Below, in pieces: positions 1 to 64,000 of a DNA stretch of 64,000 nucleotides (positions within the stretch are counted from its first letter, which is position 1; every line of letters begins with the position of its first letter). The position numbers were made by a program, and so were the translations under genes. The notes beneath the pieces were generated by a model, which saw only the letters and a program-made list of their open reading frames with translations, had not been told where the DNA came from and did no database searches. Source of the DNA: an uncultured Gemmatimonadaceae bacterium (lineage in GTDB: Bacteria > Gemmatimonadota > Gemmatimonadetes > Gemmatimonadales > Gemmatimonadaceae); contig CAWAGQ010000008.1 in the NCBI GenBank assembly GCA_963781585.1, forward strand, positions 192,001 to 256,000. The letters are read 5' to 3'.

Positions 1-2188
1 ACGTTCCGGGCGATGGCGTGGAGTAGGTCACAATGTGGTCGCTGGATTCGATCCACCCGTCGCTCAGTCCTTCCAGCCGGTAGCGATACCGCGGCGCCGG
101 TCCGGCGGCGAAGGTCAGGGCGGCGAAATCGATCGTGAACGCGCGGTCGCCCGGCGCGAGTCGCAGTGGCGAGGCGGCGGCGATCGGCACGTCGGTGATC
201 GCCTGCTGCGCGACCGTGCGCAGGCGCGTGAAGACGATCGGCGGTGCATCGGGGCCGCCGGTCGCGGCCTCCGGACGGAATCGCGTCAATCCCTCGACCC
301 CGCCGAATACCATCTCGCCGTCCCGCAGCCGCAGCGCGGCCCGCCGATTGAACTCGCCGCTCAGCACCCCGTCCTGCCGGCGATAGCGACGCGCCTCTCC
401 GGTCGCGGGCGAGTAGTGCACCAGTCCCTGCGACGTGCCTAACCAGAGCCGGCCGGCGCCATCGTCCTGCACCGAGAAGACGGTCGTGTTCCGAAGTTCC
501 GGGACATCGATCGGCGTGAATCCGCGGCGCGCCGGGTCCCATCGCTGGAGCCCGTTGTGACTGGCCAGCCACAGCACGCCGTGCGCGTCGCGACGGATAT
601 CATAGATGCGCGCAGTCTCGGACGCGACCGCCTCAACGCGTTCCAGTGCGCCGATCACCCGGCCGCGCGCCACCCGCGCGCGAAACAGCGCGCCGCCGCC
701 GATCCAGAGCAACCCCGAATCGGGATCCGCGTAGACCGAAACGAGCTTCGCCGACGCCGGCACCGGCGGTCCGGTTGCGCCGCTCGCGGGATCGAAGCTC
801 ACAACATCGGACTCGGATACGAGCCAGAACCACCCGTCCTGATCCCGCGCAATCCCGAACGCCCCATGAGCCAGAGGGAAGCACGAGAAGCGACCTCCGC
901 GGAACATGCACAGCCCGTCGTTGGTCGCGACCCACAGGCGACCAGCACGATCCTCCTCGAGGCCCCACACCTCATCGGACAGGAGGCTTGTCGACACCCC
1001 CCTTTCATGGCGGAATGTCTCCACGCGACGTCCATCGGCACCGACGCGCGACACCCCTCCCCGCAGGGTTCCGATCCACAGGCTGCCGTCGTCCTGCTCG
1101 GCGAGCGCGGTCACGAAATCGCTCGCCAGGGCAAGCGACGGGCTCGAGCGATGTGACTGCCAGACGAAGGCCGGCGTGCGCGGATCGAGGCGGAGCGCTC
1201 CCGAAGCCAACGTCGCGAGCCAGATGCCACCTTCGCGATCGACCGCGATGTCCTGCGCCAGCAGACCGGTACCGAAAATCTCGGGAGAATCCCAGCGCTC
1301 GATGACCCGCCCGTGCTCATCAACGCGCGACAGCGCGCCATCGGTTGGCACCAGCACGCCGATGGAGTCGCCGAGCGCCAAAGTCCTGACCGTCTGGCTG
1401 CGAAACGCCTCGACGCTGCGGAATCGATCATGACCCGGTTCGAGCACCTCCACGCCGGCCTCGCCGGCTACCCAGATCGCGCCCGTCCGGTCCTCGAGCA
1501 TCGCGCGTGGCGTGGCGAGCGAGGCCAGTGTATACCGCCTGATCCCGCCCGTGGAAGGATCCACGCGCACCACACGGCCCACCCGCCGTCCGGTGCCGGC
1601 CAGCCAGACCGCGCCCGCGCGGCTGGTGGCGAGTACGCCGAAAGTGGCCAACGAACTGTCCGCGGCGACCGCGCGGAGGCGCGGCGCCCCGCCACCCGAC
1701 TCGATGTCTCGCAACGTGTCGCCGTCCATCAGCCACAGCCGGCCCTCCGAGTCCGGGGCCCACGCATCGCCCGGCCGGAGTGGGGTCCCGTGCGGCGCGA
1801 CGAGAACGAACCGGAGCGATCCGGCATCGCGCCTGAACAGCGCTCCCGCGGCCTGCACCCAGAGCGTCCCGCGGGGATCGAGACGCAAGCCGTCAATCAG
1901 TCCGCTGAGCTCATCCGGTGCGCCGGGATCGAGCGACGAATATCGGACGAAGGAATAGCCGTCGAATCGCTGCAGACCGCGGTCGCCCCCCAGCCAGATG
2001 AAGCCCGCCGCATCCTGCACCACCGCCGTCAGCAGATTCTGCGAGAGGCCGTCGTCCACCGTGAAGTGGTCCGCGTGCAGCGGGTGCGGCTGTGCACCGA
2101 GAGTCGCTGCGGTGCCGGGCGCCGCGAGCGTGAACCACGTGAGCAGCAGCGCACGACGCTGTGTGAGGCAACGCGCGAACGGTCGCAT
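1..2188 (-). CDS. Ligand-binding sensor protein with two-component-regulator beta-propeller repeats and Y_Y_Y domain (5' part; the signalling domain lies beyond the left edge)
   Basis: ATG at 2188 and open to the window edge. Signal peptide, then HFTVDDGLSQN...VQDAAGFIWLGGDRGLQRFDGYSF, repeated LWLGT-type blades, and TIDFAAL...RYRYRLEGLSDGWI (Y_Y_Y-like). Absent from the ORF track because no stop lies inside the window. Confidence 0.85.
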   Translation of the reverse strand, partial: MRPFARCLTQRRALLLTWFTLAAPGTAATLGAQPHPLHADHFTVDDGLSQNLLTAVVQDAAGFIWLGGDRGLQRFDGYSFVRYSSLDPGAPDELSGLIDGLRLDPRGTLWVQAAGALFRRDAGSLRFVLVAPHGTPLRPGDAWAPDSEGRLWLMDGDTLRDIESGGGAPRLRAVAADSSLATFGVLATSRAGAVWLAGTGRRVGRVVRVDPSTGGIRRYTLASLATPRAMLEDRTGAIWVAGEAGVEVLEPGHDRFRSVEAFRSQTVRTLALGDSIGVLVPTDGALSRVDEHGRVIERWDSPEIFGTGLLAQDIAVDREGGIWLATLASGALRLDPRTPAFVWQSHRSSPSLALASDFVTALAEQDDGSLWIGTLRGGVSRVGADGRRVETFRHERGVSTSLLSDEVWGLEEDRAGRLWVATNDGLCMFRGGRFSCFPLAHGAFGIARDQDGWFWLVSESDVVSFDPASGATGPPVPASAKLVSVYADPDSGLLWIGGGALFRARVARGRVIGALERVEAVASETARIYDIRRDAHGVLWLASHNGLQRWDPARRGFTPIDVPELRNTTVFSVQDDGAGRLWLGTSQGLVHYSPATGEARRYRRQDGVLSGEFNRRAALRLRDGEMVFGGVEGLTRFRPEAATGGPDAPPIVFTRLRTVAQQAITDVPIAAASPLRLAPGDRAFTIDFAALTFAAGPAPRYRYRLEGLSDGWIESSDHIVTYSTPSPGT

Positions 2189-2409
2189 GATGGGCCGGGC
2201 GAAGATGACCACCGCATCATCGCCCGGCAAGCGTGCGGGAAATTCTCCCGGCTGCGGCATCCGGGCAACACCCTGCGTCGGTGCGGCAGCAACGCGAACG
2301 CGTCATGCGCCACCTGCCGTACGTCCACACCTTGGCAGGCGGGCGACGAGCGGGGACCGAAGGCGCCGGTCGTCGCGGCCTCCAGTCCGACCGACGAGGA
2401 ACGCGCACC

Positions 2410-4635
2410 ATGGCAGCCTGCCGATCCCATTCCGTGGCACTCTGTTGTTTCCTGCTCGTCGTAGGGGCGACCGGCGGTTGCGGCGGCGGGGACAGCGGCG
2501 GGCCGGCGGCCCCCGCGACCGTCGCCGCGGTGATCGTGTCGCCCGGGTCGGCGACCTTGCTTCCGGACGACACGCTGCGCCTGACCGCGAGCCCCGTGGA
2601 CTCCCACGGATCGGCCGTCAGCGGGAAGAATCCGACCTGGTCGTCGAACGCCACGGCGGTGGCGACGGTTTCGTCGTCAGGCACCGTGACGGCTCTCGCG
2701 CCCGGCGTGGCCTCGATCAGCGCGACCGTCGATGGCAAAAGCGGCAGTGCGACGATCACGGTGAATGACCCCGGCCCGCGGATTGTCCTGGACGCCGCCT
2801 CGGCATCGGAAACCATCGGGTCGGCGGGCGGCACCGTGAGCGTCACGTCCGCCGACGGCGTGCACTACACGCTCACTGTTCCACCGGGCGCGCTGCTCAC
2901 ATCGCAGCAGATCACCATGACGCCCGTTGTGAGTGTCCGGAAGCTGGGCCTCACCGGCGGCCTGGTGGGGGGCGTGGACTTTCAGCCCAGCGGACTGCAC
3001 TTCGCGAAGGCGGCGCAGCTGCGCATCGAGATCCGGCAGCGTCCGCCAGCGGGACTTCGACTGATCGGGTTGACCTTCGAGGGAGACGCGAACCCACCCG
3101 ATCTCTCACCCGCGGCCGATAGCGGCACGGTCGCGCTGTTGCCGATCGCCCATTTCAGCGTTGGGGTCGCCGGCTTCGGCACGACCGCTGACGTCCGGGC
3201 GATCGCCGCCGCCGGTGCTGCTTTGACATCATCGGGCAAGTTCTACACCGACTCTCTGATCGTGCTCTCGGGCGACTCGACGACCAGCCAGCAAGCGTAC
3301 ACCGATGTTCTTCGGGCATGGTTCACCAACGTCGTGCTCCCACTCTTCCAGAACGCGACCACCGACGCGCAGCTCGTCCTCGCGCTGAGCGAACTCCACT
3401 GGTGGGGGACCGACACCCCGCTCGCGATCGGAATCGCTTCTCCCACGCCGGCTACGTATCCCAACGAATTCGCGCAGCTCGAACCCATCGTTGCCGCGAA
3501 GATCGGAGACGCGATCGACGGGAACAACACGGTCTGTCGCGACAACCAGAGCTTCTCAGCGTTGGCCAACGTCCTCTTCTGGGCCGATCAGGCAACCGCC
3601 CTCGGCGTCGCCACTCCCGCCTTCAATCTGGACTGGGCATCGATTCGCGCGGGACTGTGTGTCGACATCGTCCTCGTGGCCGACACCCTGCCCGACCCGC
3701 TGGTGGTCGGTACGCCGTACAGCCTGGTCACCGTGTTCGGCGTGCAGTTCCTGCAGAACGGCACGCCACAGGACGCCGCGTTCGCGATGTCGCTCCCAAC
3801 GACGTCCAACGTGCTCGACATCGCGAACCCCTCCGGCAACACCAACCTGCAGGGTCTCTATACGACCGTGGTCACGCCGCTTGCCGCCGGCGACGCGTCC
3901 ATCGTGCCCACCGCCTGCCTCATCATGCCCGGCACCCTAACGCCGACCAGCATTTGTGGGTCCCGGGAGTTGACCCGCACGTCGGTCGACGAGCTGAAAC
4001 TCCCTGGGACGTTGCCCGATGGCAAGCTCGGTGTCGCCTACTCGGCGGCGCTGTTTCCCACCGGCGGCAATGGCACCTACGCCTTCAGCCTCGCCTCAGG
4101 CCAGCTTCCGCCCGGTGTGAACATCTCGCCGTCCGGAGTGTTCTCGGGAACGCCAACGCTGCTTGGGCCCTTCTTCTTCACGGTGCGCGTGACGAGCGGC
4201 GGCCAGACTATTGAGAAGAGCTTCTCGATCACCATCGCCTCCCCACCGCCAGCTCCGCTGCACGCGGGCGCCTGGGAGAAGGACTCGCATATCTGGCTCG
4301 TGCATTGCTGCGGGGTAGTGGTCCCGCAGATGCGAGGCATCCGGCTGGAGATCTATTTCCCCGGCGACGGCACCACGCATCTCCGGGCTTTCCAGCCACC
4401 GGTGAGCCCCGGTGACACTCCAGCCTGGGACGTTGAGATCACGTCGACCAACGGCACGGATTTCACTGGAGCGAGCGCTTCCATCCCCGCGCCATTCGCC
4501 TGGGAGGGAGCGAGCCTGACGGTGCAGGGGTCGGAGCTGAGCGATGGGACGCTCTCGATATCGTGGACGCTCACGATCCCGGGTGTGGGCTTCGCCGAGG
4601 GGAGCCCGTCGCCGGACATCATTCCGCCCGGGTAG
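2410..4635 (+). CDS. Surface lipoprotein: Big_2 Ig-like domain, ZU5-like domain with HFS motif, helical region and putative Ig domain
   Basis: GAGG RBS before ATG 2410. Lipobox-like GATGGC. VAAVIVSP...TWSSNATAVATVSSSGTVTA (Big_2). TIGSAGG...LTVPPGAL...ITMTPV...FQPSGLHF...IAHFS (ZU5-like). LPDGKLGVAYS...GQLPPGVNISPSGVFSGTPT (He_PIG-like). Confidence 0.8.
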   Translation: MAACRSHSVALCCFLLVVGATGGCGGGDSGGPAAPATVAAVIVSPGSATLLPDDTLRLTASPVDSHGSAVSGKNPTWSSNATAVATVSSSGTVTALAPGVASISATVDGKSGSATITVNDPGPRIVLDAASASETIGSAGGTVSVTSADGVHYTLTVPPGALLTSQQITMTPVVSVRKLGLTGGLVGGVDFQPSGLHFAKAAQLRIEIRQRPPAGLRLIGLTFEGDANPPDLSPAADSGTVALLPIAHFSVGVAGFGTTADVRAIAAAGAALTSSGKFYTDSLIVLSGDSTTSQQAYTDVLRAWFTNVVLPLFQNATTDAQLVLALSELHWWGTDTPLAIGIASPTPATYPNEFAQLEPIVAAKIGDAIDGNNTVCRDNQSFSALANVLFWADQATALGVATPAFNLDWASIRAGLCVDIVLVADTLPDPLVVGTPYSLVTVFGVQFLQNGTPQDAAFAMSLPTTSNVLDIANPSGNTNLQGLYTTVVTPLAAGDASIVPTACLIMPGTLTPTSICGSRELTRTSVDELKLPGTLPDGKLGVAYSAALFPTGGNGTYAFSLASGQLPPGVNISPSGVFSGTPTLLGPFFFTVRVTSGGQTIEKSFSITIASPPPAPLHAGAWEKDSHIWLVHCCGVVVPQMRGIRLEIYFPGDGTTHLRAFQPPVSPGDTPAWDVEITSTNGTDFTGASASIPAPFAWEGASLTVQGSELSDGTLSISWTLTIPGVGFAEGSPSPDIIPPG

Positions 4636-4805
4636 ACGTCGGCCCGGACTGCAGCGGAAGGCCTGCAAGTAGAGCCAGCACGATCCGAGTGCTGTTCGCT
4701 GCGAGCGGCGGACTGCCAGCTTAACTTGTTCGCTGAGAGCTGATCGACCGTCCGTCCCGGGACGCGCCGCACCATGCTCCCCTCAGCCTCGGCGAACGCG
4801 CCGCA

Positions 4806-7800
4806 TTGCGACTCACTGGCACCGACCTCGTCCTCTCGGCAACCGACCTCTCCAACTTCCTCGGCTGCCGCCATCGTACCGCGCTCGACCTGGCGGCGGC
4901 GATGGGAGCTCGGGACCGCCCCTACCGCCATGATCCGCTCCTCGTCCTCCTCCGGAAGCTGGGTGAGGAGCACGAGGCCGCGCATCTCCGGTCCGTCGAG
5001 CACGACGGCCTGCCGGTCGTCCGCCTCGGCGACGTCCAGGATCGCGACGAGCGGCTGGCGCGCACGCTCGACGCGATGCGCGCCGGTGCGCCGGTCATCG
5101 CCCAGGGCGCGTTAGGCGATGACCGCTGGTTCGGATACGCCGACATTCTCCGGCGGGTGGAACGTCGCAGCGACCTTGGCGAGTGGTCGTACGAGGTCGC
5201 GGACACCAAGCTGGCGCGCGACACCCGCGCCGGGACGATTCTGCAGCTCGGTCTCTACTCGGCGATGCTGGCGGCCATCCAGGGGTCCCGCCCCGAGTAC
5301 TTCCACGTCATCACGCCCGACCCGGTCACGCCCGCCCACACGTTTCGCGTGGATGACTTCGCGGCCTACTTCCGCTTCGTCCGCCGCCAGATGATCGATG
5401 CTGTCGCCGATGAATACCCGGCGATGCTCGCCGCCAACTACCCCGATCCCGTCGAGCACTGCGAGGTGTGCCCGTGGGATCCGGAGTGCCGGGAGAAGCG
5501 TCGCGCCGACGATCATCTCTCGCTCGTAGCCGGGATCACGCGGCTGCAACGGCGGGAACTGGAGAGCAGGAGCGTCTCCACGCTCACGCAGCTCGCCGGC
5601 CTGCCGGTGCCGCTCCCGTTCAGGCCGCGTCGTGGATCCGTGGAGACCTACGTTCGCGTGCGCGAGCAGGCGAGGGTGCAGCTCGACTCACGCGGACGGA
5701 CGCCGCCACTGCACGAGTTGCGTGAGGTCACGATCGGAGAAGGGTTGTGCCGTCTTCCCGAGCCGTCGCCGGGCGATCTGTTTCTCGACCTCGAAGGCGA
5801 CCACTTCGCAATCAGCAGCGACTCCGACGCCGGGCCAGATCAACGGCGCGGACGCGAGTACCTCTTCGGTCTGGTCCGCGCCGGTGCCGATCGGAACCCT
5901 GACTACCTCAGGTGGTGGGCGTTCGACGAGCGCGAGGAGCGTGCCGCGTTCGAAGAGGTCATTGACCTGATCATAGCGGCTTTGCGCGACAACCCGTCGA
6001 TGCACGTCTACCACTACGCACCGTACGAGCCGTCGGCATTCAAGCGGCTGATGGGTCGCTATGCGACGCGCGCCGAGGAACTGGATCGTTTGCTGCGCGG
6101 TGGTCGCTTTGTCGATCTCTACGCCATCGTCCGACAGGCGATGTGGGCCGGCGTGGAGAGTTACTCGATCAAGCGACTGGAGCCGCTTTACGGCTTCACC
6201 CGCGACGTCGACCTCGGCCGCGCCAACCAAAGCCTTGCGGCGATGGAGCAGGCTCTGTGGCTGGGGCAGGCGAGGGAGCTCCCTCGTGAGGCGCGCGACG
6301 TGGTGGAGGGATACAATCGCGACGACTGCGTCTCGACGCTTCGCCTTCGCGAGTGGCTGGAGCGCGTGCGGGAGGAAGCAGTCGCCGGCGGCGCGGAGGT
6401 GCCCCGCCCGGTGGCCTCGGGCGATGCGGCCGAGCGAGCGAGGTCACCGCCCGCGATGCGCGTGTGACTGGGTTGCGCGCGCGACTGCTTGCGGACGTTC
6501 CGGAGACGCCGAGCGAACGCACCGAGGAGCAGCATGCACGATACATCCTGGCGTACCTGCTCGACTGGCATCGGCGCGAGGACAAGGCAACCTGGTGGGA
6601 GTACTTTCGCCTGCGTGATCTGGCGGAAGAGGATCTGTTCGACGAGCCGCAGGCCGTGGCCGGGATGCGCTTCGTGGAGCGGGTCGAGGTGGTGCGGCGC
6701 AAGAAGGGCGGACGGCCGACCGGCTCGGTGATCGATCGCTACGAGTTTCCGTCACAGGAAATGGAGATACGGCGAGGAGCGGAACTCCACCTGCTCACCG
6801 CTGACGCTGAGAACGCGGATACCGACGAAGGGTCCCGCGGCAGGTCCCGCACCAGCGGGACCAGGTTTGGCGAGGTCGTGAAAGTCGATCGGGCCGCGCA
6901 AACGATCGACGTGAAGAAGGGCCCCACGCAGGCGGAGAATCATCCATCGGCCGTCTTCGCGCATAAACACATCTCGGCCCAGATCCTTGAGGACGCGATC
7001 TTCCGCATCGGCGAGCGCAGCGCCCAGGACGGGCGAGTGGACGCCGGATCGTCATCGGCCGCGCGCGATCTCTTGCTCGCACGCACACCGCGACTCCATG
7101 GCGCCACCTTCGCATCGCGCGACGGCGAGCCCGTCACCGACTGCGCCGTCCGACTCGCCGGCGATCTCGACCACACGGTGCTGGCCATCCAGGGGCCGCC
7201 TGGTTCCGGGAAGACGTACACGGGTGCACGGATGATCTGTGCCCTGGTGACGAAGGGGAGGAAAGTCGGCGTCACTGCGAACAGCCACAAGGTGATCCGC
7301 AATCTGCTCGATGCGGTCGCGGAGGAAGCGGCACGGCAGAGCATTAATGTTCGGCCCTCGCACAAGGTGAATGATGGCGCCGATGACGACGACGATCGCG
7401 CTGACGGCGACGACGGTCACGCGATGACCGTTCGCGAAGTGGGTGACAATGGCGAAGCGCTTCGCCAGCTGGAGTCGGGCGATGCCAACGTGCTCGGTGG
7501 CACTGCCTGGCTCTGGTCACGGTCGGAATTCGCAGGCTCGGTGGACGTGCTGTTCGTCGATGAGGCCGCGCAGATGTCGCTCGCGAACGCCGTCGCCGCC
7601 TCGCACGCCGCGAACAGCGTCGTCCTGCTGGGCGATCCCCAGCAGCTCGCGCAGCCAATCAAGGGCAGTCACCCCGACGGCGCCGGCGTCTCGGCGCTCG
7701 AACACATGCTGGGCGGGCACAAGACCATGCCGCCGGATCGCGGCCTCTTCCTGCCCGTCACCTGGCGGCTCGCGCCGAGCATCTGCGCGTTCACGTCCGA

Positions 7801-8377
7801 GCTGTTCTATGAATCGCGTCTCCAGTCGAAAGCCGGATTGGAGCTACAGCGGCTCGTGGGCGCGTTCGAGGGCGCGGGCCTCTGGCTGGCGGAGGTGGAT
7901 CACGACGGGAACCGCAACTCCTCGCAGGAGGAAATCGACATCGTCGCTGATCTCGTGCAGCGCCTGACGTCGCCCGGCGTGCAATGGGTGAACGAGAAGG
8001 GCGAGGCCGCACAACTGAAAGGCGAGAACATCCTGGTGGTGGCGCCGTACAACGCACAGGTAAGTCGCCTCGCCGAGCAGCTCGCGGGTACCGGTGCGCG
8101 GGTCGGGACCGTGGACAGGTTCCAGGGGCAAGAGGCGCCGGTCGTCATCTATTCGATGGCCACGTCGCGACCCGAGGATGCCCCACGCGGAATGGAGTTT
8201 CTGTACAGCCTCAACCGGCTCAACGTGGCGACGTCACGGGCGCGGTGCGCGGCCATCCTCGTGGCGAGTCCCCGGTTGTTCGAGCCGGAGTGCGGGACTC
8301 CGCGCCAGATGAAGCTGGCCAATGCACTGTGCCGGTTCCGGGAGCTGGCGCGGCAGGTGCAGGAAGCCGCGACATGA
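4806..8377 (+). pseudogene. TM0106-family RecB-like nuclease fused to an RNase H-like exonuclease and SF1 (Dna2/Upf1-like) helicase, split by one frameshift near 6430-6445
   Basis: ORF 4806-6467 has LSATDL, GYADIL...YEVADTK (PD-(D/E)xK), CEVCPWDPEC and FLDLEG...HVYHYAPYE...YNRDDC. ORF 6353-8377 has GPPGSGKT, DEAAQ, LLGDPQQL, GTVDRFQGQE and NRLNVATSRA. The two overlap in different frames. Confidence 0.85.
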
Positions 8378-9236
8378 TCCGGCACGAACAGCTTGCGGTA
8401 TTTCGACAGGTCGCCGCGAACGACTCCGGAACGAGGCTCGATGGGCCCTTCCCACCGTCCTGGTTGCGCTCATGATGCTCGCCGCAACGGCGGTGGCGCG
8501 GGGAGATGGCGGACCTGGACGCGCGCGATCGCAGGCCGGCATCAACGCGCAGCTTCTCGTCGGCCCGCTGCAGGTCCACCCGTATCGAGGTCAGCACGTT
8601 GCGCACCTCGTGGGACAGCGACGCCAGTCGCCAAGTCGATGCTGCCGACCGATGTTGGAGTGCGGGCGGCGACAACGAAGTGCTGCTTCGTGCCGCCGAC
8701 CGGTCGATCCTGCCCCACGTTCCCGCCGGGAGCCCGAACTGCCCGGTCTCCCCCGCCGGACCTCGATAGCTGCTGTGGCCTAACGCGGCGTCGCCAGCTG
8801 CGGCAGAGAATAGCGTAAACTCACCGTCGTAGGCCGCCCGCCGCCCTGGCGCGGCAGGAACCGAGAAGAGCGTCTCGGGCTTCCCACCGTCGATCGGCAC
8901 GCGCTGAACCACCGAGCCCGCCGCTGCCGTCGCAGGCAGATGCGTGTACAGATACCTCCCGTCCGCGGTCCAGTCCACGTACGACAGACTCAGATCGTAA
9001 TGGGCGACAACGCGCTCGGGGCCCCCGCTCACGGGAACGATCGCCAGGTCATGGCTCTGCGACGTACCAAGCCCCGTTTCTCTCCCGATGGCAAGCTGAT
9101 CGCCTTTGTGGTTGTCCCAGACTTCGACGCCGGGTAGCGAGGCCACCTCACGCAGCACGGGCTTCTGCGCGCCTGCGGCGAGGGGGATCATCGCGCACGC
9201 AATCATGAGGGTGCGATTCATGGCTCCGGGCTTCAT
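8374..9236 (-). pseudogene. Remnant of a secreted TolB/PD40-like propeller protein joined to a histidine-kinase H-box fragment
   Basis: GGAGG RBS before ATG 9236. Signal peptide, then LAIVPVSGGPERVV...VDWTADGRYLY...RVPIDGGKPETL. Quality decays near 8700. SHEVRNVLTSI starts at 8615. Confidence 0.5.
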
Positions 9237-9455
9237 GGGGCGGCCTCCGGGAGGATTGAGCGCCCGGGGTTGAGCGCGTCGCTCCCTTCTCCCAATCACG
9301 CCGCGTACCACGGTGGGGGCGCCACGTAACTTGCGGCCGGAACGCGAGTTGGAAAATGGGGACGGCTGTCCTTCGCAGCGGCGAGCGTCACGGTTCGTGC
9401 CGTCCGCTCGCGTCGCTCGTTACGCCGCCATGGCCGGCGCCTGCGCGCCTTGCGC

Positions 9456-11543
9456 CTACTGGATCACCCGCGTCGGCACCGTCCGGTTGGTGAACGTCCC
9501 GTCCCCCACAAACCCCTGCTCGTTGTCGCCCCAACAGTAGATCGCACCCGCCGTCGTCAGGCCGCACACTCCGAGCGCACCGGCCAGGATGCTCGCCCAC
9601 GTGGCTCCCGGCGGCGCCGCCACCGGAATGGGCACGTTAGTGTTGGCACCGCCGCCGTTGCCCAGCTCTCCGTCGACGTTTCGTCCCCAGCAGTATCCCT
9701 GTCCGCCGCTGACTCCGCAGCCGACGGATATGCCGGCCGACATCATGCTCCATACCGCAACCCCAGTCACCTGGACAGGCACACTGCTTCCGCCACCCGG
9801 CGGGCTTCCATCCCCCAGCTGTCCGTACAGATCGCTCCCCCAGCAGTACGCCACCATTCCCGACGTGAGCCCGCACATGGTCGAGAACATCGACGTCAGG
9901 CTCGCGAACTGCAGCGGCGCCACCCCGGTCCCTTGCGTCTTCACGACCGCGAGTGAGCCGCTCTGCGTGCCGTCGCCCAGAATGCCGCCGGAGTTGTCGC
10001 CCCAGCAGTACACAGCACGTGTGACGTTCACGATCCCGCAGGTGGCCAGATCGGTCGCTTCGACCGCGACAAAGAGCAACGGGGCCACTCCGCTCCCCAC
10101 CACTTTCGTCGGAGTGCCGCGATCGGTGGTCGTGCCGTCCCCGAGCTGGCCGAAATCGTTCCGCCCCCAGCAGTAGATCGCCTGATCGGTCGCCAGTCCG
10201 CAGGTGTGATCACCCCCGGCGCTGATCCGCGTGATCACCAGGCCGCCCGGCCCGGTGCCCGGCACCTTCGTAGGATTCGCCACGATCTGCACGCCCGGCA
10301 CCCCGGTCTCGCCGTTGAAGTTCGCGCCCCAGCAGTACACCGAGCCGTCGTTCACGCGGCCGCACCCGTGGGCTTTCCCAAGATCCACCTGGATGTAGCG
10401 CTCGGTCTCATTCACCATGTATGGCGCGGTCTCCACGTTCGCCGCTGCCGATGACCCGAGCTGGCCGTTGTAGTTCGGCCCCCAGCAGTACCACGCATGC
10501 ACCGAGCGACCGCACGCGAACGGGATGCCGTACGTGTTGCTGCCCCCCACGACCACCGCGTCGAACACCGCATGCGCGTCGAACGCCGCGCTCTCGGCGT
10601 TCACCGTCCCGGCGGTCGCCTTGAGCGTGTACCCCGGTCCCGGATGCCGCACCTTCACGTTGGTGAACGTGGCAACCCCGTCGGGAAGCAACGCCGTCGA
10701 GTTGATGTCGGCATCGAGCGTTCGCCCGTCGTCGAAGCTGTGTCCGATGCTGACCGTGACCGTGGCGCCGCCGGCCGGATTGTCGTACGTGTCCAGCGCC
10801 TTGACCTTCACGTCGGGCATCGGATCCAGGACCTGCACGTCCACGGGCTGCGTGACCCACGAGAGTTTCGCCACGGGTCCGGCGATGATGTCGAACGCCT
10901 GGCTGCTGGCGTCCTGAAGCCCCGATGACGTGGCCGCCAGTGTATAGCCGGTCGCCGCCTTTGTCATCGAGAGGCCCGAAAACGTCGCCACGCCACCCAC
11001 TGCCTGCTGGCTCACGCCTCCTGTCAACGTTGTGCTTCCGGGATTGGCCCCGAGCGCCAGTGCCACAGTCGCCGTCGACGCCGTCACAAGCAGATTCTGT
11101 GCATCGCGTACCTCGACCTTCACCGCCGGTGCAATGCCTTGTCCGGCGGCGGTGGTCGATGGCTGTACCGAAAACACCAGATGCGTCCCGTCCTGTCGTA
11201 CCGTGATCTCCGCGGACCCGCTCTTGCTGTCGACCGTGGCGGTGATCGTCGCCGTCCCGGCCGACACCGCCGTCGCCAGTCCGCCTGACGACACCGTGGC
11301 AACGCCGTTGGCCGAGGAACTCCACGAAAAAGTCTTCCCGCTCAGCACGGTGCCCTGGGAGTTCCTCGCCGAGGCGCTCAACTGCTGCGTGCCGCCGATC
11401 GTCGTGATCGTTGCCTGCGATGGCGAGACCTCCACCGTGGCCACCGCATTCTTGTCGGGACCCGAGCCACCGTCGCCGTGTGAACAGGCAGCGCCACACA
11501 CCAGGACAGCCGCAGTGACGATACGGGCGGAAAACCGAATCAT
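9456..11543 (-). CDS. Lipoprotein with Big_2/Ig-like domains and C-terminal RCC1-repeat propeller
   Basis: Lipobox CGAAC. Big_2 motif. Repeated YCWGxNxxGQLGDG and ISAGGDHTCG motifs. Confidence 0.9.
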   Translation of the reverse strand: MIRFSARIVTAAVLVCGAACSHGDGGSGPDKNAVATVEVSPSQATITTIGGTQQLSASARNSQGTVLSGKTFSWSSSANGVATVSSGGLATAVSAGTATITATVDSKSGSAEITVRQDGTHLVFSVQPSTTAAGQGIAPAVKVEVRDAQNLLVTASTATVALALGANPGSTTLTGGVSQQAVGGVATFSGLSMTKAATGYTLAATSSGLQDASSQAFDIIAGPVAKLSWVTQPVDVQVLDPMPDVKVKALDTYDNPAGGATVTVSIGHSFDDGRTLDADINSTALLPDGVATFTNVKVRHPGPGYTLKATAGTVNAESAAFDAHAVFDAVVVGGSNTYGIPFACGRSVHAWYCWGPNYNGQLGSSAAANVETAPYMVNETERYIQVDLGKAHGCGRVNDGSVYCWGANFNGETGVPGVQIVANPTKVPGTGPGGLVITRISAGGDHTCGLATDQAIYCWGRNDFGQLGDGTTTDRGTPTKVVGSGVAPLLFVAVEATDLATCGIVNVTRAVYCWGDNSGGILGDGTQSGSLAVVKTQGTGVAPLQFASLTSMFSTMCGLTSGMVAYCWGSDLYGQLGDGSPPGGGSSVPVQVTGVAVWSMMSAGISVGCGVSGGQGYCWGRNVDGELGNGGGANTNVPIPVAAPPGATWASILAGALGVCGLTTAGAIYCWGDNEQGFVGDGTFTNRTVPTRVIQ

Positions 11544-12190
11544 GGCATGATCTCCACTCGAAATACCGCGTCAAAGTTGATTGAGCCCGCGGCAATGATC
11601 AGTGTGCCCGGTCACCGCTCCGGCCCGTCCCCGCCCTCCCAATCACCACTCGTTCTTCACCTCAGGATGCCGTGTCGCCGCGATCCCGGCACCGGCTTGC
11701 TTTCCAGTATATGGTCCGCTGTCCCGTCGCAAGCCCCGACGTTGACCCGGAGCCGGCGGCGTCCCACTCTGGGGACGTGCCCGAACCGGATTTGCCATGC
11801 CACGCGTCGCCAATTCTCTGCGCTCCCTGCGTGCCGCCACGCCGTCAGCAATCGTGCGGGAGCCTGGCGGGCAGTTCTTCTCACAGGTCGCACGCTCGAC
11901 GCTGCTCGCCGCTCTCGGGTGGACGGCCGCCTGTGCCCCGTCGACTTCGGCGCGAGGAACCGACAGCACGGATCGCAGCGATTCCGGCACCTTGGCGCAG
12001 GCGGCGACTCGTGTTCCCGCCGATGTGCGCGCGGTCTGCGATTCGGTCACGGCGAGCTGGCGCCTGATTCCATCCGCGAAGGTGGCGCGCACGGATTCGA
12101 CTGTCTCGCCGCGACCCACCCGTCACCGTTCTGGGCGGAGTCCACCCACTGCTGGCGCCATCCCCGTCCGCTCAGCGTCAGCGACACCGC

Positions 12191-12430
12191 TCATCCGTTA
12201 GACACAGCGCCAACCCCTGCCGGAGCCGTCACCGGCGCAACCATCCGGTCCGAGCCACCGAAGAAACCTCCAGACTCGAGTCGCTGGTGAATGGCGTGGA
12301 CCGGAGTCCCTGAGTCCACCCATGACCAGAACGGCACGAGGGCAAACGTCCCGAGGAATGTCACGGGAACGGCGCCGGCGAGAATCCCGACGACGCCGAC
12401 GACAAACGCGAGGATCGTCCGGCGCGACAT
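12191..12430 (-). CDS. Small membrane protein, possibly truncated
   Basis: MSRRTILAFVVGVVGILAGAVPVTFLGTFALVPFWSW hydrophobic N-terminus. The C-terminal half looks non-coding-like. Confidence 0.35.
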   Translation of the reverse strand: MSRRTILAFVVGVVGILAGAVPVTFLGTFALVPFWSWVDSGTPVHAIHQRLESGGFFGGSDRMVAPVTAPAGVGAVSNG

Positions 12431-12583
12431 CCGACAATGATACGTCGCCAGCCCCCGATTCCCGCAGGTTGAGGGGGCAACCGCCGAATGACGGTCGGGC
12501 CTCGGGTCGTCCCCCGCGGCTTGTACTTGCCCGACGGCCGGTGCCATGTTGGTGTCGTCTTCCACAACCCGAAGGAGCGGAAC

Positions 12584-15500
12584 GTGTTGAAACTCCCCCT
12601 GGCGCACCGCCCAACCGGTCGCCCGTTCGCCTGGCGTACCCTCGCCCTCCTGCCCGCATTCCCCATCCTCTTCCCGTTGGCCTCCGCGCCCGCCCAAGGC
12701 GGCGCGACCGCCGGTGGGCAGACCGCGCCGCTCACCGCCGCGAACGGCAAGAAGGTCCTGACGGTGAACGATTACGCCCGGTGGCGCAACATCGAGGGCG
12801 CAGAGATCTCCAGCGACGGCAACTGGGTGGCGTACGTCCTCCGGTTGACCAATACGCTACCTAACGATTCGAAGCCGGTCCTCCACATCCTCAACCTCGC
12901 CTCCAACCAGGATGTGGCGATCGCGAACGCCAGCGACGGGACGTTTTCTCCGGACGCCCGCTGGATCGTCTACCAGGTGGATTCCATGCCGGCACGCGCG
13001 GGACGCGGCGGACGCGGAGCCGGCGCTCCCGGCGGGAATCCGCCCGGAGACACCTCCGGCGTCACGCCGCCCACCGCTCCTCCCGCTCCCCAGCCCACTC
13101 CCGGAGCATCGTCCGCCCAGGGGCGCGCTGGCGGCGCGGCCGCACCCCAGCCGATCCACCGCATGGAGCTGCGCGAGCTCGCCACCGGCCGCACGCAGCG
13201 ATGGCAGGAGATGCAGTCCGCGACCTTTTCGGCGGCGTCCACGCACCTGCTCCTGCGGCGCCGGCCCGGAGGACCGACCGGCGGCCGCGGCGGACGCGGC
13301 GGTGGACCGGGCGGTCCCGGCGGCGCCGGAGGCGGCGCGGGGAATGAGACCAACACGCCCGCCGGCACCGACGCCGTGCTGCACAACCTCACGACCGGAC
13401 GCAGCCAGTTCCTGGGCAGCGTGGGCGATGCATCCTTCAATAGAAAGGGCGACCTGCTCGCCTACACCGTCGACGCGAGCGTGAGGGACGGGAACGGCGT
13501 CTTCGTGGTCGATCTCCACAGCGGCGGCACCTTTCCGCTCGACAACGACGACCGGACCTACAACCGTCTCGCCTGGAGCGACGACGGCTCGGGTCTGGCC
13601 GTGCTCAAGGGCAAGGAAACCGACAAGATGCGCGAGCGCCAGAACGTCCTGATGGTGTTCTCCGACGTTCGTGGCTCGTTAGGCGAGCCGGAACTCACCC
13701 CGGCCGTCCTCGATCCGGCAGCTGCACCCGGTTTCCCGAAGGGATTCGTGGTGAGCGATCGCGCCCCCCTCGCCTGGAGCGAAGACAACAAGCGCGTCTT
13801 CTTCGGCACCATCCCGGAGTCGCCGGCCCAGGACACCGCCCGTCGCCGCAGTACCGATTCGATCCCGGATGTGGACGTCTGGCGCACGGCTGATGAACGC
13901 ATCCAGTCGGTCCAGATGATCCGCGCCAACGCCGACCGGAACTTCTCCTTCCGCGAGGCGTTCGACCTGGCGGCGGCGAAGTTCGTGCCGCTCTCCGATT
14001 CCACCATGCGCGACCTCGAGGTCGCACCCGACGGCCGCTGGGCGGTGGGCCGTGATCCGCGCGCCTACGTCTCCGACTACCAGGCGCCCGCGGCGGACAT
14101 TTATCGGGTGAATACCTCCACCGGCGAGCGCACGCTGATGCTGAAGGATCAGCTCATCGGACAGCACGTCTTCGGCATCTCGCCGGACGGAAAGGAGTTC
14201 CTCTACTGGAAGGACAGCAAGTTCCAGGCGTACGATCTCGATGCCGGCACATCCAGAACGCTGGGAACCGGCGCGCCCAGCTTCGTGGACGAGGACTACG
14301 ACCATCCGGGCCCCAGGCCGTCCTATGGCCTCGAAGGCTATGCCAAGGATGGCAGTGGACTCGTGGTCGCGCACAAGTATGACCTCTGGCTCCTCCCGCT
14401 CGACGGCGCCGCGCCGGCACGCAATCTCACCAACGGCGTCGGCAGCCGGGGAGAGATCCGGTTCCGCTACGTCCGCACCGAACCGATCGACTCGATGGCC
14501 CCGCGACGCGTGCGTACGGGCGACGAGATCGACCTGTCGAAACCGGTCACCCTCTCCGCCTACGGCGAGTACACCAAGAAGGCCGGCTTCTACCAGCTCG
14601 ACCACGGCCAACTGAGGGAGATCGTCTACGACGACGCGGCCTTCAGCACGCCGAATCGCGCCACCCACGCCGACAAGTTCCTGTTCACCCGGCAGACGTT
14701 CGTCGAATTCCCCGACCTCCGCGTCTCGGGGCCGGACTTCAAGGATTCGAAAAAGATCACCGACGCCAATCCTCAGCAGGCCGAATACAATTGGGGCCAC
14801 CGAATCCTGTTCGACTTCAGGAACAAGGACGGCCGCCGGTTGCAGGGCATTCTGGCACTGCCTGACGACTACAAGCCCGGTGAAAAGCGGCCGATGATCG
14901 TCAACTTCTACGAGAAGAACTCGCAGAACCTCCACCGCTACTCGGCGCCGTCGTTCCTCGCCAGCATGGGATCGTCGCCGATCGAGGCCGTGAGCCGTGG
15001 ATACATCACGATGCTCCCCGACGTCTACTTCCACACCGGCATGTCCCACAGCGACATGCTCGATTGTGTCGAGGCGGCCACCCGGAAGGTGATCGAGATG
15101 GGGTACGTCGATCCGAAGCATATCGGCATCAACGGCCACAGCTACGGCGGCGAGGGCGTGGCGTTCATCGGGACGCGCTCGCGGCTGTTCGCCGCGGTCG
15201 GCATGGGCGCCGGTGTGACCGACCTCTTCACCGACTTCAGCCAGAGTTGGGGATGGTCGTACCAGGTCACCGGTGGGAGCGGCGCCAACGGCAACCAGTA
15301 CTATCTCTATGGGCAGGGGCGGTGGGGGGTGTCACCGTGGGACAAGCCCGAGCTGTACCACTTCGAATCCGCCCTCACCCACGTCCGCGAAGTCACCGCG
15401 CCGTTCCTCATCATGCACGGCACGGCTGATCCCACCGTGTCGTTCAGCGAAGGGATGAATTTCTACAACGCCCTCCGCTACAACGGAAAGAACGCCATCC

Positions 15501-15673
15501 TGCTCGCCTACCCGGGCGAGGGACACGGACTCCGCGGACTCGCGAACCGGAGAGATCTCACCATTCGGTTCTTCGAGTTCTTCGACCACTACCTCAAGGG
15601 TGCGCCCGCGCCGAAGTGGATGACCGACGAAGTGCCGTTCCTCAAGAAGGACATGACCAAGGACCCCGGATAG
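12584..15673 (+). CDS. Secreted S9-family (prolyl oligopeptidase/dipeptidyl peptidase-like) serine peptidase
   Basis: AAGGAG RBS before GTG 12584. Propeller region, nucleophile GHSYGG, HGTADPTV (Asp), YPGEGHG (His). Confidence 0.92.
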   Translation: MLKLPLAHRPTGRPFAWRTLALLPAFPILFPLASAPAQGGATAGGQTAPLTAANGKKVLTVNDYARWRNIEGAEISSDGNWVAYVLRLTNTLPNDSKPVLHILNLASNQDVAIANASDGTFSPDARWIVYQVDSMPARAGRGGRGAGAPGGNPPGDTSGVTPPTAPPAPQPTPGASSAQGRAGGAAAPQPIHRMELRELATGRTQRWQEMQSATFSAASTHLLLRRRPGGPTGGRGGRGGGPGGPGGAGGGAGNETNTPAGTDAVLHNLTTGRSQFLGSVGDASFNRKGDLLAYTVDASVRDGNGVFVVDLHSGGTFPLDNDDRTYNRLAWSDDGSGLAVLKGKETDKMRERQNVLMVFSDVRGSLGEPELTPAVLDPAAAPGFPKGFVVSDRAPLAWSEDNKRVFFGTIPESPAQDTARRRSTDSIPDVDVWRTADERIQSVQMIRANADRNFSFREAFDLAAAKFVPLSDSTMRDLEVAPDGRWAVGRDPRAYVSDYQAPAADIYRVNTSTGERTLMLKDQLIGQHVFGISPDGKEFLYWKDSKFQAYDLDAGTSRTLGTGAPSFVDEDYDHPGPRPSYGLEGYAKDGSGLVVAHKYDLWLLPLDGAAPARNLTNGVGSRGEIRFRYVRTEPIDSMAPRRVRTGDEIDLSKPVTLSAYGEYTKKAGFYQLDHGQLREIVYDDAAFSTPNRATHADKFLFTRQTFVEFPDLRVSGPDFKDSKKITDANPQQAEYNWGHRILFDFRNKDGRRLQGILALPDDYKPGEKRPMIVNFYEKNSQNLHRYSAPSFLASMGSSPIEAVSRGYITMLPDVYFHTGMSHSDMLDCVEAATRKVIEMGYVDPKHIGINGHSYGGEGVAFIGTRSRLFAAVGMGAGVTDLFTDFSQSWGWSYQVTGGSGANGNQYYLYGQGRWGVSPWDKPELYHFESALTHVREVTAPFLIMHGTADPTVSFSEGMNFYNALRYNGKNAILLAYPGEGHGLRGLANRRDLTIRFFEFFDHYLKGAPAPKWMTDEVPFLKKDMTKDPG

Positions 15674-15743
15674 GACACGACACCGGGGCCATGAACGCGG
15701 GGGCGGGTGGATGTCCCACTCGCCCCGCTGTCCGGGAGGCTCC

Positions 15744-18700
15744 ATGACCGGCACACCGGCCGTCCCGCGAATCAGCTGGGTCACCCGAAGCGCCGACGCG
15801 CTGCGCCGGCGCTTCGATGCCATCCCGTTCAAGCCGGTGGTCACGGTCGGAGTGCTCGGCGCGCTCGCCGCCGGAGCTGCCTGGCTCACGCAACATCAGG
15901 CGCGCGGCTCATGCGACGCGCTCCCGTTCTCCTTCATCGACTTCGAGCTCACGTTCTCCCGCCAGTCCTTCCTCGCCCTGCTCCACGCGGCCGAGCCGTG
16001 CGGTCCTGGTGCGGTGAACAGTCTGGTTTCTTCCGATCTCCTGTTCGCCCTCACCTACTCGGTGTTCCTGAGCGCCCTGTATCTCTGGGGCGAGCGCTTC
16101 AGGCGGTGTTCACCGAATAACGAGCCACTCGCCTGTTCGCCCTCGTTCTCCTCCTCGGCGTTGGTGATTCTTCCATTCGCCGTCGCCCTGCTGGACGGGG
16201 TCGCGGAAAACATCCCGCTGTGGGTCGCCGCCCACCCGCCGGATGCGCCGGGTGCGCCGCAGTGGCTGGTGGAGCTCGGCTCGATCGGCGCCGCGCTCAA
16301 GTGGACCACGCTCGGCATCTTCATCCTGGGATTCATGGGAATTATCGCGCGCGGGCCTCGCGGTCGTGTTCTCTGGCGGCTCCGCTACAGCGTGATCGCC
16401 GTCGCCGGCGGCGCCCTGGCGCTGCTGGCCGTGTCGCAGGGGCAGGACATGCTGCAGCGGCTCGTGGAAGGCCTCCATCCCCTTCCGCGCGTCGTCTTCG
16501 CGGTCGCCAGTCTCTTCGTGACCGCCATCGTGGTCTGGTACAGCGCCCGGGTGATCACGCTCGTGCGGTTGGCGCGCGAGTCCGGCAGCGATGCCCGGTA
16601 TCGCGACGCCGAAGCGCGCGCGATCGATCCCTGGGAGCGCTTCTTCGACATTCACCTGCCCCGAATGCTCGGGGTCGCCGTGCTGGTGCTGACCGGCGTC
16701 GCGTTTGCGAGAGCGGCGCTGGCGCCCGCTCGATTCGTCGGTGTGGCATTGCTCTCGTACTTCATTCCCACGGGAATCCACCTGGCGCGCCGCATCCAGT
16801 CTCTGCGCCGCCGATCACTCGACACCCCGGGGGATGGCGCCCCCGCTGCGGAGCGCACAGGCGCACCCGACCGGCCGCCCGAGACCACCCCGGCTTCTCC
16901 CCGCCGGCTGGACGCCGACCACCGGGACCGCGCGACCGAGCTCCGCAGCCGCGCCGGCATCGCTGCGGCCGGAGCAGCGTTAGGCGTGCTGGTGGTCTGG
17001 CCGAACCATCTCTGGCCCTGGAGCTGGCAGTACGAAGCACTCGATTTGATAACGCTGCGCCTCGGCGCCTGGTTCGCACTCATCGCCGCCTGGCTGCTGT
17101 ATTTCCTGGTCTACTACCGGCGCGATCTCCTGGCTCGCTTCCTTCCCCGCCCGGGCAGGGACGAGACGCTGCAGCGGCAGCTGGTGAATGGATACGCCAC
17201 CGACTACGTCCCCAGCTCGGTGAAGACGGTCACCGCGGTCGCGGCCGTGGTCAGCGCCATTCTGCTGGTGGCGGCCACCTCGGCGGCGGTGCCATTCGGC
17301 CGCACCCTCGGACCGTTGCCGGTGGTGGGACTTGCTGTCGCGAATGCGGTGTTCATCGGCAGCATCCTCGCCTACGCCGGACGCAGGTACCGTGTTCCGC
17401 TGGTACCGCTGTTCATCGCCCTCGCTGCGTTGTTCAGTCGGTGGAACGACAACCATGCGATGCGCAGGATCGCCGACAGTGCGCCGCCGGACACGGTGCA
17501 TCGCTCCGGTCATCTCCGCGCGCGCTTTGACGCGTGGTTGAGCGCGCGCGCCGCCGAAGACCCGGCCAACGACACGATCCCCGTGATCCTCGTGGCTGCC
17601 GCCGGTGGCGGCCTTCGCGCCGCCTACTGGACGGCGCTCACGCTCGCCACGCTGCAGGACCGCGATACCACCAATCGCTTCGCGCATCATGTCTTCGCCA
17701 TTTCCTCGGTCTCGGGCGGCAGCCTGGGCGGCGCGCTGTACACGGCGATGGTGCACGACATGCACGGCCGGCCGGCGAGCCTCTGCCTGGCAGGCGACAG
17801 CCTGCCCCATCGGATGATGCGGCCGCGCACTGCACCCGCGGCGCGTGTCGGACCCGCCGTACGCTGCGTGCACCGTTACATGAATGGCGACTTCCTTTCG
17901 CCGGTGCTGCTCAAGTTCGTCGCGCCCGACTTCGTTCAGGCCTTTCTCCCGGTCCCCATCGAGGCGCTCGACCGGGCGAGGGCGCTGGAGCAATCGTGGG
18001 AGCAGTCGTACGCGGATCTCACCCGGGATTCCACGTTCGCGCAGGGTTACCTCGCGCTCTATGCACAGGACAGTACCGAGACCCCGCTGTTGCTGCTCAA
18101 CACGACCCATGTGCAGACCGGCCGGCGATACGTGACCGCCCCCTTTGTGGACGATGGACTCTTTCTCGATGCGCGCAGCGTGCACCAGGCGCTGGGTGCG
18201 GATCTCCCTTTGTCCACGGCAGTCCACAACAGCGCACGCTTTCCGTTCGTGAGCCCGGCCGGACGCATCGAACGGGGCGATGGCCGGAGCTATGGCGCCC
18301 TGGTGGATGGCGGATACTTCGAGAACTCCGGCCTTACCACGCTGGCTGACGTCCGGCGCGAGGTCGATTCACTGCTGCGGGAGCACAGCGCCGCGGCCGG
18401 TGACGTGCTCGCCCCGGCGGCGAAGCGCGCGCGCGTGCTGGTGCTGTACCTCTGTAACGATCCGCTCGCCTGTCGGCGCGACCTCGCGGCCGACACGTCC
18501 TTCTCCACCGGTCGAAGCGTGGCGGCCGAGTGGCTGTCCCCCTTGCTCACACTCCTCAACACGCGGGATGCCCGAGGAACGCTTGCCCGGGCACAGATGG
18601 AGCATGGACGGGGGGAAGATTTCCTCCAGATCAACGTGTGCGACAGCATTCCCCTGGCGTCCGAACCGTCGTCACCCACCGAGGCGGAGCGGCTGAAGGT

Positions 18701-18884
18701 CGGACGCAACCGGGTGGTGAACCCGCCGCTGGGCTGGCTCCTGTCGCGCATGGCGCGTGACTGGATGGATTCATCCCTCGCCCCGGGCGCCATGCAGGAC
18801 ACCGCGCGATCGCCGGTGCTGAGCTGCCGGCGACGCAACGCGAATGAACTCGCGACGGTGCTGTCCCTGCTGAAGCGGGAGTAG
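15744..18884 (+). CDS. Polytopic membrane protein with C-terminal patatin-like phospholipase domain
   Basis: GGAGG before ATG 15744. Many TM segments. AAAGGGLRAAYW (oxyanion loop), SSVSGGSLG (nucleophile), LVDGGYFENSG (catalytic Asp). Confidence 0.8.
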   Translation: MTGTPAVPRISWVTRSADALRRRFDAIPFKPVVTVGVLGALAAGAAWLTQHQARGSCDALPFSFIDFELTFSRQSFLALLHAAEPCGPGAVNSLVSSDLLFALTYSVFLSALYLWGERFRRCSPNNEPLACSPSFSSSALVILPFAVALLDGVAENIPLWVAAHPPDAPGAPQWLVELGSIGAALKWTTLGIFILGFMGIIARGPRGRVLWRLRYSVIAVAGGALALLAVSQGQDMLQRLVEGLHPLPRVVFAVASLFVTAIVVWYSARVITLVRLARESGSDARYRDAEARAIDPWERFFDIHLPRMLGVAVLVLTGVAFARAALAPARFVGVALLSYFIPTGIHLARRIQSLRRRSLDTPGDGAPAAERTGAPDRPPETTPASPRRLDADHRDRATELRSRAGIAAAGAALGVLVVWPNHLWPWSWQYEALDLITLRLGAWFALIAAWLLYFLVYYRRDLLARFLPRPGRDETLQRQLVNGYATDYVPSSVKTVTAVAAVVSAILLVAATSAAVPFGRTLGPLPVVGLAVANAVFIGSILAYAGRRYRVPLVPLFIALAALFSRWNDNHAMRRIADSAPPDTVHRSGHLRARFDAWLSARAAEDPANDTIPVILVAAAGGGLRAAYWTALTLATLQDRDTTNRFAHHVFAISSVSGGSLGGALYTAMVHDMHGRPASLCLAGDSLPHRMMRPRTAPAARVGPAVRCVHRYMNGDFLSPVLLKFVAPDFVQAFLPVPIEALDRARALEQSWEQSYADLTRDSTFAQGYLALYAQDSTETPLLLLNTTHVQTGRRYVTAPFVDDGLFLDARSVHQALGADLPLSTAVHNSARFPFVSPAGRIERGDGRSYGALVDGGYFENSGLTTLADVRREVDSLLREHSAAAGDVLAPAAKRARVLVLYLCNDPLACRRDLAADTSFSTGRSVAAEWLSPLLTLLNTRDARGTLARAQMEHGRGEDFLQINVCDSIPLASEPSSPTEAERLKVGRNRVVNPPLGWLLSRMARDWMDSSLAPGAMQDTARSPVLSCRRRNANELATVLSLLKRE

Positions 18885-19013
18885 GGGGCGCTGACCGCTG
18901 ATAGCTGCACTTCAGTAATGGCGGCCCGCCCAGTCGCGCGTTAGCGTCAAACGAAGAGGCGTGCCGCCCGCCGACCGGCCTCCACCGTTCTTGAACGATC
19001 ATCCCCTGCATCC

Positions 19014-19436
19014 ATGCGTCGCCCCCGCGGCTTCACTCTGATCGAGCTGCTGATCGTTCTCGCCGTCATGTCGATTCTGGCCGCGATCGCCTTCGGGTCG
19101 TATCGCAACGCCAAGGCGAAAGCGTACATGGCGACGATGGAGGCTGACCTCAACCGTCTGCGCACCGCGGAGGAGAGCTGGTTCATCGAGAACCACGCTT
19201 ATTCGATGAGCACCACCACGCTCGGCTTCACGCCGTCGGCGGGGGTCAACATCGTCCTGGCCAGTTCCAACCCGGCCATGGGGTACGCCGCCATCGCGAC
19301 GGTGCCCTCGTTCGGCGCCGGACAGTGCGGATTGTTCGTCGGCGAAGAAGCGGTGACCTCCGCGTCGGGTACGACCGTGTGCACTCAGGAGACCACCGGG
19401 TCGCAGGGCGTCGGTGCATCGGGGGCGAAGAAGTGA
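19014..19436 (+). CDS. Type IV pilin-like protein (class III signal peptide)
   Basis: MRRPRG|FTLIELLIVLAVMSILAAIA with Glu at +5. C-terminal Cys pair. Confidence 0.9.
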   Translation: MRRPRGFTLIELLIVLAVMSILAAIAFGSYRNAKAKAYMATMEADLNRLRTAEESWFIENHAYSMSTTTLGFTPSAGVNIVLASSNPAMGYAAIATVPSFGAGQCGLFVGEEAVTSASGTTVCTQETTGSQGVGASGAKK

Positions 19437-19523
19437 GACCACGCCTCTCCTCGGCGATGGCCGCCGCCCGCCGTACCGCCGCTGCGCGGCCTTGCGACGC
19501 GCGGCCTCACGCATAGCGGGAAC

Positions 19524-19865
19524 ATGGGGAGACGCCGCTCCGCCGCTGGTCCGGTTTCCCGGATGCCGAATCCGCTCGACCCCCTCGACGGCACCCCTGA
19601 CAGTACGCTCGACCTCCACGGACTCGGCGCGACCGAGGCTGCCGCCGCCTTCGAGCAGTTCGTGTTGCGGGAGCTGCAGCGCCTGCCGGGCGCCCTCCTC
19701 CATGTCATAACGGGGAAGGGACGCAACTCTCCCAACGGCCCGGTGCTGCAACGCGTCATCCGGCGCACCATCCTCGCCGACCGCACTCGCCGCATCGTCG
19801 CATGGAGCCGCGACGATGACGAAGGCGGCTACCTGGTGCGCCTCAGCCGCGGCCGCTCACGGTGA
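19524..19865 (+). CDS. Stand-alone Smr-domain protein
   Basis: TLDLHG, LHVITGKGRNS and GGYLVRL motifs. Confidence 0.88.
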   Translation: MGRRRSAAGPVSRMPNPLDPLDGTPDSTLDLHGLGATEAAAAFEQFVLRELQRLPGALLHVITGKGRNSPNGPVLQRVIRRTILADRTRRIVAWSRDDDEGGYLVRLSRGRSR

Positions 19866-19925
19866 GGGAGGCTGGCTGTCAGCAGATCCGTCCGCGGGTG
19901 GTCGAAATCCGGATCGGTCACTGAC

Positions 19926-21683
19926 GTGACCACCAAGGTCCGCGGTCTCCACCGATCCGTGCACCGGGTGAGGCCGGCACGCGCGATCAGCACACTGGCG
20001 CGCCTGACGATCGTGGCCGCGGTGCTGGTGGGGAGCGCGTGCACGCAATCGCGGTCGGGGCCGGATCTCGTGCTCCATCACGCCGTGGTACGCACCATGG
20101 ACGCCCGCCAGCCCCTGGCCGAGGCGGTGGCGATTGCCGACGGGCGCATCACGTTCGTCGGCTCCGACAGCGACGCCTTGAAGCTGGTGTCACGCAACAC
20201 ACGGGTCATCGATGCGGGGGGTCGCCTGCTGCTCCCCGGATTCATCGACACCCACGTCCATCCGGTGCAAGGGGGGCTGAGGCTGGGCGAGTGCGATCTG
20301 CACGACATCATGACGCGCGACTCGCTGGTCCGCGCGATCGTGGAATGCGCCCACCGAAATCCCACCGCCGCCTGGGTGCGGGGCGGCGGATTCGAGCTCC
20401 CGCTCTTCCTCGATGGGAATCCCTCGCGCCTGCTGCTCGACTCGCTCGTCCCCGACCGGCCGGCGTTTCTCACCTCCACCGACGAGCACAACGCCTGGGC
20501 GAACTCGCGCGCGTTGGCGCTCTCCGGCGTCACGCGTGACACGAAGGATCCGCCTAACGGGCGCATCGAGCGCGACGCCGCCGGGAATCCGTCGGGCACG
20601 CTGCGCGAGGCGGCCCAGGGTCTGGTCGCGAGCCACCTGCCCGCCTACACCGACGCCGACGACGATGCGGCGCTCGCGCAGGCCTTGGCGCTGGCCGGTC
20701 GGTTCGGCATCACCACCTGGCATGAGGCCAATGCCGACGATGCGATCCTCCGCGCCTACCATCGCGCCGACTCGTCAGGCACCCTCACCGTGCGGACGGT
20801 CGTCGCCCTCCACGTCGATCCCGAGTTCGGCACCAGGCAGATACCCGGCCTCGACTCCCTCCGGCGCCGGTACAGCACGCCGCTCGTGCAGGTGACGGCG
20901 GCCAAGATCTTCGTCGATGGCGTCATCGAGGGACACACCGCCGCGCTGCTCCAGCCGTATCTCGACCGACCCGGGTTTCGCGGTCAGCTCAAGGTGTCCC
21001 CCCCTCTGCTGGACACGCTCGTGCACGCCCTCGACTCCGCGGGATTCAAGGTGCACGTGCACGCCATCGGCGACCGGGCCATTCGCGTCACGCTCGACGC
21101 ATTCGAGAAACAGCACGCCATCGACGGCGGCGCCGGACCGCGCCACATCATCGCGCATCTTCAGCTGTTCGACCCCGCCGACATTCCGCGGCTCGCTGCG
21201 CTGGGCGTGGCCGGGTCGTTTCAGCCGCTCTGGGCGTTTCGCGACACGTACATGCGTGATCTCACCGAGCCGCGTCTCGGACCACGCCGCTCGCGATGGC
21301 AGTATCCCATCGCCAGCGTCGTGCGGACCGGCGCGATCGTCGCCGCGGGGAGCGACTGGCCCGTCACGTCGATGGATCCGCTCCAGGCGATTCAGGTGGC
21401 GGTCACTCGGCAGCGCCCCACCGATTCGACCGACGCACCGTTCTTCCCCGAGGAGCGCGTGGACGTTGCCACGGCCGTCGGTATGTACACCAGCGCGGCG
21501 GCGATGGCGGTCGATCAGGACTCGCTCACCGGGACGATCACGGTGGGCAAGGCCGCTGACCTCATCGTGCTGTCGGAGAATGTCTTCACCGAGTCCGTGT
21601 ATCGCATCGCGCGGACACACGTGGTCCTGACGCTGATGGGTGGGCGCGAGGTGTTTCGGGATTCGGTGCAGGTCCGCCCCTGA
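19926..21683 (+). CDS. Amidohydrolase 3 (YtcJ-like) family protein, probably exported; start uncertain
   Basis: LLPGFIDTHVH, KIFVDG, HVHAIGDRA, HIIAHLQ, AGSDWPV, GKAADLIVL. Confidence 0.9.
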   Translation: MTTKVRGLHRSVHRVRPARAISTLARLTIVAAVLVGSACTQSRSGPDLVLHHAVVRTMDARQPLAEAVAIADGRITFVGSDSDALKLVSRNTRVIDAGGRLLLPGFIDTHVHPVQGGLRLGECDLHDIMTRDSLVRAIVECAHRNPTAAWVRGGGFELPLFLDGNPSRLLLDSLVPDRPAFLTSTDEHNAWANSRALALSGVTRDTKDPPNGRIERDAAGNPSGTLREAAQGLVASHLPAYTDADDDAALAQALALAGRFGITTWHEANADDAILRAYHRADSSGTLTVRTVVALHVDPEFGTRQIPGLDSLRRRYSTPLVQVTAAKIFVDGVIEGHTAALLQPYLDRPGFRGQLKVSPPLLDTLVHALDSAGFKVHVHAIGDRAIRVTLDAFEKQHAIDGGAGPRHIIAHLQLFDPADIPRLAALGVAGSFQPLWAFRDTYMRDLTEPRLGPRRSRWQYPIASVVRTGAIVAAGSDWPVTSMDPLQAIQVAVTRQRPTDSTDAPFFPEERVDVATAVGMYTSAAAMAVDQDSLTGTITVGKAADLIVLSENVFTESVYRIARTHVVLTLMGGREVFRDSVQVRP

Positions 21684-21793
21684 GTCGGAAGTGACCGGAC
21701 GACGCGGGCCCCGTCGTGCGGGTGTCGCCGCTCGGGCGTGTCTGTAGCATTGACGTTCAGCGGCGATTCGCACGCGCCAGCCGAGAGGGACAC

Positions 21794-23311
21794 ATGAGAA
21801 CACTTGCGTTGAGTCGAGTCGCGGCGGCACGAGGCAGCTCTATGTCACACGCGATCGTCGCTGCGGCCGTGCTGCTTGCCGCGGCGGCCAAGGCCTCGGG
21901 CGCCCAGCTCATTACCCCAAAGACGGTGCCCGTTCGTCAGGCGCAGCAGTTCGAGATCTTCCCGTCCGATCGCGCGGGCATGGCCGGCGTCTCGATCGCT
22001 CTGGACGACACGGTGCTCGATCCGTTCGTGAATCCCGCGAAGAGCGTTCGCGCCTCCGCAGGACTGATCCAGATCTCCCCGTTTGTCCATTCTGTCTCGC
22101 TCTCGGGGGGAGGGGGGCGCACCATCCCGCTCAGCGCCTTCGCATCATCTGGCGGGTGGTCGGGCGGGGGGCTGTTTTCGCTGCAGGAGCTGGACCGGCC
22201 CACGCAGAACGTCGGCGCCCCGCTGAGCGAGCAGCACGGGACCAACGAATACCTGGCCGGGACCGTGTCGCGCCGGGTTTCACGTGGACTCTCCGTCGGC
22301 CTCGGCGTCTACTGGGCCGACCTGAGCGCGGTCGACGGCGTCGACAAGCTGTACAGCGGGAGCGACAGCCTGCGCGAGGCGGGCCACCAGCTCGATCTTC
22401 GGTTCGGTCTGCTCAGACAGTGGGGCGTTGGACGTTCGTTCGAGCTGCTGGTGCTCCGAAACACCTATGACATGCGCCACGATGTGCACTACCCGGCTCT
22501 CTATCAGTACACGCCGTGCTGCCCGGGGCCGCCCCCGGAGATCTTCCCGGAGCACGAAGAGCACAACGCGGACCGTACCAATACGTGGGGCGTGCACACG
22601 GCGTACTCGCAGCCGGTGGGCGCTCATGGCTGGCGTGTGGGCTGGTTGGTCACCATGAACAAGCTCACCCATCCCCGCATCCCCAACTACACGCTGGTGA
22701 GCCTGCCCCGCGATCCGGGCTTCACCAACGCCTTCAATGCCGGCGCCGGGATCGCCCGCCTCTCCGGCGGAACCACGTTAGGCATCGATGTGGTGTTCGA
22801 GCCGATGTGGAGTCACACCTGGGCAACCGCCGCGCACGACACCATGACCGCGGTGGACGGTATCATTCACGCGGGCGAACGGACGGTCGACAATCACTTC
22901 CGCTTTTCGAATACGCTGCTGCGGGTGGGGTTCGGGCAGGACATCCCTCTTGCCCCCGATTCCGCGACCACGTTCGGTCTCCAGGCCGGGCTCGGCCTCT
23001 ACTCCATCAGGTACCGTCTGAACCAGCAGAACTACGTGTCGTACGTCTCGCGAACCCAGGATGAGAACTGGATCGAGTGGACGCCCACCCTCGGCGCGCG
23101 CGTCCGCAGCCGGAATGTCGAGGTGGCGTATACGTTCAGCCTGACCTGCGGCCCCGATTGTGGCCGGAATCGCGAGTCCGTGTTCTACCTGCCGCCCGGT
23201 CCGCTCGAAGGAGATGGTGGCGGCGTCATCGCCGTGCCGAATGCACCGCTCACCTTCGACGGCGGCCGCGCCACCACGCATCGGATCACCGTCTCGTTCC
23301 GGATGCGCTGA
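21794..23311 (+). CDS. Hypothetical exported protein, probable outer-membrane beta-barrel
   Basis: Signal peptide. Amphipathic strands with Gly/aromatic alternation. C-terminal strand HRITVSFRMR. Confidence 0.6.
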   Translation: MRTLALSRVAAARGSSMSHAIVAAAVLLAAAAKASGAQLITPKTVPVRQAQQFEIFPSDRAGMAGVSIALDDTVLDPFVNPAKSVRASAGLIQISPFVHSVSLSGGGGRTIPLSAFASSGGWSGGGLFSLQELDRPTQNVGAPLSEQHGTNEYLAGTVSRRVSRGLSVGLGVYWADLSAVDGVDKLYSGSDSLREAGHQLDLRFGLLRQWGVGRSFELLVLRNTYDMRHDVHYPALYQYTPCCPGPPPEIFPEHEEHNADRTNTWGVHTAYSQPVGAHGWRVGWLVTMNKLTHPRIPNYTLVSLPRDPGFTNAFNAGAGIARLSGGTTLGIDVVFEPMWSHTWATAAHDTMTAVDGIIHAGERTVDNHFRFSNTLLRVGFGQDIPLAPDSATTFGLQAGLGLYSIRYRLNQQNYVSYVSRTQDENWIEWTPTLGARVRSRNVEVAYTFSLTCGPDCGRNRESVFYLPPGPLEGDGGGVIAVPNAPLTFDGGRATTHRITVSFRMR

Positions 23312-23404
23312 CGGGCGCAGGGGTGGCGAAGACCGGGCCGAAGCGAGCGACAATTCCTTCGCTGAAGCAAGACCTGGCCGCCTGACCAGGAGCGAGCGGA
23401 TCGG

Positions 23405-25546
23405 TTACCTCCCCGCTTTCCCTCCAATCGTCGCCTGGGTCTCGAGCCGGATCGGCAGCCGCCGCACGCGCGTTCCCGTCAGGCGGAAGATCGCGTTGGC
23501 CACCGCGGGAGCGATCTGCGGCACCCCGGGCTCGCCGGCTCCTCCGGGCTCTTCCTCGCTATCGACAAGGAAGATGTCGTACTCCGGCGCCTCGGTGATC
23601 CGCACCATCCGGTAGTCGTTGAAGTTCGCTTGCTTCACCCGTCCGTTCTCGATCGTGATCTCACCATACAGCGCCGCGGTGAGACCGCCGATGATTGCCC
23701 CCATCAGCTGCGCTTCGACGATTCCCGGGTGCATGACGCGGCCACAGTCGGCCACGCACCACACCTTGTGTACGCGCACGCGGTTGTTCTGTACCGAGAC
23801 CTCCGCGACTTCGGCGACGTACGAGCCATCCAGCTCGGCGATCGCCAGCCCGCGTGCCCGGCCGGCCGGCGCCGGGGTCTTCCATGCCGAGCGCTGCGCC
23901 GCCACCTCCAGCACGTGCTTCATCCGCGGTGCGCCCGACAGCAGTTCGAGCCGCACGTCGAGCGGGTCGCGATTGGCCGCATGGGCCAGCTCGTCCATGA
24001 AGCTCTCGATGAAGAACGCGTTCTGCGACGGACCCACCGACCGCCAGTAACCCACCGGCACCGCGATGTCTGGCTTGCTGTAATCGACGTGGAGGTTGGG
24101 AATGCCGTACGGCGTGTTCGAGATCGCGTCCACCGCGGGGCCGTCCACGCCGCCGCGTGCGCCGGAAATCGGCGGCGTGGCAACGCGTGCGCGCAGCGCC
24201 ACCACCTTCCCCTGACCGTCCACTCCGCCCTGGAACTCCACGTGGGCCGCCGGCCGGTACTGGTCGTGCTGCATGTCCTCCTCGCGTGTCCACAGCACCT
24301 GCACCGGTGCACCGATCTTCTTCGACGTCTCGACCGCGTCCTCGACGAAATCGGTCCGCGAGCGACGTCCCCATCCGCATCCCAGGTACTGCACGTGCAC
24401 CGTGACCTTGTCGATCGGCAGTCCGGTGATCTGCGCCGCCGCGCTCTGGCTGCCTTGCGGATTCTGTGTCGGCACCCAGATCTCGCACCGGTCGGCACGC
24501 ACATCGGCCGTGCAGTTCATCGGCTCCATGGTCGCATGGGCGAGATACGGCGCGAGGTAGGTAGCTTCGACACGGTGCGCTGCGCCCGACAGCGCCGAGT
24601 CGGCATTGCCTTCACTCCGCGCCTGCGCACCGGGCTGCTGGACGAGTTGCGCGAGATTGCTGAAGATGTCGTCGCTGTTCATCGCGAAGCCGCCGCTCTG
24701 CCACTGCACGCTCAGGGCGCGGGCGCCCTTGATGGCCGCCCAGGTGTTCTCGGCCACCACCGCCACACCCTGCGAGACCTGCACGACCTGCTTCACGCCG
24801 GGCACCGCGCGCGTCTTCGTGTCGTCGAACGACCGGACGGAATCGCCGAACACCGGCGGATGCACCACGGTGGCGAACAGCATGCCGGGAACGCGCGCGT
24901 CGATTCCGTAGGCGGCACGCCCGGAGACCTTCTCCTTCGTATCGACGAGTGGGATGCGCTTCCCAATGAGCTTGAAGTTCTTCGGATCCTTGAGCTGCGG
25001 CTGTGACGGCACCGCCATGGTCGACGCGGCGTCGGCGACCTCGCCGTATCCGACCGACCGCTTCGACGCGTCATGGAAGACACGGCCGTTTTCCGTGCGA
25101 CAATCGGACGCGTTCACACTCCACTTGGCGGCGGCGGCGGCGACCAGCATCGCCCGGGCGGTGGCACCCGCCTGACGAAGGCCCATCCACGCATTCCCGC
25201 GCACACTGGAGCTCCCGACCGTCATCATACGGCCGTATTTCCGTGGGTCCGCATCCGCCTGCAGGATGCGCACCCTGCTCCAGTCCGCGTCGAGCTCCTC
25301 GGCCACGATCATCGGCATCGCAGTCCGGACGCCCTGTCCCATATCGGAGCGCGCGGACCAGATCGTCACTGACCCGTCGGTATCGACCCGCACGAAGGCG
25401 TTAGGCTGAAGCGGCGCCGCGGTACGCCTACTGCGTTCCGGCCGTCGCGCCATATCGGGGAAATAGACGCCGAGGAACAGGCCGCCACCGGCGACCGCGC
25501 CCAGCCTGAGGAAATCGCGGCGGTCGAGCCTGGAGATCGTTGTCAT
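23405..25546 (-). CDS. iorB: Isoquinoline 1-oxidoreductase beta-like molybdopterin-binding subunit (xanthine dehydrogenase family), Tat-exported
   Basis: DRRDFL Tat motif. SDMGQGVRT, LAHATMEPMN, GYWRSVG, PGGAGEPG. Confidence 0.9.
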   Translation of the reverse strand: MTTISRLDRRDFLRLGAVAGGGLFLGVYFPDMARRPERSRRTAAPLQPNAFVRVDTDGSVTIWSARSDMGQGVRTAMPMIVAEELDADWSRVRILQADADPRKYGRMMTVGSSSVRGNAWMGLRQAGATARAMLVAAAAAKWSVNASDCRTENGRVFHDASKRSVGYGEVADAASTMAVPSQPQLKDPKNFKLIGKRIPLVDTKEKVSGRAAYGIDARVPGMLFATVVHPPVFGDSVRSFDDTKTRAVPGVKQVVQVSQGVAVVAENTWAAIKGARALSVQWQSGGFAMNSDDIFSNLAQLVQQPGAQARSEGNADSALSGAAHRVEATYLAPYLAHATMEPMNCTADVRADRCEIWVPTQNPQGSQSAAAQITGLPIDKVTVHVQYLGCGWGRRSRTDFVEDAVETSKKIGAPVQVLWTREEDMQHDQYRPAAHVEFQGGVDGQGKVVALRARVATPPISGARGGVDGPAVDAISNTPYGIPNLHVDYSKPDIAVPVGYWRSVGPSQNAFFIESFMDELAHAANRDPLDVRLELLSGAPRMKHVLEVAAQRSAWKTPAPAGRARGLAIAELDGSYVAEVAEVSVQNNRVRVHKVWCVADCGRVMHPGIVEAQLMGAIIGGLTAALYGEITIENGRVKQANFNDYRMVRITEAPEYDIFLVDSEEEPGGAGEPGVPQIAPAVANAIFRLTGTRVRRLPIRLETQATIGGKAGR

Positions 25547-25549
25547 CGC

Positions 25550-26008
25550 TTAGCCCTCCCGCACGGCACGGTGAATCGCGCGCCGGATCCGATCATAGGT
25601 ACCGCAGCGACAGATGTTGCCCGACATGGCACGATCGATGTCGGCATCGGTCGGACTCTTGTTCGCCGCCAGCAGCGCCGCGGCCGACATGATCTGTCCC
25701 GACTGGCAGTAGCCGCACTGCGAGACCTCCTCGGCGATCCAGGCCTTCTGGACCGCGTGCGTCACGTCGGACGACAGTCCTTCTATTGTAGTGATCGCGC
25801 GATCACCGACGTCGGACACCGGCGTGCGGCAGGAATGCACCGCCTTGCCGTCGAGGTGGACCGTGCAGGCGCCGCACTGTCCGATGCCGCAGCCGTACTT
25901 GGTGCCGGTGAGGCCGGCGGCGTCGCGGAGTACCCAGAGCAATGGCGTATCGGGCTCGACATTGAGCTGCTGGGAGCGCCCGTTGATGTGCAGGGTGATC
26001 GCTGCCAT
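25550..26008 (-). CDS. iorA: (2Fe-2S)-binding small subunit, IorA-like
   Basis: [32 protein letters not shown]. Lies 3 bp upstream of the large subunit. Confidence 0.93.
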
Positions 26009-26060
26009 GTGTCTCTCCCTTTGAGACGGGATCAGATCTCCACGCTACATCGAGAGCGGC

Positions 26061-26542
26061 GTGAGGTCCAGAGCTGGAGATATTCGCCCGCTTTTGGACG
26101 TACTCACCCAGCGCGTCTACGACACCGACGTACAGGACGGCTACGACGTCGGCCACCCGGCGCAGGCCGCTATGGATGCCATCGCCGACACCCTCGTCGC
26201 CGTGGTCCTGAGCGACGCGTCGCTTTTCGGCGAGACGCACTGCGGTCCCTACTCTGAGATTGTCTTCCAAGCCAGAACAGGGTACGCCGTTATGCAGGTG
26301 CCGCCGAGCGCATGTATCGCATCGCGATGAGTGGCGTGGAATACGCCGCCAGTATGGTTGGAGGCCTGGAGGATTTGCCCGACACCACGCAAGCGCTCCA
26401 TTACCTGCGCCTCATTGCCACCTCGGACGCGCAGGTTGCGCACTGGGCTGTGCAGGGTCTCGGCACCGAGATGGGCCCCAGAGGCCTGAGTGTCGCCCGA
26501 GAACTGTTCGACCAGGACCTCGTGCACGAGCGGAACGCCTAG
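26061..26542 (+). pseudogene. Degraded hypothetical gene (two protein-like frames joined near 26290)
   Basis: Short ORFs 26061-26330 and 26312-26542 read as continuous helical protein (...MDAIADTLVAVVL / YAGAAERMYRIAM...ALHYLRLIAT). No credible start. Confidence 0.4.
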
Positions 26543-26837
26543 GTAGTGATGAATACCCTTGCTGAAACCCACGGGTGGAAGCGCCCGGGGCGCCCTTCGC
26601 TCCATCACACCGGATCGCGGTGAGGGTGGGCGCGCGTTCCGTGGCCAGCGGCGACGCGCGACGTCGTAGCTACGGAATGATCACCCCCTCCGCGAAGCCT
26701 AACGTGAGCAAGTGTTGCAACTCGGCACGGGACGCCACGTGCCGTGGAGAAGGGCGCGTGCCCGCCTGCACCTGGACCGGCGTTCGCTATCCACCGCGAT
26801 GACCGGGGTTCCCGGTCGACGCCCGCCCGCCAGCGCG

Positions 26838-27251
26838 TCAGGGGCGCAGCACGAATGACCGGACATGCTTCGGACGCACAGTGCCAAAGTGCCGTCGATC
26901 GGTCGTGAGCAGTTCGCGCGCCTCCAGCCGTTCGGCAGTGGCCACGACCACGGCATCGACGAATCCGATGGGGAAATCCGCGTATTGACGCATGACGTCG
27001 GCCGCGCGAATCACATCGTCCATCTCCAGATCCTCGAGCACGAATTCGCCCTCGGCCGCGGCTCGCACGAAGGCCTCCTCCGCCATGGGACCGATGCGCG
27101 TCTCCAGGAGATAGGCGACCTCCGGCAGGACGACGACAGGTACCACAACCGAAGCCCCGTGATCCGCCCACCAATTCAGCGTCCGCTCGTGCCACGCGTC
27201 GCTCCTGTCGGCGAGCGCGTAGAGGGCGCCCGAGTCCGCGATGATGGTCAC
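26838..27251 (-). CDS. vapC: PIN-domain toxin (VapC family)
   Basis: IIADSGAL, VLPEVAY, IGFVDA, LLTTDRRHF acidic PIN residues. Confidence 0.92.
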   Translation of the reverse strand: MTIIADSGALYALADRSDAWHERTLNWWADHGASVVVPVVVLPEVAYLLETRIGPMAEEAFVRAAAEGEFVLEDLEMDDVIRAADVMRQYADFPIGFVDAVVVATAERLEARELLTTDRRHFGTVRPKHVRSFVLRP

Positions 27252-27257
27252 CGCCTG

Positions 27258-27488
27258 CTACGCGTGCGGATCCCGCCAGAGGAGTTCGTCGACGCGTGCC
27301 GATGTATCGTGCTCGCCGCTCGCGAAACGCCCGGCTATCGACGGCAGCGTGCCGGAGCCGCCGGGCCGCGCCACGTACTGGGCGAGCGCCTCGCGCACGA
27401 GGTGCGCAAAGCTCGTCCCGCGTCGTGCGGCCAGACGCTGCAGGCGGCGCCGAAGTTTGTCGTCAAGGAAGATGGTCGTGCGCTTCAT
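27258..27488 (-). CDS. vapB: Ribbon-helix-helix (CopG-like) antitoxin
   Basis: MKRTTIFLDDKLRRRLQRLAARRGTSFAHLVREAL. 76 aa, directly upstream of the PIN gene. Confidence 0.9.
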   Translation of the reverse strand: MKRTTIFLDDKLRRRLQRLAARRGTSFAHLVREALAQYVARPGGSGTLPSIAGRFASGEHDTSARVDELLWRDPHA

Positions 27489-27523
27489 GACATATATATT
27501 ACATACGGTGTATGCTACGTCAA
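27489..27523 (-). promoter_or_regulatory. Sigma70-type promoter of vapBC with inverted-repeat operator
   Basis: Minus strand reads TTGACG-16 bp-TAATAT-7 nt-ATG. The spacer contains CATAC-N3-GTATG (27502-27514). AT-rich island in GC-rich DNA. Confidence 0.7.
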
Positions 27524-27678
27524 CCCACCTCCATGGGCGAGGATGAGCAACACCTCGGAGCGCTTCATGACTGGCCAGGCGCTCCTGACTCACGCGCGCT
27601 CCTCGTGCTGCACACCAGAGGTCGGAGACCGATGACCAGCGGCCCGCCGCCGGCAATACCCGCGAGCGGGCGACCCGC

Positions 27679-29127
27679 TCAGCTGATCGGCTTCCTCTCG
27701 CCCGTCACGCTCCGCACCAGCCGGTACATGAACTCCAGGCTCTCGTAGAACGCGCGCACCGGGATCCGCTCGTTCATGCCGTGCGCGTTCGTCTCCCCAT
27801 AGAACTGGCCGGCCACTCCATACGTCGCGATCCCGCCCAGCCGGAGCGATACCCCGTCCGTCGCCCCCGTGCTCATCGTCGGAATCACCGGCACACCGGG
27901 CCACATCTCGTTCGTGATCCGCTCGATCTGCGCCATCAGCTCGGGCGTGAGCGGCGACGGCGGCGAGTTGCGCGCCGACCCCCGCGCCACCACGTGCACA
28001 CCGGTGTCCCCCACCACCTTCTCGAGCACACCCTTCACGTACTCCGGCGTCTCGTCAGGCAGGATGCGGCAGTTGACCGTGGCCCGCGCCCGCTGCGGCA
28101 GCGCGTTGCTCGCGTGGCCGCCTTCCAGCAGCGTCGCCACGCAGGTCGTGCGCAGCTGCGAATTGTACCGCGGATCCTCCGACAGCACCGCCGCCGCCTT
28201 GGCGTCGTTCGGATTGGCCACGATCGCTGTCATCGCCGCGGCCTGGTCCGGCGCCTCGGACTTGAGCGTGGGCGCCAGCCGGGTGAAGTACGCGCGCGTG
28301 ACGTCGTTCAGGTGCACCGGAAAGATCGACGGCGTGACCCTCACCAGCGCCGCTGCCAGCTCGGTGATCGCGTTGTCGGGCCGCGGCACCGAGCTGTGCC
28401 CGCCCGGGTTGAACGACTCCAGATAGAACGTCTGCACCTTCTTCTCGCTCGCCTGCACATCGTGCGACACCTTGACCGTATCGCGCAGCCGCCCTCCCCC
28501 ACCTTCGTTGAACGCGAACTCGGCGTCGATCAGATCGCGATGCTCGCGCATCAGCCACCCCGCGCCGTTCGCCCCACCACCCTCCTCGTCCGTGGTCGCC
28601 GCCATGACGATGTCACGGTCCGGCGAATACCCCTCGGCCCTGAGCCGCAAGAGAATCGTGAGATCGATCGCAGCGTCATCCTTGTTGTCCGACACACCGC
28701 GCCCGTAGAACGTCCCGTCCTTCTCGATGAACTGGAACGGCGGAAGCGTCCAGTCGGCGGGCTTTGCTTCCACCACATCGATGTGTGAGAGAAGCAGGAT
28801 CGGCTTCTTCCCCGTCTTTCTGCCGTGCAGCCGCGCCACGATGTTCCCCTTGCGCGGCGCGTTCGATAACACGACCACGTCGGAATCGGGGAATCCCGCC
28901 GCCTTGAGCCGGGCCGCCATCGCCTCCGCTACCTTCAGCGTCGAGCCGTCGCTGTCCTCGGAATTGATCTCGATCAGTTCCTGAAAGACATCGCGCGCAA
29001 CGGAGTCCCAGTGGGCGGTCGTGCTCACCTGAGCGCGCACGCGCACAGGAGTGGCGGCGATGCACATCGCGGTGACCACCGCGGCCAGGCGCGCGAAGAA
29101 TGGCGGACAGAGCATCGAGGAACGCAT
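27679..29127 (-). CDS. M20/M25/M40 family metallopeptidase, exported
   Basis: LLSHIDVV, YGRGVSDNK, TDEEGG, NEGGGG, GGHSS, AHGMNERI. Confidence 0.92.
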   Translation of the reverse strand: MRSSMLCPPFFARLAAVVTAMCIAATPVRVRAQVSTTAHWDSVARDVFQELIEINSEDSDGSTLKVAEAMAARLKAAGFPDSDVVVLSNAPRKGNIVARLHGRKTGKKPILLLSHIDVVEAKPADWTLPPFQFIEKDGTFYGRGVSDNKDDAAIDLTILLRLRAEGYSPDRDIVMAATTDEEGGGANGAGWLMREHRDLIDAEFAFNEGGGGRLRDTVKVSHDVQASEKKVQTFYLESFNPGGHSSVPRPDNAITELAAALVRVTPSIFPVHLNDVTRAYFTRLAPTLKSEAPDQAAAMTAIVANPNDAKAAAVLSEDPRYNSQLRTTCVATLLEGGHASNALPQRARATVNCRILPDETPEYVKGVLEKVVGDTGVHVVARGSARNSPPSPLTPELMAQIERITNEMWPGVPVIPTMSTGATDGVSLRLGGIATYGVAGQFYGETNAHGMNERIPVRAFYESLEFMYRLVRSVTGERKPIS

Positions 29128-29335
29128 CGGTGTGTTCAGCAGGGGTTTGGGTGGATGGCAGGATCGTGCGCCGCCGCCCGCACGGTGTCAACGGGCCCCG
29201 TCGCTGGTAGGGTTCTGGCCTTGACCTCTGGCCTCCGACCGCTGGCCTCTGCCTTCCTGCCTCTGGCGCGCAGCCCGGCAAGCACGTTGACTAGAGCCAG
29301 CCGAACGTCTCTACACACTCCCGACGCCGCTTCCC

Positions 29336-30265
29336 ATGGATCCCAATTCGGGCAATTCCCTCGCCAAGGTCCTCCTCCTCGTCGCGCTGGGAGGGTTCAC
29401 CCTCTACTACGTGGTGATCTTCGTCCGGGCGATCGCCAAGAAGCGGCACGAAGCGGCCGGCGAGAGCAGCACCCCGACTCCCATCGGGCTCGGAACAGGA
29501 TTCATCACCAATTTCTTCGATACGCTCGGGATCGGCTCCTATGCCCCTACCACCTCCATCTTCCGCTTTCTCAAGATGGTGCCTGACGAGTGGATCCCCG
29601 GTACGCTCACCATCGGTCACACCCTTCCAACGATCGCCGAAGCCTACATCTTCACCCGGATCGTTCCCGTGGATCCCACCACGCTGGTGGCCATGATCGG
29701 TGCCTCGATTCTGGGCGCCTGGCTCGGGGCCGGCGTGGTCTCGAAATGGCCGCGGCGGATGGTCCAGCTCGGAATGGGCTTCTGCCTGCTGGCCGCCGCC
29801 GGCCTGATGGCGGCCTATGCACTTCGTGGCCAGCCCGTGGGAGGACAGGCAATCGGGGTCACCGGAGTTTTGCTTGGCGTCGCAATCGCCGGCAATTTCG
29901 TCCTCGGCGCCCTGATGACAATCGGCATCGGGCTGTACGCGCCATGCATGATCCTCATCAGTCTGGTTGGCATGAACGTGAAGGCCGCCTTCCCGATCAT
30001 GATGTGCTCGTGCGCATTCCTGATGCCTGTCGCCAGCGCGCGCTTTGCCCGCACCGGCGCCTTCCACCTCAAGACCGCGCTTGGCCTGGCAATCGGTGGG
30101 GTGCCAGCGGTCCTGATCGCTGCACTCATCGTGAAGTCGCTTCCCCTCACCGCGGTGCAGTGGCTGGTTGTCGTCGTCGTGCTGTACACGGCGTGGTCGC
30201 TGCTGCGGGCGGCACAGCGCGAACGCGCCTCGGTCTCCGCCCCAGCGACCGAGACCGTCACATGA
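29336..30265 (+). CDS. TSUP (TauE/SafE) family permease
   Basis: About 9-10 TM helices. NFFDTLGIGSYAPTT and GALMTIGIGLYAP internal repeat. Confidence 0.85.
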   Translation: MDPNSGNSLAKVLLLVALGGFTLYYVVIFVRAIAKKRHEAAGESSTPTPIGLGTGFITNFFDTLGIGSYAPTTSIFRFLKMVPDEWIPGTLTIGHTLPTIAEAYIFTRIVPVDPTTLVAMIGASILGAWLGAGVVSKWPRRMVQLGMGFCLLAAAGLMAAYALRGQPVGGQAIGVTGVLLGVAIAGNFVLGALMTIGIGLYAPCMILISLVGMNVKAAFPIMMCSCAFLMPVASARFARTGAFHLKTALGLAIGGVPAVLIAALIVKSLPLTAVQWLVVVVVLYTAWSLLRAAQRERASVSAPATETVT

Positions 30266-30456
30266 TTCACTGCGTCGCGGGTCGCCGATTACCAGCCGCG
30301 GCTGCCACGCTGCTGGCGGGCACATCCGCAGTGTTGCGGTTCGGCCACACGGTTGGTGCGAAACGCCATCCGCAATGAGGTTGTTGACGAACACGCCAGC
30401 CAGAGGTAAGTAGGTATGCTCTTCGACTTGACCACCCGTACATAAGGAGCTGCACC

Positions 30457-30918
30457 ATGCGCCTTTTCGCTCTCCTCGCTTCCGCCGCGCTGCTCGTAGC
30501 CTGCGCGAAGTCGGAGCAGCAGCCCGCCGCCGATTCCGGCATGGCCGCCGCCATGATGCCGGCATCGATTTCAGTCGCTGACGTCGCCGGTACCTGGGAC
30601 GTGAAGGGACTCAATGAAGCGGGCGACAGCACGCTCGCGACCTACGTCCTGACCGCCACCGCTGACACCACGTCGTGGATGGCGAAATTCCCCGATCGTG
30701 ACGCGATACCGGTGAAGATCATGTCGGTGAGCGGGGACAGCATCGTCACCCAGATGGGACCCTACGAGAGCGTGCTTCGCAAAGGCGTGATGGTCACCAC
30801 GAACGCCGTGATGCGGCTGCAGGACGGGAAGCTCGTCGGCAACTTCGACGCGCACTACACGACGACCGGCCCCGACTCCGTGCTGCACGGGAAAGTCGAC
30901 GCGACAAAGCAGCCCTGA
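30457..30918 (+). CDS. Hypothetical lipoprotein
   Basis: TAAGGAG RBS. Lipobox LLVAC. ADVAGTW beta-rich domain. Followed by a terminator. Confidence 0.85.
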   Translation: MRLFALLASAALLVACAKSEQQPAADSGMAAAMMPASISVADVAGTWDVKGLNEAGDSTLATYVLTATADTTSWMAKFPDRDAIPVKIMSVSGDSIVTQMGPYESVLRKGVMVTTNAVMRLQDGKLVGNFDAHYTTTGPDSVLHGKVDATKQP

Positions 30919-30960
30919 CGAGCCATGGTTACCGGTGCCCGCGTCGAATGCCGGGCGTGA

Positions 30961-31004
30961 CAACGCAAACGGGGAGCGAGGCAACTCGCTCCCCGTTTGC
31001 GTTG
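30961..31004 (+). terminator. Intrinsic-terminator-like hairpin, perfect 20-bp stem with GCAA tetraloop
   Basis: CAACGCAAACGGGGAGCGAG-GCAA-CTCGCTCCCCGTTTGCGTTG, 42 nt after the 30918 stop. Confidence 0.85.
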
Positions 31005-31084
31005 CCCTTCAGTCCCCAGCGCCTGTGGCCTGTGGCCTTCCCCCCTATAGCTTGTCATGGGGTACCCACGCCTGTTGCACAGCC

Positions 31085-32224
31085 ATGCCGACCATCCCGT
31101 CGACCCGTCCCCGTCCCCGCCATGGCCGCGTCATCGCGGCCATCGCCGTCTGCATCACCGCTGCCTGCGCCGGCAAGGCAAACGACCGCGCCGGAGCCGT
31201 CTCCGACTACCGCGGCGTCGTCCTGAGCGCCCCGCTCAGCAAGCCGTCCTTCACGCTCACCGACTTCGACGGCCATCCGTACGACTTCGTGCGGGCAACC
31301 CAGGGCAAGGTGGCGCTGTTGTTCTTCGGCTACACGCATTGCCCGGACGTCTGCCCGCTGCACATGGCGAACATCGCGGCCGTGATGAAGCAGATGTCAT
31401 GGGAGGAACGCGGAGTCATTCAGGTGGTCTTCGTCACCACCGATCCCGATCGCGACACGCCGCAGCGGCTCAAGGAGTGGCTGGGGAACTTCGATCCGTC
31501 CTTCGTGGGGCTCACCGGCACGAAGGACGAGCTGAGAAAGGTGCAGCTGATGCTTGGCGTTGCCCCCGCCCAGCGTGAGGACGCCCCGGGCGACAGCGCA
31601 GGCTACTTCGTGGGACACGCGGCCCAGGTGTTCGCCTTCGCCCGCGATGGATACGGCTACCTCGAGTATCCCTTCGGCATCCGTCAGGAAGACTGGGCGA
31701 ACGATCTCCCGAAGCTGGCGCGCGACTCGACCGGCGCGACCATTCGCCGGGAGCTGGCGGCGGTCGCGCGCGCGAACAGCGTCGCCGTGGCTCCCCCTCC
31801 AGGTGCGGCCCCTGAAGTGAAAATGGGCGGCATGATCGTGACCCTTGCGGTGATTCCCGAACCCGCGGCGCAGAGTGAAGCGGCGCTCTACCTCACGATC
31901 AGGAATGACACGCCTCAGGAAGACACGCTCGTCGCTGTGGCCACCGAGGTCGCCATGCGCGCCGAATTGCACGAGACGATGCAGACCGGTTCGATGGAGA
32001 AGATGGTGCCGCTGACCGTGATACCCGTTCCGGCCCACGCCGAAACGCGACTGGTACCCGGTGCCCGCCATGTGATGCTGATGTCGCTGCGCCAGAAGCT
32101 CGCTGCCGGTGACTCCGCCACGCTATTCCTGTCGTTCGCGCGCGCCGGGTCCGTGGAAGCACGTGCCCACGTCGTGAAGTACTCGGACCTGGAAAAGGCG
32201 CTGGCGCAGGATCGTTCCCGCTGA
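31085..32224 (+). CDS. SCO1/SenC protein fused to a PCu(A)C copper chaperone
   Basis: Lipobox TAAC. FFGYTHCPDVC, TDPDRDT, YFVGH (Sco). AALYLTIRN...ELHETM...M...HVMLM (PCuAC). Confidence 0.9.
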   Translation: MPTIPSTRPRPRHGRVIAAIAVCITAACAGKANDRAGAVSDYRGVVLSAPLSKPSFTLTDFDGHPYDFVRATQGKVALLFFGYTHCPDVCPLHMANIAAVMKQMSWEERGVIQVVFVTTDPDRDTPQRLKEWLGNFDPSFVGLTGTKDELRKVQLMLGVAPAQREDAPGDSAGYFVGHAAQVFAFARDGYGYLEYPFGIRQEDWANDLPKLARDSTGATIRRELAAVARANSVAVAPPPGAAPEVKMGGMIVTLAVIPEPAAQSEAALYLTIRNDTPQEDTLVAVATEVAMRAELHETMQTGSMEKMVPLTVIPVPAHAETRLVPGARHVMLMSLRQKLAAGDSATLFLSFARAGSVEARAHVVKYSDLEKALAQDRSR

Positions 32225-33024
32225 TGCAATGGTGGTGCAGCGCGTCCAACCTGCCCTGGGCGTGGACCTGGCGGCCCTACCCCGGCGTCTGGCTGTTCAT
32301 CGGGCTCGTCTTCTTCCTCGTCCGGTTGTGGAACAGGACCGCGGCAGGTCGATCCGGCCATCGCCCGCCACCAGTGCACCCTCTTTTCCTGCTCGGCCTG
32401 CTGCTTCTCTGGAGCGCGCTCGACTGGCCGCTCGGCACGTTAGGCGCCGGCTATCTTGCCAGCGCGCACATGCTGCAGTTTCTGCTCATGTGTCTGGTCG
32501 CGCCACCCCTGCTGCTGCGTGGCCCTTCTGGGGATGCACTCGCGATCCTGGACCGCGAAACCCGCTTCGCGAGGACATTCTGCCGCCTCACGGCGCCCGG
32601 TCGCGCATTGATACTGTTCAACGCGGTGGTGCTGGTGACCCACCTGCCACCGGTCGTCGACACACTGATGCGGACCCAGCTCGGCTCGCTTGCCATCGAT
32701 CTCATCTGGATCGCCGCCGGGCTGCTCTTCTGGTGGCCGGTGGTGCTGTCGTCGCCGGCCCACCCGAGGTTCTCCCCGCCGCTCAAGATCGGCTACCTGG
32801 TCGTGGGCATGATGTTCAGCCCGATCATGTTCGGCCTGGTGGGCTTTCTCGTCTACAGCGACCATCCGCTCTACGGCATCTTCGAGCTCGCGCCTCCGTT
32901 CCCAGGTATCAACTCACATGATGACCACCAGCTCGCCGGCGTCATGATGAGCGTCGGCGGCGCGGTGATCGCGTTCACCGCCATCAGCGTGATCTTCTTC
33001 AGGTGGAGCAAAGCCGAGGCCTAG
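32224..33024 (+). CDS. ctaG: caa3-type cytochrome c oxidase assembly factor
   Basis: ALDWPL...ASAHMLQF...APPLLL, THLP, LFWWPV, DHQLAG. TGATG overlap with the upstream gene. Confidence 0.85.
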   Translation: MQWWCSASNLPWAWTWRPYPGVWLFIGLVFFLVRLWNRTAAGRSGHRPPPVHPLFLLGLLLLWSALDWPLGTLGAGYLASAHMLQFLLMCLVAPPLLLRGPSGDALAILDRETRFARTFCRLTAPGRALILFNAVVLVTHLPPVVDTLMRTQLGSLAIDLIWIAAGLLFWWPVVLSSPAHPRFSPPLKIGYLVVGMMFSPIMFGLVGFLVYSDHPLYGIFELAPPFPGINSHDDHQLAGVMMSVGGAVIAFTAISVIFFRWSKAEA

Positions 33025-33027
33025 CGG

Positions 33028-34653
33028 TCAACGCTCCCGCCCCGCTCTCCACTGCTCGAGCGCCTTCACCCGCGATTCGAGCGCGGCAATCCGGTCTCCG
33101 CCGGGCTGTACCGGCGCTGCCCGTGTGGCGCCCGAAGCGGCCCTCCCCACCCCACCCGGTCGCCGGCCTACTCCGCGTGTCGACACCTGGAGGAACGCGC
33201 GGCCGATCGGCCCCAGCCACACGAGGCGGAACAGGCGCTCACCGATCGGCATGCGGAACGGACCGCGCACCAGCAGAAGGAAACTGACGCCAAGCAGGCT
33301 CAGTCCCGACGCCGACATCACGAAGCGGCCTAACGACCCCCCTTCACCCGATTGCGGATCGCCGCTCCGGGTGATGCCGGCGCCGGTTCCCAGGGAAAAA
33401 CGCACGTTCAGCGATGTTCCGACGAGTACGATCGCCACCGGGAGCAGCAGCACCGCGATCAGGACCGTTCGCCGCCGGCGGCGTCTGGTGTCGGGATCGG
33501 CGCGAAGCTGCTGCCGCAGATTCTCGCGTTCGTCGACCACGGCCCGCAGCCCGCTCGACACATCGCCGGGCTGAAATCCCAGCACCGCCAGCCGACGGGC
33601 GGCGGACGACACCAGCAGCGCCCGCGTCAGCGCTATGACGATCAGGATGATCGCCGGAAGCAGCGCGTACGCCGTTCCGACTTCCTTGCGCATCGTCCGG
33701 ACCGTGAGCCAGCTGGTCAGCGTCAGAAACACGAGCACCAGACCGAGCGTCCCCGCTTCCTGCGCGAACATCCGGATCGGAACCGGGATCTCGGCTCCGG
33801 CCAGCTGGGCGACATCGATTGCTTCGACCAGCGCTTCCGCCGACGCAAATCGATCCTCCGGTTTCTTCGCCACGCAGCGGTCGATCGCGTCGCCTAACGC
33901 TGCCGGGATGTCTCCCCGCAGCTCCACCGCCCGCGGCGGCATCTCGGTCAGCTGCTTGACCAGAATCTGCTGGGTGGTCTCCCCGGTGATCTGCGGCCGC
34001 CCCGTCAGCGCGTAGAGCGCCACCAGCCCGAGCGAATACAGATCGCTCCGCCCATCGACCGAATCGCCCGACGCCTGCTCGGGGCTCATGTACTCCGGCG
34101 TGCCCACCACCTCACCGACCCGCGTCATGCCCTGCGTGCCCACCGCCGCCGTGATCGGCCTCGAGATCCCGAAATCCATCAGCTGCGCACGGCCCGTGGC
34201 GCGCTCGAGCATCACGTTGTCGGGCTTGATGTCGCGATGGACGACCCCGCGTCCATGAGCGTACGCCAGGGCATACCCGATGTCCTGCAGCAGCCGAACG
34301 ATGCCGCGCGCGTCGAGCGGTCCCGCGCGATGGACCCGCTGCGCCAGGCTCTCCCCCTCGACATACCCCATCGCGAACGCCAGCAACCCGTCGCGCTCCT
34401 CCACCGCGTGCACGGGAACGATGTTGGGATGCGAGAACGACGCCGCCGTCCGCGTCTCGCGCAGGAAGCGCTCGCGAAGAGTGGCATCGCCCGCGAACTC
34501 GGGCGGAAGCACTTTCAGTGCGACCGGCCGATCCAGCCGCAGATCGCGCGCGAGATATACCGCGCCCATGCCACCGCGACCGAGCTCGCGCTCGATCGCG
34601 TAGCGGTCGCCAAGTCGCCTGCGAATCTCGTCGAGGGAGGTCTGGTCGGTCAC
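33028..34653 (-). CDS. Hanks-type Ser/Thr protein kinase with C-terminal membrane segments
   Basis: LGRGGMGAVY, VALKVL, HRDIKPDN, DFG, GTPEYMSPEQ. GTG 34653 is the likely start. Confidence 0.93.
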   Translation of the reverse strand: MTDQTSLDEIRRRLGDRYAIERELGRGGMGAVYLARDLRLDRPVALKVLPPEFAGDATLRERFLRETRTAASFSHPNIVPVHAVEERDGLLAFAMGYVEGESLAQRVHRAGPLDARGIVRLLQDIGYALAYAHGRGVVHRDIKPDNVMLERATGRAQLMDFGISRPITAAVGTQGMTRVGEVVGTPEYMSPEQASGDSVDGRSDLYSLGLVALYALTGRPQITGETTQQILVKQLTEMPPRAVELRGDIPAALGDAIDRCVAKKPEDRFASAEALVEAIDVAQLAGAEIPVPIRMFAQEAGTLGLVLVFLTLTSWLTVRTMRKEVGTAYALLPAIILIVIALTRALLVSSAARRLAVLGFQPGDVSSGLRAVVDERENLRQQLRADPDTRRRRRRTVLIAVLLLPVAIVLVGTSLNVRFSLGTGAGITRSGDPQSGEGGSLGRFVMSASGLSLLGVSFLLLVRGPFRMPIGERLFRLVWLGPIGRAFLQVSTRGVGRRPGGVGRAASGATRAAPVQPGGDRIAALESRVKALEQWRAGRER

Positions 34654-34879
34654 CGGGCTGGGGTCTGCTCGCGGCGAAGATGCGCCCGGCGGCGAGCTTT
34701 CGCTATGTTTCCGCGCCCCCCGGGTCAGGAAGCGTCTGTGGCTGGACGACTCTCTGGCCCGGGAGCACCTCGGCGTACTGCTCCACTGAGCGCGTACGAT
34801 TCCAGGGGTTCGGGGATTCCCGCTCGTCATCGAGCGAACCCGACATGCACACGTTACCCAAGCACGGTGAGGTGCCACA

Positions 34880-35407
34880 ATGGCACGGATTGAGCCGCTC
34901 CCCTGCAAGAGCGCGCCACCTGAAGCACGCGCGGCCTGCGACGAGCACGAGCAACGCTACGGGCGCATGACGAACATGAAGCGCACCCTGCTCCACTCAC
35001 TCCCCGCGTTCCATGCGCTCATGGCGTGGTATCCGCTCCGGGACACCGTGCGACCGTTCCTCGGCGAACGGGCCACGACCATTTTCGCGTACGCCATCTC
35101 CGCCGAGGTGGATTGCCTCATCTGCTCCACCTTCTTCCGCAGAATTCTCATCGATGCCGGAGAAGACCCCGACAGGTTGACGCTCGACGATCGCGAGGAG
35201 TTGCTCGTCGCCTTCGGTCGCCAGATGGCGAAGAACGCCAAGGAAGTGTCGGACGACCTCTACGCTCGGCTGGCTTCGGTATTTTCGCCACAGGAGATCG
35301 TGGCCCTCACCGCCTTCGGGTGCATCATGCTCGCGACGAATCTGTTCAACGACGCACTGCGCGTCGATCTCGACGGTTACCTGGAGCCATACCGCCGTAC
35401 TGCCTGA
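34880..35407 (+). CDS. Carboxymuconolactone decarboxylase/AhpD-like protein
   Basis: TNMKRTLLHS, AYAISAEVDCLICSTFF (CxxC), EIVALTAF...NLFNDAL. GAGG RBS. Confidence 0.8.
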   Translation: MARIEPLPCKSAPPEARAACDEHEQRYGRMTNMKRTLLHSLPAFHALMAWYPLRDTVRPFLGERATTIFAYAISAEVDCLICSTFFRRILIDAGEDPDRLTLDDREELLVAFGRQMAKNAKEVSDDLYARLASVFSPQEIVALTAFGCIMLATNLFNDALRVDLDGYLEPYRRTA

Positions 35408-35464
35408 CGCGTACCCGGAAGGGGAACGCTCACCCCGGGGAAGGGGACGCGGCCCCTGGCATGT

Positions 35465-35526
35465 GCTGACCGCTGGAAGCGGATGACTGCCCGCTTTACT
35501 TGACAGCTGAGCACTGACGGCTGCGA
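35465..35526. repeat. Degenerate intergenic heptamer array (GCTGAnn class)
   Basis: GCTGACC GCTGGAA GCGGATG ACTGCCC ... GCTGAGC ACTGACG GCTGCGA. Related arrays at 4732, 18890, 43232, 51851 and 54917. Confidence 0.55.
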
Positions 35527-35578
35527 TTCACGCCACGCTCTTCCGCATTGCAAGAATCGGATCTCGAGGACCACCACG

Positions 35579-36382
35579 ATGGGAGAATTTACCGGGCGAG
35601 TGGCGTTCATCACCGGCGCGGCCCACGGACAGGGTCGCGCCACGGCGCTCGCGCTCGCCGCCGCGGGCGCGCAGATCGCCGCCTTCGATATCGCGCGGCC
35701 GCTGGCGTACCCCGGGTATCCGCTCGCCTCGCCCGACGATCTGGCCTCCCTCGCAAGTGCGTGCGCGGAGCTGGGCTCCACGTGTCTGGCCTTCCCCGGC
35801 GACGTGCGGGACGACGTCGCGATCACCGCCGCGGTCTCGGCCACCGTCGATCGCCTGGGGCGCATCGACGTGCTGTTCAACAACGCCGGAATCTGCGCCT
35901 ACGGTCTCGCCCACGAGCTCACTGAAGAGGCGTGGGATAGTATGATCGATATCAATCTCAAGGGGAGCTGGCTGGTTGCGCGGCGCGTCGTTCCAGTGAT
36001 GATCGCCCAGCGTACGGGCGTGATCATCAACAACGCGTCGATCGCCAGCTTCCGCGGCATGAACCGGCTGAGCCACTACGCCGCCTCGAAGTGGGGGCTC
36101 ACCGGCCTCACCAAGTCGTGGGCCATCGAGCTCGCGCCGTACAATATCCGCGTCAACTCGGTGCACCCCACCGGTGTGAACACGCCGATGAACGATGGGC
36201 TCGCGATGCTCGAGGGAACCACGCCGCGCGAAGTCGCCGAACGATCGGCTGGCAACCTGTTGCCCGTACCGTGGATCGAACCGGAAGACGTGGCGCAGGC
36301 CGTGCTCTTTCTCGCATCCGACCGCGCCCGCTATGTCACCGGCGCGCAGTTCGTCATCGACGCGGGTCTCCTGACCCGTTGA
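35579..36382 (+). CDS. SDR oxidoreductase of the mycofactocin-coupled subfamily type
   Basis: ITGAAHGQG, insertion DIARPLAYPGYPLASPDDL, NNAGI, YAASKWG, VHPTGVNTPM, NLLPVPWIEPEDVA. Confidence 0.88.
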   Translation: MGEFTGRVAFITGAAHGQGRATALALAAAGAQIAAFDIARPLAYPGYPLASPDDLASLASACAELGSTCLAFPGDVRDDVAITAAVSATVDRLGRIDVLFNNAGICAYGLAHELTEEAWDSMIDINLKGSWLVARRVVPVMIAQRTGVIINNASIASFRGMNRLSHYAASKWGLTGLTKSWAIELAPYNIRVNSVHPTGVNTPMNDGLAMLEGTTPREVAERSAGNLLPVPWIEPEDVAQAVLFLASDRARYVTGAQFVIDAGLLTR

Positions 36383-37130
36383 TCGCGCTCCTGATCACCT
36401 CCTCCGCGTAGTCGATCCCGCGCGGCGTGCGCGATCCGTGCCAGGAGAGCAGTTCACCGTCTACGATATGGAACCGCTCGCGCGGCAGGCCCGTCAGTGG
36501 GGCCAGCTCCTCACGGTTTCGCTCCGCGAAGGGAAAAGGCTCCGTGGACAGGAGCACCAGATCCGGTTCGACCGACGCGATCTCCGACGCCTCCACCGTC
36601 GGATAGCGCTCATCGCGAGACCCGAACGCGTTCACGCCGCCGGCCAGTTCGAGCAGCGCGCTGACGAAGGTGTCGGAACTCACCGACATCCAGGGCTTTC
36701 GCCAGATGAGATAGACGAATCGCACCGGTGGCCGGCTGGTCGCCGCCGCTCGCACACGTTGCGCTCGCGTCTCGATGTCACGGGCGATCACCTCGCCCGC
36801 GTCCGGGCGATCCACCGCCGCGGCGATCGATCGCACCATCGCTGCCGTCTCATCCGGCGTGCGCGGCAGGGAGGAGTGCACGCCAATTCCGGCCCGCTCC
36901 AGCACCCGCGCATCCTCGACCCGGTTTTCCTCGGCGTTCATGAACACCAGATCGGGTGCCAGCTCGATGATGCGTTCGATTTTTGGATTCTTCGTTCCGC
37001 CCACCTTCTCAACCTGAGCGACCAGATCAGCCGGATGCACGCAGAACTTCGTGCGGCCCACCAGCTGATCGCCGACGCCCAGGTCGAACAGGAGCTCAGT
37101 CAGGGAAGGACAGAGGGAGACGAGGCGCAT
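36354..37130 (-). CDS. Helical-backbone metal receptor (BtuF/cobalamin-binding-like), no signal peptide
   Basis: RLVSLCPSLTE, VGRTKFC, VGGTKNP, PDLV...EEN, VDGELLSWHG. Confidence 0.88.
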   Translation of the reverse strand: MRLVSLCPSLTELLFDLGVGDQLVGRTKFCVHPADLVAQVEKVGGTKNPKIERIIELAPDLVFMNAEENRVEDARVLERAGIGVHSSLPRTPDETAAMVRSIAAAVDRPDAGEVIARDIETRAQRVRAAATSRPPVRFVYLIWRKPWMSVSSDTFVSALLELAGGVNAFGSRDERYPTVEASEIASVEPDLVLLSTEPFPFAERNREELAPLTGLPRERFHIVDGELLSWHGSRTPRGIDYAEEVIRSAINGSGDPRR

Positions 37131-37168
37131 CAGGGAGGGGGAGCAAGCGCGTGAGCAAGCGACACGAA

Positions 37169-37750
37169 CTACTTCAACTTGAGCCGATCCAACTCCGCAT
37201 TCACCACATCAGGATTGAACCGCACCCGTGGATGACGACGCTCTGCGACGCCATCCAGGTCCGCCAGTTCTCCCTGGACGGCCGGCCCGCCACCCGAACC
37301 TCCGCCGCTGCGCCACTCCTCGTACGCCCAGGGCCCTCCCACATCAACCGGCGGCGTGCTTCCCTCACCACTCACACAGAGTGGTGTGCGCGCCGCATCG
37401 TCCGGCGGAAGCACTCGCTCCACGCGCACCATCAGGTGCCACGCATGACCGTTCCCATACTCGAACTCGAGTTCGGATCCTGCGTCCGGCAGGAGCTGGC
37501 GTAGCCGTACCTCAACGCCCAGGTCGCGCCATTCTCCACGAGCCCCCTTCCCCTCATACCGCAGCGCCCCAACCGTGAACGCGTACGGGCGCCCGGCGGT
37601 CCACCCCATTGCCACGGCAAACACCCGCGCGACACGCTCGAGCGTGGCTCCCGACGACACCCGTAGACGCCGCCAAACCGTCGGCTCCACGTCGCTTAGC
37701 CTGATCGTCAGTTCGTGAATTCGCGGGGGCGATCGCTTGGATGCGCGCAT
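37169..37750 (-). CDS. Plasmid pRiA4b ORF-3-like family protein (divergent)
   Basis: LTIRLSDVEPTVWRRLRV...TL...AMGW...PLCVSGEGSTPPVDVGGPWAY. Confidence 0.8.
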   Translation of the reverse strand: MRASKRSPPRIHELTIRLSDVEPTVWRRLRVSSGATLERVARVFAVAMGWTAGRPYAFTVGALRYEGKGARGEWRDLGVEVRLRQLLPDAGSELEFEYGNGHAWHLMVRVERVLPPDDAARTPLCVSGEGSTPPVDVGGPWAYEEWRSGGGSGGGPAVQGELADLDGVAERRHPRVRFNPDVVNAELDRLKLK

Positions 37751-37919
37751 GCTGACTCCGATCCGTGGAGTGTCGTGGCACACCGCCTTGCCGAGGGCCG
37801 CGCGGCCGATGCCGTCCCGGAGCAACGCCGGCTCTGAGGCATCGCGACCTGCCTGGCCATCGCACAGAACGCTCCAACACCTTTCCTGCACATTACTGAT
37901 AACGTACCCTCTGCATACG

Positions 37920-39698
37920 ATGTCTTCACGTCCGATCCGACTTGACCTCCTGGCGGTAGTGGGGATCGCGGCGGTCGCGCCTCGCGCCGCGCTCCCGGCC
38001 CAGGTGCTCGATGTCCGGCCGGTCGCGCCTCCGGCGACTGCCCCATCCCTGGGGGCCCTCCAGAATGCCCAACAGGACTTCGAGTTCTATCGACGCCAGC
38101 ATCTCCCGTCGTGGCGGAGTTGGCGCTCGCCCCAGAACGCCTGTGACGTCCGGATCGGTCGATTCTGTTACTGGTACGATGAAACCGAACCGCCCCCGCC
38201 GCCCGAACCTCGCACCATCAGCGACGCACGCACGCGGTTGATTCTCCGCCTCGACTCGGCGGGACGTGCCTTCCCGAATGACCGGTGGATATCGGGGCAG
38301 CTGGTTCGCTATTTGACCGAGTCGGGGCGATTCGACGACGCCGTGGCCGCGGCCCGCGCGTGCACGCTGCGGGAATGGTGGTGCACCGCCTTGCAGGGTT
38401 TCGCATTGCATGTCGCGGGGCGCTATGCCGCCGCTGACAGCGCCTTCACGGTCGCGACGGCCCTCATGGGACCACGCGAGAGTTGCGACTTTCGCGACAT
38501 GAAACTTCTGCTCGACGACGCCATGCTGCGGCAGTATGGCGATTCGTCGTGCACTTCCCGCCTCGCACTGGAGCGTCGCCTCTGGTGGCTGGCCAGACCG
38601 ATGCTGTCGTCGCCGGGGAACGACGCCCGCACGGAATACTACGCGCGCGAAATGATGGCGTTCTTTGTTGCCGACGCTCCGTCGACGTACCAGTCGGACT
38701 ACGCCGGCGACGAGCGGGAAATGCTCCTGCGCTACGGCTGGCCCACCGCCTGGAGCCGACGCGGTGAGTCGGGCGGCGCCTGGGGACCGATGCAGGTGTC
38801 GGTCGTCGGGCACGAACCCATGCCGGCGCATCCATACATCCCGGCGGAACGGGTGCTCGACAATCCGGCAGCGAGCGACTCTGCGGAATGGCGCAGCAAG
38901 GGCATTCCGCCGGTGCCTGCGCGCTACGCGCCGGCGTACGCCAAACGTCTTCTGCCCCTCGCACATCAGGAGGCCCTTTTCAGACGTGGGGACTCGGCGC
39001 TGGTGGTCGTGGCGTGGTCCGTTGCCGCAGACTCGGCGCTCTCCGCGGCGGCCCGGACGCCAGGTCAGTTGAGTGCCGCCCTCGTCCTGACCAAGGGCGA
39101 CCCGGCCGACGCGACCATCGTGCACGCGGAGCATCCCGCCGATCGCGGCGTGCTCACCGCAACGGCCGCGTGGGGATCCATGCTGATGAGCACCGAGGTT
39201 GCCGCCCCCGCGCGAAAGACGCTGGCGCGCGCGCGCTACGGCGTGCGCGGCAGTGACCAGCCCAATTCGCGGGTGCAGATCTCCGACCTGCTCCTGTTCG
39301 ATCCGTACGACGGGATGCCGAATCGTCTCGAGGACGCGCTGCCTCACATGCTCGCGTCACGTCGGATCCCCCGTGGCGGCCGCGTGGGAGTCTACTGGGA
39401 GGCCTATAACACCAGCCCCGCGGGTGAACAGATCGCCGTGTCCATCACCGTTGCGCCCCAGGACGCATCCGGAGGATGGCTCCGGCGTGGACTCATCGCC
39501 CTGCGCCTCGTCCGCGAGGCGAAGCCGGTGACCGTTGGTATTCAGGACGTGTCGGCCAGAGGGACCTCCCTGTCGCCACGATCGGTCGTCGTGGACCTCT
39601 CGACGCTGGGGCCCGGTGTCTACCTGATGGAGCTCGAGTTGGATGCGGGTGCTGGGAATGTCGTCCGGGCGGAAAAGGTGATCACGGTGGAGAGGTAA
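37920..39698 (+). CDS. Hypothetical exported protein (TPR-like, GWxTD-like and Ig-like C-terminus)
   Basis: Signal peptide. CDVRIGRFCYWYD, NDARTEYYAR, LLRYGWP. C-terminal beta-sandwich LSTLGPGVYLMELEL. Confidence 0.7.
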   Translation: MSSRPIRLDLLAVVGIAAVAPRAALPAQVLDVRPVAPPATAPSLGALQNAQQDFEFYRRQHLPSWRSWRSPQNACDVRIGRFCYWYDETEPPPPPEPRTISDARTRLILRLDSAGRAFPNDRWISGQLVRYLTESGRFDDAVAAARACTLREWWCTALQGFALHVAGRYAAADSAFTVATALMGPRESCDFRDMKLLLDDAMLRQYGDSSCTSRLALERRLWWLARPMLSSPGNDARTEYYAREMMAFFVADAPSTYQSDYAGDEREMLLRYGWPTAWSRRGESGGAWGPMQVSVVGHEPMPAHPYIPAERVLDNPAASDSAEWRSKGIPPVPARYAPAYAKRLLPLAHQEALFRRGDSALVVVAWSVAADSALSAAARTPGQLSAALVLTKGDPADATIVHAEHPADRGVLTATAAWGSMLMSTEVAAPARKTLARARYGVRGSDQPNSRVQISDLLLFDPYDGMPNRLEDALPHMLASRRIPRGGRVGVYWEAYNTSPAGEQIAVSITVAPQDASGGWLRRGLIALRLVREAKPVTVGIQDVSARGTSLSPRSVVVDLSTLGPGVYLMELELDAGAGNVVRAEKVITVER

Positions 39699-39856
39699 GG
39701 GACTCGGTCACCGAAGCCGATGTCCGGCGCGAGCGACTCGGATGCGCCCCGCGAGCGCACCGACCAGCAAACCGCTATGCTTTACGCGCTCGCATCTCCC
39801 TGTTCGTTGAGCTCGCGTGTTGATCCTGGTCCTCGCCCCTTCCCCATTTCTCCACC

Positions 39857-42800
39857 ATGCCGCGCTCGCCATTGCTCCGATCCATCGCCATCGCTGCACT
39901 CGTGACCCCCACGGTCTCGCCCGTGTTCGCACAGAATGCCGTGATGCCATTCCAGTTCGACTCCACGACCATTGCCTCGTTCCGATGGCGCAACGTCGGG
40001 CCGGCGAACACGCTCGGGCGTATCTCCGACGTGACCGGGATTCCCTCTCCCTCCAAGACGTTTTTCGCCGCGGCTGCGGGAGGAGGGATCTGGAAGTCGA
40101 CCAACAACGGCGTGACCTGGCGTCCGGTCTTCGATACCCAGCGCGTGGTGGCGATGGGCATGCTCGCGATCGCACCGAGTGACACCATGCAGGTGTGGGC
40201 CGGCACCGGCGAGCCGAACTCCCGGAACACGATCTCACCTGGAGGCGGTGTCTACAAGTCGATCGACGGCGGCATCACCTGGAAGCTGATGGGGCTCGAG
40301 CGGACCCAGGCCATCGGTCGCATTGTGGTCCATCCCACCAACCCGGATATCGTCTACGTCGCCGCGTTAGGCGCGCCGTGGAACGCCAGTCCCGAGCGCG
40401 GGCTCTACAAGACCACGGACGGCGGGCAGACGTGGCAGCTGGTGAAGTTCATTTCCGACAAGGCCGGAGTGGTGGATGTCGCGCTCGACCCGGCCAATCC
40501 CGATGTGGTCTGGGCCGCCAGCTGGCAACGGGTGCGTGGCCCGTACTTCCTGAATTCCGGCGGACCGGGCTCGGCACTGTGGAAGTCGGCCGATGCCGGC
40601 AGGACCTGGACCGAGGTCAAGGGCGGCGGCTTCCCCGAAACCACCAAAGGGCGCATCTCCATCGCCATTGCGCTCTCGAATCCGAAGACCATGTACACCA
40701 TGGTCGAAGCCGATACGGCGCCTAACGCCAAGCCGGCACCCGGGAAGCCGCGACAGGAGTCGCCCAGTGGGCTGTACCGTTCCGACGACGGCGGCGCCAC
40801 CTGGAACCGCACCAGCAACCAGAATACGCGGCCGTTCTACTACTCACAGGCGCGTGTCCACCCGAAGAACCCCGATCGTGTGTACTGGTCGTCCACTCCG
40901 GTGCTTGTCTCGAACGACGGCGGACGCACCCCGATCAATGCGACGGTCGGCATCCACGTCGATCACCACGCGATGTGGATCGATCCCATCGATCCCGACC
41001 GCATGATCGTTGGCGACGACGGAGGCGTCGCCATCTCGTTCGACCAGGGCGGAACGTATGTCTTCCCCAACGTCTTCCCCATCGGGCAGCTCTATAACAT
41101 CAGCTTCGACATGCAGGTGCCGTACCGCGTCTGCGGGGGCCTCCAGGACAACGGATCGTGGTGCGGGCCCAGCCGGCGCCGGCAGGGCCCCATCACCAAC
41201 AGCATGTGGTTCAACGTCGGCGGTGGAGATGGGTTCGTTACCCAGCAGGACCCCAACGACCCCAACACCATCTACAGCGAATCACAGGGGGGATCGGTGG
41301 GGCGCCTGAACTACGCGACCGGAGAACGGGTCAGCCTCGTGAAGCCGCAGTGGCGCCCTGCGTACGACGTGTGGGAGGATTCCCTCCTCGTCGACTTCCC
41401 GGATACCACCAGGCCGGCGACCAGGGCGCAGAAGAAGCAGGTGGCCGATATCCGCGCCCGTCAGCGCGCCGATTCCACCGCCCTCGACCTGCGCTGGAAC
41501 TGGAATTCGCCCTATTTCATTTCCCCGCACAACCCGCAGACGCTGTACTTCGGCGCGAATCGGGTACTCAAATCCACGAAGCGGGGCGATGACATGTTTC
41601 CGATCTCGCCCGATCTCACCACCGCGGACACCATGAAGATCCGCGTCTCGATGAGAACCACCGGCGGCATCACCAACGACGCCACCGGCGCCGAGACCTA
41701 TTGCACGATCGTCTCGCTCAACGAGTCGCCGATCCGGCCGGGGATCTTGTTCGCCGGCACCGACGACGGCCGCGTCTGGATCAGCCGCAACGACGGTGGC
41801 GCATGGGAAGAACTCACCGGGCGCTTCCCGGGAGTCCCGGCCGGCACCTACGTCACGCGCATCGAGCCGTCACCGCACGATTCGATGACCTTCTTCGTCA
41901 CCTTCGACAACCACCGGAACGGCGACTTTACACCCTACGCATACCTGACGACGGACTTCGGCAGGACCTTCAGGTCGATCGTCGCAAACCTGCCCAGAGG
42001 GGGGCCGGATTACGTCCACGTCATCCGACAGGACCTCGTCAACAGGAACCTCCTCTTCCTCGGCACCGATGTCGGCGCATATGTCTCGGCAAACCTGGGA
42101 CAGACGTGGCAGCGATTCATGACCGGACTGCCCACTGTGCCGGTACACGATCTCCGCATTCACCCGCGCGATCACGAGTTGATCGCGGCAACTCACGGTC
42201 GTGGAATCTGGATCGTCGACATCTCGGCGCTCGAGCAGGTCACCCCCCAGGTCATGACCCAGGATGTCCATCTGTTCGAAGCACTCACCTCGTACGAGTT
42301 CGGCGATGTGCCCGTGGAGGGACAGTCCACCGGGAACATGGTCTTCGAGGGAACGAGCTCGCCCTACGGCGTTGTCATCGCGTATCGACTGGCTGCGCGC
42401 CAGTCACCAGTCCGCGTGGCGATCATCGACGCCGCCGGCGACACGATGCAGGTGCTCAACGGACCGGGGGCGCCCGGAATCAACCGCGTCGCGTGGGGGT
42501 TCCAGGGCAAGCCACCAAAGCGTCCGCCGCTGTCCATAGCGCAACACCGTGACTCAGTCGCACAGATGGAGCGGATCGTGTTTGTGCTCGATTCCCTCGA
42601 GAAGGCTGGCATGAACACGATGATGCTCGGGATGATGCGGCAACTGGCGAAGACCGGCGACCTCACGCCGATGTTCGAAATGTTCGGCGGGGGCGGACGC
42701 GCAGCGGGACCGGGGGGCTTCGGACCGCCACCGCCATGGAACCCAAGGCCGGCAGAGCAGGCAGGCCGTGGGGGTGGTCGCGGCGGCGCCGCAGGCGGCG

Positions 42801-43096
42801 GTCGTGCGGGCGGGGCCGGTACGCCCGGCATGGATCAGAACGGTCTCCTCCAGGTGATCCAGCTCTTCCAGCTTCCTGGAAAGCCCGCTGCCAGTGGATT
42901 CGCGGCCTTCAACTTCCTCACCAATCTTGGCCTTGGACCCGTCGGCTTCGGCGGCGCAGCGGGTGGCGGGGCCGTGGCGCCCGGTGACTACGTCGTCTCC
43001 CTGACGGCTGGCGGCCAGACGATGCGGCAGAAGGTCCGGGTTGAGCGCGCGAACACCACGGGAGCTGTGACCTCGCCTTTCCAGGAGCGGCCCTGA
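39857..43096 (+). CDS. BNR/Asp-box repeat (VPS10/sialidase-like) glycosyl-hydrolase-like secreted protein
   Basis: WRNVGPAN, repeated SxDGGxTW Asp-boxes, HVDHHAMWIDP, GGLQDNGSW, ATHGRGIW. Confidence 0.9.
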   Translation: MPRSPLLRSIAIAALVTPTVSPVFAQNAVMPFQFDSTTIASFRWRNVGPANTLGRISDVTGIPSPSKTFFAAAAGGGIWKSTNNGVTWRPVFDTQRVVAMGMLAIAPSDTMQVWAGTGEPNSRNTISPGGGVYKSIDGGITWKLMGLERTQAIGRIVVHPTNPDIVYVAALGAPWNASPERGLYKTTDGGQTWQLVKFISDKAGVVDVALDPANPDVVWAASWQRVRGPYFLNSGGPGSALWKSADAGRTWTEVKGGGFPETTKGRISIAIALSNPKTMYTMVEADTAPNAKPAPGKPRQESPSGLYRSDDGGATWNRTSNQNTRPFYYSQARVHPKNPDRVYWSSTPVLVSNDGGRTPINATVGIHVDHHAMWIDPIDPDRMIVGDDGGVAISFDQGGTYVFPNVFPIGQLYNISFDMQVPYRVCGGLQDNGSWCGPSRRRQGPITNSMWFNVGGGDGFVTQQDPNDPNTIYSESQGGSVGRLNYATGERVSLVKPQWRPAYDVWEDSLLVDFPDTTRPATRAQKKQVADIRARQRADSTALDLRWNWNSPYFISPHNPQTLYFGANRVLKSTKRGDDMFPISPDLTTADTMKIRVSMRTTGGITNDATGAETYCTIVSLNESPIRPGILFAGTDDGRVWISRNDGGAWEELTGRFPGVPAGTYVTRIEPSPHDSMTFFVTFDNHRNGDFTPYAYLTTDFGRTFRSIVANLPRGGPDYVHVIRQDLVNRNLLFLGTDVGAYVSANLGQTWQRFMTGLPTVPVHDLRIHPRDHELIAATHGRGIWIVDISALEQVTPQVMTQDVHLFEALTSYEFGDVPVEGQSTGNMVFEGTSSPYGVVIAYRLAARQSPVRVAIIDAAGDTMQVLNGPGAPGINRVAWGFQGKPPKRPPLSIAQHRDSVAQMERIVFVLDSLEKAGMNTMMLGMMRQLAKTGDLTPMFEMFGGGGRAAGPGGFGPPPPWNPRPAEQAGRGGGRGGAAGGGRAGGAGTPGMDQNGLLQVIQLFQLPGKPAASGFAAFNFLTNLGLGPVGFGGAAGGGAVAPGDYVVSLTAGGQTMRQKVRVERANTTGAVTSPFQERP

Positions 43097-43334
43097 ACGC
43101 TGTGCCTGAGCGCGTGTCACCCCTCGCTCGTCGTGGCGAAACGACGCACCCAGGCGGTGCGTCGGGACGGGCGTGGGTCATGGTAGCTGGCTGGTGTGGG
43201 CTGTCTGCGGGCGGAGGGTTGCACCCTCACAGCTGATAGCGGTCCGCTGATGGTTGATCGCTGCTGTTCACAGCAGCTAGCGGGTATCTTGCTACCAATC
43301 GGCCCATGCCGGGGTATCCCGGCGGGGGCCGGAC

Positions 43335-43382
43335 TGTCACTGGCCATGTGGGGGCCAATTTGTCACTGGCCATGTGGGGGCC
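43335..43382. repeat. Direct repeat, 22 bp x2, period 26 bp
   Basis: TGTCACTGGCCATGTGGGGGCC at 43335-43356 and 43361-43382. Confidence 0.95.
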
Positions 43383-43433
43383 GGTTTGGCAATCTTGGAA
43401 GTATCCGCGAACCCGCAGCCCGATCAGCTCGAG

Positions 43434-45068
43434 ATGTCAGCACTTGCCTCGTATCGCCAATCGCGCACATCGCCGTTCGGACGGCGCGTGGCGTCCGCAC
43501 TGCTTGCCGCGTTGTTCTTGGGCGCCACGGGCAGTCTCGGCGCGCAGGGCGGCAAGCCCCCTGCCAGGCCTCCCGCACGTCCCGCGGCACCCAAGCCAAC
43601 CACAGCACCGGACAGTGCCCGGCCGCAGCCGGACAGCCTCGCTTCCCAGGCGGCGCCGCCTTCGGCCGCGCTTGCCTCGATCAGCGGCAGCGTCTACGAC
43701 AGCGTGCACATGGCCCCGCTGCAGAGCGCAGTAGTGCACGTTGTGGGCACTGCCCGTATGTCGTTCACGAACGAAACGGGACACTATCGCATCGACAGCG
43801 TTCCGCCGGGAATGCGCCGGGTGGGTGTTGAACACGCGCTGCTGGATTCCATTGGCGTGACGATGGTTACGGATTCCTTTGATCTGCATGAGAGCGACAA
43901 CAAGATCCTCGATCTCGCCGTACCCTCGAGCGAGACGATGGTCGCCGTGTCCTGTCCGCCCGCCCGGCGTGCGTTAGGCCCGACGGCAATAATCGGCCGG
44001 CTGCTCGATGCCGACACCGATGCTCCTGTAGCCGGCAGCCGCGTCTCGTTTGCCTGGTCGGAGATCTCCATCACCTCCGGGTTGCGCCGTGTTCCCCGCG
44101 TAATGGACGCCACCACGGGCAAGGATGGCGTCTTCCGGATCTGCGGCCTCCCGAAGGAAGTCGAGGGGACGCTGCAAGCCGAGATGAAGGGCATCACCAC
44201 CGCCGAGGTGCCAATCAAGATCGAGGCGACGGCGCTGAGGATTCAGGGACTGCGCATCGGCAACGCGAAGACGGTCGCGCAGGTGGACAGCGACAGCACC
44301 TCGAAGCCAAAGACCGACGACAAGGTCACCGGCCAGCGCTTTTCGGCGCTCAACATGCAGCGGGGCAATGCCGTCCTGCAGGGACGCGTGGTGTTTGCCA
44401 ACGGACAGCCTGTGGCAGGCGCGCGCGTGGACGTGCGTGGGGCGCCGAGCGCCACGCTGACCAAGGAGGACGGGCAGTTCACGCTCTCGGAACTGCCGTC
44501 GGGTACGCAGACGGTGATCGCACGCCAGATCGGATTCGCCCCGGTGGAAGTACCGGTCGACCTTTCGACGCGCGCCCCGCGGAACGTGACCATCACGATG
44601 AGCAAGCCGGCGGCGCAACCGCTTCCCACCGTGGAGGTGAAGGCCGAACAGGACAAGGGGCTTATAAACCTCGGCTTCCTGTCACGACAGCGCGTGGGCA
44701 ATGGATACTTCGTTACCGGCGAGGATGTCATGAAACGCGCACCCAACGTGCTTACCGACGTGTTCCGGACCATTCCGTTGCTGCGCGTGACACCCGGCGG
44801 AGCGTACGGAAACGAGTACATTGTCGAGGAGACACGCCGGCAGGGCTTGACCAGTTGCGTGCGGTACGTGGTGGACAACGCGCCGTGGGAAGCCCTCTAC
44901 CCGGGTGATCTCGACCGCCTCATGCCTCCGTGGGAAGTCGGCGCCATCGAGGTCTACTCATCGGCAAGCGTGCCGATCCAGTTCACCGGCGCCGGTCAGT
45001 CGGCCTGTACGGTCATCGTGATATGGTCGAAGTCCAGCGTCGACGCGGCGGGCAGGCGGAAGAAGTAG
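43434..45068 (+). CDS. Exported protein with three carboxypeptidase-regulatory-like domains and a C-terminal plug-like domain
   Basis: ISGSVYD...TNETGHYRI, IIGRLLD...DGVFRICGLP, LQGRVV...DGQFTL...ARQIGF, VGAIEVY...CTVIVIWSK. Confidence 0.8.
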   Translation: MSALASYRQSRTSPFGRRVASALLAALFLGATGSLGAQGGKPPARPPARPAAPKPTTAPDSARPQPDSLASQAAPPSAALASISGSVYDSVHMAPLQSAVVHVVGTARMSFTNETGHYRIDSVPPGMRRVGVEHALLDSIGVTMVTDSFDLHESDNKILDLAVPSSETMVAVSCPPARRALGPTAIIGRLLDADTDAPVAGSRVSFAWSEISITSGLRRVPRVMDATTGKDGVFRICGLPKEVEGTLQAEMKGITTAEVPIKIEATALRIQGLRIGNAKTVAQVDSDSTSKPKTDDKVTGQRFSALNMQRGNAVLQGRVVFANGQPVAGARVDVRGAPSATLTKEDGQFTLSELPSGTQTVIARQIGFAPVEVPVDLSTRAPRNVTITMSKPAAQPLPTVEVKAEQDKGLINLGFLSRQRVGNGYFVTGEDVMKRAPNVLTDVFRTIPLLRVTPGGAYGNEYIVEETRRQGLTSCVRYVVDNAPWEALYPGDLDRLMPPWEVGAIEVYSSASVPIQFTGAGQSACTVIVIWSKSSVDAAGRRKK

Positions 45069-45127
45069 TGGAGAGACACGGGTCACAGATTATGGCGTCA
45101 TAGGTCATGACTCGAGGCTGTAATGAG

Positions 45128-46030
45128 CTATGAGTTCTGAGCTATGTCCGGTCTCGTCTCTTCGTGCGGCTCCATGTGGATCAGCACGCCCTGCACCGCC
45201 GGAATCTCGCCCATGATTGCCCGCTTCACCTTGCCGCTCACGATGTGAGCGTCGTGGAGTGACATCTCCGGTGCCGCCTGCACGTGGAGGTCAACGAAGT
45301 ACCCCGGTCCGGCGCGTCGCACCTTGAGCTTTTCGATGGCCTGAACGTCGTCCACGCCGCGTGATATCCGTGTGATGCGCTCGAGCAGTTCCGGCTCGGC
45401 GGTTCGGTCCATGAGTGCCTGTACGGCGGGTCGAATGAGTCGGGTCGCACTCCATCCGATCACCGCAGATGCGGCGAGAGCCGCCCAGTCGTCGGCAGAC
45501 TCCCACCCGGGACCCTTCCACAGCGCGATGCTGATGCCGATGAACGCTGCCGCCGAGGTCAGCGCGTCGCTGCGATGGTGCCAGGCGTCCGCGGTGATAG
45601 CCGCACTGCCCACGTCTCTGCCGACGGCGGCCACCCGGCGATAGAGAACCTCTTTCACCACCACCACGCCTACCAGTACCACCAGCGTGAATGGCGCTGG
45701 CGCGTGCTGCGGAGTGATGATCTCGCGGACGGCTTCGATCGCGATGCCCGCGGCCGCGCCGAACATCATCAGCGAAACCGTCGCGGCTGCCAGGGATTCG
45801 GCCTTGCCGTAGCCGAAGGGATACACATCGTCCGCTTCACGCGACGCGATGCGCAGACCGCTCCACACGATCACCGACGACAGGATGTCGCCGGTGGACT
45901 CCACGCCGTCGGCGATCAGCGCATAGGAGTTCCCCACCACACCGGCGACGAGCTTGAAGACCGCGAGCGCGGCGTTGATGAGGAGCCCGAGTTGGGCGAA
46001 TCGGATGCCGCGGGCGATGTCGAGGGGCAT
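45128..46030 (-). CDS. Cation diffusion facilitator (FieF-like) transporter
   Basis: ALIADGVES, YPFGYGKAE, ADAWHHRSD, VDLHV, VLIHMEP. Confidence 0.93.
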   Translation of the reverse strand: MPLDIARGIRFAQLGLLINAALAVFKLVAGVVGNSYALIADGVESTGDILSSVIVWSGLRIASREADDVYPFGYGKAESLAAATVSLMMFGAAAGIAIEAVREIITPQHAPAPFTLVVLVGVVVVKEVLYRRVAAVGRDVGSAAITADAWHHRSDALTSAAAFIGISIALWKGPGWESADDWAALAASAVIGWSATRLIRPAVQALMDRTAEPELLERITRISRGVDDVQAIEKLKVRRAGPGYFVDLHVQAAPEMSLHDAHIVSGKVKRAIMGEIPAVQGVLIHMEPHEETRPDIAQNS

Positions 46031-46136
46031 GGTGCGCGACGTGGCCGGTGTGTAATGGCCCGCGCATGGCAGCCTGGCAAGGGAGTCCCCACGGTGTGGG
46101 GGACGGTCACCTGTGTCCGAGTCTCGGTTCCAACGA

Positions 46137-46170
46137 CGCGGTGAACCGGGTCAACCCCCGGTTCACCGCG
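46137..46170 (-). terminator. Perfect 14-bp hairpin downstream of the beta-barrel gene
   Basis: CGCGGTGAACCGGG-TCAACC-CCCGGTTCACCGCG, 13 nt past the 46184 stop. Weak U tail. Confidence 0.7.
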
Positions 46171-46183
46171 AAACGCACAGCCT

Positions 46184-46783
46184 CTACTGTCCGCCCTTCA
46201 TCTTGAAGGTCAGCCCGACGTTGAGCGTGGCAGCGCCGGCTCCCACGTCCCCGTAGAGCGCCATGCTCGAACTCATGAAGTAGCGCGCGCCGGCCCGGCC
46301 GATGAAGTAAATGCCGGAGGAGTACGCCCCGCAGTAATTCGCCAGCGCCCCGGAGCAGCTCACGACTTCAAAACCCAGACCCAACCCGATAAAGGGATCG
46401 AACTTGGTGTTGTTCTCGAGGTGGAAATGGTAGTTGGCCGTGGCGCCGATCGGGATGTAGCTGACACTGCAGTCATAGGGCTTGCAGCCATTCCAGTGCC
46501 ACCAGTCGGCGCTCACCTCGATACCCAGGACGCCGTTGCTCAAACTCGGAAGCGTCTTGATGCCATGTTCAAATCTGCCGCCCAGCGAGATACTGGCCGA
46601 GCCGATGCCGCCCAGGCCGATCACCGGGCCAATGTCCGTGTAGCCGGGTCTGAAGCCTCCTCCGGCAGACGCGCCTTGCGCCGCCGCCGCTGTGCTCCCG
46701 CGACTTGCCTGTGCGTGGGTCGTCGAGTTGAGCACGAAAGTCAGTGCGGCTGCGACACCCAATAAACGCGTCATTCTCGGCAT
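46184..46783 (-). CDS. Small outer-membrane beta-barrel protein
   Basis: GGAGGAG RBS. Signal peptide. IGATANYHF, FDPFIGLGLG, AGARYF, NVGLTF. Confidence 0.85.
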   Translation of the reverse strand: MPRMTRLLGVAAALTFVLNSTTHAQASRGSTAAAAQGASAGGGFRPGYTDIGPVIGLGGIGSASISLGGRFEHGIKTLPSLSNGVLGIEVSADWWHWNGCKPYDCSVSYIPIGATANYHFHLENNTKFDPFIGLGLGFEVVSCSGALANYCGAYSSGIYFIGRAGARYFMSSSMALYGDVGAGAATLNVGLTFKMKGGQ

Positions 46784-47111
46784 CTCTCGCTCCTCCTCGA
46801 CATGAGTGGAAAGGTGCGAGGATCCAACCACGCACCCAGGGGGCATATGTGACGGTTTTAACGGCCCTCACAATACAGTGCGAAAGACCAGTTCGCCACT
46901 CGTCATTTTTCGGCGAATCAGTGTCGTGTCGGAGTCCTCGACCTTCCCTATGCGCAAGATGTCAGGCAATACCCTCAACCCGTGACCGCCAGGTGTTCGC
47001 GCGGACCCCTGGGGCCGGCCATGTCACCCGAGTCGGTTTGTTCGGCCCCGAGACACTTCCTGCGTGATCGCCCTGCCGCCGCGCCACGCGCGGTGAGTCA
47101 TGGGCTGTGGC

Positions 47112-48560
47112 CTACTCCACCACTCGCTTCACGATCGTCCCGGCAGCGAAGGTCGTGCTTACCTCCACACCGTTGATGAGCGCCACGTCAGCAAGGGGAA
47201 TGACCGACGGGTAGGTCTGATTGAACTCAGTCACCGTCATCGCCCTCGGCAACGTCACGAGCGTGATGCGCTGAGGCTTCACGTTCAGTGCCTGCGGATC
47301 GGTCAGTTGCTGAAATGAGGAAATGGCCTGTCGGAGCGCTGCGTCGTACTGGTTCTCCAGCGCCGTCGTGGAATAGCCGAGGATCCTGTAGGTGGTCCCG
47401 TTCAGGCTCACGAACGCCACCCATCCGCTCAGGCTCCCCTGATCCGTCTGGGCACTGAACGAGCCGAGCGACGACGGCAGACCGTTGATGCTCGATGTCC
47501 CGGTCTGCTGTCCGCTCAGTCCTTGCTGGCCCAGGAAAGTTGTCAGGGCCTCGGACGGAGGCGTGGTCCCTGCCAGCGACAGCACGAGCACCGCATCCTG
47601 CGCCGGGCTGACCCCAACCACCTGGTCGGCCTGATTCGCGGTCTTCCATCCGCCCGGAAAATCAAGGCGGAATCGCAGCGTGGGGTGGAGAAACGTCGTG
47701 CCCCGGAAGTATCCCTGACGTGGATCCTCCCCGAAAACGATTCCACTCAGGTGCTGGAGGTACTGGTCGCGGTCGATCTTCAGCCCGCTCGGCAGCGGAC
47801 TCGCTGCGGCGATTCGCTGCTCCGTCTTCGCGACCCGGTTGCCGGGATCCGGATGGGTCGACAGCCAGCCCGGGGTCTTTCCACCGCTCGCGTTGCTGAT
47901 GCGCTCCAGGGTCTGGAACATCTGCTCCATGGCGTGCGGGTCGTAATGCGCCTGGAGCGTGTAGCGGAATCCCAGCTCGTCGGCCTGCGTTTCCTGGTCG
48001 CGGCTGAACTTCAGGAACAGGACGCCCATCGCCTCACTGGCCAGGTTGCCGAACTGCTGGAGTTCCGGACTCACGATCATGCCGACCCCGAGGGCAAGCC
48101 CGGCGATCTGCTGCCGCGACATTTCGTGCACCTGATGCTTCGCGGTGATATGCCCTGTTTCATGTCCCAGCACCGACACCAGCTGGGCTTCCGAATTCGC
48201 GTAGGTCAGCAGGCCTCTGGTGACGAACACCGGACCGCCGGGCAGCGCAAAGGCGTTCACCGACGCATCCTCGACCACCTGGTACGACCAGGGCAGGCCC
48301 GGACGCTCCGATTTCGGGCCGAGCATCATGCCTAACGACGAAACGTAGGCCTGCAGTGTCTGATCGTCGGTGAGTCCGATGGTCTGCGCCACTTCCTGTT
48401 TCCCCTGCTGACCGAGGGTGATCTCGTCCGACTCCGAGATCAGAGACAGCTCGCGCTTCCCGGTCACCGGGTTGGTCGCGCACGCCGCCACGGCGAGGGC
48501 CAACGCGGTGCAGCGAAACGCGGGACGGACCAGCGGGCCGGAGCCCTGAGACGTGCGCAT
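47112..48560 (-). CDS. M48 family zinc metalloprotease lipoprotein
   Basis: Lipobox VAAC-ATNPVTG, VNAFALPGG, HETGH, FSRDQETQAD, STHP. Degenerate LysM-like C-terminus. Confidence 0.93.
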   Translation of the reverse strand: MRTSQGSGPLVRPAFRCTALALAVAACATNPVTGKRELSLISESDEITLGQQGKQEVAQTIGLTDDQTLQAYVSSLGMMLGPKSERPGLPWSYQVVEDASVNAFALPGGPVFVTRGLLTYANSEAQLVSVLGHETGHITAKHQVHEMSRQQIAGLALGVGMIVSPELQQFGNLASEAMGVLFLKFSRDQETQADELGFRYTLQAHYDPHAMEQMFQTLERISNASGGKTPGWLSTHPDPGNRVAKTEQRIAAASPLPSGLKIDRDQYLQHLSGIVFGEDPRQGYFRGTTFLHPTLRFRLDFPGGWKTANQADQVVGVSPAQDAVLVLSLAGTTPPSEALTTFLGQQGLSGQQTGTSSINGLPSSLGSFSAQTDQGSLSGWVAFVSLNGTTYRILGYSTTALENQYDAALRQAISSFQQLTDPQALNVKPQRITLVTLPRAMTVTEFNQTYPSVIPLADVALINGVEVSTTFAAGTIVKRVVE

Positions 48561-48859
48561 CGTGACCTCGTGCAGTTTGGGCTTGCGCGAACGCGAACGA
48601 AAGAACGGCGTGTGCGGCGCCGGGCCTGACCGGTGCCGTGTGCGGATCCGCGCGGACGAGCGCGTCGGCCGCGTTAGCCACCACTACGATACTACGATCC
48701 CGGGTCGAGTTCCGCCTCCGGGTTGACACGGCTCCATCCGGCGACCGGGAATGTACATCACACTCCGCGACGGACTCGTGCGATCTCGGTCCGCCGACGG
48801 CCAATCTTCCGCTCCGGCCTGCTGCGGCCTACGTTGGATCGACCTCGACCTTCCTCATC

Positions 48860-49621
48860 ATGCTCCCCCCTTCCGCCGGCACAGCACTCCATCGCGTACA
48901 CCGCATCTGGCTCGCCGCACTGACGTGCGCGGGCGCCGTCGCGTGCGCGCACCGCGCTACCAGCCACATTCCAGCCGCCGTGGCCGGCATCGAACCGCAA
49001 TCTCCCCGATCACAGCAGGGCGCATCATGGCGCCCCCTGTTCGACGGGACGTCACTCGCGGCGTGGCGCGGTTACCAGGCGGCCGCAGTTCCTGATGGCT
49101 GGAACATCGTGGACGGCACGCTGGCCAAGGACCATACCACCGGTGACATCATGACGAAGGACCAGTTCGGCAATTTCGAACTGGAGTTCGAGTGGAAGAT
49201 CGGGACCGGTGGCAACGGCGGCGTGTTCTATCGGGCCACTGAGGAATACAACCACATCTACTGGAGTGCGCCCGAGTACCAGCTGCTCGACGACGCCAAT
49301 GCGCCCGACGGCCGGAGCCGCCTCACATCAGCGGGTTCGGACTACGGCCTCTATCCCGCGCCGGCAGGAATCGTGAAGCCGGCGGGCGAATGGAACAGTT
49401 CGCGCATCGTCGTGAATGGCGCTCATGTGGAGCACTGGCTCAACGGCACCAGGCTGCTTTCCTACGAGCTCTGGAGTCCGGACTGGGAGGCGAAGGTGAA
49501 GGCAAGCAAGTTCGCACCCTGGGCCAACTACGGACGCGCGAAAACGGGATACATCGGGATGCAAGGCGATCACAATGGAACGCTGGCCTTCCGCAACATC
49601 CGGATCCGCGAGCTGCAGTAG
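48860..49621 (+). CDS. DUF1080 (3-keto-disaccharide hydrolase/lyase) family protein
   Basis: WRPLFDG, FELEFEWK, PEYQLLDD, GEWN...VEHWLNG, GYIGMQGDH...FRNIRIREL. Confidence 0.9.
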   Translation: MLPPSAGTALHRVHRIWLAALTCAGAVACAHRATSHIPAAVAGIEPQSPRSQQGASWRPLFDGTSLAAWRGYQAAAVPDGWNIVDGTLAKDHTTGDIMTKDQFGNFELEFEWKIGTGGNGGVFYRATEEYNHIYWSAPEYQLLDDANAPDGRSRLTSAGSDYGLYPAPAGIVKPAGEWNSSRIVVNGAHVEHWLNGTRLLSYELWSPDWEAKVKASKFAPWANYGRAKTGYIGMQGDHNGTLAFRNIRIRELQ

Positions 49622-49662
49622 CCTCTGTGGCCTGTGGCCGTGGCCTCTGACCATTCCCCACC

Positions 49663-50913
49663 ATGCCCACTCGGCTGAAGCTTTCCACGATGATGTTCCT
49701 CCAGTACTTCATCTGGGGAGCATGGTTCGTCACGATGGGCACGTATCTGGGCCAGACCCTGCACTTCAGCGACCCGCAGGTCGGCCTGGCGTACGGTGCG
49801 ACAGCGATCGCCGCGCTCGTCTCGCCCTTCTTCATGGGAATCGTCGCCGATCGGTTCTTCGCCACCGAGAAGCTGCTGGCCGCGCTCCACATCATCGGCG
49901 GCGGCGTGATGTGGCTCGTTTCCACCCAGACCACGTTTGCGACCTTCTATCCGCTGTTGATCGTGTACGCGCTGTGCTACATGCCCACCCTGAGCCTCAC
50001 CAACTCCATCTCGTTTCACCACGTTGAGGATGCCGCGCGGGACTTCCCCTTCATCCGCGTCCTCGGAACCATCGGTTGGATCGTCGCTGGAACGCTCATC
50101 GGGAAGGTGCTCCACGTAGAACCGCTCGCCACGCCGATGCGGATCGCGGCAGGGGCGTCGGTCGTACTCGGCCTCTACTCCCTGATGCTGCCGCACACGC
50201 CACCCAGGGCCGCCGGCTCCCCGTTCAGCGTGCGCGACGCCCTCGGCCTCGACGCACTGCAGCTGCTGAAGCAGCGTGACTTCTCGATCTTCGTCCTCGG
50301 CTCCTTCCTGCTTTGCATACCGCTGCAGTTCTACTACACGTTCGCCAATCCCTTCCTGAACGAGATCCACGCGCCCGAGCCGGCGTTCATCCAGACGTTC
50401 GGCCAATGGTCCGAGCTCTTCTTCATGCTGCTTCTGCCGTTCTTCTTGAAGCGCTACGGCATCAAGACGATCATGCTCGGGGGAATGCTTGCCTGGTCGC
50501 TCCGTTATTTCGCCTTCGGCGCGGGGGACGCGGGCGCCGGGATGTGGCTCATCTACGCGGGAATCGTTCTCCACGGCGCCTGCTATGACTTCTTCTTCGT
50601 GGCCGGGCAGATCTACACCGACGAGCGCGCCGGTCCACGCATCCGCGCGGCCGCTCAGGGCCTCATCAACTTCGTTACCAACGGGGTCGGGTACTTCGTG
50701 GGCGCGTTCGTGTCCGGGGCCGTGGTCAGTCGGTATGCGGTCCCGAATCCGGCGTGCAGCGATGCAGCTGCCGCAGCCAATCAGTGCCTGCAGACCCTGC
50801 ATGACTGGCATGGGGTGTGGCAGGTCCCGGCCCTGGGTGCGCTCGCAGTGTTGATCCTCTTCCTCATCCTGTTCCGTCCCCGTCGCAGCGCCGGCGCTCC
50901 AGCTGCGGCGTAA
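49663..50913 (+). CDS. MFS nucleoside/sugar permease (NupG-like)
   Basis: [44 protein letters not shown]. Confidence 0.92.
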
Positions 50914-50915
50914 GA

Positions 50916-51851
50916 ATGGCAGGCGAGCACCCCCGACCCGGTATTGGCATCCGCACCCTCCGGCAGGTCGCGGCGATGACGGCCCGGCCTCCAATCGTCA
51001 TCGCCGCCCATGGACGCCACGCGCAATGCGTCGCGTTCACCCGGACCGGGCGGATTCTGCTGTCCGGTGGCCAGGACGCGCAGATCCGCCTCTGGTCGGT
51101 GCCCGGGTTCCACGCCGTGGGCACCATCGTTGGACATCGCAACAGCGTGAACGGCATCTCCTTCTCGCCTGACGAGAAATGGCTTGCCACCAGTTCGAGC
51201 GATGGGACGGTCCGGATCTGGTCGTTTCCCGAGGGCCATGCCGATCGCATCCTCCAGAAACAGATCTGGTCCGGTTTCTCGCCATCAGGGCGTCTGCTTG
51301 CGACCATTTCAACGAAAGGCGTCGTCACGCTCTGGGACGTCGAATCAGGCAAGGAGGTGACGCGGGTGAGCGCGCTTGATCGGCGGATCCTCAACGCGGC
51401 GTTCACGCCTGACGAGCGCACGCTCCTGCTTGGGGGCACCGGCCACATCCATCGGGTTGCGATTCCGGACGGTGGCGTCGAAGGATCCTTCAGCGCACAC
51501 CAGGGCGTGGTCGTGAGTCTTCGCGTCGCGCCGGATGGATCGACGCTCGCATCGAGCGGGCCGCCGGGCGAGGTCCGGTTCTGGTCCTTGCGCGACTGGG
51601 CGCTCCAGGGCGAGGTCGCGCTCGACGCAGCGGGAATGCTGTCAATGGCCTTCGCGCCCGATTCGTCGGAAGTGACCGTTGGCGTCGACTTCAACCTCCT
51701 GACCGTGCGCGTGGCTGAGCGCGCGATCACGGCGCGGCGTCGCGTCGGTGTGAAGGGCGTCTATGGAATAGCCTACTCGCCCGACGGCAAGTACCTCGCC
51801 AACGCCGCCGCCGACGGAAAGGTACGCGTCTGGGAACGCGATCGGATGTGA
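50916..51851 (+). CDS. WD40-repeat protein (alternative start 50976)
   Basis: GHRNSVNGISFSPDEKWLATSSSDGTVRIW and similar repeats. Confidence 0.88.
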   Translation: MAGEHPRPGIGIRTLRQVAAMTARPPIVIAAHGRHAQCVAFTRTGRILLSGGQDAQIRLWSVPGFHAVGTIVGHRNSVNGISFSPDEKWLATSSSDGTVRIWSFPEGHADRILQKQIWSGFSPSGRLLATISTKGVVTLWDVESGKEVTRVSALDRRILNAAFTPDERTLLLGGTGHIHRVAIPDGGVEGSFSAHQGVVVSLRVAPDGSTLASSGPPGEVRFWSLRDWALQGEVALDAAGMLSMAFAPDSSEVTVGVDFNLLTVRVAERAITARRRVGVKGVYGIAYSPDGKYLANAAADGKVRVWERDRM

Positions 51852-51888
51852 GCTGTCAGCCGTCCGCTGGTGTTTGGCCTTCCCGAGC

Positions 51889-53121
51889 CTATGGCCTGAA
51901 CTTCCCCCGCGCCACTGCCGGAACGAACTTCTCGATGCCCCTCGGGGGAAATGCCAGGGTCTTTCCCTCTTCCGCGCTCTGATACGCGGTCATCAGCAGC
52001 TTCACCACCTCCACGCCGTCACCGAAGGTCAGCCGCGGTTTTTCCTTGCCGAGGAACGCACGCACGAAATGCTGATCCTCGTTGGAATAGCCGTAGGCGG
52101 CCCATTCCTCGGGCACCACCGGCATCAGCCCCACTTCCGCATTCTGCTTCTCCACCAGATCCTCACCCGCCTTGCCCTGCACCTCACGACTGAAGAAGAG
52201 CGACAGGCCGCTGTCCAGTGAATTCCACTTCATCGAGTACTCCGGACCAAGCAGCTCCGCTGACAGACGCAGGCCCGCGCCCACGAAGCTCCAGGAGGTC
52301 GTTGCCTCGCCAATCACGCGGTAGCCGTCGGTGGTGTCGAATTCCACCGTGAGGCTCGCGAAGTCCTCGGCTGGCGCCTTTCGATAGTTCACCTCGGTGC
52401 CCATCGTCTTCTTCAGGCGCTTCACGTACTCGGGCCGCGTCCACTTCAACGACGCAATGTGGCCGGTCACGCGCGCCGGGCGCACCGAGTCCAGGGACTC
52501 GCCAGGCGCCGTCAACAGATGCCTGACGACCAGTGCGGAGTGACACATCATGTCGTTCAGCACGCCGCCGCCCTGCAGCCGCCCCTGCCAGAACCAGGGC
52601 ATGTGGGGCCCCGAGTGCTCCTCGGCTGCCCGGGCCAGGTAGGGACGTCCCGTCGTCGCCGCTCCGCGTGACCAGAGCAGCGCCTTCCCTGCCTCGATGT
52701 GCGGCGCGAAGAGCTGATTCTCCAGATATCCGGTCACCAACCCCGCGGACTCCGCGAGTCGCCGCACTTCCACTGCTTCCCGCACGTTGCGCGCGAGTGG
52801 CTTCTCGCAGGCAATCGCCCGCAGTCTCCCGCGGCCACGTTTGATCGTATCGACGATCTCTTCCACGTTCTCTACCCGGACGTGGTTCGGACCACATAGC
52901 CAGATCGCCTCGATCGCGGGATCCGCCACCATGCTGGCGATGCTCGCGAACGGCTTTGCGTCCCCCACATCCAGGTCGCGGGCGAGTCGGGCGGCCGCCG
53001 CCGCGCGCTTGGCGTTCGGGCTCCAGACGCCGCGGATGTCCGCGTCGCGCACGCCGCGCCATGCCTTGAAATGAAACTGCGCGTTGAAGCCCGAACCGAT
53101 GAAGCCGACGCCGAGAGTCAT
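51889..53121 (-). CDS. Gfo/Idh/MocA family oxidoreductase
   Basis: VGFIGSGF, ACEKPLA, GGGVLNDMMCH. Confidence 0.92.
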   Translation of the reverse strand: MTLGVGFIGSGFNAQFHFKAWRGVRDADIRGVWSPNAKRAAAAARLARDLDVGDAKPFASIASMVADPAIEAIWLCGPNHVRVENVEEIVDTIKRGRGRLRAIACEKPLARNVREAVEVRRLAESAGLVTGYLENQLFAPHIEAGKALLWSRGAATTGRPYLARAAEEHSGPHMPWFWQGRLQGGGVLNDMMCHSALVVRHLLTAPGESLDSVRPARVTGHIASLKWTRPEYVKRLKKTMGTEVNYRKAPAEDFASLTVEFDTTDGYRVIGEATTSWSFVGAGLRLSAELLGPEYSMKWNSLDSGLSLFFSREVQGKAGEDLVEKQNAEVGLMPVVPEEWAAYGYSNEDQHFVRAFLGKEKPRLTFGDGVEVVKLLMTAYQSAEEGKTLAFPPRGIEKFVPAVARGKFRP

Positions 53122-53360
53122 TGGGATGGTTGGTGGTGATGGCCGCGAAGCCCGGGATACGCTCTGCCACGAACATGTCGCCCTGGAGACCCGCCGAGAA
53201 GACGCACTACCCAAGGACAGCGCCGGCTGTGCGTCGTGCGCGCTCCACATCGCGGCGAGATCGTCCTCAGCATCCACCCTCGCTCAAGTACCCAATCGCA
53301 GCGTCGCGTCGTACGCTGGAGTGGTGATTCCCTGGAACTGGTCGCCGCAGGACGGTCCGT

Positions 53361-54248
53361 TCAGGGAGGTGGCAGTTGCAGAACGACGACCGTTACGTTG
53401 TCCTTGCCGCCCCGTTCCAGGGCGAGGTTGAGCAGATCGCGGGCAATCACCTCTGCTTTTCCGCCGGCCTTGAACCGGGTCAGAAGCTCGTCGTCGCTGA
53501 CGTGCCGCGTGAGCCCATCCGTGCAGAGCAACACACCATCGCCCCACTCGATGTCGGTGACCGCGAGCTCCGGCTCCAGCTGCGGACTCCCCAGGGCGCT
53601 CACAAGGACGTGCTTCCAATGCGTCGCCTCCGCCACTTCCTTCTTCATCACGCCCGAGTCGACCATCGCCTGAGCCATGGTCTGATCCGTGGTCAGACAC
53701 TGAAGCGTCTCACGACGGAAGCGGTACGCTCGGCTGTCGCCCACATTGATGAGAAACCACCGGGGCCAGAAGCCCATCAGCATCGTGAACGTGGTGGCGT
53801 TGGACCCCGGTGCCTCCGGCTTCGTATCGCCCCGCAGTACCTCGTGCGCCTTCAGCACGAACGCGCGCATCCGTTCCGCCACTTCGGCTTCGCGAGCGGG
53901 GTCGGTCTGCATCGAGACCTCTCCCATGTCCAGGATATGCTGCGACACCTCGCGAATGGCCTGCGCACTCCCTTCCGCTGCGTCCGCCAAGGCACCCACT
54001 CCATCGGCCACGAGCATCAGGAAGCCCCGCGTATACGTTGAGAGCGACGGGAACGAGCCCGCGTCGATGCTTGACGAGACCACTTCCATCGCACGGTAGA
54101 ACTTTGCCACCAGGAACTGGTCAGCGTTGCGCGGCCGGACCTTCCCGGGATGGGTCAGACCAAAGACGTCGGGCTCGTGTGGTAGCGGCTTCTGCATGGG
54201 CAGTCTGCTGCGCCTGCTCGTCTCGGCGGCGGGTGCGAAGGTCTTCAT
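53361..54248 (-). CDS. PP2C-family protein phosphatase
   Basis: THPGKVRPRNAD, VADGVG, NVGDSRAY, LLCTDGL, GGKDNVTV. Confidence 0.92.
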   Translation of the reverse strand: MKTFAPAAETSRRSRLPMQKPLPHEPDVFGLTHPGKVRPRNADQFLVAKFYRAMEVVSSSIDAGSFPSLSTYTRGFLMLVADGVGALADAAEGSAQAIREVSQHILDMGEVSMQTDPAREAEVAERMRAFVLKAHEVLRGDTKPEAPGSNATTFTMLMGFWPRWFLINVGDSRAYRFRRETLQCLTTDQTMAQAMVDSGVMKKEVAEATHWKHVLVSALGSPQLEPELAVTDIEWGDGVLLCTDGLTRHVSDDELLTRFKAGGKAEVIARDLLNLALERGGKDNVTVVVLQLPPP

Positions 54249-54853
54249 GGTCGGCGGTCTCCCGGCGGACGATCACCACCGACAGCATGGCGCGCGGAGC
54301 CGTCGCGCGCCAGAGTGGGAACGCCGTCCATGTTGCGGCCCGCGGCCGAGCCCGCCCTTGGCAGCCGGTTGTTGCGGGGCGGTGTGGAGTCATGTCGCAC
54401 CACCACCAGGTGGCCCGAGAGCGGCACCTCGGCGTCCACCCACTCCGCCCGCCAACGAACGCAGACCTGCCGCGCGCCGCGCGTAGTGTACTGGTCGCAT
54501 ACGTCCTTCCGCTGTCGCGTCATGATCGTGGTGCGCCAGGTACTGGCGCGCGTGGGATCCCTCAGGCTGATCGTGTACACGACCCGCTGAAATCCCTTCG
54601 TCCCCTCGCAGAGATACCGCGCTGCGACCGTCGGATCCGACGCCTCCCCCTCCGAGGTCGGGCGACACGAGCCATCCGACGCCTCGAAGACAACCACCCT
54701 CCCACCGATGATGAATCGGCCATGAACTTCGCTTCGGTCCATGAATGCCACGAAATCGAATGACCCCCGTGAGCTCCCCGGGTCGCGCCCGGGCGGAGGC
54801 GAATGATGACAACCGAGGCCGGCACACAGGACGAGGGCCAGGGGCGCAACCAT
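54245..54853 (-). CDS. Hypothetical lipoprotein
   Basis: MVAPLALVLCAGLGC lipobox. Two further Cys pairs. Stop overlaps the PP2C start (ATGA). Confidence 0.6.
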   Translation of the reverse strand: MVAPLALVLCAGLGCHHSPPPGRDPGSSRGSFDFVAFMDRSEVHGRFIIGGRVVVFEASDGSCRPTSEGEASDPTVAARYLCEGTKGFQRVVYTISLRDPTRASTWRTTIMTRQRKDVCDQYTTRGARQVCVRWRAEWVDAEVPLSGHLVVVRHDSTPPRNNRLPRAGSAAGRNMDGVPTLARDGSARHAVGGDRPPGDRRP

Positions 54854-55014
54854 CGGACCAGCCGCCTGGCGGGCTGCACACTGGTCATTCTTGAGAAACA
54901 CGAGTCGGTCTGGTCTGCTATCACCCGTCAGTGTTCAGCGCGGCCAGTGGTCAGCTGTCAGCGCCGCCAGCTGACGTCGCGAAGCCTGTGAGCAACGAAC
55001 CATGAGCCATTCCC

Positions 55015-56037
55015 TCAGCGCTCATTCAGCAGCGCTTTCGGCACCATCATGTGCACACCGACGTTCCCATCCACCAGCTCCGTGATCCGGAGATCGGCCG
55101 CGATGCTCGCGAGCTGATACGCGGCCATCTGCGTCAGGTCCTTCTTTTCCATCAGGAGCTTCACCATCTGGTCGATGGCAATGCGCGTCGCCTTGGTGAG
55201 CGACGTATCAGTCCCCATTGTGATCCAGTGTGTTGGTGTCTCTGCGCGGGGCCAGTCCAGCTTCATGTCCTTGCGCACCGTCAGCTGCAGCCGCCCGCGA
55301 AGGCTGGTCTCGATCGCCGTCTGGTCCACCTCGCCGTCGCCCTGCGCGGCGTGCCCGTCTCCGACCTCGAACAGAGCGCCCTTCACGAAAATCGGGATGT
55401 AGAGCGTCGTCCCCGCCACCAGCTCCTTGTTATCGAGATTCCCCGCGTGAGTACTTGGAGGGTTGCTGCTCATCCGGCCCAGGCTCGCGGCCGGCGCCAC
55501 CCCCATGCTGCCAAAGAACGGGTGCAACGGCACCTCGATACCCGGGGCGAACATCCCCACCTTTCGCTTGGCATCCAGCCGGATGATGCGGGTCGCTGTC
55601 GGATCTCCGCGCACGCACAGGTCACGCGCGAAGCCGCTGCAGCCGTTGTACCCATACGGGATCTTGAGATCGATCGAGACGATCCTGACCTCGAGCACGT
55701 CGCCCGAGTCGGCCCCCTCCACGAAGATCGGACCGGTCAGGATGTGGCCTCCGGGTCCGCGCGCGCTCCCGGTCACCTGGGTCACGATGTCTCGCAGCTC
55801 CTGCTCCACCTCGGCCGGTGGTACTCCGGCGGCTTCCAGCCGATTCGGTGAGTTCGTGAGCATGGTGGTGACATCGACCAGATCGCCTGAGGCGATGGTC
55901 AAAGCAGGCTTCGCTTCTGACCAGTAATAGCCGTAGGCCACCGTCTGCGGCGTCGCTGGAAGTTTGTGGACCTTCTGCGCGGCACCCCTGACGAACGGCA
56001 GGCCCATCATGGCCACGCACATGAAGTACCGGATCAT
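55015..56037 (-). CDS. Acetamidase/formamidase family protein, exported
   Basis: GGHILTGPIFVEGA, GNLDNKEL, GDGHAAQGDGEV...AIE. Confidence 0.92.
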   Translation of the reverse strand: MIRYFMCVAMMGLPFVRGAAQKVHKLPATPQTVAYGYYWSEAKPALTIASGDLVDVTTMLTNSPNRLEAAGVPPAEVEQELRDIVTQVTGSARGPGGHILTGPIFVEGADSGDVLEVRIVSIDLKIPYGYNGCSGFARDLCVRGDPTATRIIRLDAKRKVGMFAPGIEVPLHPFFGSMGVAPAASLGRMSSNPPSTHAGNLDNKELVAGTTLYIPIFVKGALFEVGDGHAAQGDGEVDQTAIETSLRGRLQLTVRKDMKLDWPRAETPTHWITMGTDTSLTKATRIAIDQMVKLLMEKKDLTQMAAYQLASIAADLRITELVDGNVGVHMMVPKALLNER

Positions 56038-56224
56038 ACCGAAGCCTCTCCTGTCGCATACGGACTCGTGCTCGATCATACCGCACACCCGACGCCGGCG
56101 CCATTTGGCGCCCCCTGTTCCTCCCCACCCCCCCCGGGCTTGCCGTCGACCTTGGCACGGGGCGACCGGCACCGGCGTCCGGTCAGCCAGCGTCCGGCTT
56201 GCTGCCACGGCCCATTCCAGCAAG

Positions 56225-56265
56225 CCCTTCCCCGCCTCCCCCTCCCCCCTTCCCCCCTCCCCCCT
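56225..56265. repeat. C-run array (G-quadruplex-capable on the minus strand)
   Basis: Four consecutive C5-C6 runs separated by 1-2 T (56238-56264) in a divergent intergenic region. Confidence 0.8.
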
Positions 56266-56368
56266 CGTCGCCACCCACTGGCGGATTGCGCTCGCGCCCT
56301 AACATTTCAGGGACATCAACATCGTCCACGGCGGCTTTCGCGCCGCCTTCATTCCGGAGTGACACCGT

Positions 56369-56857
56369 ATGCGACGTACCGCACTGTTCCTGAGCGTGGC
56401 GGCCCTCACGCTCGCGTCCACCACTGCTATTCATGCGCAGGCCGCGAATTTCGCGGGCACGTGGACCATGGTTCCTGATCCCAATGCAGCGGGTGGTGGT
56501 GGTCGAGGGGGGCGCGGCGGACTGGGTCAGGAAGTCACAATCGCGCAGGACGCAAAGACGCTTACCATCACGCGCACCACGCAGGCGGGTGAGGTCAAGA
56601 GCGTCTACAATCTCGACGGTTCCGACAGCAAGAACACCATGAGCATGGGTGGGAACTCGGTCGATCAGATGTCGCAGGCCAAGTGGGATGGCAGCAAGCT
56701 TGTCATCAACTCGAGCATGCCGATGGGCGACACGGAGAGGAAGACGTCGATGACGTTGTCGCTCGATTCCTCGGGTAGCCTCGTCGTGGAATCGACGTCA
56801 CCCGGGCGTGGCGGCGGCGACCCGGTGACCAGAACGTCGACCTACAAGAAGAGCTGA
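56369..56857 (+). CDS. Hypothetical secreted beta-rich protein
   Basis: GGAG RBS. Signal peptide IHA-Q. NFAGTW, YNLDGS, AKWDGSKLVI. Followed by a hairpin. Confidence 0.85.
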   Translation: MRRTALFLSVAALTLASTTAIHAQAANFAGTWTMVPDPNAAGGGGRGGRGGLGQEVTIAQDAKTLTITRTTQAGEVKSVYNLDGSDSKNTMSMGGNSVDQMSQAKWDGSKLVINSSMPMGDTERKTSMTLSLDSSGSLVVESTSPGRGGGDPVTRTSTYKKS

Positions 56858-56878
56858 GCACAAAGTCGACACGTACGA

Positions 56879-56906
56879 GGGCCCGGTGCCGGACGGTACC
56901 GGGCCC
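56879..56906 (+). terminator. Terminator-like hairpin
   Basis: GGGCCCGGTGCC-GGAC-GGTACCGGGCCC (12 bp, one G.U pair), followed by CCTTGGTATTT, between convergent genes. Confidence 0.7.
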
Positions 56907-57023
56907 CCTTGGTATTTCTCGCCGCGTAGTGGCGGCACGATCCCGCTTCCGCGCGAGGACGACTCGGCGGTGTACGGTGCTGTGGCACCAGCATCCTCCA
57001 GGACCCCGCGACCCTCCGCCCCG

Positions 57024-57992
57024 CTAATACCGGTCCAGGTCCCTGGCCACCACCACCCGGCCGCGATACCCGCCGCGCCTCACGCCGGCAATCAGCTCGT
57101 CAGGCGTACCTCCCATCCATACAACGTGAGTGAGTACCACCAACCGCGGCCCCGCTTGTGCCGCCAGCTTCCCTACCTCCACGTCCGATGTGTGAAATGA
57201 CCGCATGTAGAGCGGCCAGTCTTCCCCGCCCGGTCGCTGCTCTCCTTGTAGCCGCGATTGGGGATAGACCTCGTGGACGAGCACGTCCACTCCAGCGGCT
57301 GCCTTCGCGAGCGCCTCACTGTAGCGCGTGTCGCCCGAGATGACGATGCTTCGACCCCGGGTGTCCACGCGATACGCGAAGGCGTACGGCCAACTGCCGT
57401 GTTGAACCGCGATCGCCGTCACCCGCACGCCGGCGCTGTCGTACACCACACCGCCCCTCACCTCGTGCACCGTGACGCGATATCCTCCCGGTGCATCGTG
57501 CTCGAGTCCAGTCACACGAATGAGGGTGTCCTCGGCCCACGCCGCGATCAGAAGATCGGTCATGCGCTGCAGTCCCGGCGGACCGTATACCGCAAGGGGC
57601 ATGCGCCGTCCCATCACCCACGACGTGAAGATCAGATCCGGATAGCCGAGCGTGTGATCGCTGTGGAGGTGCGTGATGAAGGCGGCCGTCACGCCATCGA
57701 TGGGAAGTCCGGCCGCGGCTATCCGGCGCATCACCCCCGGCCCGGCGTCGAACAGGAACACGCGGTGTCCCACCACCACGGCTGTCGCCGGACCCGAGGC
57801 CGCCGGATCGGGGACCGGCATCCCCGTCCCCAGCATCACCACGACCGTACTGTCGCCTCCGGGCATCGGCGGGCCACCAGGGAAGACCCGCTGCGCGCTT
57901 GCTTGCCCGGTGGCCAGGGTCAGCATCCCGAGCCAGGCCAGCCGCGCCCCGCGCCGACCCCGCCTCCACAGAGTGCCCCGCCCGATTGTCAT
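57024..57992 (-). CDS. MBL-fold metallo-hydrolase (RNase Z/arylsulfatase-like), exported
   Basis: MLGTG, FDAGPG, THLHSDH, ISGDT, LVHEV, FHT, LTH. Confidence 0.9.
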   Translation of the reverse strand: MTIGRGTLWRRGRRGARLAWLGMLTLATGQASAQRVFPGGPPMPGGDSTVVVMLGTGMPVPDPAASGPATAVVVGHRVFLFDAGPGVMRRIAAAGLPIDGVTAAFITHLHSDHTLGYPDLIFTSWVMGRRMPLAVYGPPGLQRMTDLLIAAWAEDTLIRVTGLEHDAPGGYRVTVHEVRGGVVYDSAGVRVTAIAVQHGSWPYAFAYRVDTRGRSIVISGDTRYSEALAKAAAGVDVLVHEVYPQSRLQGEQRPGGEDWPLYMRSFHTSDVEVGKLAAQAGPRLVVLTHVVWMGGTPDELIAGVRRGGYRGRVVVARDLDRY

Positions 57993-58008
57993 CGGAGATC
58001 CTGTCCCG

Positions 58009-58617
58009 TTAGGCACCCGGATAACGAACCCCCAGCTTGCGCAGGGCGGGTGCGGGACAGCCGTTCCACACGGTGGCGGTATTCCCGATGTAACCCAGGT
58101 CCTGCACGCCGATTCGGCTCGACCAGAACCCGGACGCCGTAAAATCCCGGAACCGGGAGAAGAACCGGACACCAGCCTCCATCCCGGCGGGCGCTCGCTT
58201 CGGCCAGGCAATATCGTCGAGAACCGCCTTCCGCTGCGCCGATGTGCATGCCGCAAACGACTGCCCGGATCGCTTCACGCACTCGCTGTCGAGCCAGGCC
58301 AGGCCCTCGTGCATCCACCGCTGCATCGACGAGCGGTCGCCGAGAATGAAATCCATGAACTCCGGCACACCGGCGTCGGTGGCGCTCCCGGATCGCGCAT
58401 CACGCGGAATCACCAGGTTCACCAGGATGCGCACTGTCCGCCATTCGTCCGCCGAAAAGTTCTTCGGCTGATACGCCTGGCCACGTCGCGCCAGCGTCTC
58501 CAGCGTGTCGCGTGTGAGCCCCGCCGCCCGATCGATATCGAGCGCGCTCACCGCGAAGTCGGCCAGCGATGCCGCCGCCAGGAATTTCAGTACATCGCGT
58601 CTCGTGACGTCATCCAT
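58009..58617 (-). CDS. Gluconate 2-dehydrogenase subunit 3 family (LacC-like) Tat protein
   Basis: TRRDVLK Tat motif. VIPRD...SATDAGVPEFMD, FF...RD.TASGFWSS, LGYIGN. Confidence 0.9.
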   Translation of the reverse strand: MDDVTRRDVLKFLAAASLADFAVSALDIDRAAGLTRDTLETLARRGQAYQPKNFSADEWRTVRILVNLVIPRDARSGSATDAGVPEFMDFILGDRSSMQRWMHEGLAWLDSECVKRSGQSFAACTSAQRKAVLDDIAWPKRAPAGMEAGVRFFSRFRDFTASGFWSSRIGVQDLGYIGNTATVWNGCPAPALRKLGVRYPGA

Positions 58618-58649
58618 GCGGTTGAACCCTCTGGCCCTTGGCCTCCTGT

Positions 58650-60344
58650 CTAGACCTCTCCCGCCTTGCGAAGCTCCATGATTCGATCCGCGGTTCGCAT
58701 CGCCAACGCCAGAATCGTCCAGGTGGGATTCTTGTCCGCTTGTGACACAAACGGCCCGCCGTCCGCCACGAACAGGTTCTTGCAGTCCCACGCCTGCGAC
58801 CAGGAATTCACCACCGACGACTTCGGATCGCTCCCCATCCGCACCGTGCCCAACTCGTGGATGATCGAGCCCCCGGTGCTGATGCCGTATCCACGCTCCT
58901 GCGACGGCATCGGGGAGAACACTTCGCCGCCCATCTCCGACACCAGCGCGCGGAACGTCTCCTGCATGTGTTTCACCTGGTTGATCTCGTAATCGCTCCA
59001 CTTCCAGTGGAAGCGCAGCACCGGGATTCCCCAGATATCCGTGCGCTCGGGATCCAGCTCGCAATAGCAGTCCTCGCTGGGAATCTGCTCCCCGCGGCCG
59101 GAGAATCCGATGGTGGAGCCGTAGTAGCGTCGATATTCGTTCTTCAGCGACGCGCCATAGCCGCCACCCGGTTCATACCGTTCGATCCCCCCCATGAAGC
59201 CGTACGACGGCACACCCAGTCCGCCCCACACTTCGATGTGATAGCCCCGCGGAAAATCGAGCTTCTTGTTGTCCACCCACCACGGCATGTAGATGTGCCC
59301 GCCACCCACGCCATCGCAGTTGTGCGGCACATGATCCATCAGCTTCGGAACGAAGCCTGAGACGTCTGTCCCTGTGGTGTCGGTCAGATATTTCCCCACT
59401 ACCCCGCTCGAGTTTGCCAGCCCCTGCGGAAACGCCGACGACTTGGAGTTGAGCAGCAGGCGCGCCGATTCACACGCGCTCGCCGCGAGCACCACCACCC
59501 GCGCCCGTACCGTCCGGTCGCGCCCTGACGTCTTGTCGATGTACGACACGCCCGACGCCAGCCCGCGATCGTCAACCGTGACCTGGTGAGCCATCGCGTT
59601 CGTGATGATCTTCAGGCGTCCGGTCTGCATCGCCGGAAAAAGCAGCACGTTCGGGGACGTGAAGTTCGAGTTCGTCATGCACCCGCGATTGCACTCGCCG
59701 CAATAGTGACACGGCGCCCGGCTGCCTAACGGCTTGGTGATGATCGACAGTCGCCCGGGGATGCACCAGATCCCCAGCTTGTCGGCCGCCTGCTTCACGT
59801 ACAGCTCGTAGCACCTGGGCCTCGGCGGTGGCTGGAAGATTCCGTCGGGATGATTCGGCAGGTTCTCCCGGCTGCCGAAGATGCCGATCAAACGGTCGAT
59901 CCGGTCGTAGTACGGCCGGACATCTTCATACGTGATCGGCCAGTCCTCGCCCAGACCGTCGAGGCTCTTGCGCCGGAAGTCATCCGGTCCGAAACGGAGC
60001 GAGATGCGTCCCCAGTGATTGGTGCGTCCGCCCAGCATCCGGGCGCGCCACCACGAGAAGTTCGTCCCCTCGGCTCGCGTGTACGGCTCCCCCTCCACCT
60101 CCCAACCGCCGATGCACGCATCGAACTCGCCGAACGGACGCTCCGGGGTCGAGGCGCCGCGGCGCGGAGACTGGTACGGCCAGCGAAACATCGCGCTGTC
60201 CTTCGTGTTGTCCCACCAGCCACCCGCCTCCAGCACCACCACCCGCGCGCCCGCTTGCGTCAGCCGGTACGCCGCCATGCCCCCGCCGGCACCAGAACCG
60301 ACGATGCAGACGTCGTACACTTCGTTCTGGATGATACCTGTCAT
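58650..60344 (-). CDS. GMC family flavoprotein oxidoreductase (glucoside 3-dehydrogenase LacA-like)
   Basis: IVGSGAGGG, LGGRTNHWGR, CHYCGECNRGC, HELGTVRMG, KNPTWTILALA. Confidence 0.92.
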   Translation of the reverse strand: MTGIIQNEVYDVCIVGSGAGGGMAAYRLTQAGARVVVLEAGGWWDNTKDSAMFRWPYQSPRRGASTPERPFGEFDACIGGWEVEGEPYTRAEGTNFSWWRARMLGGRTNHWGRISLRFGPDDFRRKSLDGLGEDWPITYEDVRPYYDRIDRLIGIFGSRENLPNHPDGIFQPPPRPRCYELYVKQAADKLGIWCIPGRLSIITKPLGSRAPCHYCGECNRGCMTNSNFTSPNVLLFPAMQTGRLKIITNAMAHQVTVDDRGLASGVSYIDKTSGRDRTVRARVVVLAASACESARLLLNSKSSAFPQGLANSSGVVGKYLTDTTGTDVSGFVPKLMDHVPHNCDGVGGGHIYMPWWVDNKKLDFPRGYHIEVWGGLGVPSYGFMGGIERYEPGGGYGASLKNEYRRYYGSTIGFSGRGEQIPSEDCYCELDPERTDIWGIPVLRFHWKWSDYEINQVKHMQETFRALVSEMGGEVFSPMPSQERGYGISTGGSIIHELGTVRMGSDPKSSVVNSWSQAWDCKNLFVADGGPFVSQADKNPTWTILALAMRTADRIMELRKAGEV

Positions 60345-60572
60345 GGTGCTCTGAAGTCGCTCGTATCCTGGGTTGGCTGCTGCCCACGGCCAAATCACCG
60401 CGAGCCGCGCGCCATGGCGCGGGGAGCCGGAGGGCTGCTCTCCAATCCTCGCTCATTGAAGCCGGGGACGCTACCCTGAACACCGCCTGTACCACGCCAC
60501 TGCCCGCGCGAATGCGGGCGGCGTCTTCCGGACCGCTCCACGCGCCAAGGTGTTGCCGCCGGCCGCCGCCAG

Positions 60573-61598
60573 TCAGAAAACGATCGAGAGACCGAGACGG
60601 GTCGGCGTCATGATCGGCTCGATCCGGACTCCCCTGGTATCGCCGGATTCTCCCGACCGTCCGGGCTTGAGACGCGTGCGGCCGCGCGCCACCGCGGCAT
60701 CCGCCACCGTGGCCCCGATGCCGATCGCCAGGGGATAGTCGCTAGCCCAGTGGACCCCGGTGTTGACCATGGCGAATGACAGGATCCCCAGCAACGTGTA
60801 CCCCACCGGCCGCACGAACCGGTTCTCCGGATAGTTGCCCGCCACCACCCACACCGTCGCCACCGCGGCCGCCAGGTGACCTGACGGAAACGCGTCGAAC
60901 GCCGGCGTGTTGCGCGAGTAGGCCGCGAGGCTGGGGAACGGACGCCAGCGCCCGCGCGGGACCGTGGCTTCCGACGGCGTCTGCCGCCCGAACGTGTGCT
61001 TCAATCCCTGCGTGATGATACCTAACGTGAAGAGCGACTCGGTGATCTCGCTCGCGGTCCGCAGCGCCCGGTAGTCGTTATGCCACACCCCGACCACGAA
61101 GAAATGCCCCGCCACCGCCATGCTCATCCACCCGTCGCCAAGGAAGTACATCGCCGAAGCAATCGTCGTCGGAAATGGCAGCACTTTCACCCCGGCCACC
61201 ACCAGATTCGCCGACGGATGCGTCGGAGGAATGTCGAGATGCCGCGCCACGTTGCGTGTCTTGTCCAGCACCCATTCGTCGGCCGCGATCAGCCCCAGCG
61301 TACTGGTGGTGATCGCCACCCACCCCCCCACCCGATCACGACGGAAGGCGAGAGCCATCGTCCGCCCTAGCGTCCCGGGAACGTTCCGAAACGCCTGCAG
61401 GCGTCCGGGTCGCGTATACGCAAACCGGCCAAACGCCCCCAGGTCCACCTCCTGGGCCACTCGTGGCCCGCGCGACCCGTTGGGCACCGCACACGGCGCC
61501 GTGGAATCCGCGTCCGGGCAGCTGTCCTGAGCCGCCAGGACCCCCGGTACCAGGATCCAGACCACCAGTACGGGCGCGAGGCGCCGTGCGATACGCAT
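60573..61598 (-). CDS. PAP2-family phosphatase
   Basis: LKHTFGRQTP, AFPSGH, HWASD. Confidence 0.88.
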   Translation of the reverse strand: MRIARRLAPVLVVWILVPGVLAAQDSCPDADSTAPCAVPNGSRGPRVAQEVDLGAFGRFAYTRPGRLQAFRNVPGTLGRTMALAFRRDRVGGWVAITTSTLGLIAADEWVLDKTRNVARHLDIPPTHPSANLVVAGVKVLPFPTTIASAMYFLGDGWMSMAVAGHFFVVGVWHNDYRALRTASEITESLFTLGIITQGLKHTFGRQTPSEATVPRGRWRPFPSLAAYSRNTPAFDAFPSGHLAAAVATVWVVAGNYPENRFVRPVGYTLLGILSFAMVNTGVHWASDYPLAIGIGATVADAAVARGRTRLKPGRSGESGDTRGVRIEPIMTPTRLGLSIVF

Positions 61599-61669
61599 GC
61601 TGCGCTGTCCTTCAAGGGCCACTGTCGGCAGGCTCGAACGAAAGCGCGGCGACGCCGGAAACGTCAAGC

Positions 61670-62449
61670 CTACCGCCGGCTGTTCGAACCGGCGGCCGGC
61701 GGAAGGCGCCGGAGCACGCTCTCCGCACTCAACACGCCTAACGCCGCACCCGAGAGTACGTCGCTCGTCCAGTGGTCGTTCTGATAGATGCGCGAAATCC
61801 CGACCAGCGTCGCCGCACCAAAGAACACCGCCCTCAGCGCCGTGCGATGACGCGGATGCGCCCCGCCCAACTGGCTGGCCAGCGCCGTCGCCGCCGCGAA
61901 CGCCCCGCTCGTGTGCCCGGACGGAAACGACGTGTGGCTCCCGTCGAAGAAGCCGCGCCCCGGATTGTACATGTCCGGATCCCCAGGATGACTCTTCGGC
62001 CGCCCTCGGCCGATCAGCCCCTTCGTCAGCTCCGTCAGCACCGCGCTCAGCAATACGGCATGCGCCGTCACCCCTCCCACCTGCTGCATCACACTGTCAT
62101 GACTCACCCGACCCACCAGCCACAGCGTACCACCCGTCACCAGCGGCGCCGCGCCACCGATCGAACTCACGTCCAGCGAGGCGTGCCGCAGCGTCGCCCC
62201 GCCGTGCGCGTTCAGCTCCTGCGACGCGTCCGACAGCCGAGCATCGAACAGTGACACCGTCGCCGACGCGGCCAGCGAGATCGCTCCCGCCACCATCAGG
62301 GGACGAATGCTCGCAGCCGGAGTGGGGACGCGCGTCGCGACGGTGTCAGCGCCCTGTGCCGAAACCACCCGACCGATTGCGGCTCCCATCACTATCAACG
62401 TCAACCCACAACACCTCGCAGCCATTGCCACCTCGTCGAACGAGCGCAT
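61670..62449 (-). CDS. PAP2-family phosphatase (start uncertain)
   Basis: KGLIGRGRP, SFPSGH, SRIYQNDHWTSD. Confidence 0.9.
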   Translation of the reverse strand: MRSFDEVAMAARCCGLTLIVMGAAIGRVVSAQGADTVATRVPTPAASIRPLMVAGAISLAASATVSLFDARLSDASQELNAHGGATLRHASLDVSSIGGAAPLVTGGTLWLVGRVSHDSVMQQVGGVTAHAVLLSAVLTELTKGLIGRGRPKSHPGDPDMYNPGRGFFDGSHTSFPSGHTSGAFAAATALASQLGGAHPRHRTALRAVFFGAATLVGISRIYQNDHWTSDVLSGAALGVLSAESVLRRLPPAAGSNSRR

Positions 62450-62536
62450 GCCGAGCCTGCCACTCGTCTAAGACTCGGCCCCCTCGCGCCGTGTCGCAAT
62501 GGCGGAACTCCGGAATCAGGGCTTCCCTCGCGGGAT

Positions 62537-64000
62537 TCACCTCCACCGGAGAACGCTGAGGATGTCGGAATAGTCATCCGTCCACACTCGGGTCGCCGGC
62601 TCAGGCGGGAGCGGGGTCCAGTCGGGCTGTCGCAACAGCGTCGCCAGCGTCGCCGGCTTTCTCGCCAACACCACCCACCGGCTCCCGTAGTAGAGCTTGA
62701 GCCGCTCCTCCGACGTCACATCGCGGTCGCCCACCGCACCGGGAATCCGCGCATCGTCGGCCAACCCGGTCAGTACCGGGCGCAAGTCCACGTATCGATT
62801 GCTGATGTGGAATGCCACCTCTCCACCATCCCGCAGCTTCCGGAGGTAGAGCGCCAGCGCCTCGCGGGTGAGCAGATGCGCCGGGATCGCATCCGAGGTG
62901 AACGCATCCAGGATGATCAGGTCGAACTCGGAGTCCGGCGCCTGCGTCAACGAGAGCCGCGCGTCTCCCAGAACGATGTCGATCGTGGGCGGGCAGTCGC
63001 GAATGTAGGAAAACAGAGAAGAGCGGGCGATCCGCACCACCAGCGGATCGATCTCGTAGTACGTCCAGCGCTCCCCCGTCCTGCCGTAGCACGCCGTCGT
63101 CCCCGTTCCCAGTCCCACCACCGCGACCCGCCGCAGACCACCTGACGTCGCCACGTTCTCGAAGATCTGGCCCAGCGGACCGCCACGGAAATAGTACGTG
63201 ATGGGCTCCAGCCGCCGATCGGGGTCCGTGCTCTCGGCACCGTGCGTCGTGGTGCCGTTTTGCAGCACCGTATACTCGAGGATCTGCCGCACCCGGTACA
63301 CGCCGAAGAAGCTGCGCCGTTGGAAAATGATGTCGCTGTTGGCTGCATCAGCGAACCGGGCCCCTCCGTAGATCGCGAACGCGCCGAGCGCCAGCCGGAA
63401 TGGTCGCTTCCAGAAGACGGCCACAACCAGCGCCGCCGCGCCGAGAAATATCTGCGTGCCGTACAGCCCCCACTCGTCAGGCGGTTTCGGAAGCCGGAAC
63501 CCGCCCCACACCGCCGCACATACCAGCGCCGGGAACAGCAGGTCCAGCAGCAGCACACGCCGGCTGCCGAACTGCCGTGAGAAGGACGGCCGCAATCCGA
63601 ACGCGATCACCAGCGCGAACGGATACTCGATCAGCGTGTCGTACAGTTGCGGCGCCAGGATGACGTTGAACACGCCCCCCAGGACCCCGCCCAGAGACAT
63701 CCACAGATAAAACTCGGTCAGATGCTCGACTCTGGGCCGGCTGTCAGCCAGCTCCCGGTGACAGACCATCGCTGTGACGAAGAACGCCAGGAGATGCAGG
63801 GCCGCCTGCGTCGTAATCCGACGCCCCGGGCCGGCGCAGATGGACACCATCAGGGCGAGCCCTAACGCCAGCTGCAGGAACAGCATGAAACTCCGCCCGA
63901 GTGGAGGCCGCCGCGAGAACACCAGCACGAAGGTCAACAGGTACAGCGCGAGTGGAATGACCCAGAGGAAGGGAACCGACGCGATATCGGTGCTGAGATA
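62537..64000 (-). CDS. Membrane-fused spermidine-synthase-like SAM-dependent methyltransferase (3' part; continues beyond the right edge)
   Basis: The frame is open to 64000 (YLSTDIASVPFLWVIPLALYLLTF). RSFFG, NGTTTHG, VGLGTG, YEIDP, GDARL, LDAFTSDAIPAHL, WTDDYS. Confidence 0.92.
   Translation of the reverse strand, partial: YLSTDIASVPFLWVIPLALYLLTFVLVFSRRPPLGRSFMLFLQLALGLALMVSICAGPGRRITTQAALHLLAFFVTAMVCHRELADSRPRVEHLTEFYLWMSLGGVLGGVFNVILAPQLYDTLIEYPFALVIAFGLRPSFSRQFGSRRVLLLDLLFPALVCAAVWGGFRLPKPPDEWGLYGTQIFLGAAALVVAVFWKRPFRLALGAFAIYGGARFADAANSDIIFQRRSFFGVYRVRQILEYTVLQNGTTTHGAESTDPDRRLEPITYYFRGGPLGQIFENVATSGGLRRVAVVGLGTGTTACYGRTGERWTYYEIDPLVVRIARSSLFSYIRDCPPTIDIVLGDARLSLTQAPDSEFDLIILDAFTSDAIPAHLLTREALALYLRKLRDGGEVAFHISNRYVDLRPVLTGLADDARIPGAVGDRDVTSEERLKLYYGSRWVVLARKPATLATLLRQPDWTPLPPEPATRVWTDDYSDILSVLRWR

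Follow-up and report, generated by a model that had tools for sequence, protein, structure and literature searches.

CGTTAGGC, an over-represented DNA word of a Gemmatimonadaceae clade that resembles uptake signal sequences

The window analysed here is a stretch of 64 kb of the genome of an uncultured soil bacterium of the Gemmatimonadaceae. Its genes were called anew for this analysis, yielding 47 genes of which 35 have a Pfam match; GC skew keeps the same sign across the whole window, and neither Rfam families nor tRNAs were found in it. The heptamer CGTTAGG occurs 22 times, with nine copies on the plus and 13 on the minus strand, and the recount reproduced every position and strand listed in the first-pass annotation; the mean of 100 dinucleotide shuffles is 2.83 copies (maximum 6). 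Eighteen of these copies, again in agreement with the earlier count, extend to the octamer CGTTAGGC (nine on each strand; shuffle mean 0.91, maximum 4), corresponding to a density of 0.28 per kb. Under Markov nulls CGTTAGGC/CGTTAGG is the most exceptional word of the window and ranks first at k=6, 7 and 8. The base that follows is preferentially a purine, giving CGTTAGGC(R), position 1 tolerates a pyrimidine, and no extended repeat was apparent around the word.

Most copies read in the sense orientation as NCG-TTA-GGN. GCG-TTA-GGC is found at 5110..5117 (+) in gene 4806-6467 for a TM0106-family RecB-like nuclease, at 8778..8785 (-) in ORF 8220-9311, which has no family match, at 16978..16985 (+) in gene 15744-18884, at 33892..33899 (-) in the Ser/Thr kinase gene 33028-34653, at 40365..40372 (+) in the BNR/sortilin-like gene 39872-43096, at 43972..43979 (+) in gene 43758-45068 and at 61736..61743 (-) in the PAP2 gene 61670-62296. 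TCG-TTA-GGC is used at 13677..13684 (+) in an S9 peptidase gene, at 33328..33335 (-) in the same kinase gene and at 48330..48337 (-) in the M48 peptidase gene 47112-48503, ACG-TTA-GGC at 22776..22783 (+) in gene 21842-23311 and at 32438..32445 (+) in the CtaG-like gene 32224-33024, and CCG-TTA-GGC at 59724..59731 (-) in the GMC oxidoreductase gene 58650-60344. Two heptamers without the eighth base belong here as well: CGTTAGGT at 61021..61027 (-; ACG-TTA-GGT, gene 60573-61622) and CGTTAGGG at 63861..63867 (-; GCG-TTA-GGG, gene 62537-63997). Antisense copies are read as CCT-AAC-G: CCT-AAC-GGG at 20552..20559 (-) in the amidohydrolase gene 19926-21683, CCT-AAC-GCC at 25399..25406 (+) in the minus-strand gene 23405-25546 and at 40720..40727 (-) in gene 39872-43096, and CCT-AAC-GAT at 12860..12866 (-; CGTTAGGT) in the S9 peptidase gene. 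One antisense heptamer, CGTTAGGG at 3936..3942 (-), is read as CTA-ACG in gene 2434-4635, and the minus-strand gene 58009-58617 takes its TAA stop from GCC-TAA-CG, the complement of the copy at 58007..58014 (+). Finally, the copy at 26697..26704 (-) lies outside confident genes and is in frame only in the doubtful 33-codon ORF 26670-26771; for this reason, the tally of the TTA frame is 15 and not 16 as annotated before, while the four CCT-AAC-G copies, the single CTA-ACG copy and the stop codon stand as described.

Comparison with orthologs suggests that the copies are placed at variable residues or synonymous sites. At 13677 in the S9 peptidase, the leucine is kept in the orthologs with another codon (CTC/TTG), and the glycine that follows is absent from all four aligned sequences; at 12860, an alignment of 35 orthologs shows asparagine only here.

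The word is not alone. A companion, TCGTCAGGC, which differs from CGTTAGGC by C/T at position 4, occurs 15 times in the window (seven on the plus and eight on the minus strand; 1.3 expected). In the sense orientation it lies at 2674..2682 (+, gene 2434-4635), 11283..11291 (-, gene 9456-11444), 20772..20780 (+, gene 19926-21683), 21934..21942 (+, gene 21842-23311), 25170..25178 (-, gene 23405-25546) and 52521..52529 (-, gene 51889-53121). It is antisense to genes in nine of the 15 copies: at 9554..9562 (+, gene 9456-11444), 20002..20010 (-, gene 19926-21683), 28052..28060 (+, gene 27679-29115), 29581..29589 (-, gene 29336-30265), 51167..51175 and 51407..51415 (both -, gene 50916-51851), 57097..57105 (+, gene 57024-57926), 63474..63482 (+, gene 62537-63997) and 14860..14868 (-), where it contributes the rare proline codon of a conserved L-P-D-D (CTG-CCT-GAC-GAC) in the S9 peptidase. 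This codon is CCG or CCC in 37 of 39 high-GC orthologs; the change to CCT is purely synonymous, and the word is also present at the orthologous position in the loci L014 and L025. The word and its companion form a small family made up of CGTTAGGC(R) and TCGTCAGGC. Both the companion and the purine preference go beyond what had been noticed in the first-pass annotation.

The same word recurs in independent assemblies, as expected for the genome-wide signal that had been proposed: in addition to the window, it is found in L014, a 23-kb locus of a metagenome-assembled genome that carries mainly TCGTCAGGC (six copies) plus two copies of CGTTAGGC, and in the two megaplasmids of the cultured relative Gemmatirosa kalamazoonensis KBS708. 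A sample of 450 kb from these megaplasmids holds 295 copies of CGTTAGGC (145 on the plus and 150 on the minus strand; 0.66 per kb). The relatives use different dialects, with CGTTAGGC only in Gemmatirosa and both words in the window. Across 658 kb of other high-GC loci from Gemmatimonadota and Acidobacteriota, both words stay at background level (three CGTTAGGC, or 0.0046 per kb, and 18 TCGTCAGGC). The word is lineage-specific and restricted to a Gemmatimonadaceae clade that includes G. kalamazoonensis.

Several observations show at which level the word is imposed. It is written in all six frames, real stop codons included, and among the stops of Gemmatirosa, 19 of 65 TAG and nine of 18 TAA codons lie inside it. 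In 1000 synonymous-codon shuffles of the window genes, 0.52 sense and 0.94 antisense copies of CGTTAGG are expected as compared to the 15 and five observed, so the enrichment persists under the codon-shuffling null that had been suggested for it. The frames are used very unevenly: sites encoding [APST]LG are written as the word in 13 of 57 cases in the window and 137 of 559 in Gemmatirosa, and xPN[ADEGV] sites in three of 10 and 58 of 117, respectively, as compared to 0-4% for the remaining two open frames in both data sets. Moreover, [APST]LG reaches 4.19 per 1000 codons in Gemmatirosa (2.86 expected from composition) and PN[ADEGV] 1.03 (0.48 expected), with no inflation of the tripeptides of unused frames. 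Thus, it is on the DNA itself that the word is imposed, equally on both strands and wherever the coding sequence leaves room for it. Rare codons (TTA, CCT), amino-acid replacements at variable positions and the choice of stop codons all serve to write it, and the pressure is so strong that the usage of codons and tripeptides is reshaped. This bears out the earlier claim that the constraint acts on DNA and not on protein, as does the enrichment in antisense orientation, in non-coding DNA, across stops and outside the TTA frame.

One may nevertheless ask whether the word acts on RNA or translation, with TTA being tolerated or wanted only in CG-UUA-GGC, either as a bldA-like regulatory codon or through a context-dependent effect on decoding. 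Indeed, TTA is concentrated in this context and not spread evenly over others: CG-TTA-GG accounts for 15 of the 18 TTA codons of the window, and the word for 137 of 178 in Gemmatirosa, as compared to none of the 28 TTA codons from nine related loci that lack the word. Of the genic copies in Gemmatirosa, 69% are in the sense orientation (91:41 sense to antisense in plus-strand genes, 71:32 in minus-strand genes). However, under the codon-aware null the two orientations are enriched alike in this organism (sense 144 vs 3.25, 44-fold; antisense 66 vs 1.72, 38-fold), the density of copies in intergenic DNA is about double that in coding sequence, both stop-codon frames are used, and the companion is antisense in most cases. 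The genes of the window that bear TTA have unrelated functions, and the lack of an Rfam family or tRNA there does not favour this idea either. With antisense and intergenic enrichment contradicting it, an effect on translation is the least probable of the explanations considered here.

It is also very unlikely that RecBCD/AddAB or FtsK read the word in a directional manner, be it as a hotspot of recombination like Chi or as a guide for a translocase like KOPS. A length of 8 nt, the non-palindromic sequence and kilobase-scale spacing do resemble Chi, and the window encodes a RecB-like nuclease together with an SF1 helicase (4806-8377), which are not equivalogs of RecBCD or AddAB. Yet strand polarity is missing both in the window, despite the one-sign GC skew, and in Gemmatirosa, where no bias remains once gene strand is accounted for; orientation follows the gene strand only, and does so symmetrically, in line with the earlier remark on polarity. 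In addition, the roughly 40-fold enrichment is far above that of any Chi sequence known to us.

Could the word be the product of a neutral process? Near-cognate sequences might be converted into the word by a ratchet in which a cytosine-5 methyltransferase works together with a nuclease of short-patch mismatch repair. Elhai is said to have proposed such a ratchet for HIP1, and Dcm/Vsr acting on CCWGG in E. coli is the known case. The word differs between related genomes in the manner of restriction-modification specificities, the most enriched one-off variant in Gemmatirosa, TGTTAGGC (sense 26 vs 1.28), is what a methylated first C would yield on deamination, and the two family members differ by C/T. 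However, what a ratchet of the Vsr type fixes is a single mismatch at a single position, and the resulting enrichment is modest, in contrast to the roughly 40-fold seen here; TTA is two steps away from CTC or CTG, and the enrichment of both words in the window means that neither can simply be where the other ends up. Because m5C is poorly detected by SMRT sequencing, the published methylome of G. kalamazoonensis is compatible with an m5C ratchet. Nevertheless, this SMRT methylome reports only RGATCY, ATGCAC and CCAGN7TCA, all m6A, and no m6A or m4C motif matching the word, although thousands of sites would be expected for the word in this genome. The functions considered in the first-pass annotation can thus be narrowed down: a site for an m6A or m4C methyltransferase is unlikely. 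For HIP1, the abstract of Xu et al. states that conservation argues against maintenance by biased repair. Taken together, we regard a ratchet as unlikely.

The arrangement of the copies draws attention to proteins that organise the chromosome. Across intervals of 5 kb, word counts vary less than a Poisson distribution predicts (variance/mean 0.64, p=0.004), word density is equal on both megaplasmids, and a few short direct arrays (11-16 bp spacing) that mix both words are present in intergenic DNA. The word might be bound by an abundant protein that organises the chromosome or replicon, or by another DNA-binding protein, be it a nucleoid-associated, condensin-loading or self-marking factor; selection acting on the cell would then maintain the high and fairly even density of the word. 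The evidence for a constraint on DNA that is symmetric between strands and present in all frames would fit equally, and the purine required after the word together with the tolerated pyrimidine at position 1 would be as at a protein-DNA interface. The signature of HIP1 is a periodicity at 10-90 kb; the contiguous stretches analysed here span 50-64 kb. An explanation of the same kind has been put forward for HIP1 by Xu, Lawrence and Durand, and two related over-represented octamers co-occur within one genome there, too. However, a word with a core architectural function would be less expected to change so fast from one related genome to the next, and no candidate protein is known. To our knowledge, there is no described precedent among bacterial nucleoid proteins for a non-palindromic 8-9-mer at thousands of copies. 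We consider this explanation doubtful, albeit worth keeping in mind.

It is tempting to speculate that the word is a lineage-specific tag of double-stranded DNA that resembles uptake signal sequences, accompanied in this organism by TCGTCAGGC. We tentatively put the probability of this reading at about one in three (0.35), and every feature in its favour would be predicted just as well for the site of any DNA-binding protein that is selected for across the genome. The word would be read by a sequence-specific DNA-binding protein, and its copies would accumulate through biased fixation. Among mechanisms, we give first place to the one behind the uptake signal sequences of Pasteurellaceae and Neisseriaceae: fragments bearing the word would be preferred by a DNA receptor on the cell surface that is part of the type IV pilus/competence apparatus, their recombination would spread new copies through the population, and copies that damage proteins would be purged by selection. 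CGTTAGGC and TCGTCAGGC might then be dialects of one recognition specificity that shifts within the clade. In favour of this reading, word density tracks native composition: local GC correlates with word count (Spearman +0.36, p=5e-4), the longest stretch without the word (8.8 kb, GC 0.694) bears a SusC/SusD-type locus, and the evenness of the counts across 5-kb intervals applies here as well. The inverted pairs of the neisserial DUS act as terminators; unlike these, the word shows no excess of inverted pairs (14 of 37 close pairs; 39 close pairs expected by chance). The likeness to uptake sequences or HIP1 that had been pointed out before holds for density, enrichment factor, reading-frame bias and inflated tripeptides: density and enrichment of uptake sequences are of a similar scale to those in the window and Gemmatirosa, and the strong frame bias is shared with all three uptake sequences studied by Findlay and Redfield, whose abstract reports an approximate doubling of the encoded tripeptides. 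In their account, frame use correlates with preferred codons, whereas the favoured frame of our word relies on TTA, the rarest codon of the genome. According to the abstract of Bakkali, over-representation of uptake sequences is graded with mismatch load; in contrast, the 24 one-mismatch variants of the word are barely enriched as a class in Gemmatirosa (313 vs 269). The GC-CTA-ACG frame, which can be reached from CTG by a single synonymous step, is nearly unused (0 of 40 in the window, eight of 201 in Gemmatirosa), and this scarcity counts against an uptake signal.

We found no prior description of the word, no literature linking Gemmatimonadota to uptake sequences and no uptake or transformation experiments in any member of this phylum. 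A gene for a PilA-like type IV pilin (19014-19436) in the window gives supporting context for an uptake signal, but type IV pilins are also widespread among bacteria that are not competent; ComEA, ComEC, DprA or a minor-pilin receptor were not seen within the 64 kb. The word also has a likeness to the 'self' tags by which some bacteria recognise their own DNA, and for HIP1, the hyper-abundant octamer of cyanobacteria, the abstract of a 2026 preprint reports that it enhances transformation.

At word lengths of 6, 7 and 8, CGTTAGG/CGTTAGGC is the top-ranked exceptional word of the window under Markov nulls. The 22 copies of CGTTAGG that the first-pass annotation had listed were recovered with identical positions and strands (9 plus, 13 minus), as compared to 2.83 on average and six at most in 100 dinucleotide-preserving shuffles of the 64-kb window; the octamer CGTTAGGC is present 18 times against a shuffle mean of 0.91. 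A scan of the single-base variants of CGTTAGGC in the window showed that every position is specific, with the exception of position 4, and conservation is absent from the 20 bases on each side of the window copies. The genes of the window were called by a codon-usage score, and four long open reading frames were added by hand, resulting in 47 calls, 35 of them with a Pfam match at E ≤ 1e-5. Fifteen copies lie in the sense strand of these genes as NCG-TTA-GGN, and the antisense copies read CCT-AAC-G (four) or CTA-ACG (one). Gene 58009-58617 on the minus strand takes its TAA stop from the copy at 58007, and the copy at 26698 is located outside of confident genes. The only open reading frame that the latter fits is a doubtful one of 33 codons, and this is probably why 16 rather than 15 copies had initially been assigned to the TTA frame. 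Of all TTA codons in the called genes, 15 of 18 are inside the word, and the word stays enriched in 1000 synonymous-codon shuffles, both in sense (15 vs. 0.52) and in antisense orientation (5 vs. 0.94, Poisson p = 0.003). Thus, neither codon choice nor the context of the TTA codons contradicts the earlier proposal of a signal that acts at the level of the DNA.

The word is shared within a clade to which a cultured type strain belongs, since CGTTAGGC is also present 295 times in 450 kb of the two megaplasmids of Gemmatirosa kalamazoonensis KBS708. These megaplasmids were found by a protein search of a plasmid collection, and nine 50-kb stretches were taken from them; the S9 peptidase of the window (12488-15673) gave no Gemmatimonadota match as a query against this collection. 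The best relatives of this peptidase (65-78% amino-acid identity) are found in Gemmatimonadaceae MAGs. The survey of relatives that had been proposed with the initial description detected the word in Gemmatirosa, in the window organism and in L014, a 23-kb locus of a related Gemmatimonadaceae MAG. For CGTTAGGC and a companion nonamer, TCGTCAGGC, the respective copy numbers are 295 and 16 in Gemmatirosa, 18 and 15 in the window, and 2 and 6 in L014, where the frames used are those of the window; the other high-GC loci of the S9 peptidase scan (658 kb) have both words at background level only (3 and 18). The balance of the two words varies among the members of the clade, with a dialect-like shift across Gemmatirosa, the window organism and L014. 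Five loci of other relatives were considered as carriers of dispersed words of their own, and this was rejected: their top words are local tandem repeats (L001, 6259-6484; L004, 3313-3365 and 6551-6564; L007, 9859-10003; L008, 9841-9931; L016, 4365-4430) with periods across the five loci of about 13, 9, 7, 21 and 36 bp, and they are unrelated to the hyper-abundant word.

The companion word emerged from the tolerant position 4. Its octamer core CGTCAGGC occurs 20 times in the window as compared to about 5.9 expected copies, and this excess is confined to the 15 copies that are preceded by T and thus correspond to TCGTCAGGC. With 7 plus-strand and 8 minus-strand copies (dinucleotide-shuffle mean 1.3), TCGTCAGGC ranks second among the exceptional words of the window under the codon-aware null (sense 6 vs. 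0.21, antisense 9 vs. 1.31), and its one-off variants are not enriched there. All five open frames are used, for example CCT-GAC-GA in 7 of the 13 xPD[DE] sites, and 3 of the 13 SSG sites carry the word; the CGTCAGG core supplies real TGA stops at 35403, 30914 and 26836 (one octamer, two heptamers). Taken together, the genic window copies of the two octamers comprise 19 sense and 16 antisense copies, and either word is followed by a purine in 27 of 33 cases (p=3e-4). A single degenerate motif CGTYAGGC in its simple form was rejected, because CGTCAGGC requires the preceding T (15 of 20) and CGTTAGGC does not, and because CGTCAGGC is not enriched in Gemmatirosa.

The larger Gemmatirosa sample comprises 355 called genes with 133,160 codons. 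Here, 295 of the 298 CGTTAGG heptamers extend to CGTTAGGC, and a purine follows in 244 of these copies. Against the codon-shuffle null, enrichment is 44-fold in sense (144 vs. 3.25) and 38-fold in antisense orientation (66 vs. 1.72), and this null is conservative since the TTA and CCT codons contributed by the word are reused in it. The word occupies 137 of 559 [APST]LG, 58 of 117 xPN[ADEGV], 7 of 332 xVR[HLPQR] and 8 of 201 [CGRS]LT sites, and the same four classes rank alike in the window (13 of 57, 3 of 10, 0 of 26 and 0 of 40). In both organisms, the GC-CTA-ACG frame is avoided relative to the TTA frame (Fisher p=6e-4 in the window, 3e-12 in Gemmatirosa). The word accounts for 137 of the 178 TTA codons of Gemmatirosa, for 19 of 65 TAG stops (as CGT-TAG-GC) and for 9 of 18 TAA stops (as GCC-TAA-CG). 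While 210 of the 295 copies are wholly within called genes, a row-by-row reading assigned the remaining 85 to TAA stops (9), TAG stops (about 18) and non-coding DNA (about 58), and the density in non-coding DNA is about twice that in coding DNA. All 24 one-off variants pooled are found 313 times as compared to 269 expected; only three of them stand out, on the sense strand: TGTTAGGC (26 vs. 1.28), CGTTGGGC (43 vs. 6.2) and CGTCAGGC (16 vs. 4.1). Across the nine stretches (L081-L089), TGTTAGGC is 20-fold up on the sense strand, and the sevenfold excess of CGTTGGGC is restricted to the sense strand, where it reads NCG-TTG-GGC and differs from the TTA form by one synonymous step; CGTTGGGC may give rise to the word or arise from its decay.

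Regular or clustered spacing of the copies was considered and rejected. Counts in 5-kb bins of Gemmatirosa are under-dispersed (variance/mean 0.64, p=0.004) and climb with the local GC content (Spearman +0.36, p=5e-4); in the window, the copy spacing has a coefficient of variation of 0.76, as compared to 0.97 when placed at random (p=0.058). Gemmatirosa has no surplus of close pairs (37 vs. 39 expected), inverted pairs are not more frequent than direct pairs predict, and a few direct arrays of 11-16 bp combine both words. The longest word-free stretch of the Gemmatirosa sample (8.8 kb; L083, 22513-31286) has the lowest GC content (0.694) and encodes a LacI regulator, a 3-keto-disaccharide hydrolase, a TonB-dependent receptor and a SusD-family protein; it is a Bacteroidota-style polysaccharide utilisation locus. 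The lack of the word in this stretch is consistent with foreign DNA that does not carry it, a single anecdote.

The word has left its mark on the proteins. In Gemmatirosa, [APST]LG occurs at 4.19 per 1000 codons, as compared to 2.86 predicted from composition and 2.72 for the reversed tripeptide, and PN[ADEGV] at 1.03 per 1000 codons vs. 0.48 and 0.54, respectively; no such inflation is seen for the tripeptides of the two frames that are little used. Orthologs were compared at four sites of a single gene, that for the S9 peptidase, which was the only one with orthologs among the 80 loci. At 12860 (CCT-AAC-GAT), the Asn is unmatched in 35 aligned orthologs; Ala, Gly, Asp or others take its place there, mostly after a CCG or CCC Pro codon. 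At 13677 (TCG-TTA-GGC), the Leu is kept, as CTC or TTG, in all four aligned orthologs and the following Gly in none of the four. At 14861, a conserved L-P-D-D motif becomes TCGTCAGGC through the Pro codon CCT alone; this codon is CCG or CCC in 37 of 39 high-GC orthologs, and the loci L014 and L025 use CCT and therefore have TCGTCAGGC at the orthologous site. Judged from these alignments, the copies in this one gene look derived: two of them fall on residues that vary, and the third is a purely synonymous change within a conserved motif.

These properties resemble those of the DNA uptake sequences of the Pasteurellaceae (USS) and Neisseriaceae (DUS). Like the word, USS and DUS are short, non-palindromic, equally frequent on both strands at about 0.3-1 copies per kb, and mainly genic with a strong reading-frame bias; they inflate the encoded tripeptides and are clade-wide with single-base dialects. 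Placement at poorly conserved residues and rarity in DNA that is likely foreign may be further parallels, the former judged from three sites of one gene and the latter from one word-free stretch. The present word differs in its length (8-9 vs. 9-12 nucleotides), in the use of the rarest codon in the favoured frame, in the lack of terminator-forming inverted pairs, and in its host, a soil phylum. Findlay & Redfield report for uptake sequences a strong frame bias with orientation to transcription being unimportant, encoded tripeptides that are about doubled, copies at poorly conserved residues, and absence from genes without homologs in relatives; each of these features appears to have a counterpart in the present word; Van Passel 2008 and Bakkali 2007 were also considered. 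A second parallel is the cyanobacterial octamer HIP1 (GCGATCGC), which is over-represented tens-fold or more inside genes and has variants and second words in some genomes. Xu et al. give a 15-300-fold over-representation of HIP1 and, for some genomes, variant octamers or a second one, and according to a 2026 preprint HIP1, the function of which had long been obscure, boosts transformation and is proposed as an uptake sequence. HIP1 is a palindrome and, according to this preprint, a methyltransferase target; the word is asymmetric, differing from its own reverse complement, so that a HIP1-type palindrome was rejected, and it is not among the m6A/m4C motifs of Gemmatirosa. Because of the likeness to uptake sequences and HIP1, we rank first the reading that the word would be an uptake-signal-like tag spread by biased fixation, with a probability of roughly 35%.

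Several observations bear on this reading. A PilA-like type IV pilin of 140 amino acids is encoded in the window (19014-19436), followed by a small Smr-domain protein (19014-19865 region); the pilin lends weak support at best to uptake. ComEA, ComEC and DprA are absent from the 47 window proteins. Four points argue against uptake: the favoured frame is written with the rarest codon, the avoidance of the GC-CTA-ACG frame lacks an explanation, one-off variants as a class are hardly enriched, and searches of the open-access literature returned no experiment on competence, uptake or transformation in Gemmatimonadota. A selected binding site for a protein of another function ranks second and seems less probable.

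Chi and KOPS are over-represented asymmetric words in genes that are strongly skewed to the leading strand. The word shares with them, as with the Chi octamer of E. coli (GCTGGTGG), the asymmetry, the over-representation and the embedding in genes, but its enrichment is much higher and the leading-strand skew is missing: CGTTAGGC is distributed 9:9 in the window, where the GC content is 64-69% and the GC skew keeps one sign throughout, and 145:150 (plus:minus) in Gemmatirosa, where the sense share is 69% in plus-strand (91:41) and minus-strand genes (71:32) alike. Given the gene strand, no replication-linked residue is left, in agreement with the lack of polarity seen in the first-pass annotation, and a Chi- or KOPS-type site was rejected.

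A ratchet of m5C methylation and repair, ranked third, is unlikely. Dcm methylation and Vsr very-short-patch repair cause an excess of CCWGG, the abundance of which is set at the DNA level by enzyme specificity. In contrast to CCWGG, the word is enriched an order of magnitude more, its formation needs multi-step changes, and SMRT sequencing revealed no methylation motif that matches it. No methyltransferase or Vsr domain is present among the 47 window proteins. The genome and SMRT methylome paper on Gemmatirosa reports only RGATCY, ATGCAC and CCAGN7TCA, all of them m6A; since none matches the word, a methylation site in Gemmatirosa was rejected for m6A and m4C, to which this result applies, and that part of the initially suggested methyltransferase explanation became unlikely.

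Further explanations were discarded as well. A REP or MITE element is at odds with the lack of extended flank conservation in the window and, in Gemmatirosa, with 237 of 294 flanks that are unique (no similar partner) and the mainly genic location. The integron attC site requires paired inverted cores 50-150 bp apart. GTTAGGC fits the attC core consensus GTTRRRY / RYYYAAC, the companion GTCAGGC does not, most copies of the word are inside genes, and inverted cores at this distance are found in only 6 of 348 adjacent pairs, which is chance level. Terminator-like inverted pairs are not in excess in Gemmatirosa. An RNA or translational signal, including a bldA-type TTA codon, was rejected because the enrichment extends equally to antisense, intergenic and stop-codon copies; Rfam families and tRNAs were not found in the window.

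The word belongs to the hyper-abundant genome-wide words and appears to be so far undescribed. To our knowledge, short words that reach thousands of copies are limited to a handful of bacterial lineages; USS, DUS and HIP1 are the examples, with Chi and KOPS as weaker cases, and each of them exposed a part of the DNA-handling machinery. The present word is as extreme as these cases, with about 80% of TTA codons and half of the Gemmatirosa TAA stops inside it and two tripeptide classes distorted 1.5-2-fold, and its hosts belong to a poorly studied, rarely cultivated soil phylum. Searches of the open-access literature returned no prior description of the word or of an uptake sequence in Gemmatimonadota or Gemmatirosa, and the Gemmatirosa genome paper is silent on the word; searches with the words themselves returned only a primer and an integron paper, both irrelevant, the latter being the sole match for GCCTAAC. 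It is tempting to speculate, and we do so tentatively, that CGTTAGGCR/TCGTCAGGC constitutes a novel DNA uptake signal system of independent evolutionary origin, which would then be the first of the Gemmatimonadota and, among asymmetric ones, the first beyond the Proteobacteria. Natural competence and a preference for their own DNA would follow for the soil-dwelling Gemmatimonadaceae, Gemmatirosa kalamazoonensis among them, and the series from TCGTCAGGC (L014) via both words (window) to CGTTAGGC alone (Gemmatirosa) would be a record of tag-receptor co-evolution. Since the word is found in a cultured type strain for which a finished genome and a methylome are available, the question is directly testable. 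A demonstration of uptake would establish natural competence in Gemmatimonadota and provide a genetic tool for the phylum, as adding the word to constructs should raise their uptake; lack of an uptake preference would suggest that DNA is bound genome-wide by a system of a new kind. The word can also serve as a marker, both in binning and in the detection of DNA that these genomes acquired recently, and inferences from codon usage or TTA codons in this clade must allow for it.

A few loci deserve mention in their own right. In plasmid 2 of Gemmatirosa (L084, 130001-180000), a region at about 3-45 kb has an unusually low coding density (0.73) and many intergenic copies in both orientations, four or five of which are followed about 30-40 nucleotides on by a shared ...GGATTCTCGCGCGTAG-like element; at 33626-33725 of this stretch, a GCCTAACG...CGTTAGGC pair with about 13/16 inverted flank matches has an attC-like shape. 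In non-coding DNA of L088 (47547-47600), the word is carried by a 15-bp tandem repeat, the unit of which, with CCGTTAGGCATCCCG, is present in at least four exact copies next to CCGCTAGGC variants. A second over-represented word, the unrelated CATCCTGTC, forms tight clusters with inverted arrangement in L082 (1118-1297, 9252-9398 and 46529-46613; 15 copies in 50 kb) that look like a separate intergenic repeat family. In the window, the TGA stop of a PIN-domain toxin gene (26838-27251, minus strand) overlaps a CGTCAGG copy, and CGTTAGGC lies in the gap of about 300 bp downstream (region 26312-27251). Finally, at 4806-8377 of the window, a RecB-like nuclease of the TM0106 family (RNase_H_2 fold) adjoins an SF1 helicase (AAA_11/AAA_12) with weak, sub-threshold similarity to anti-phage helicases.
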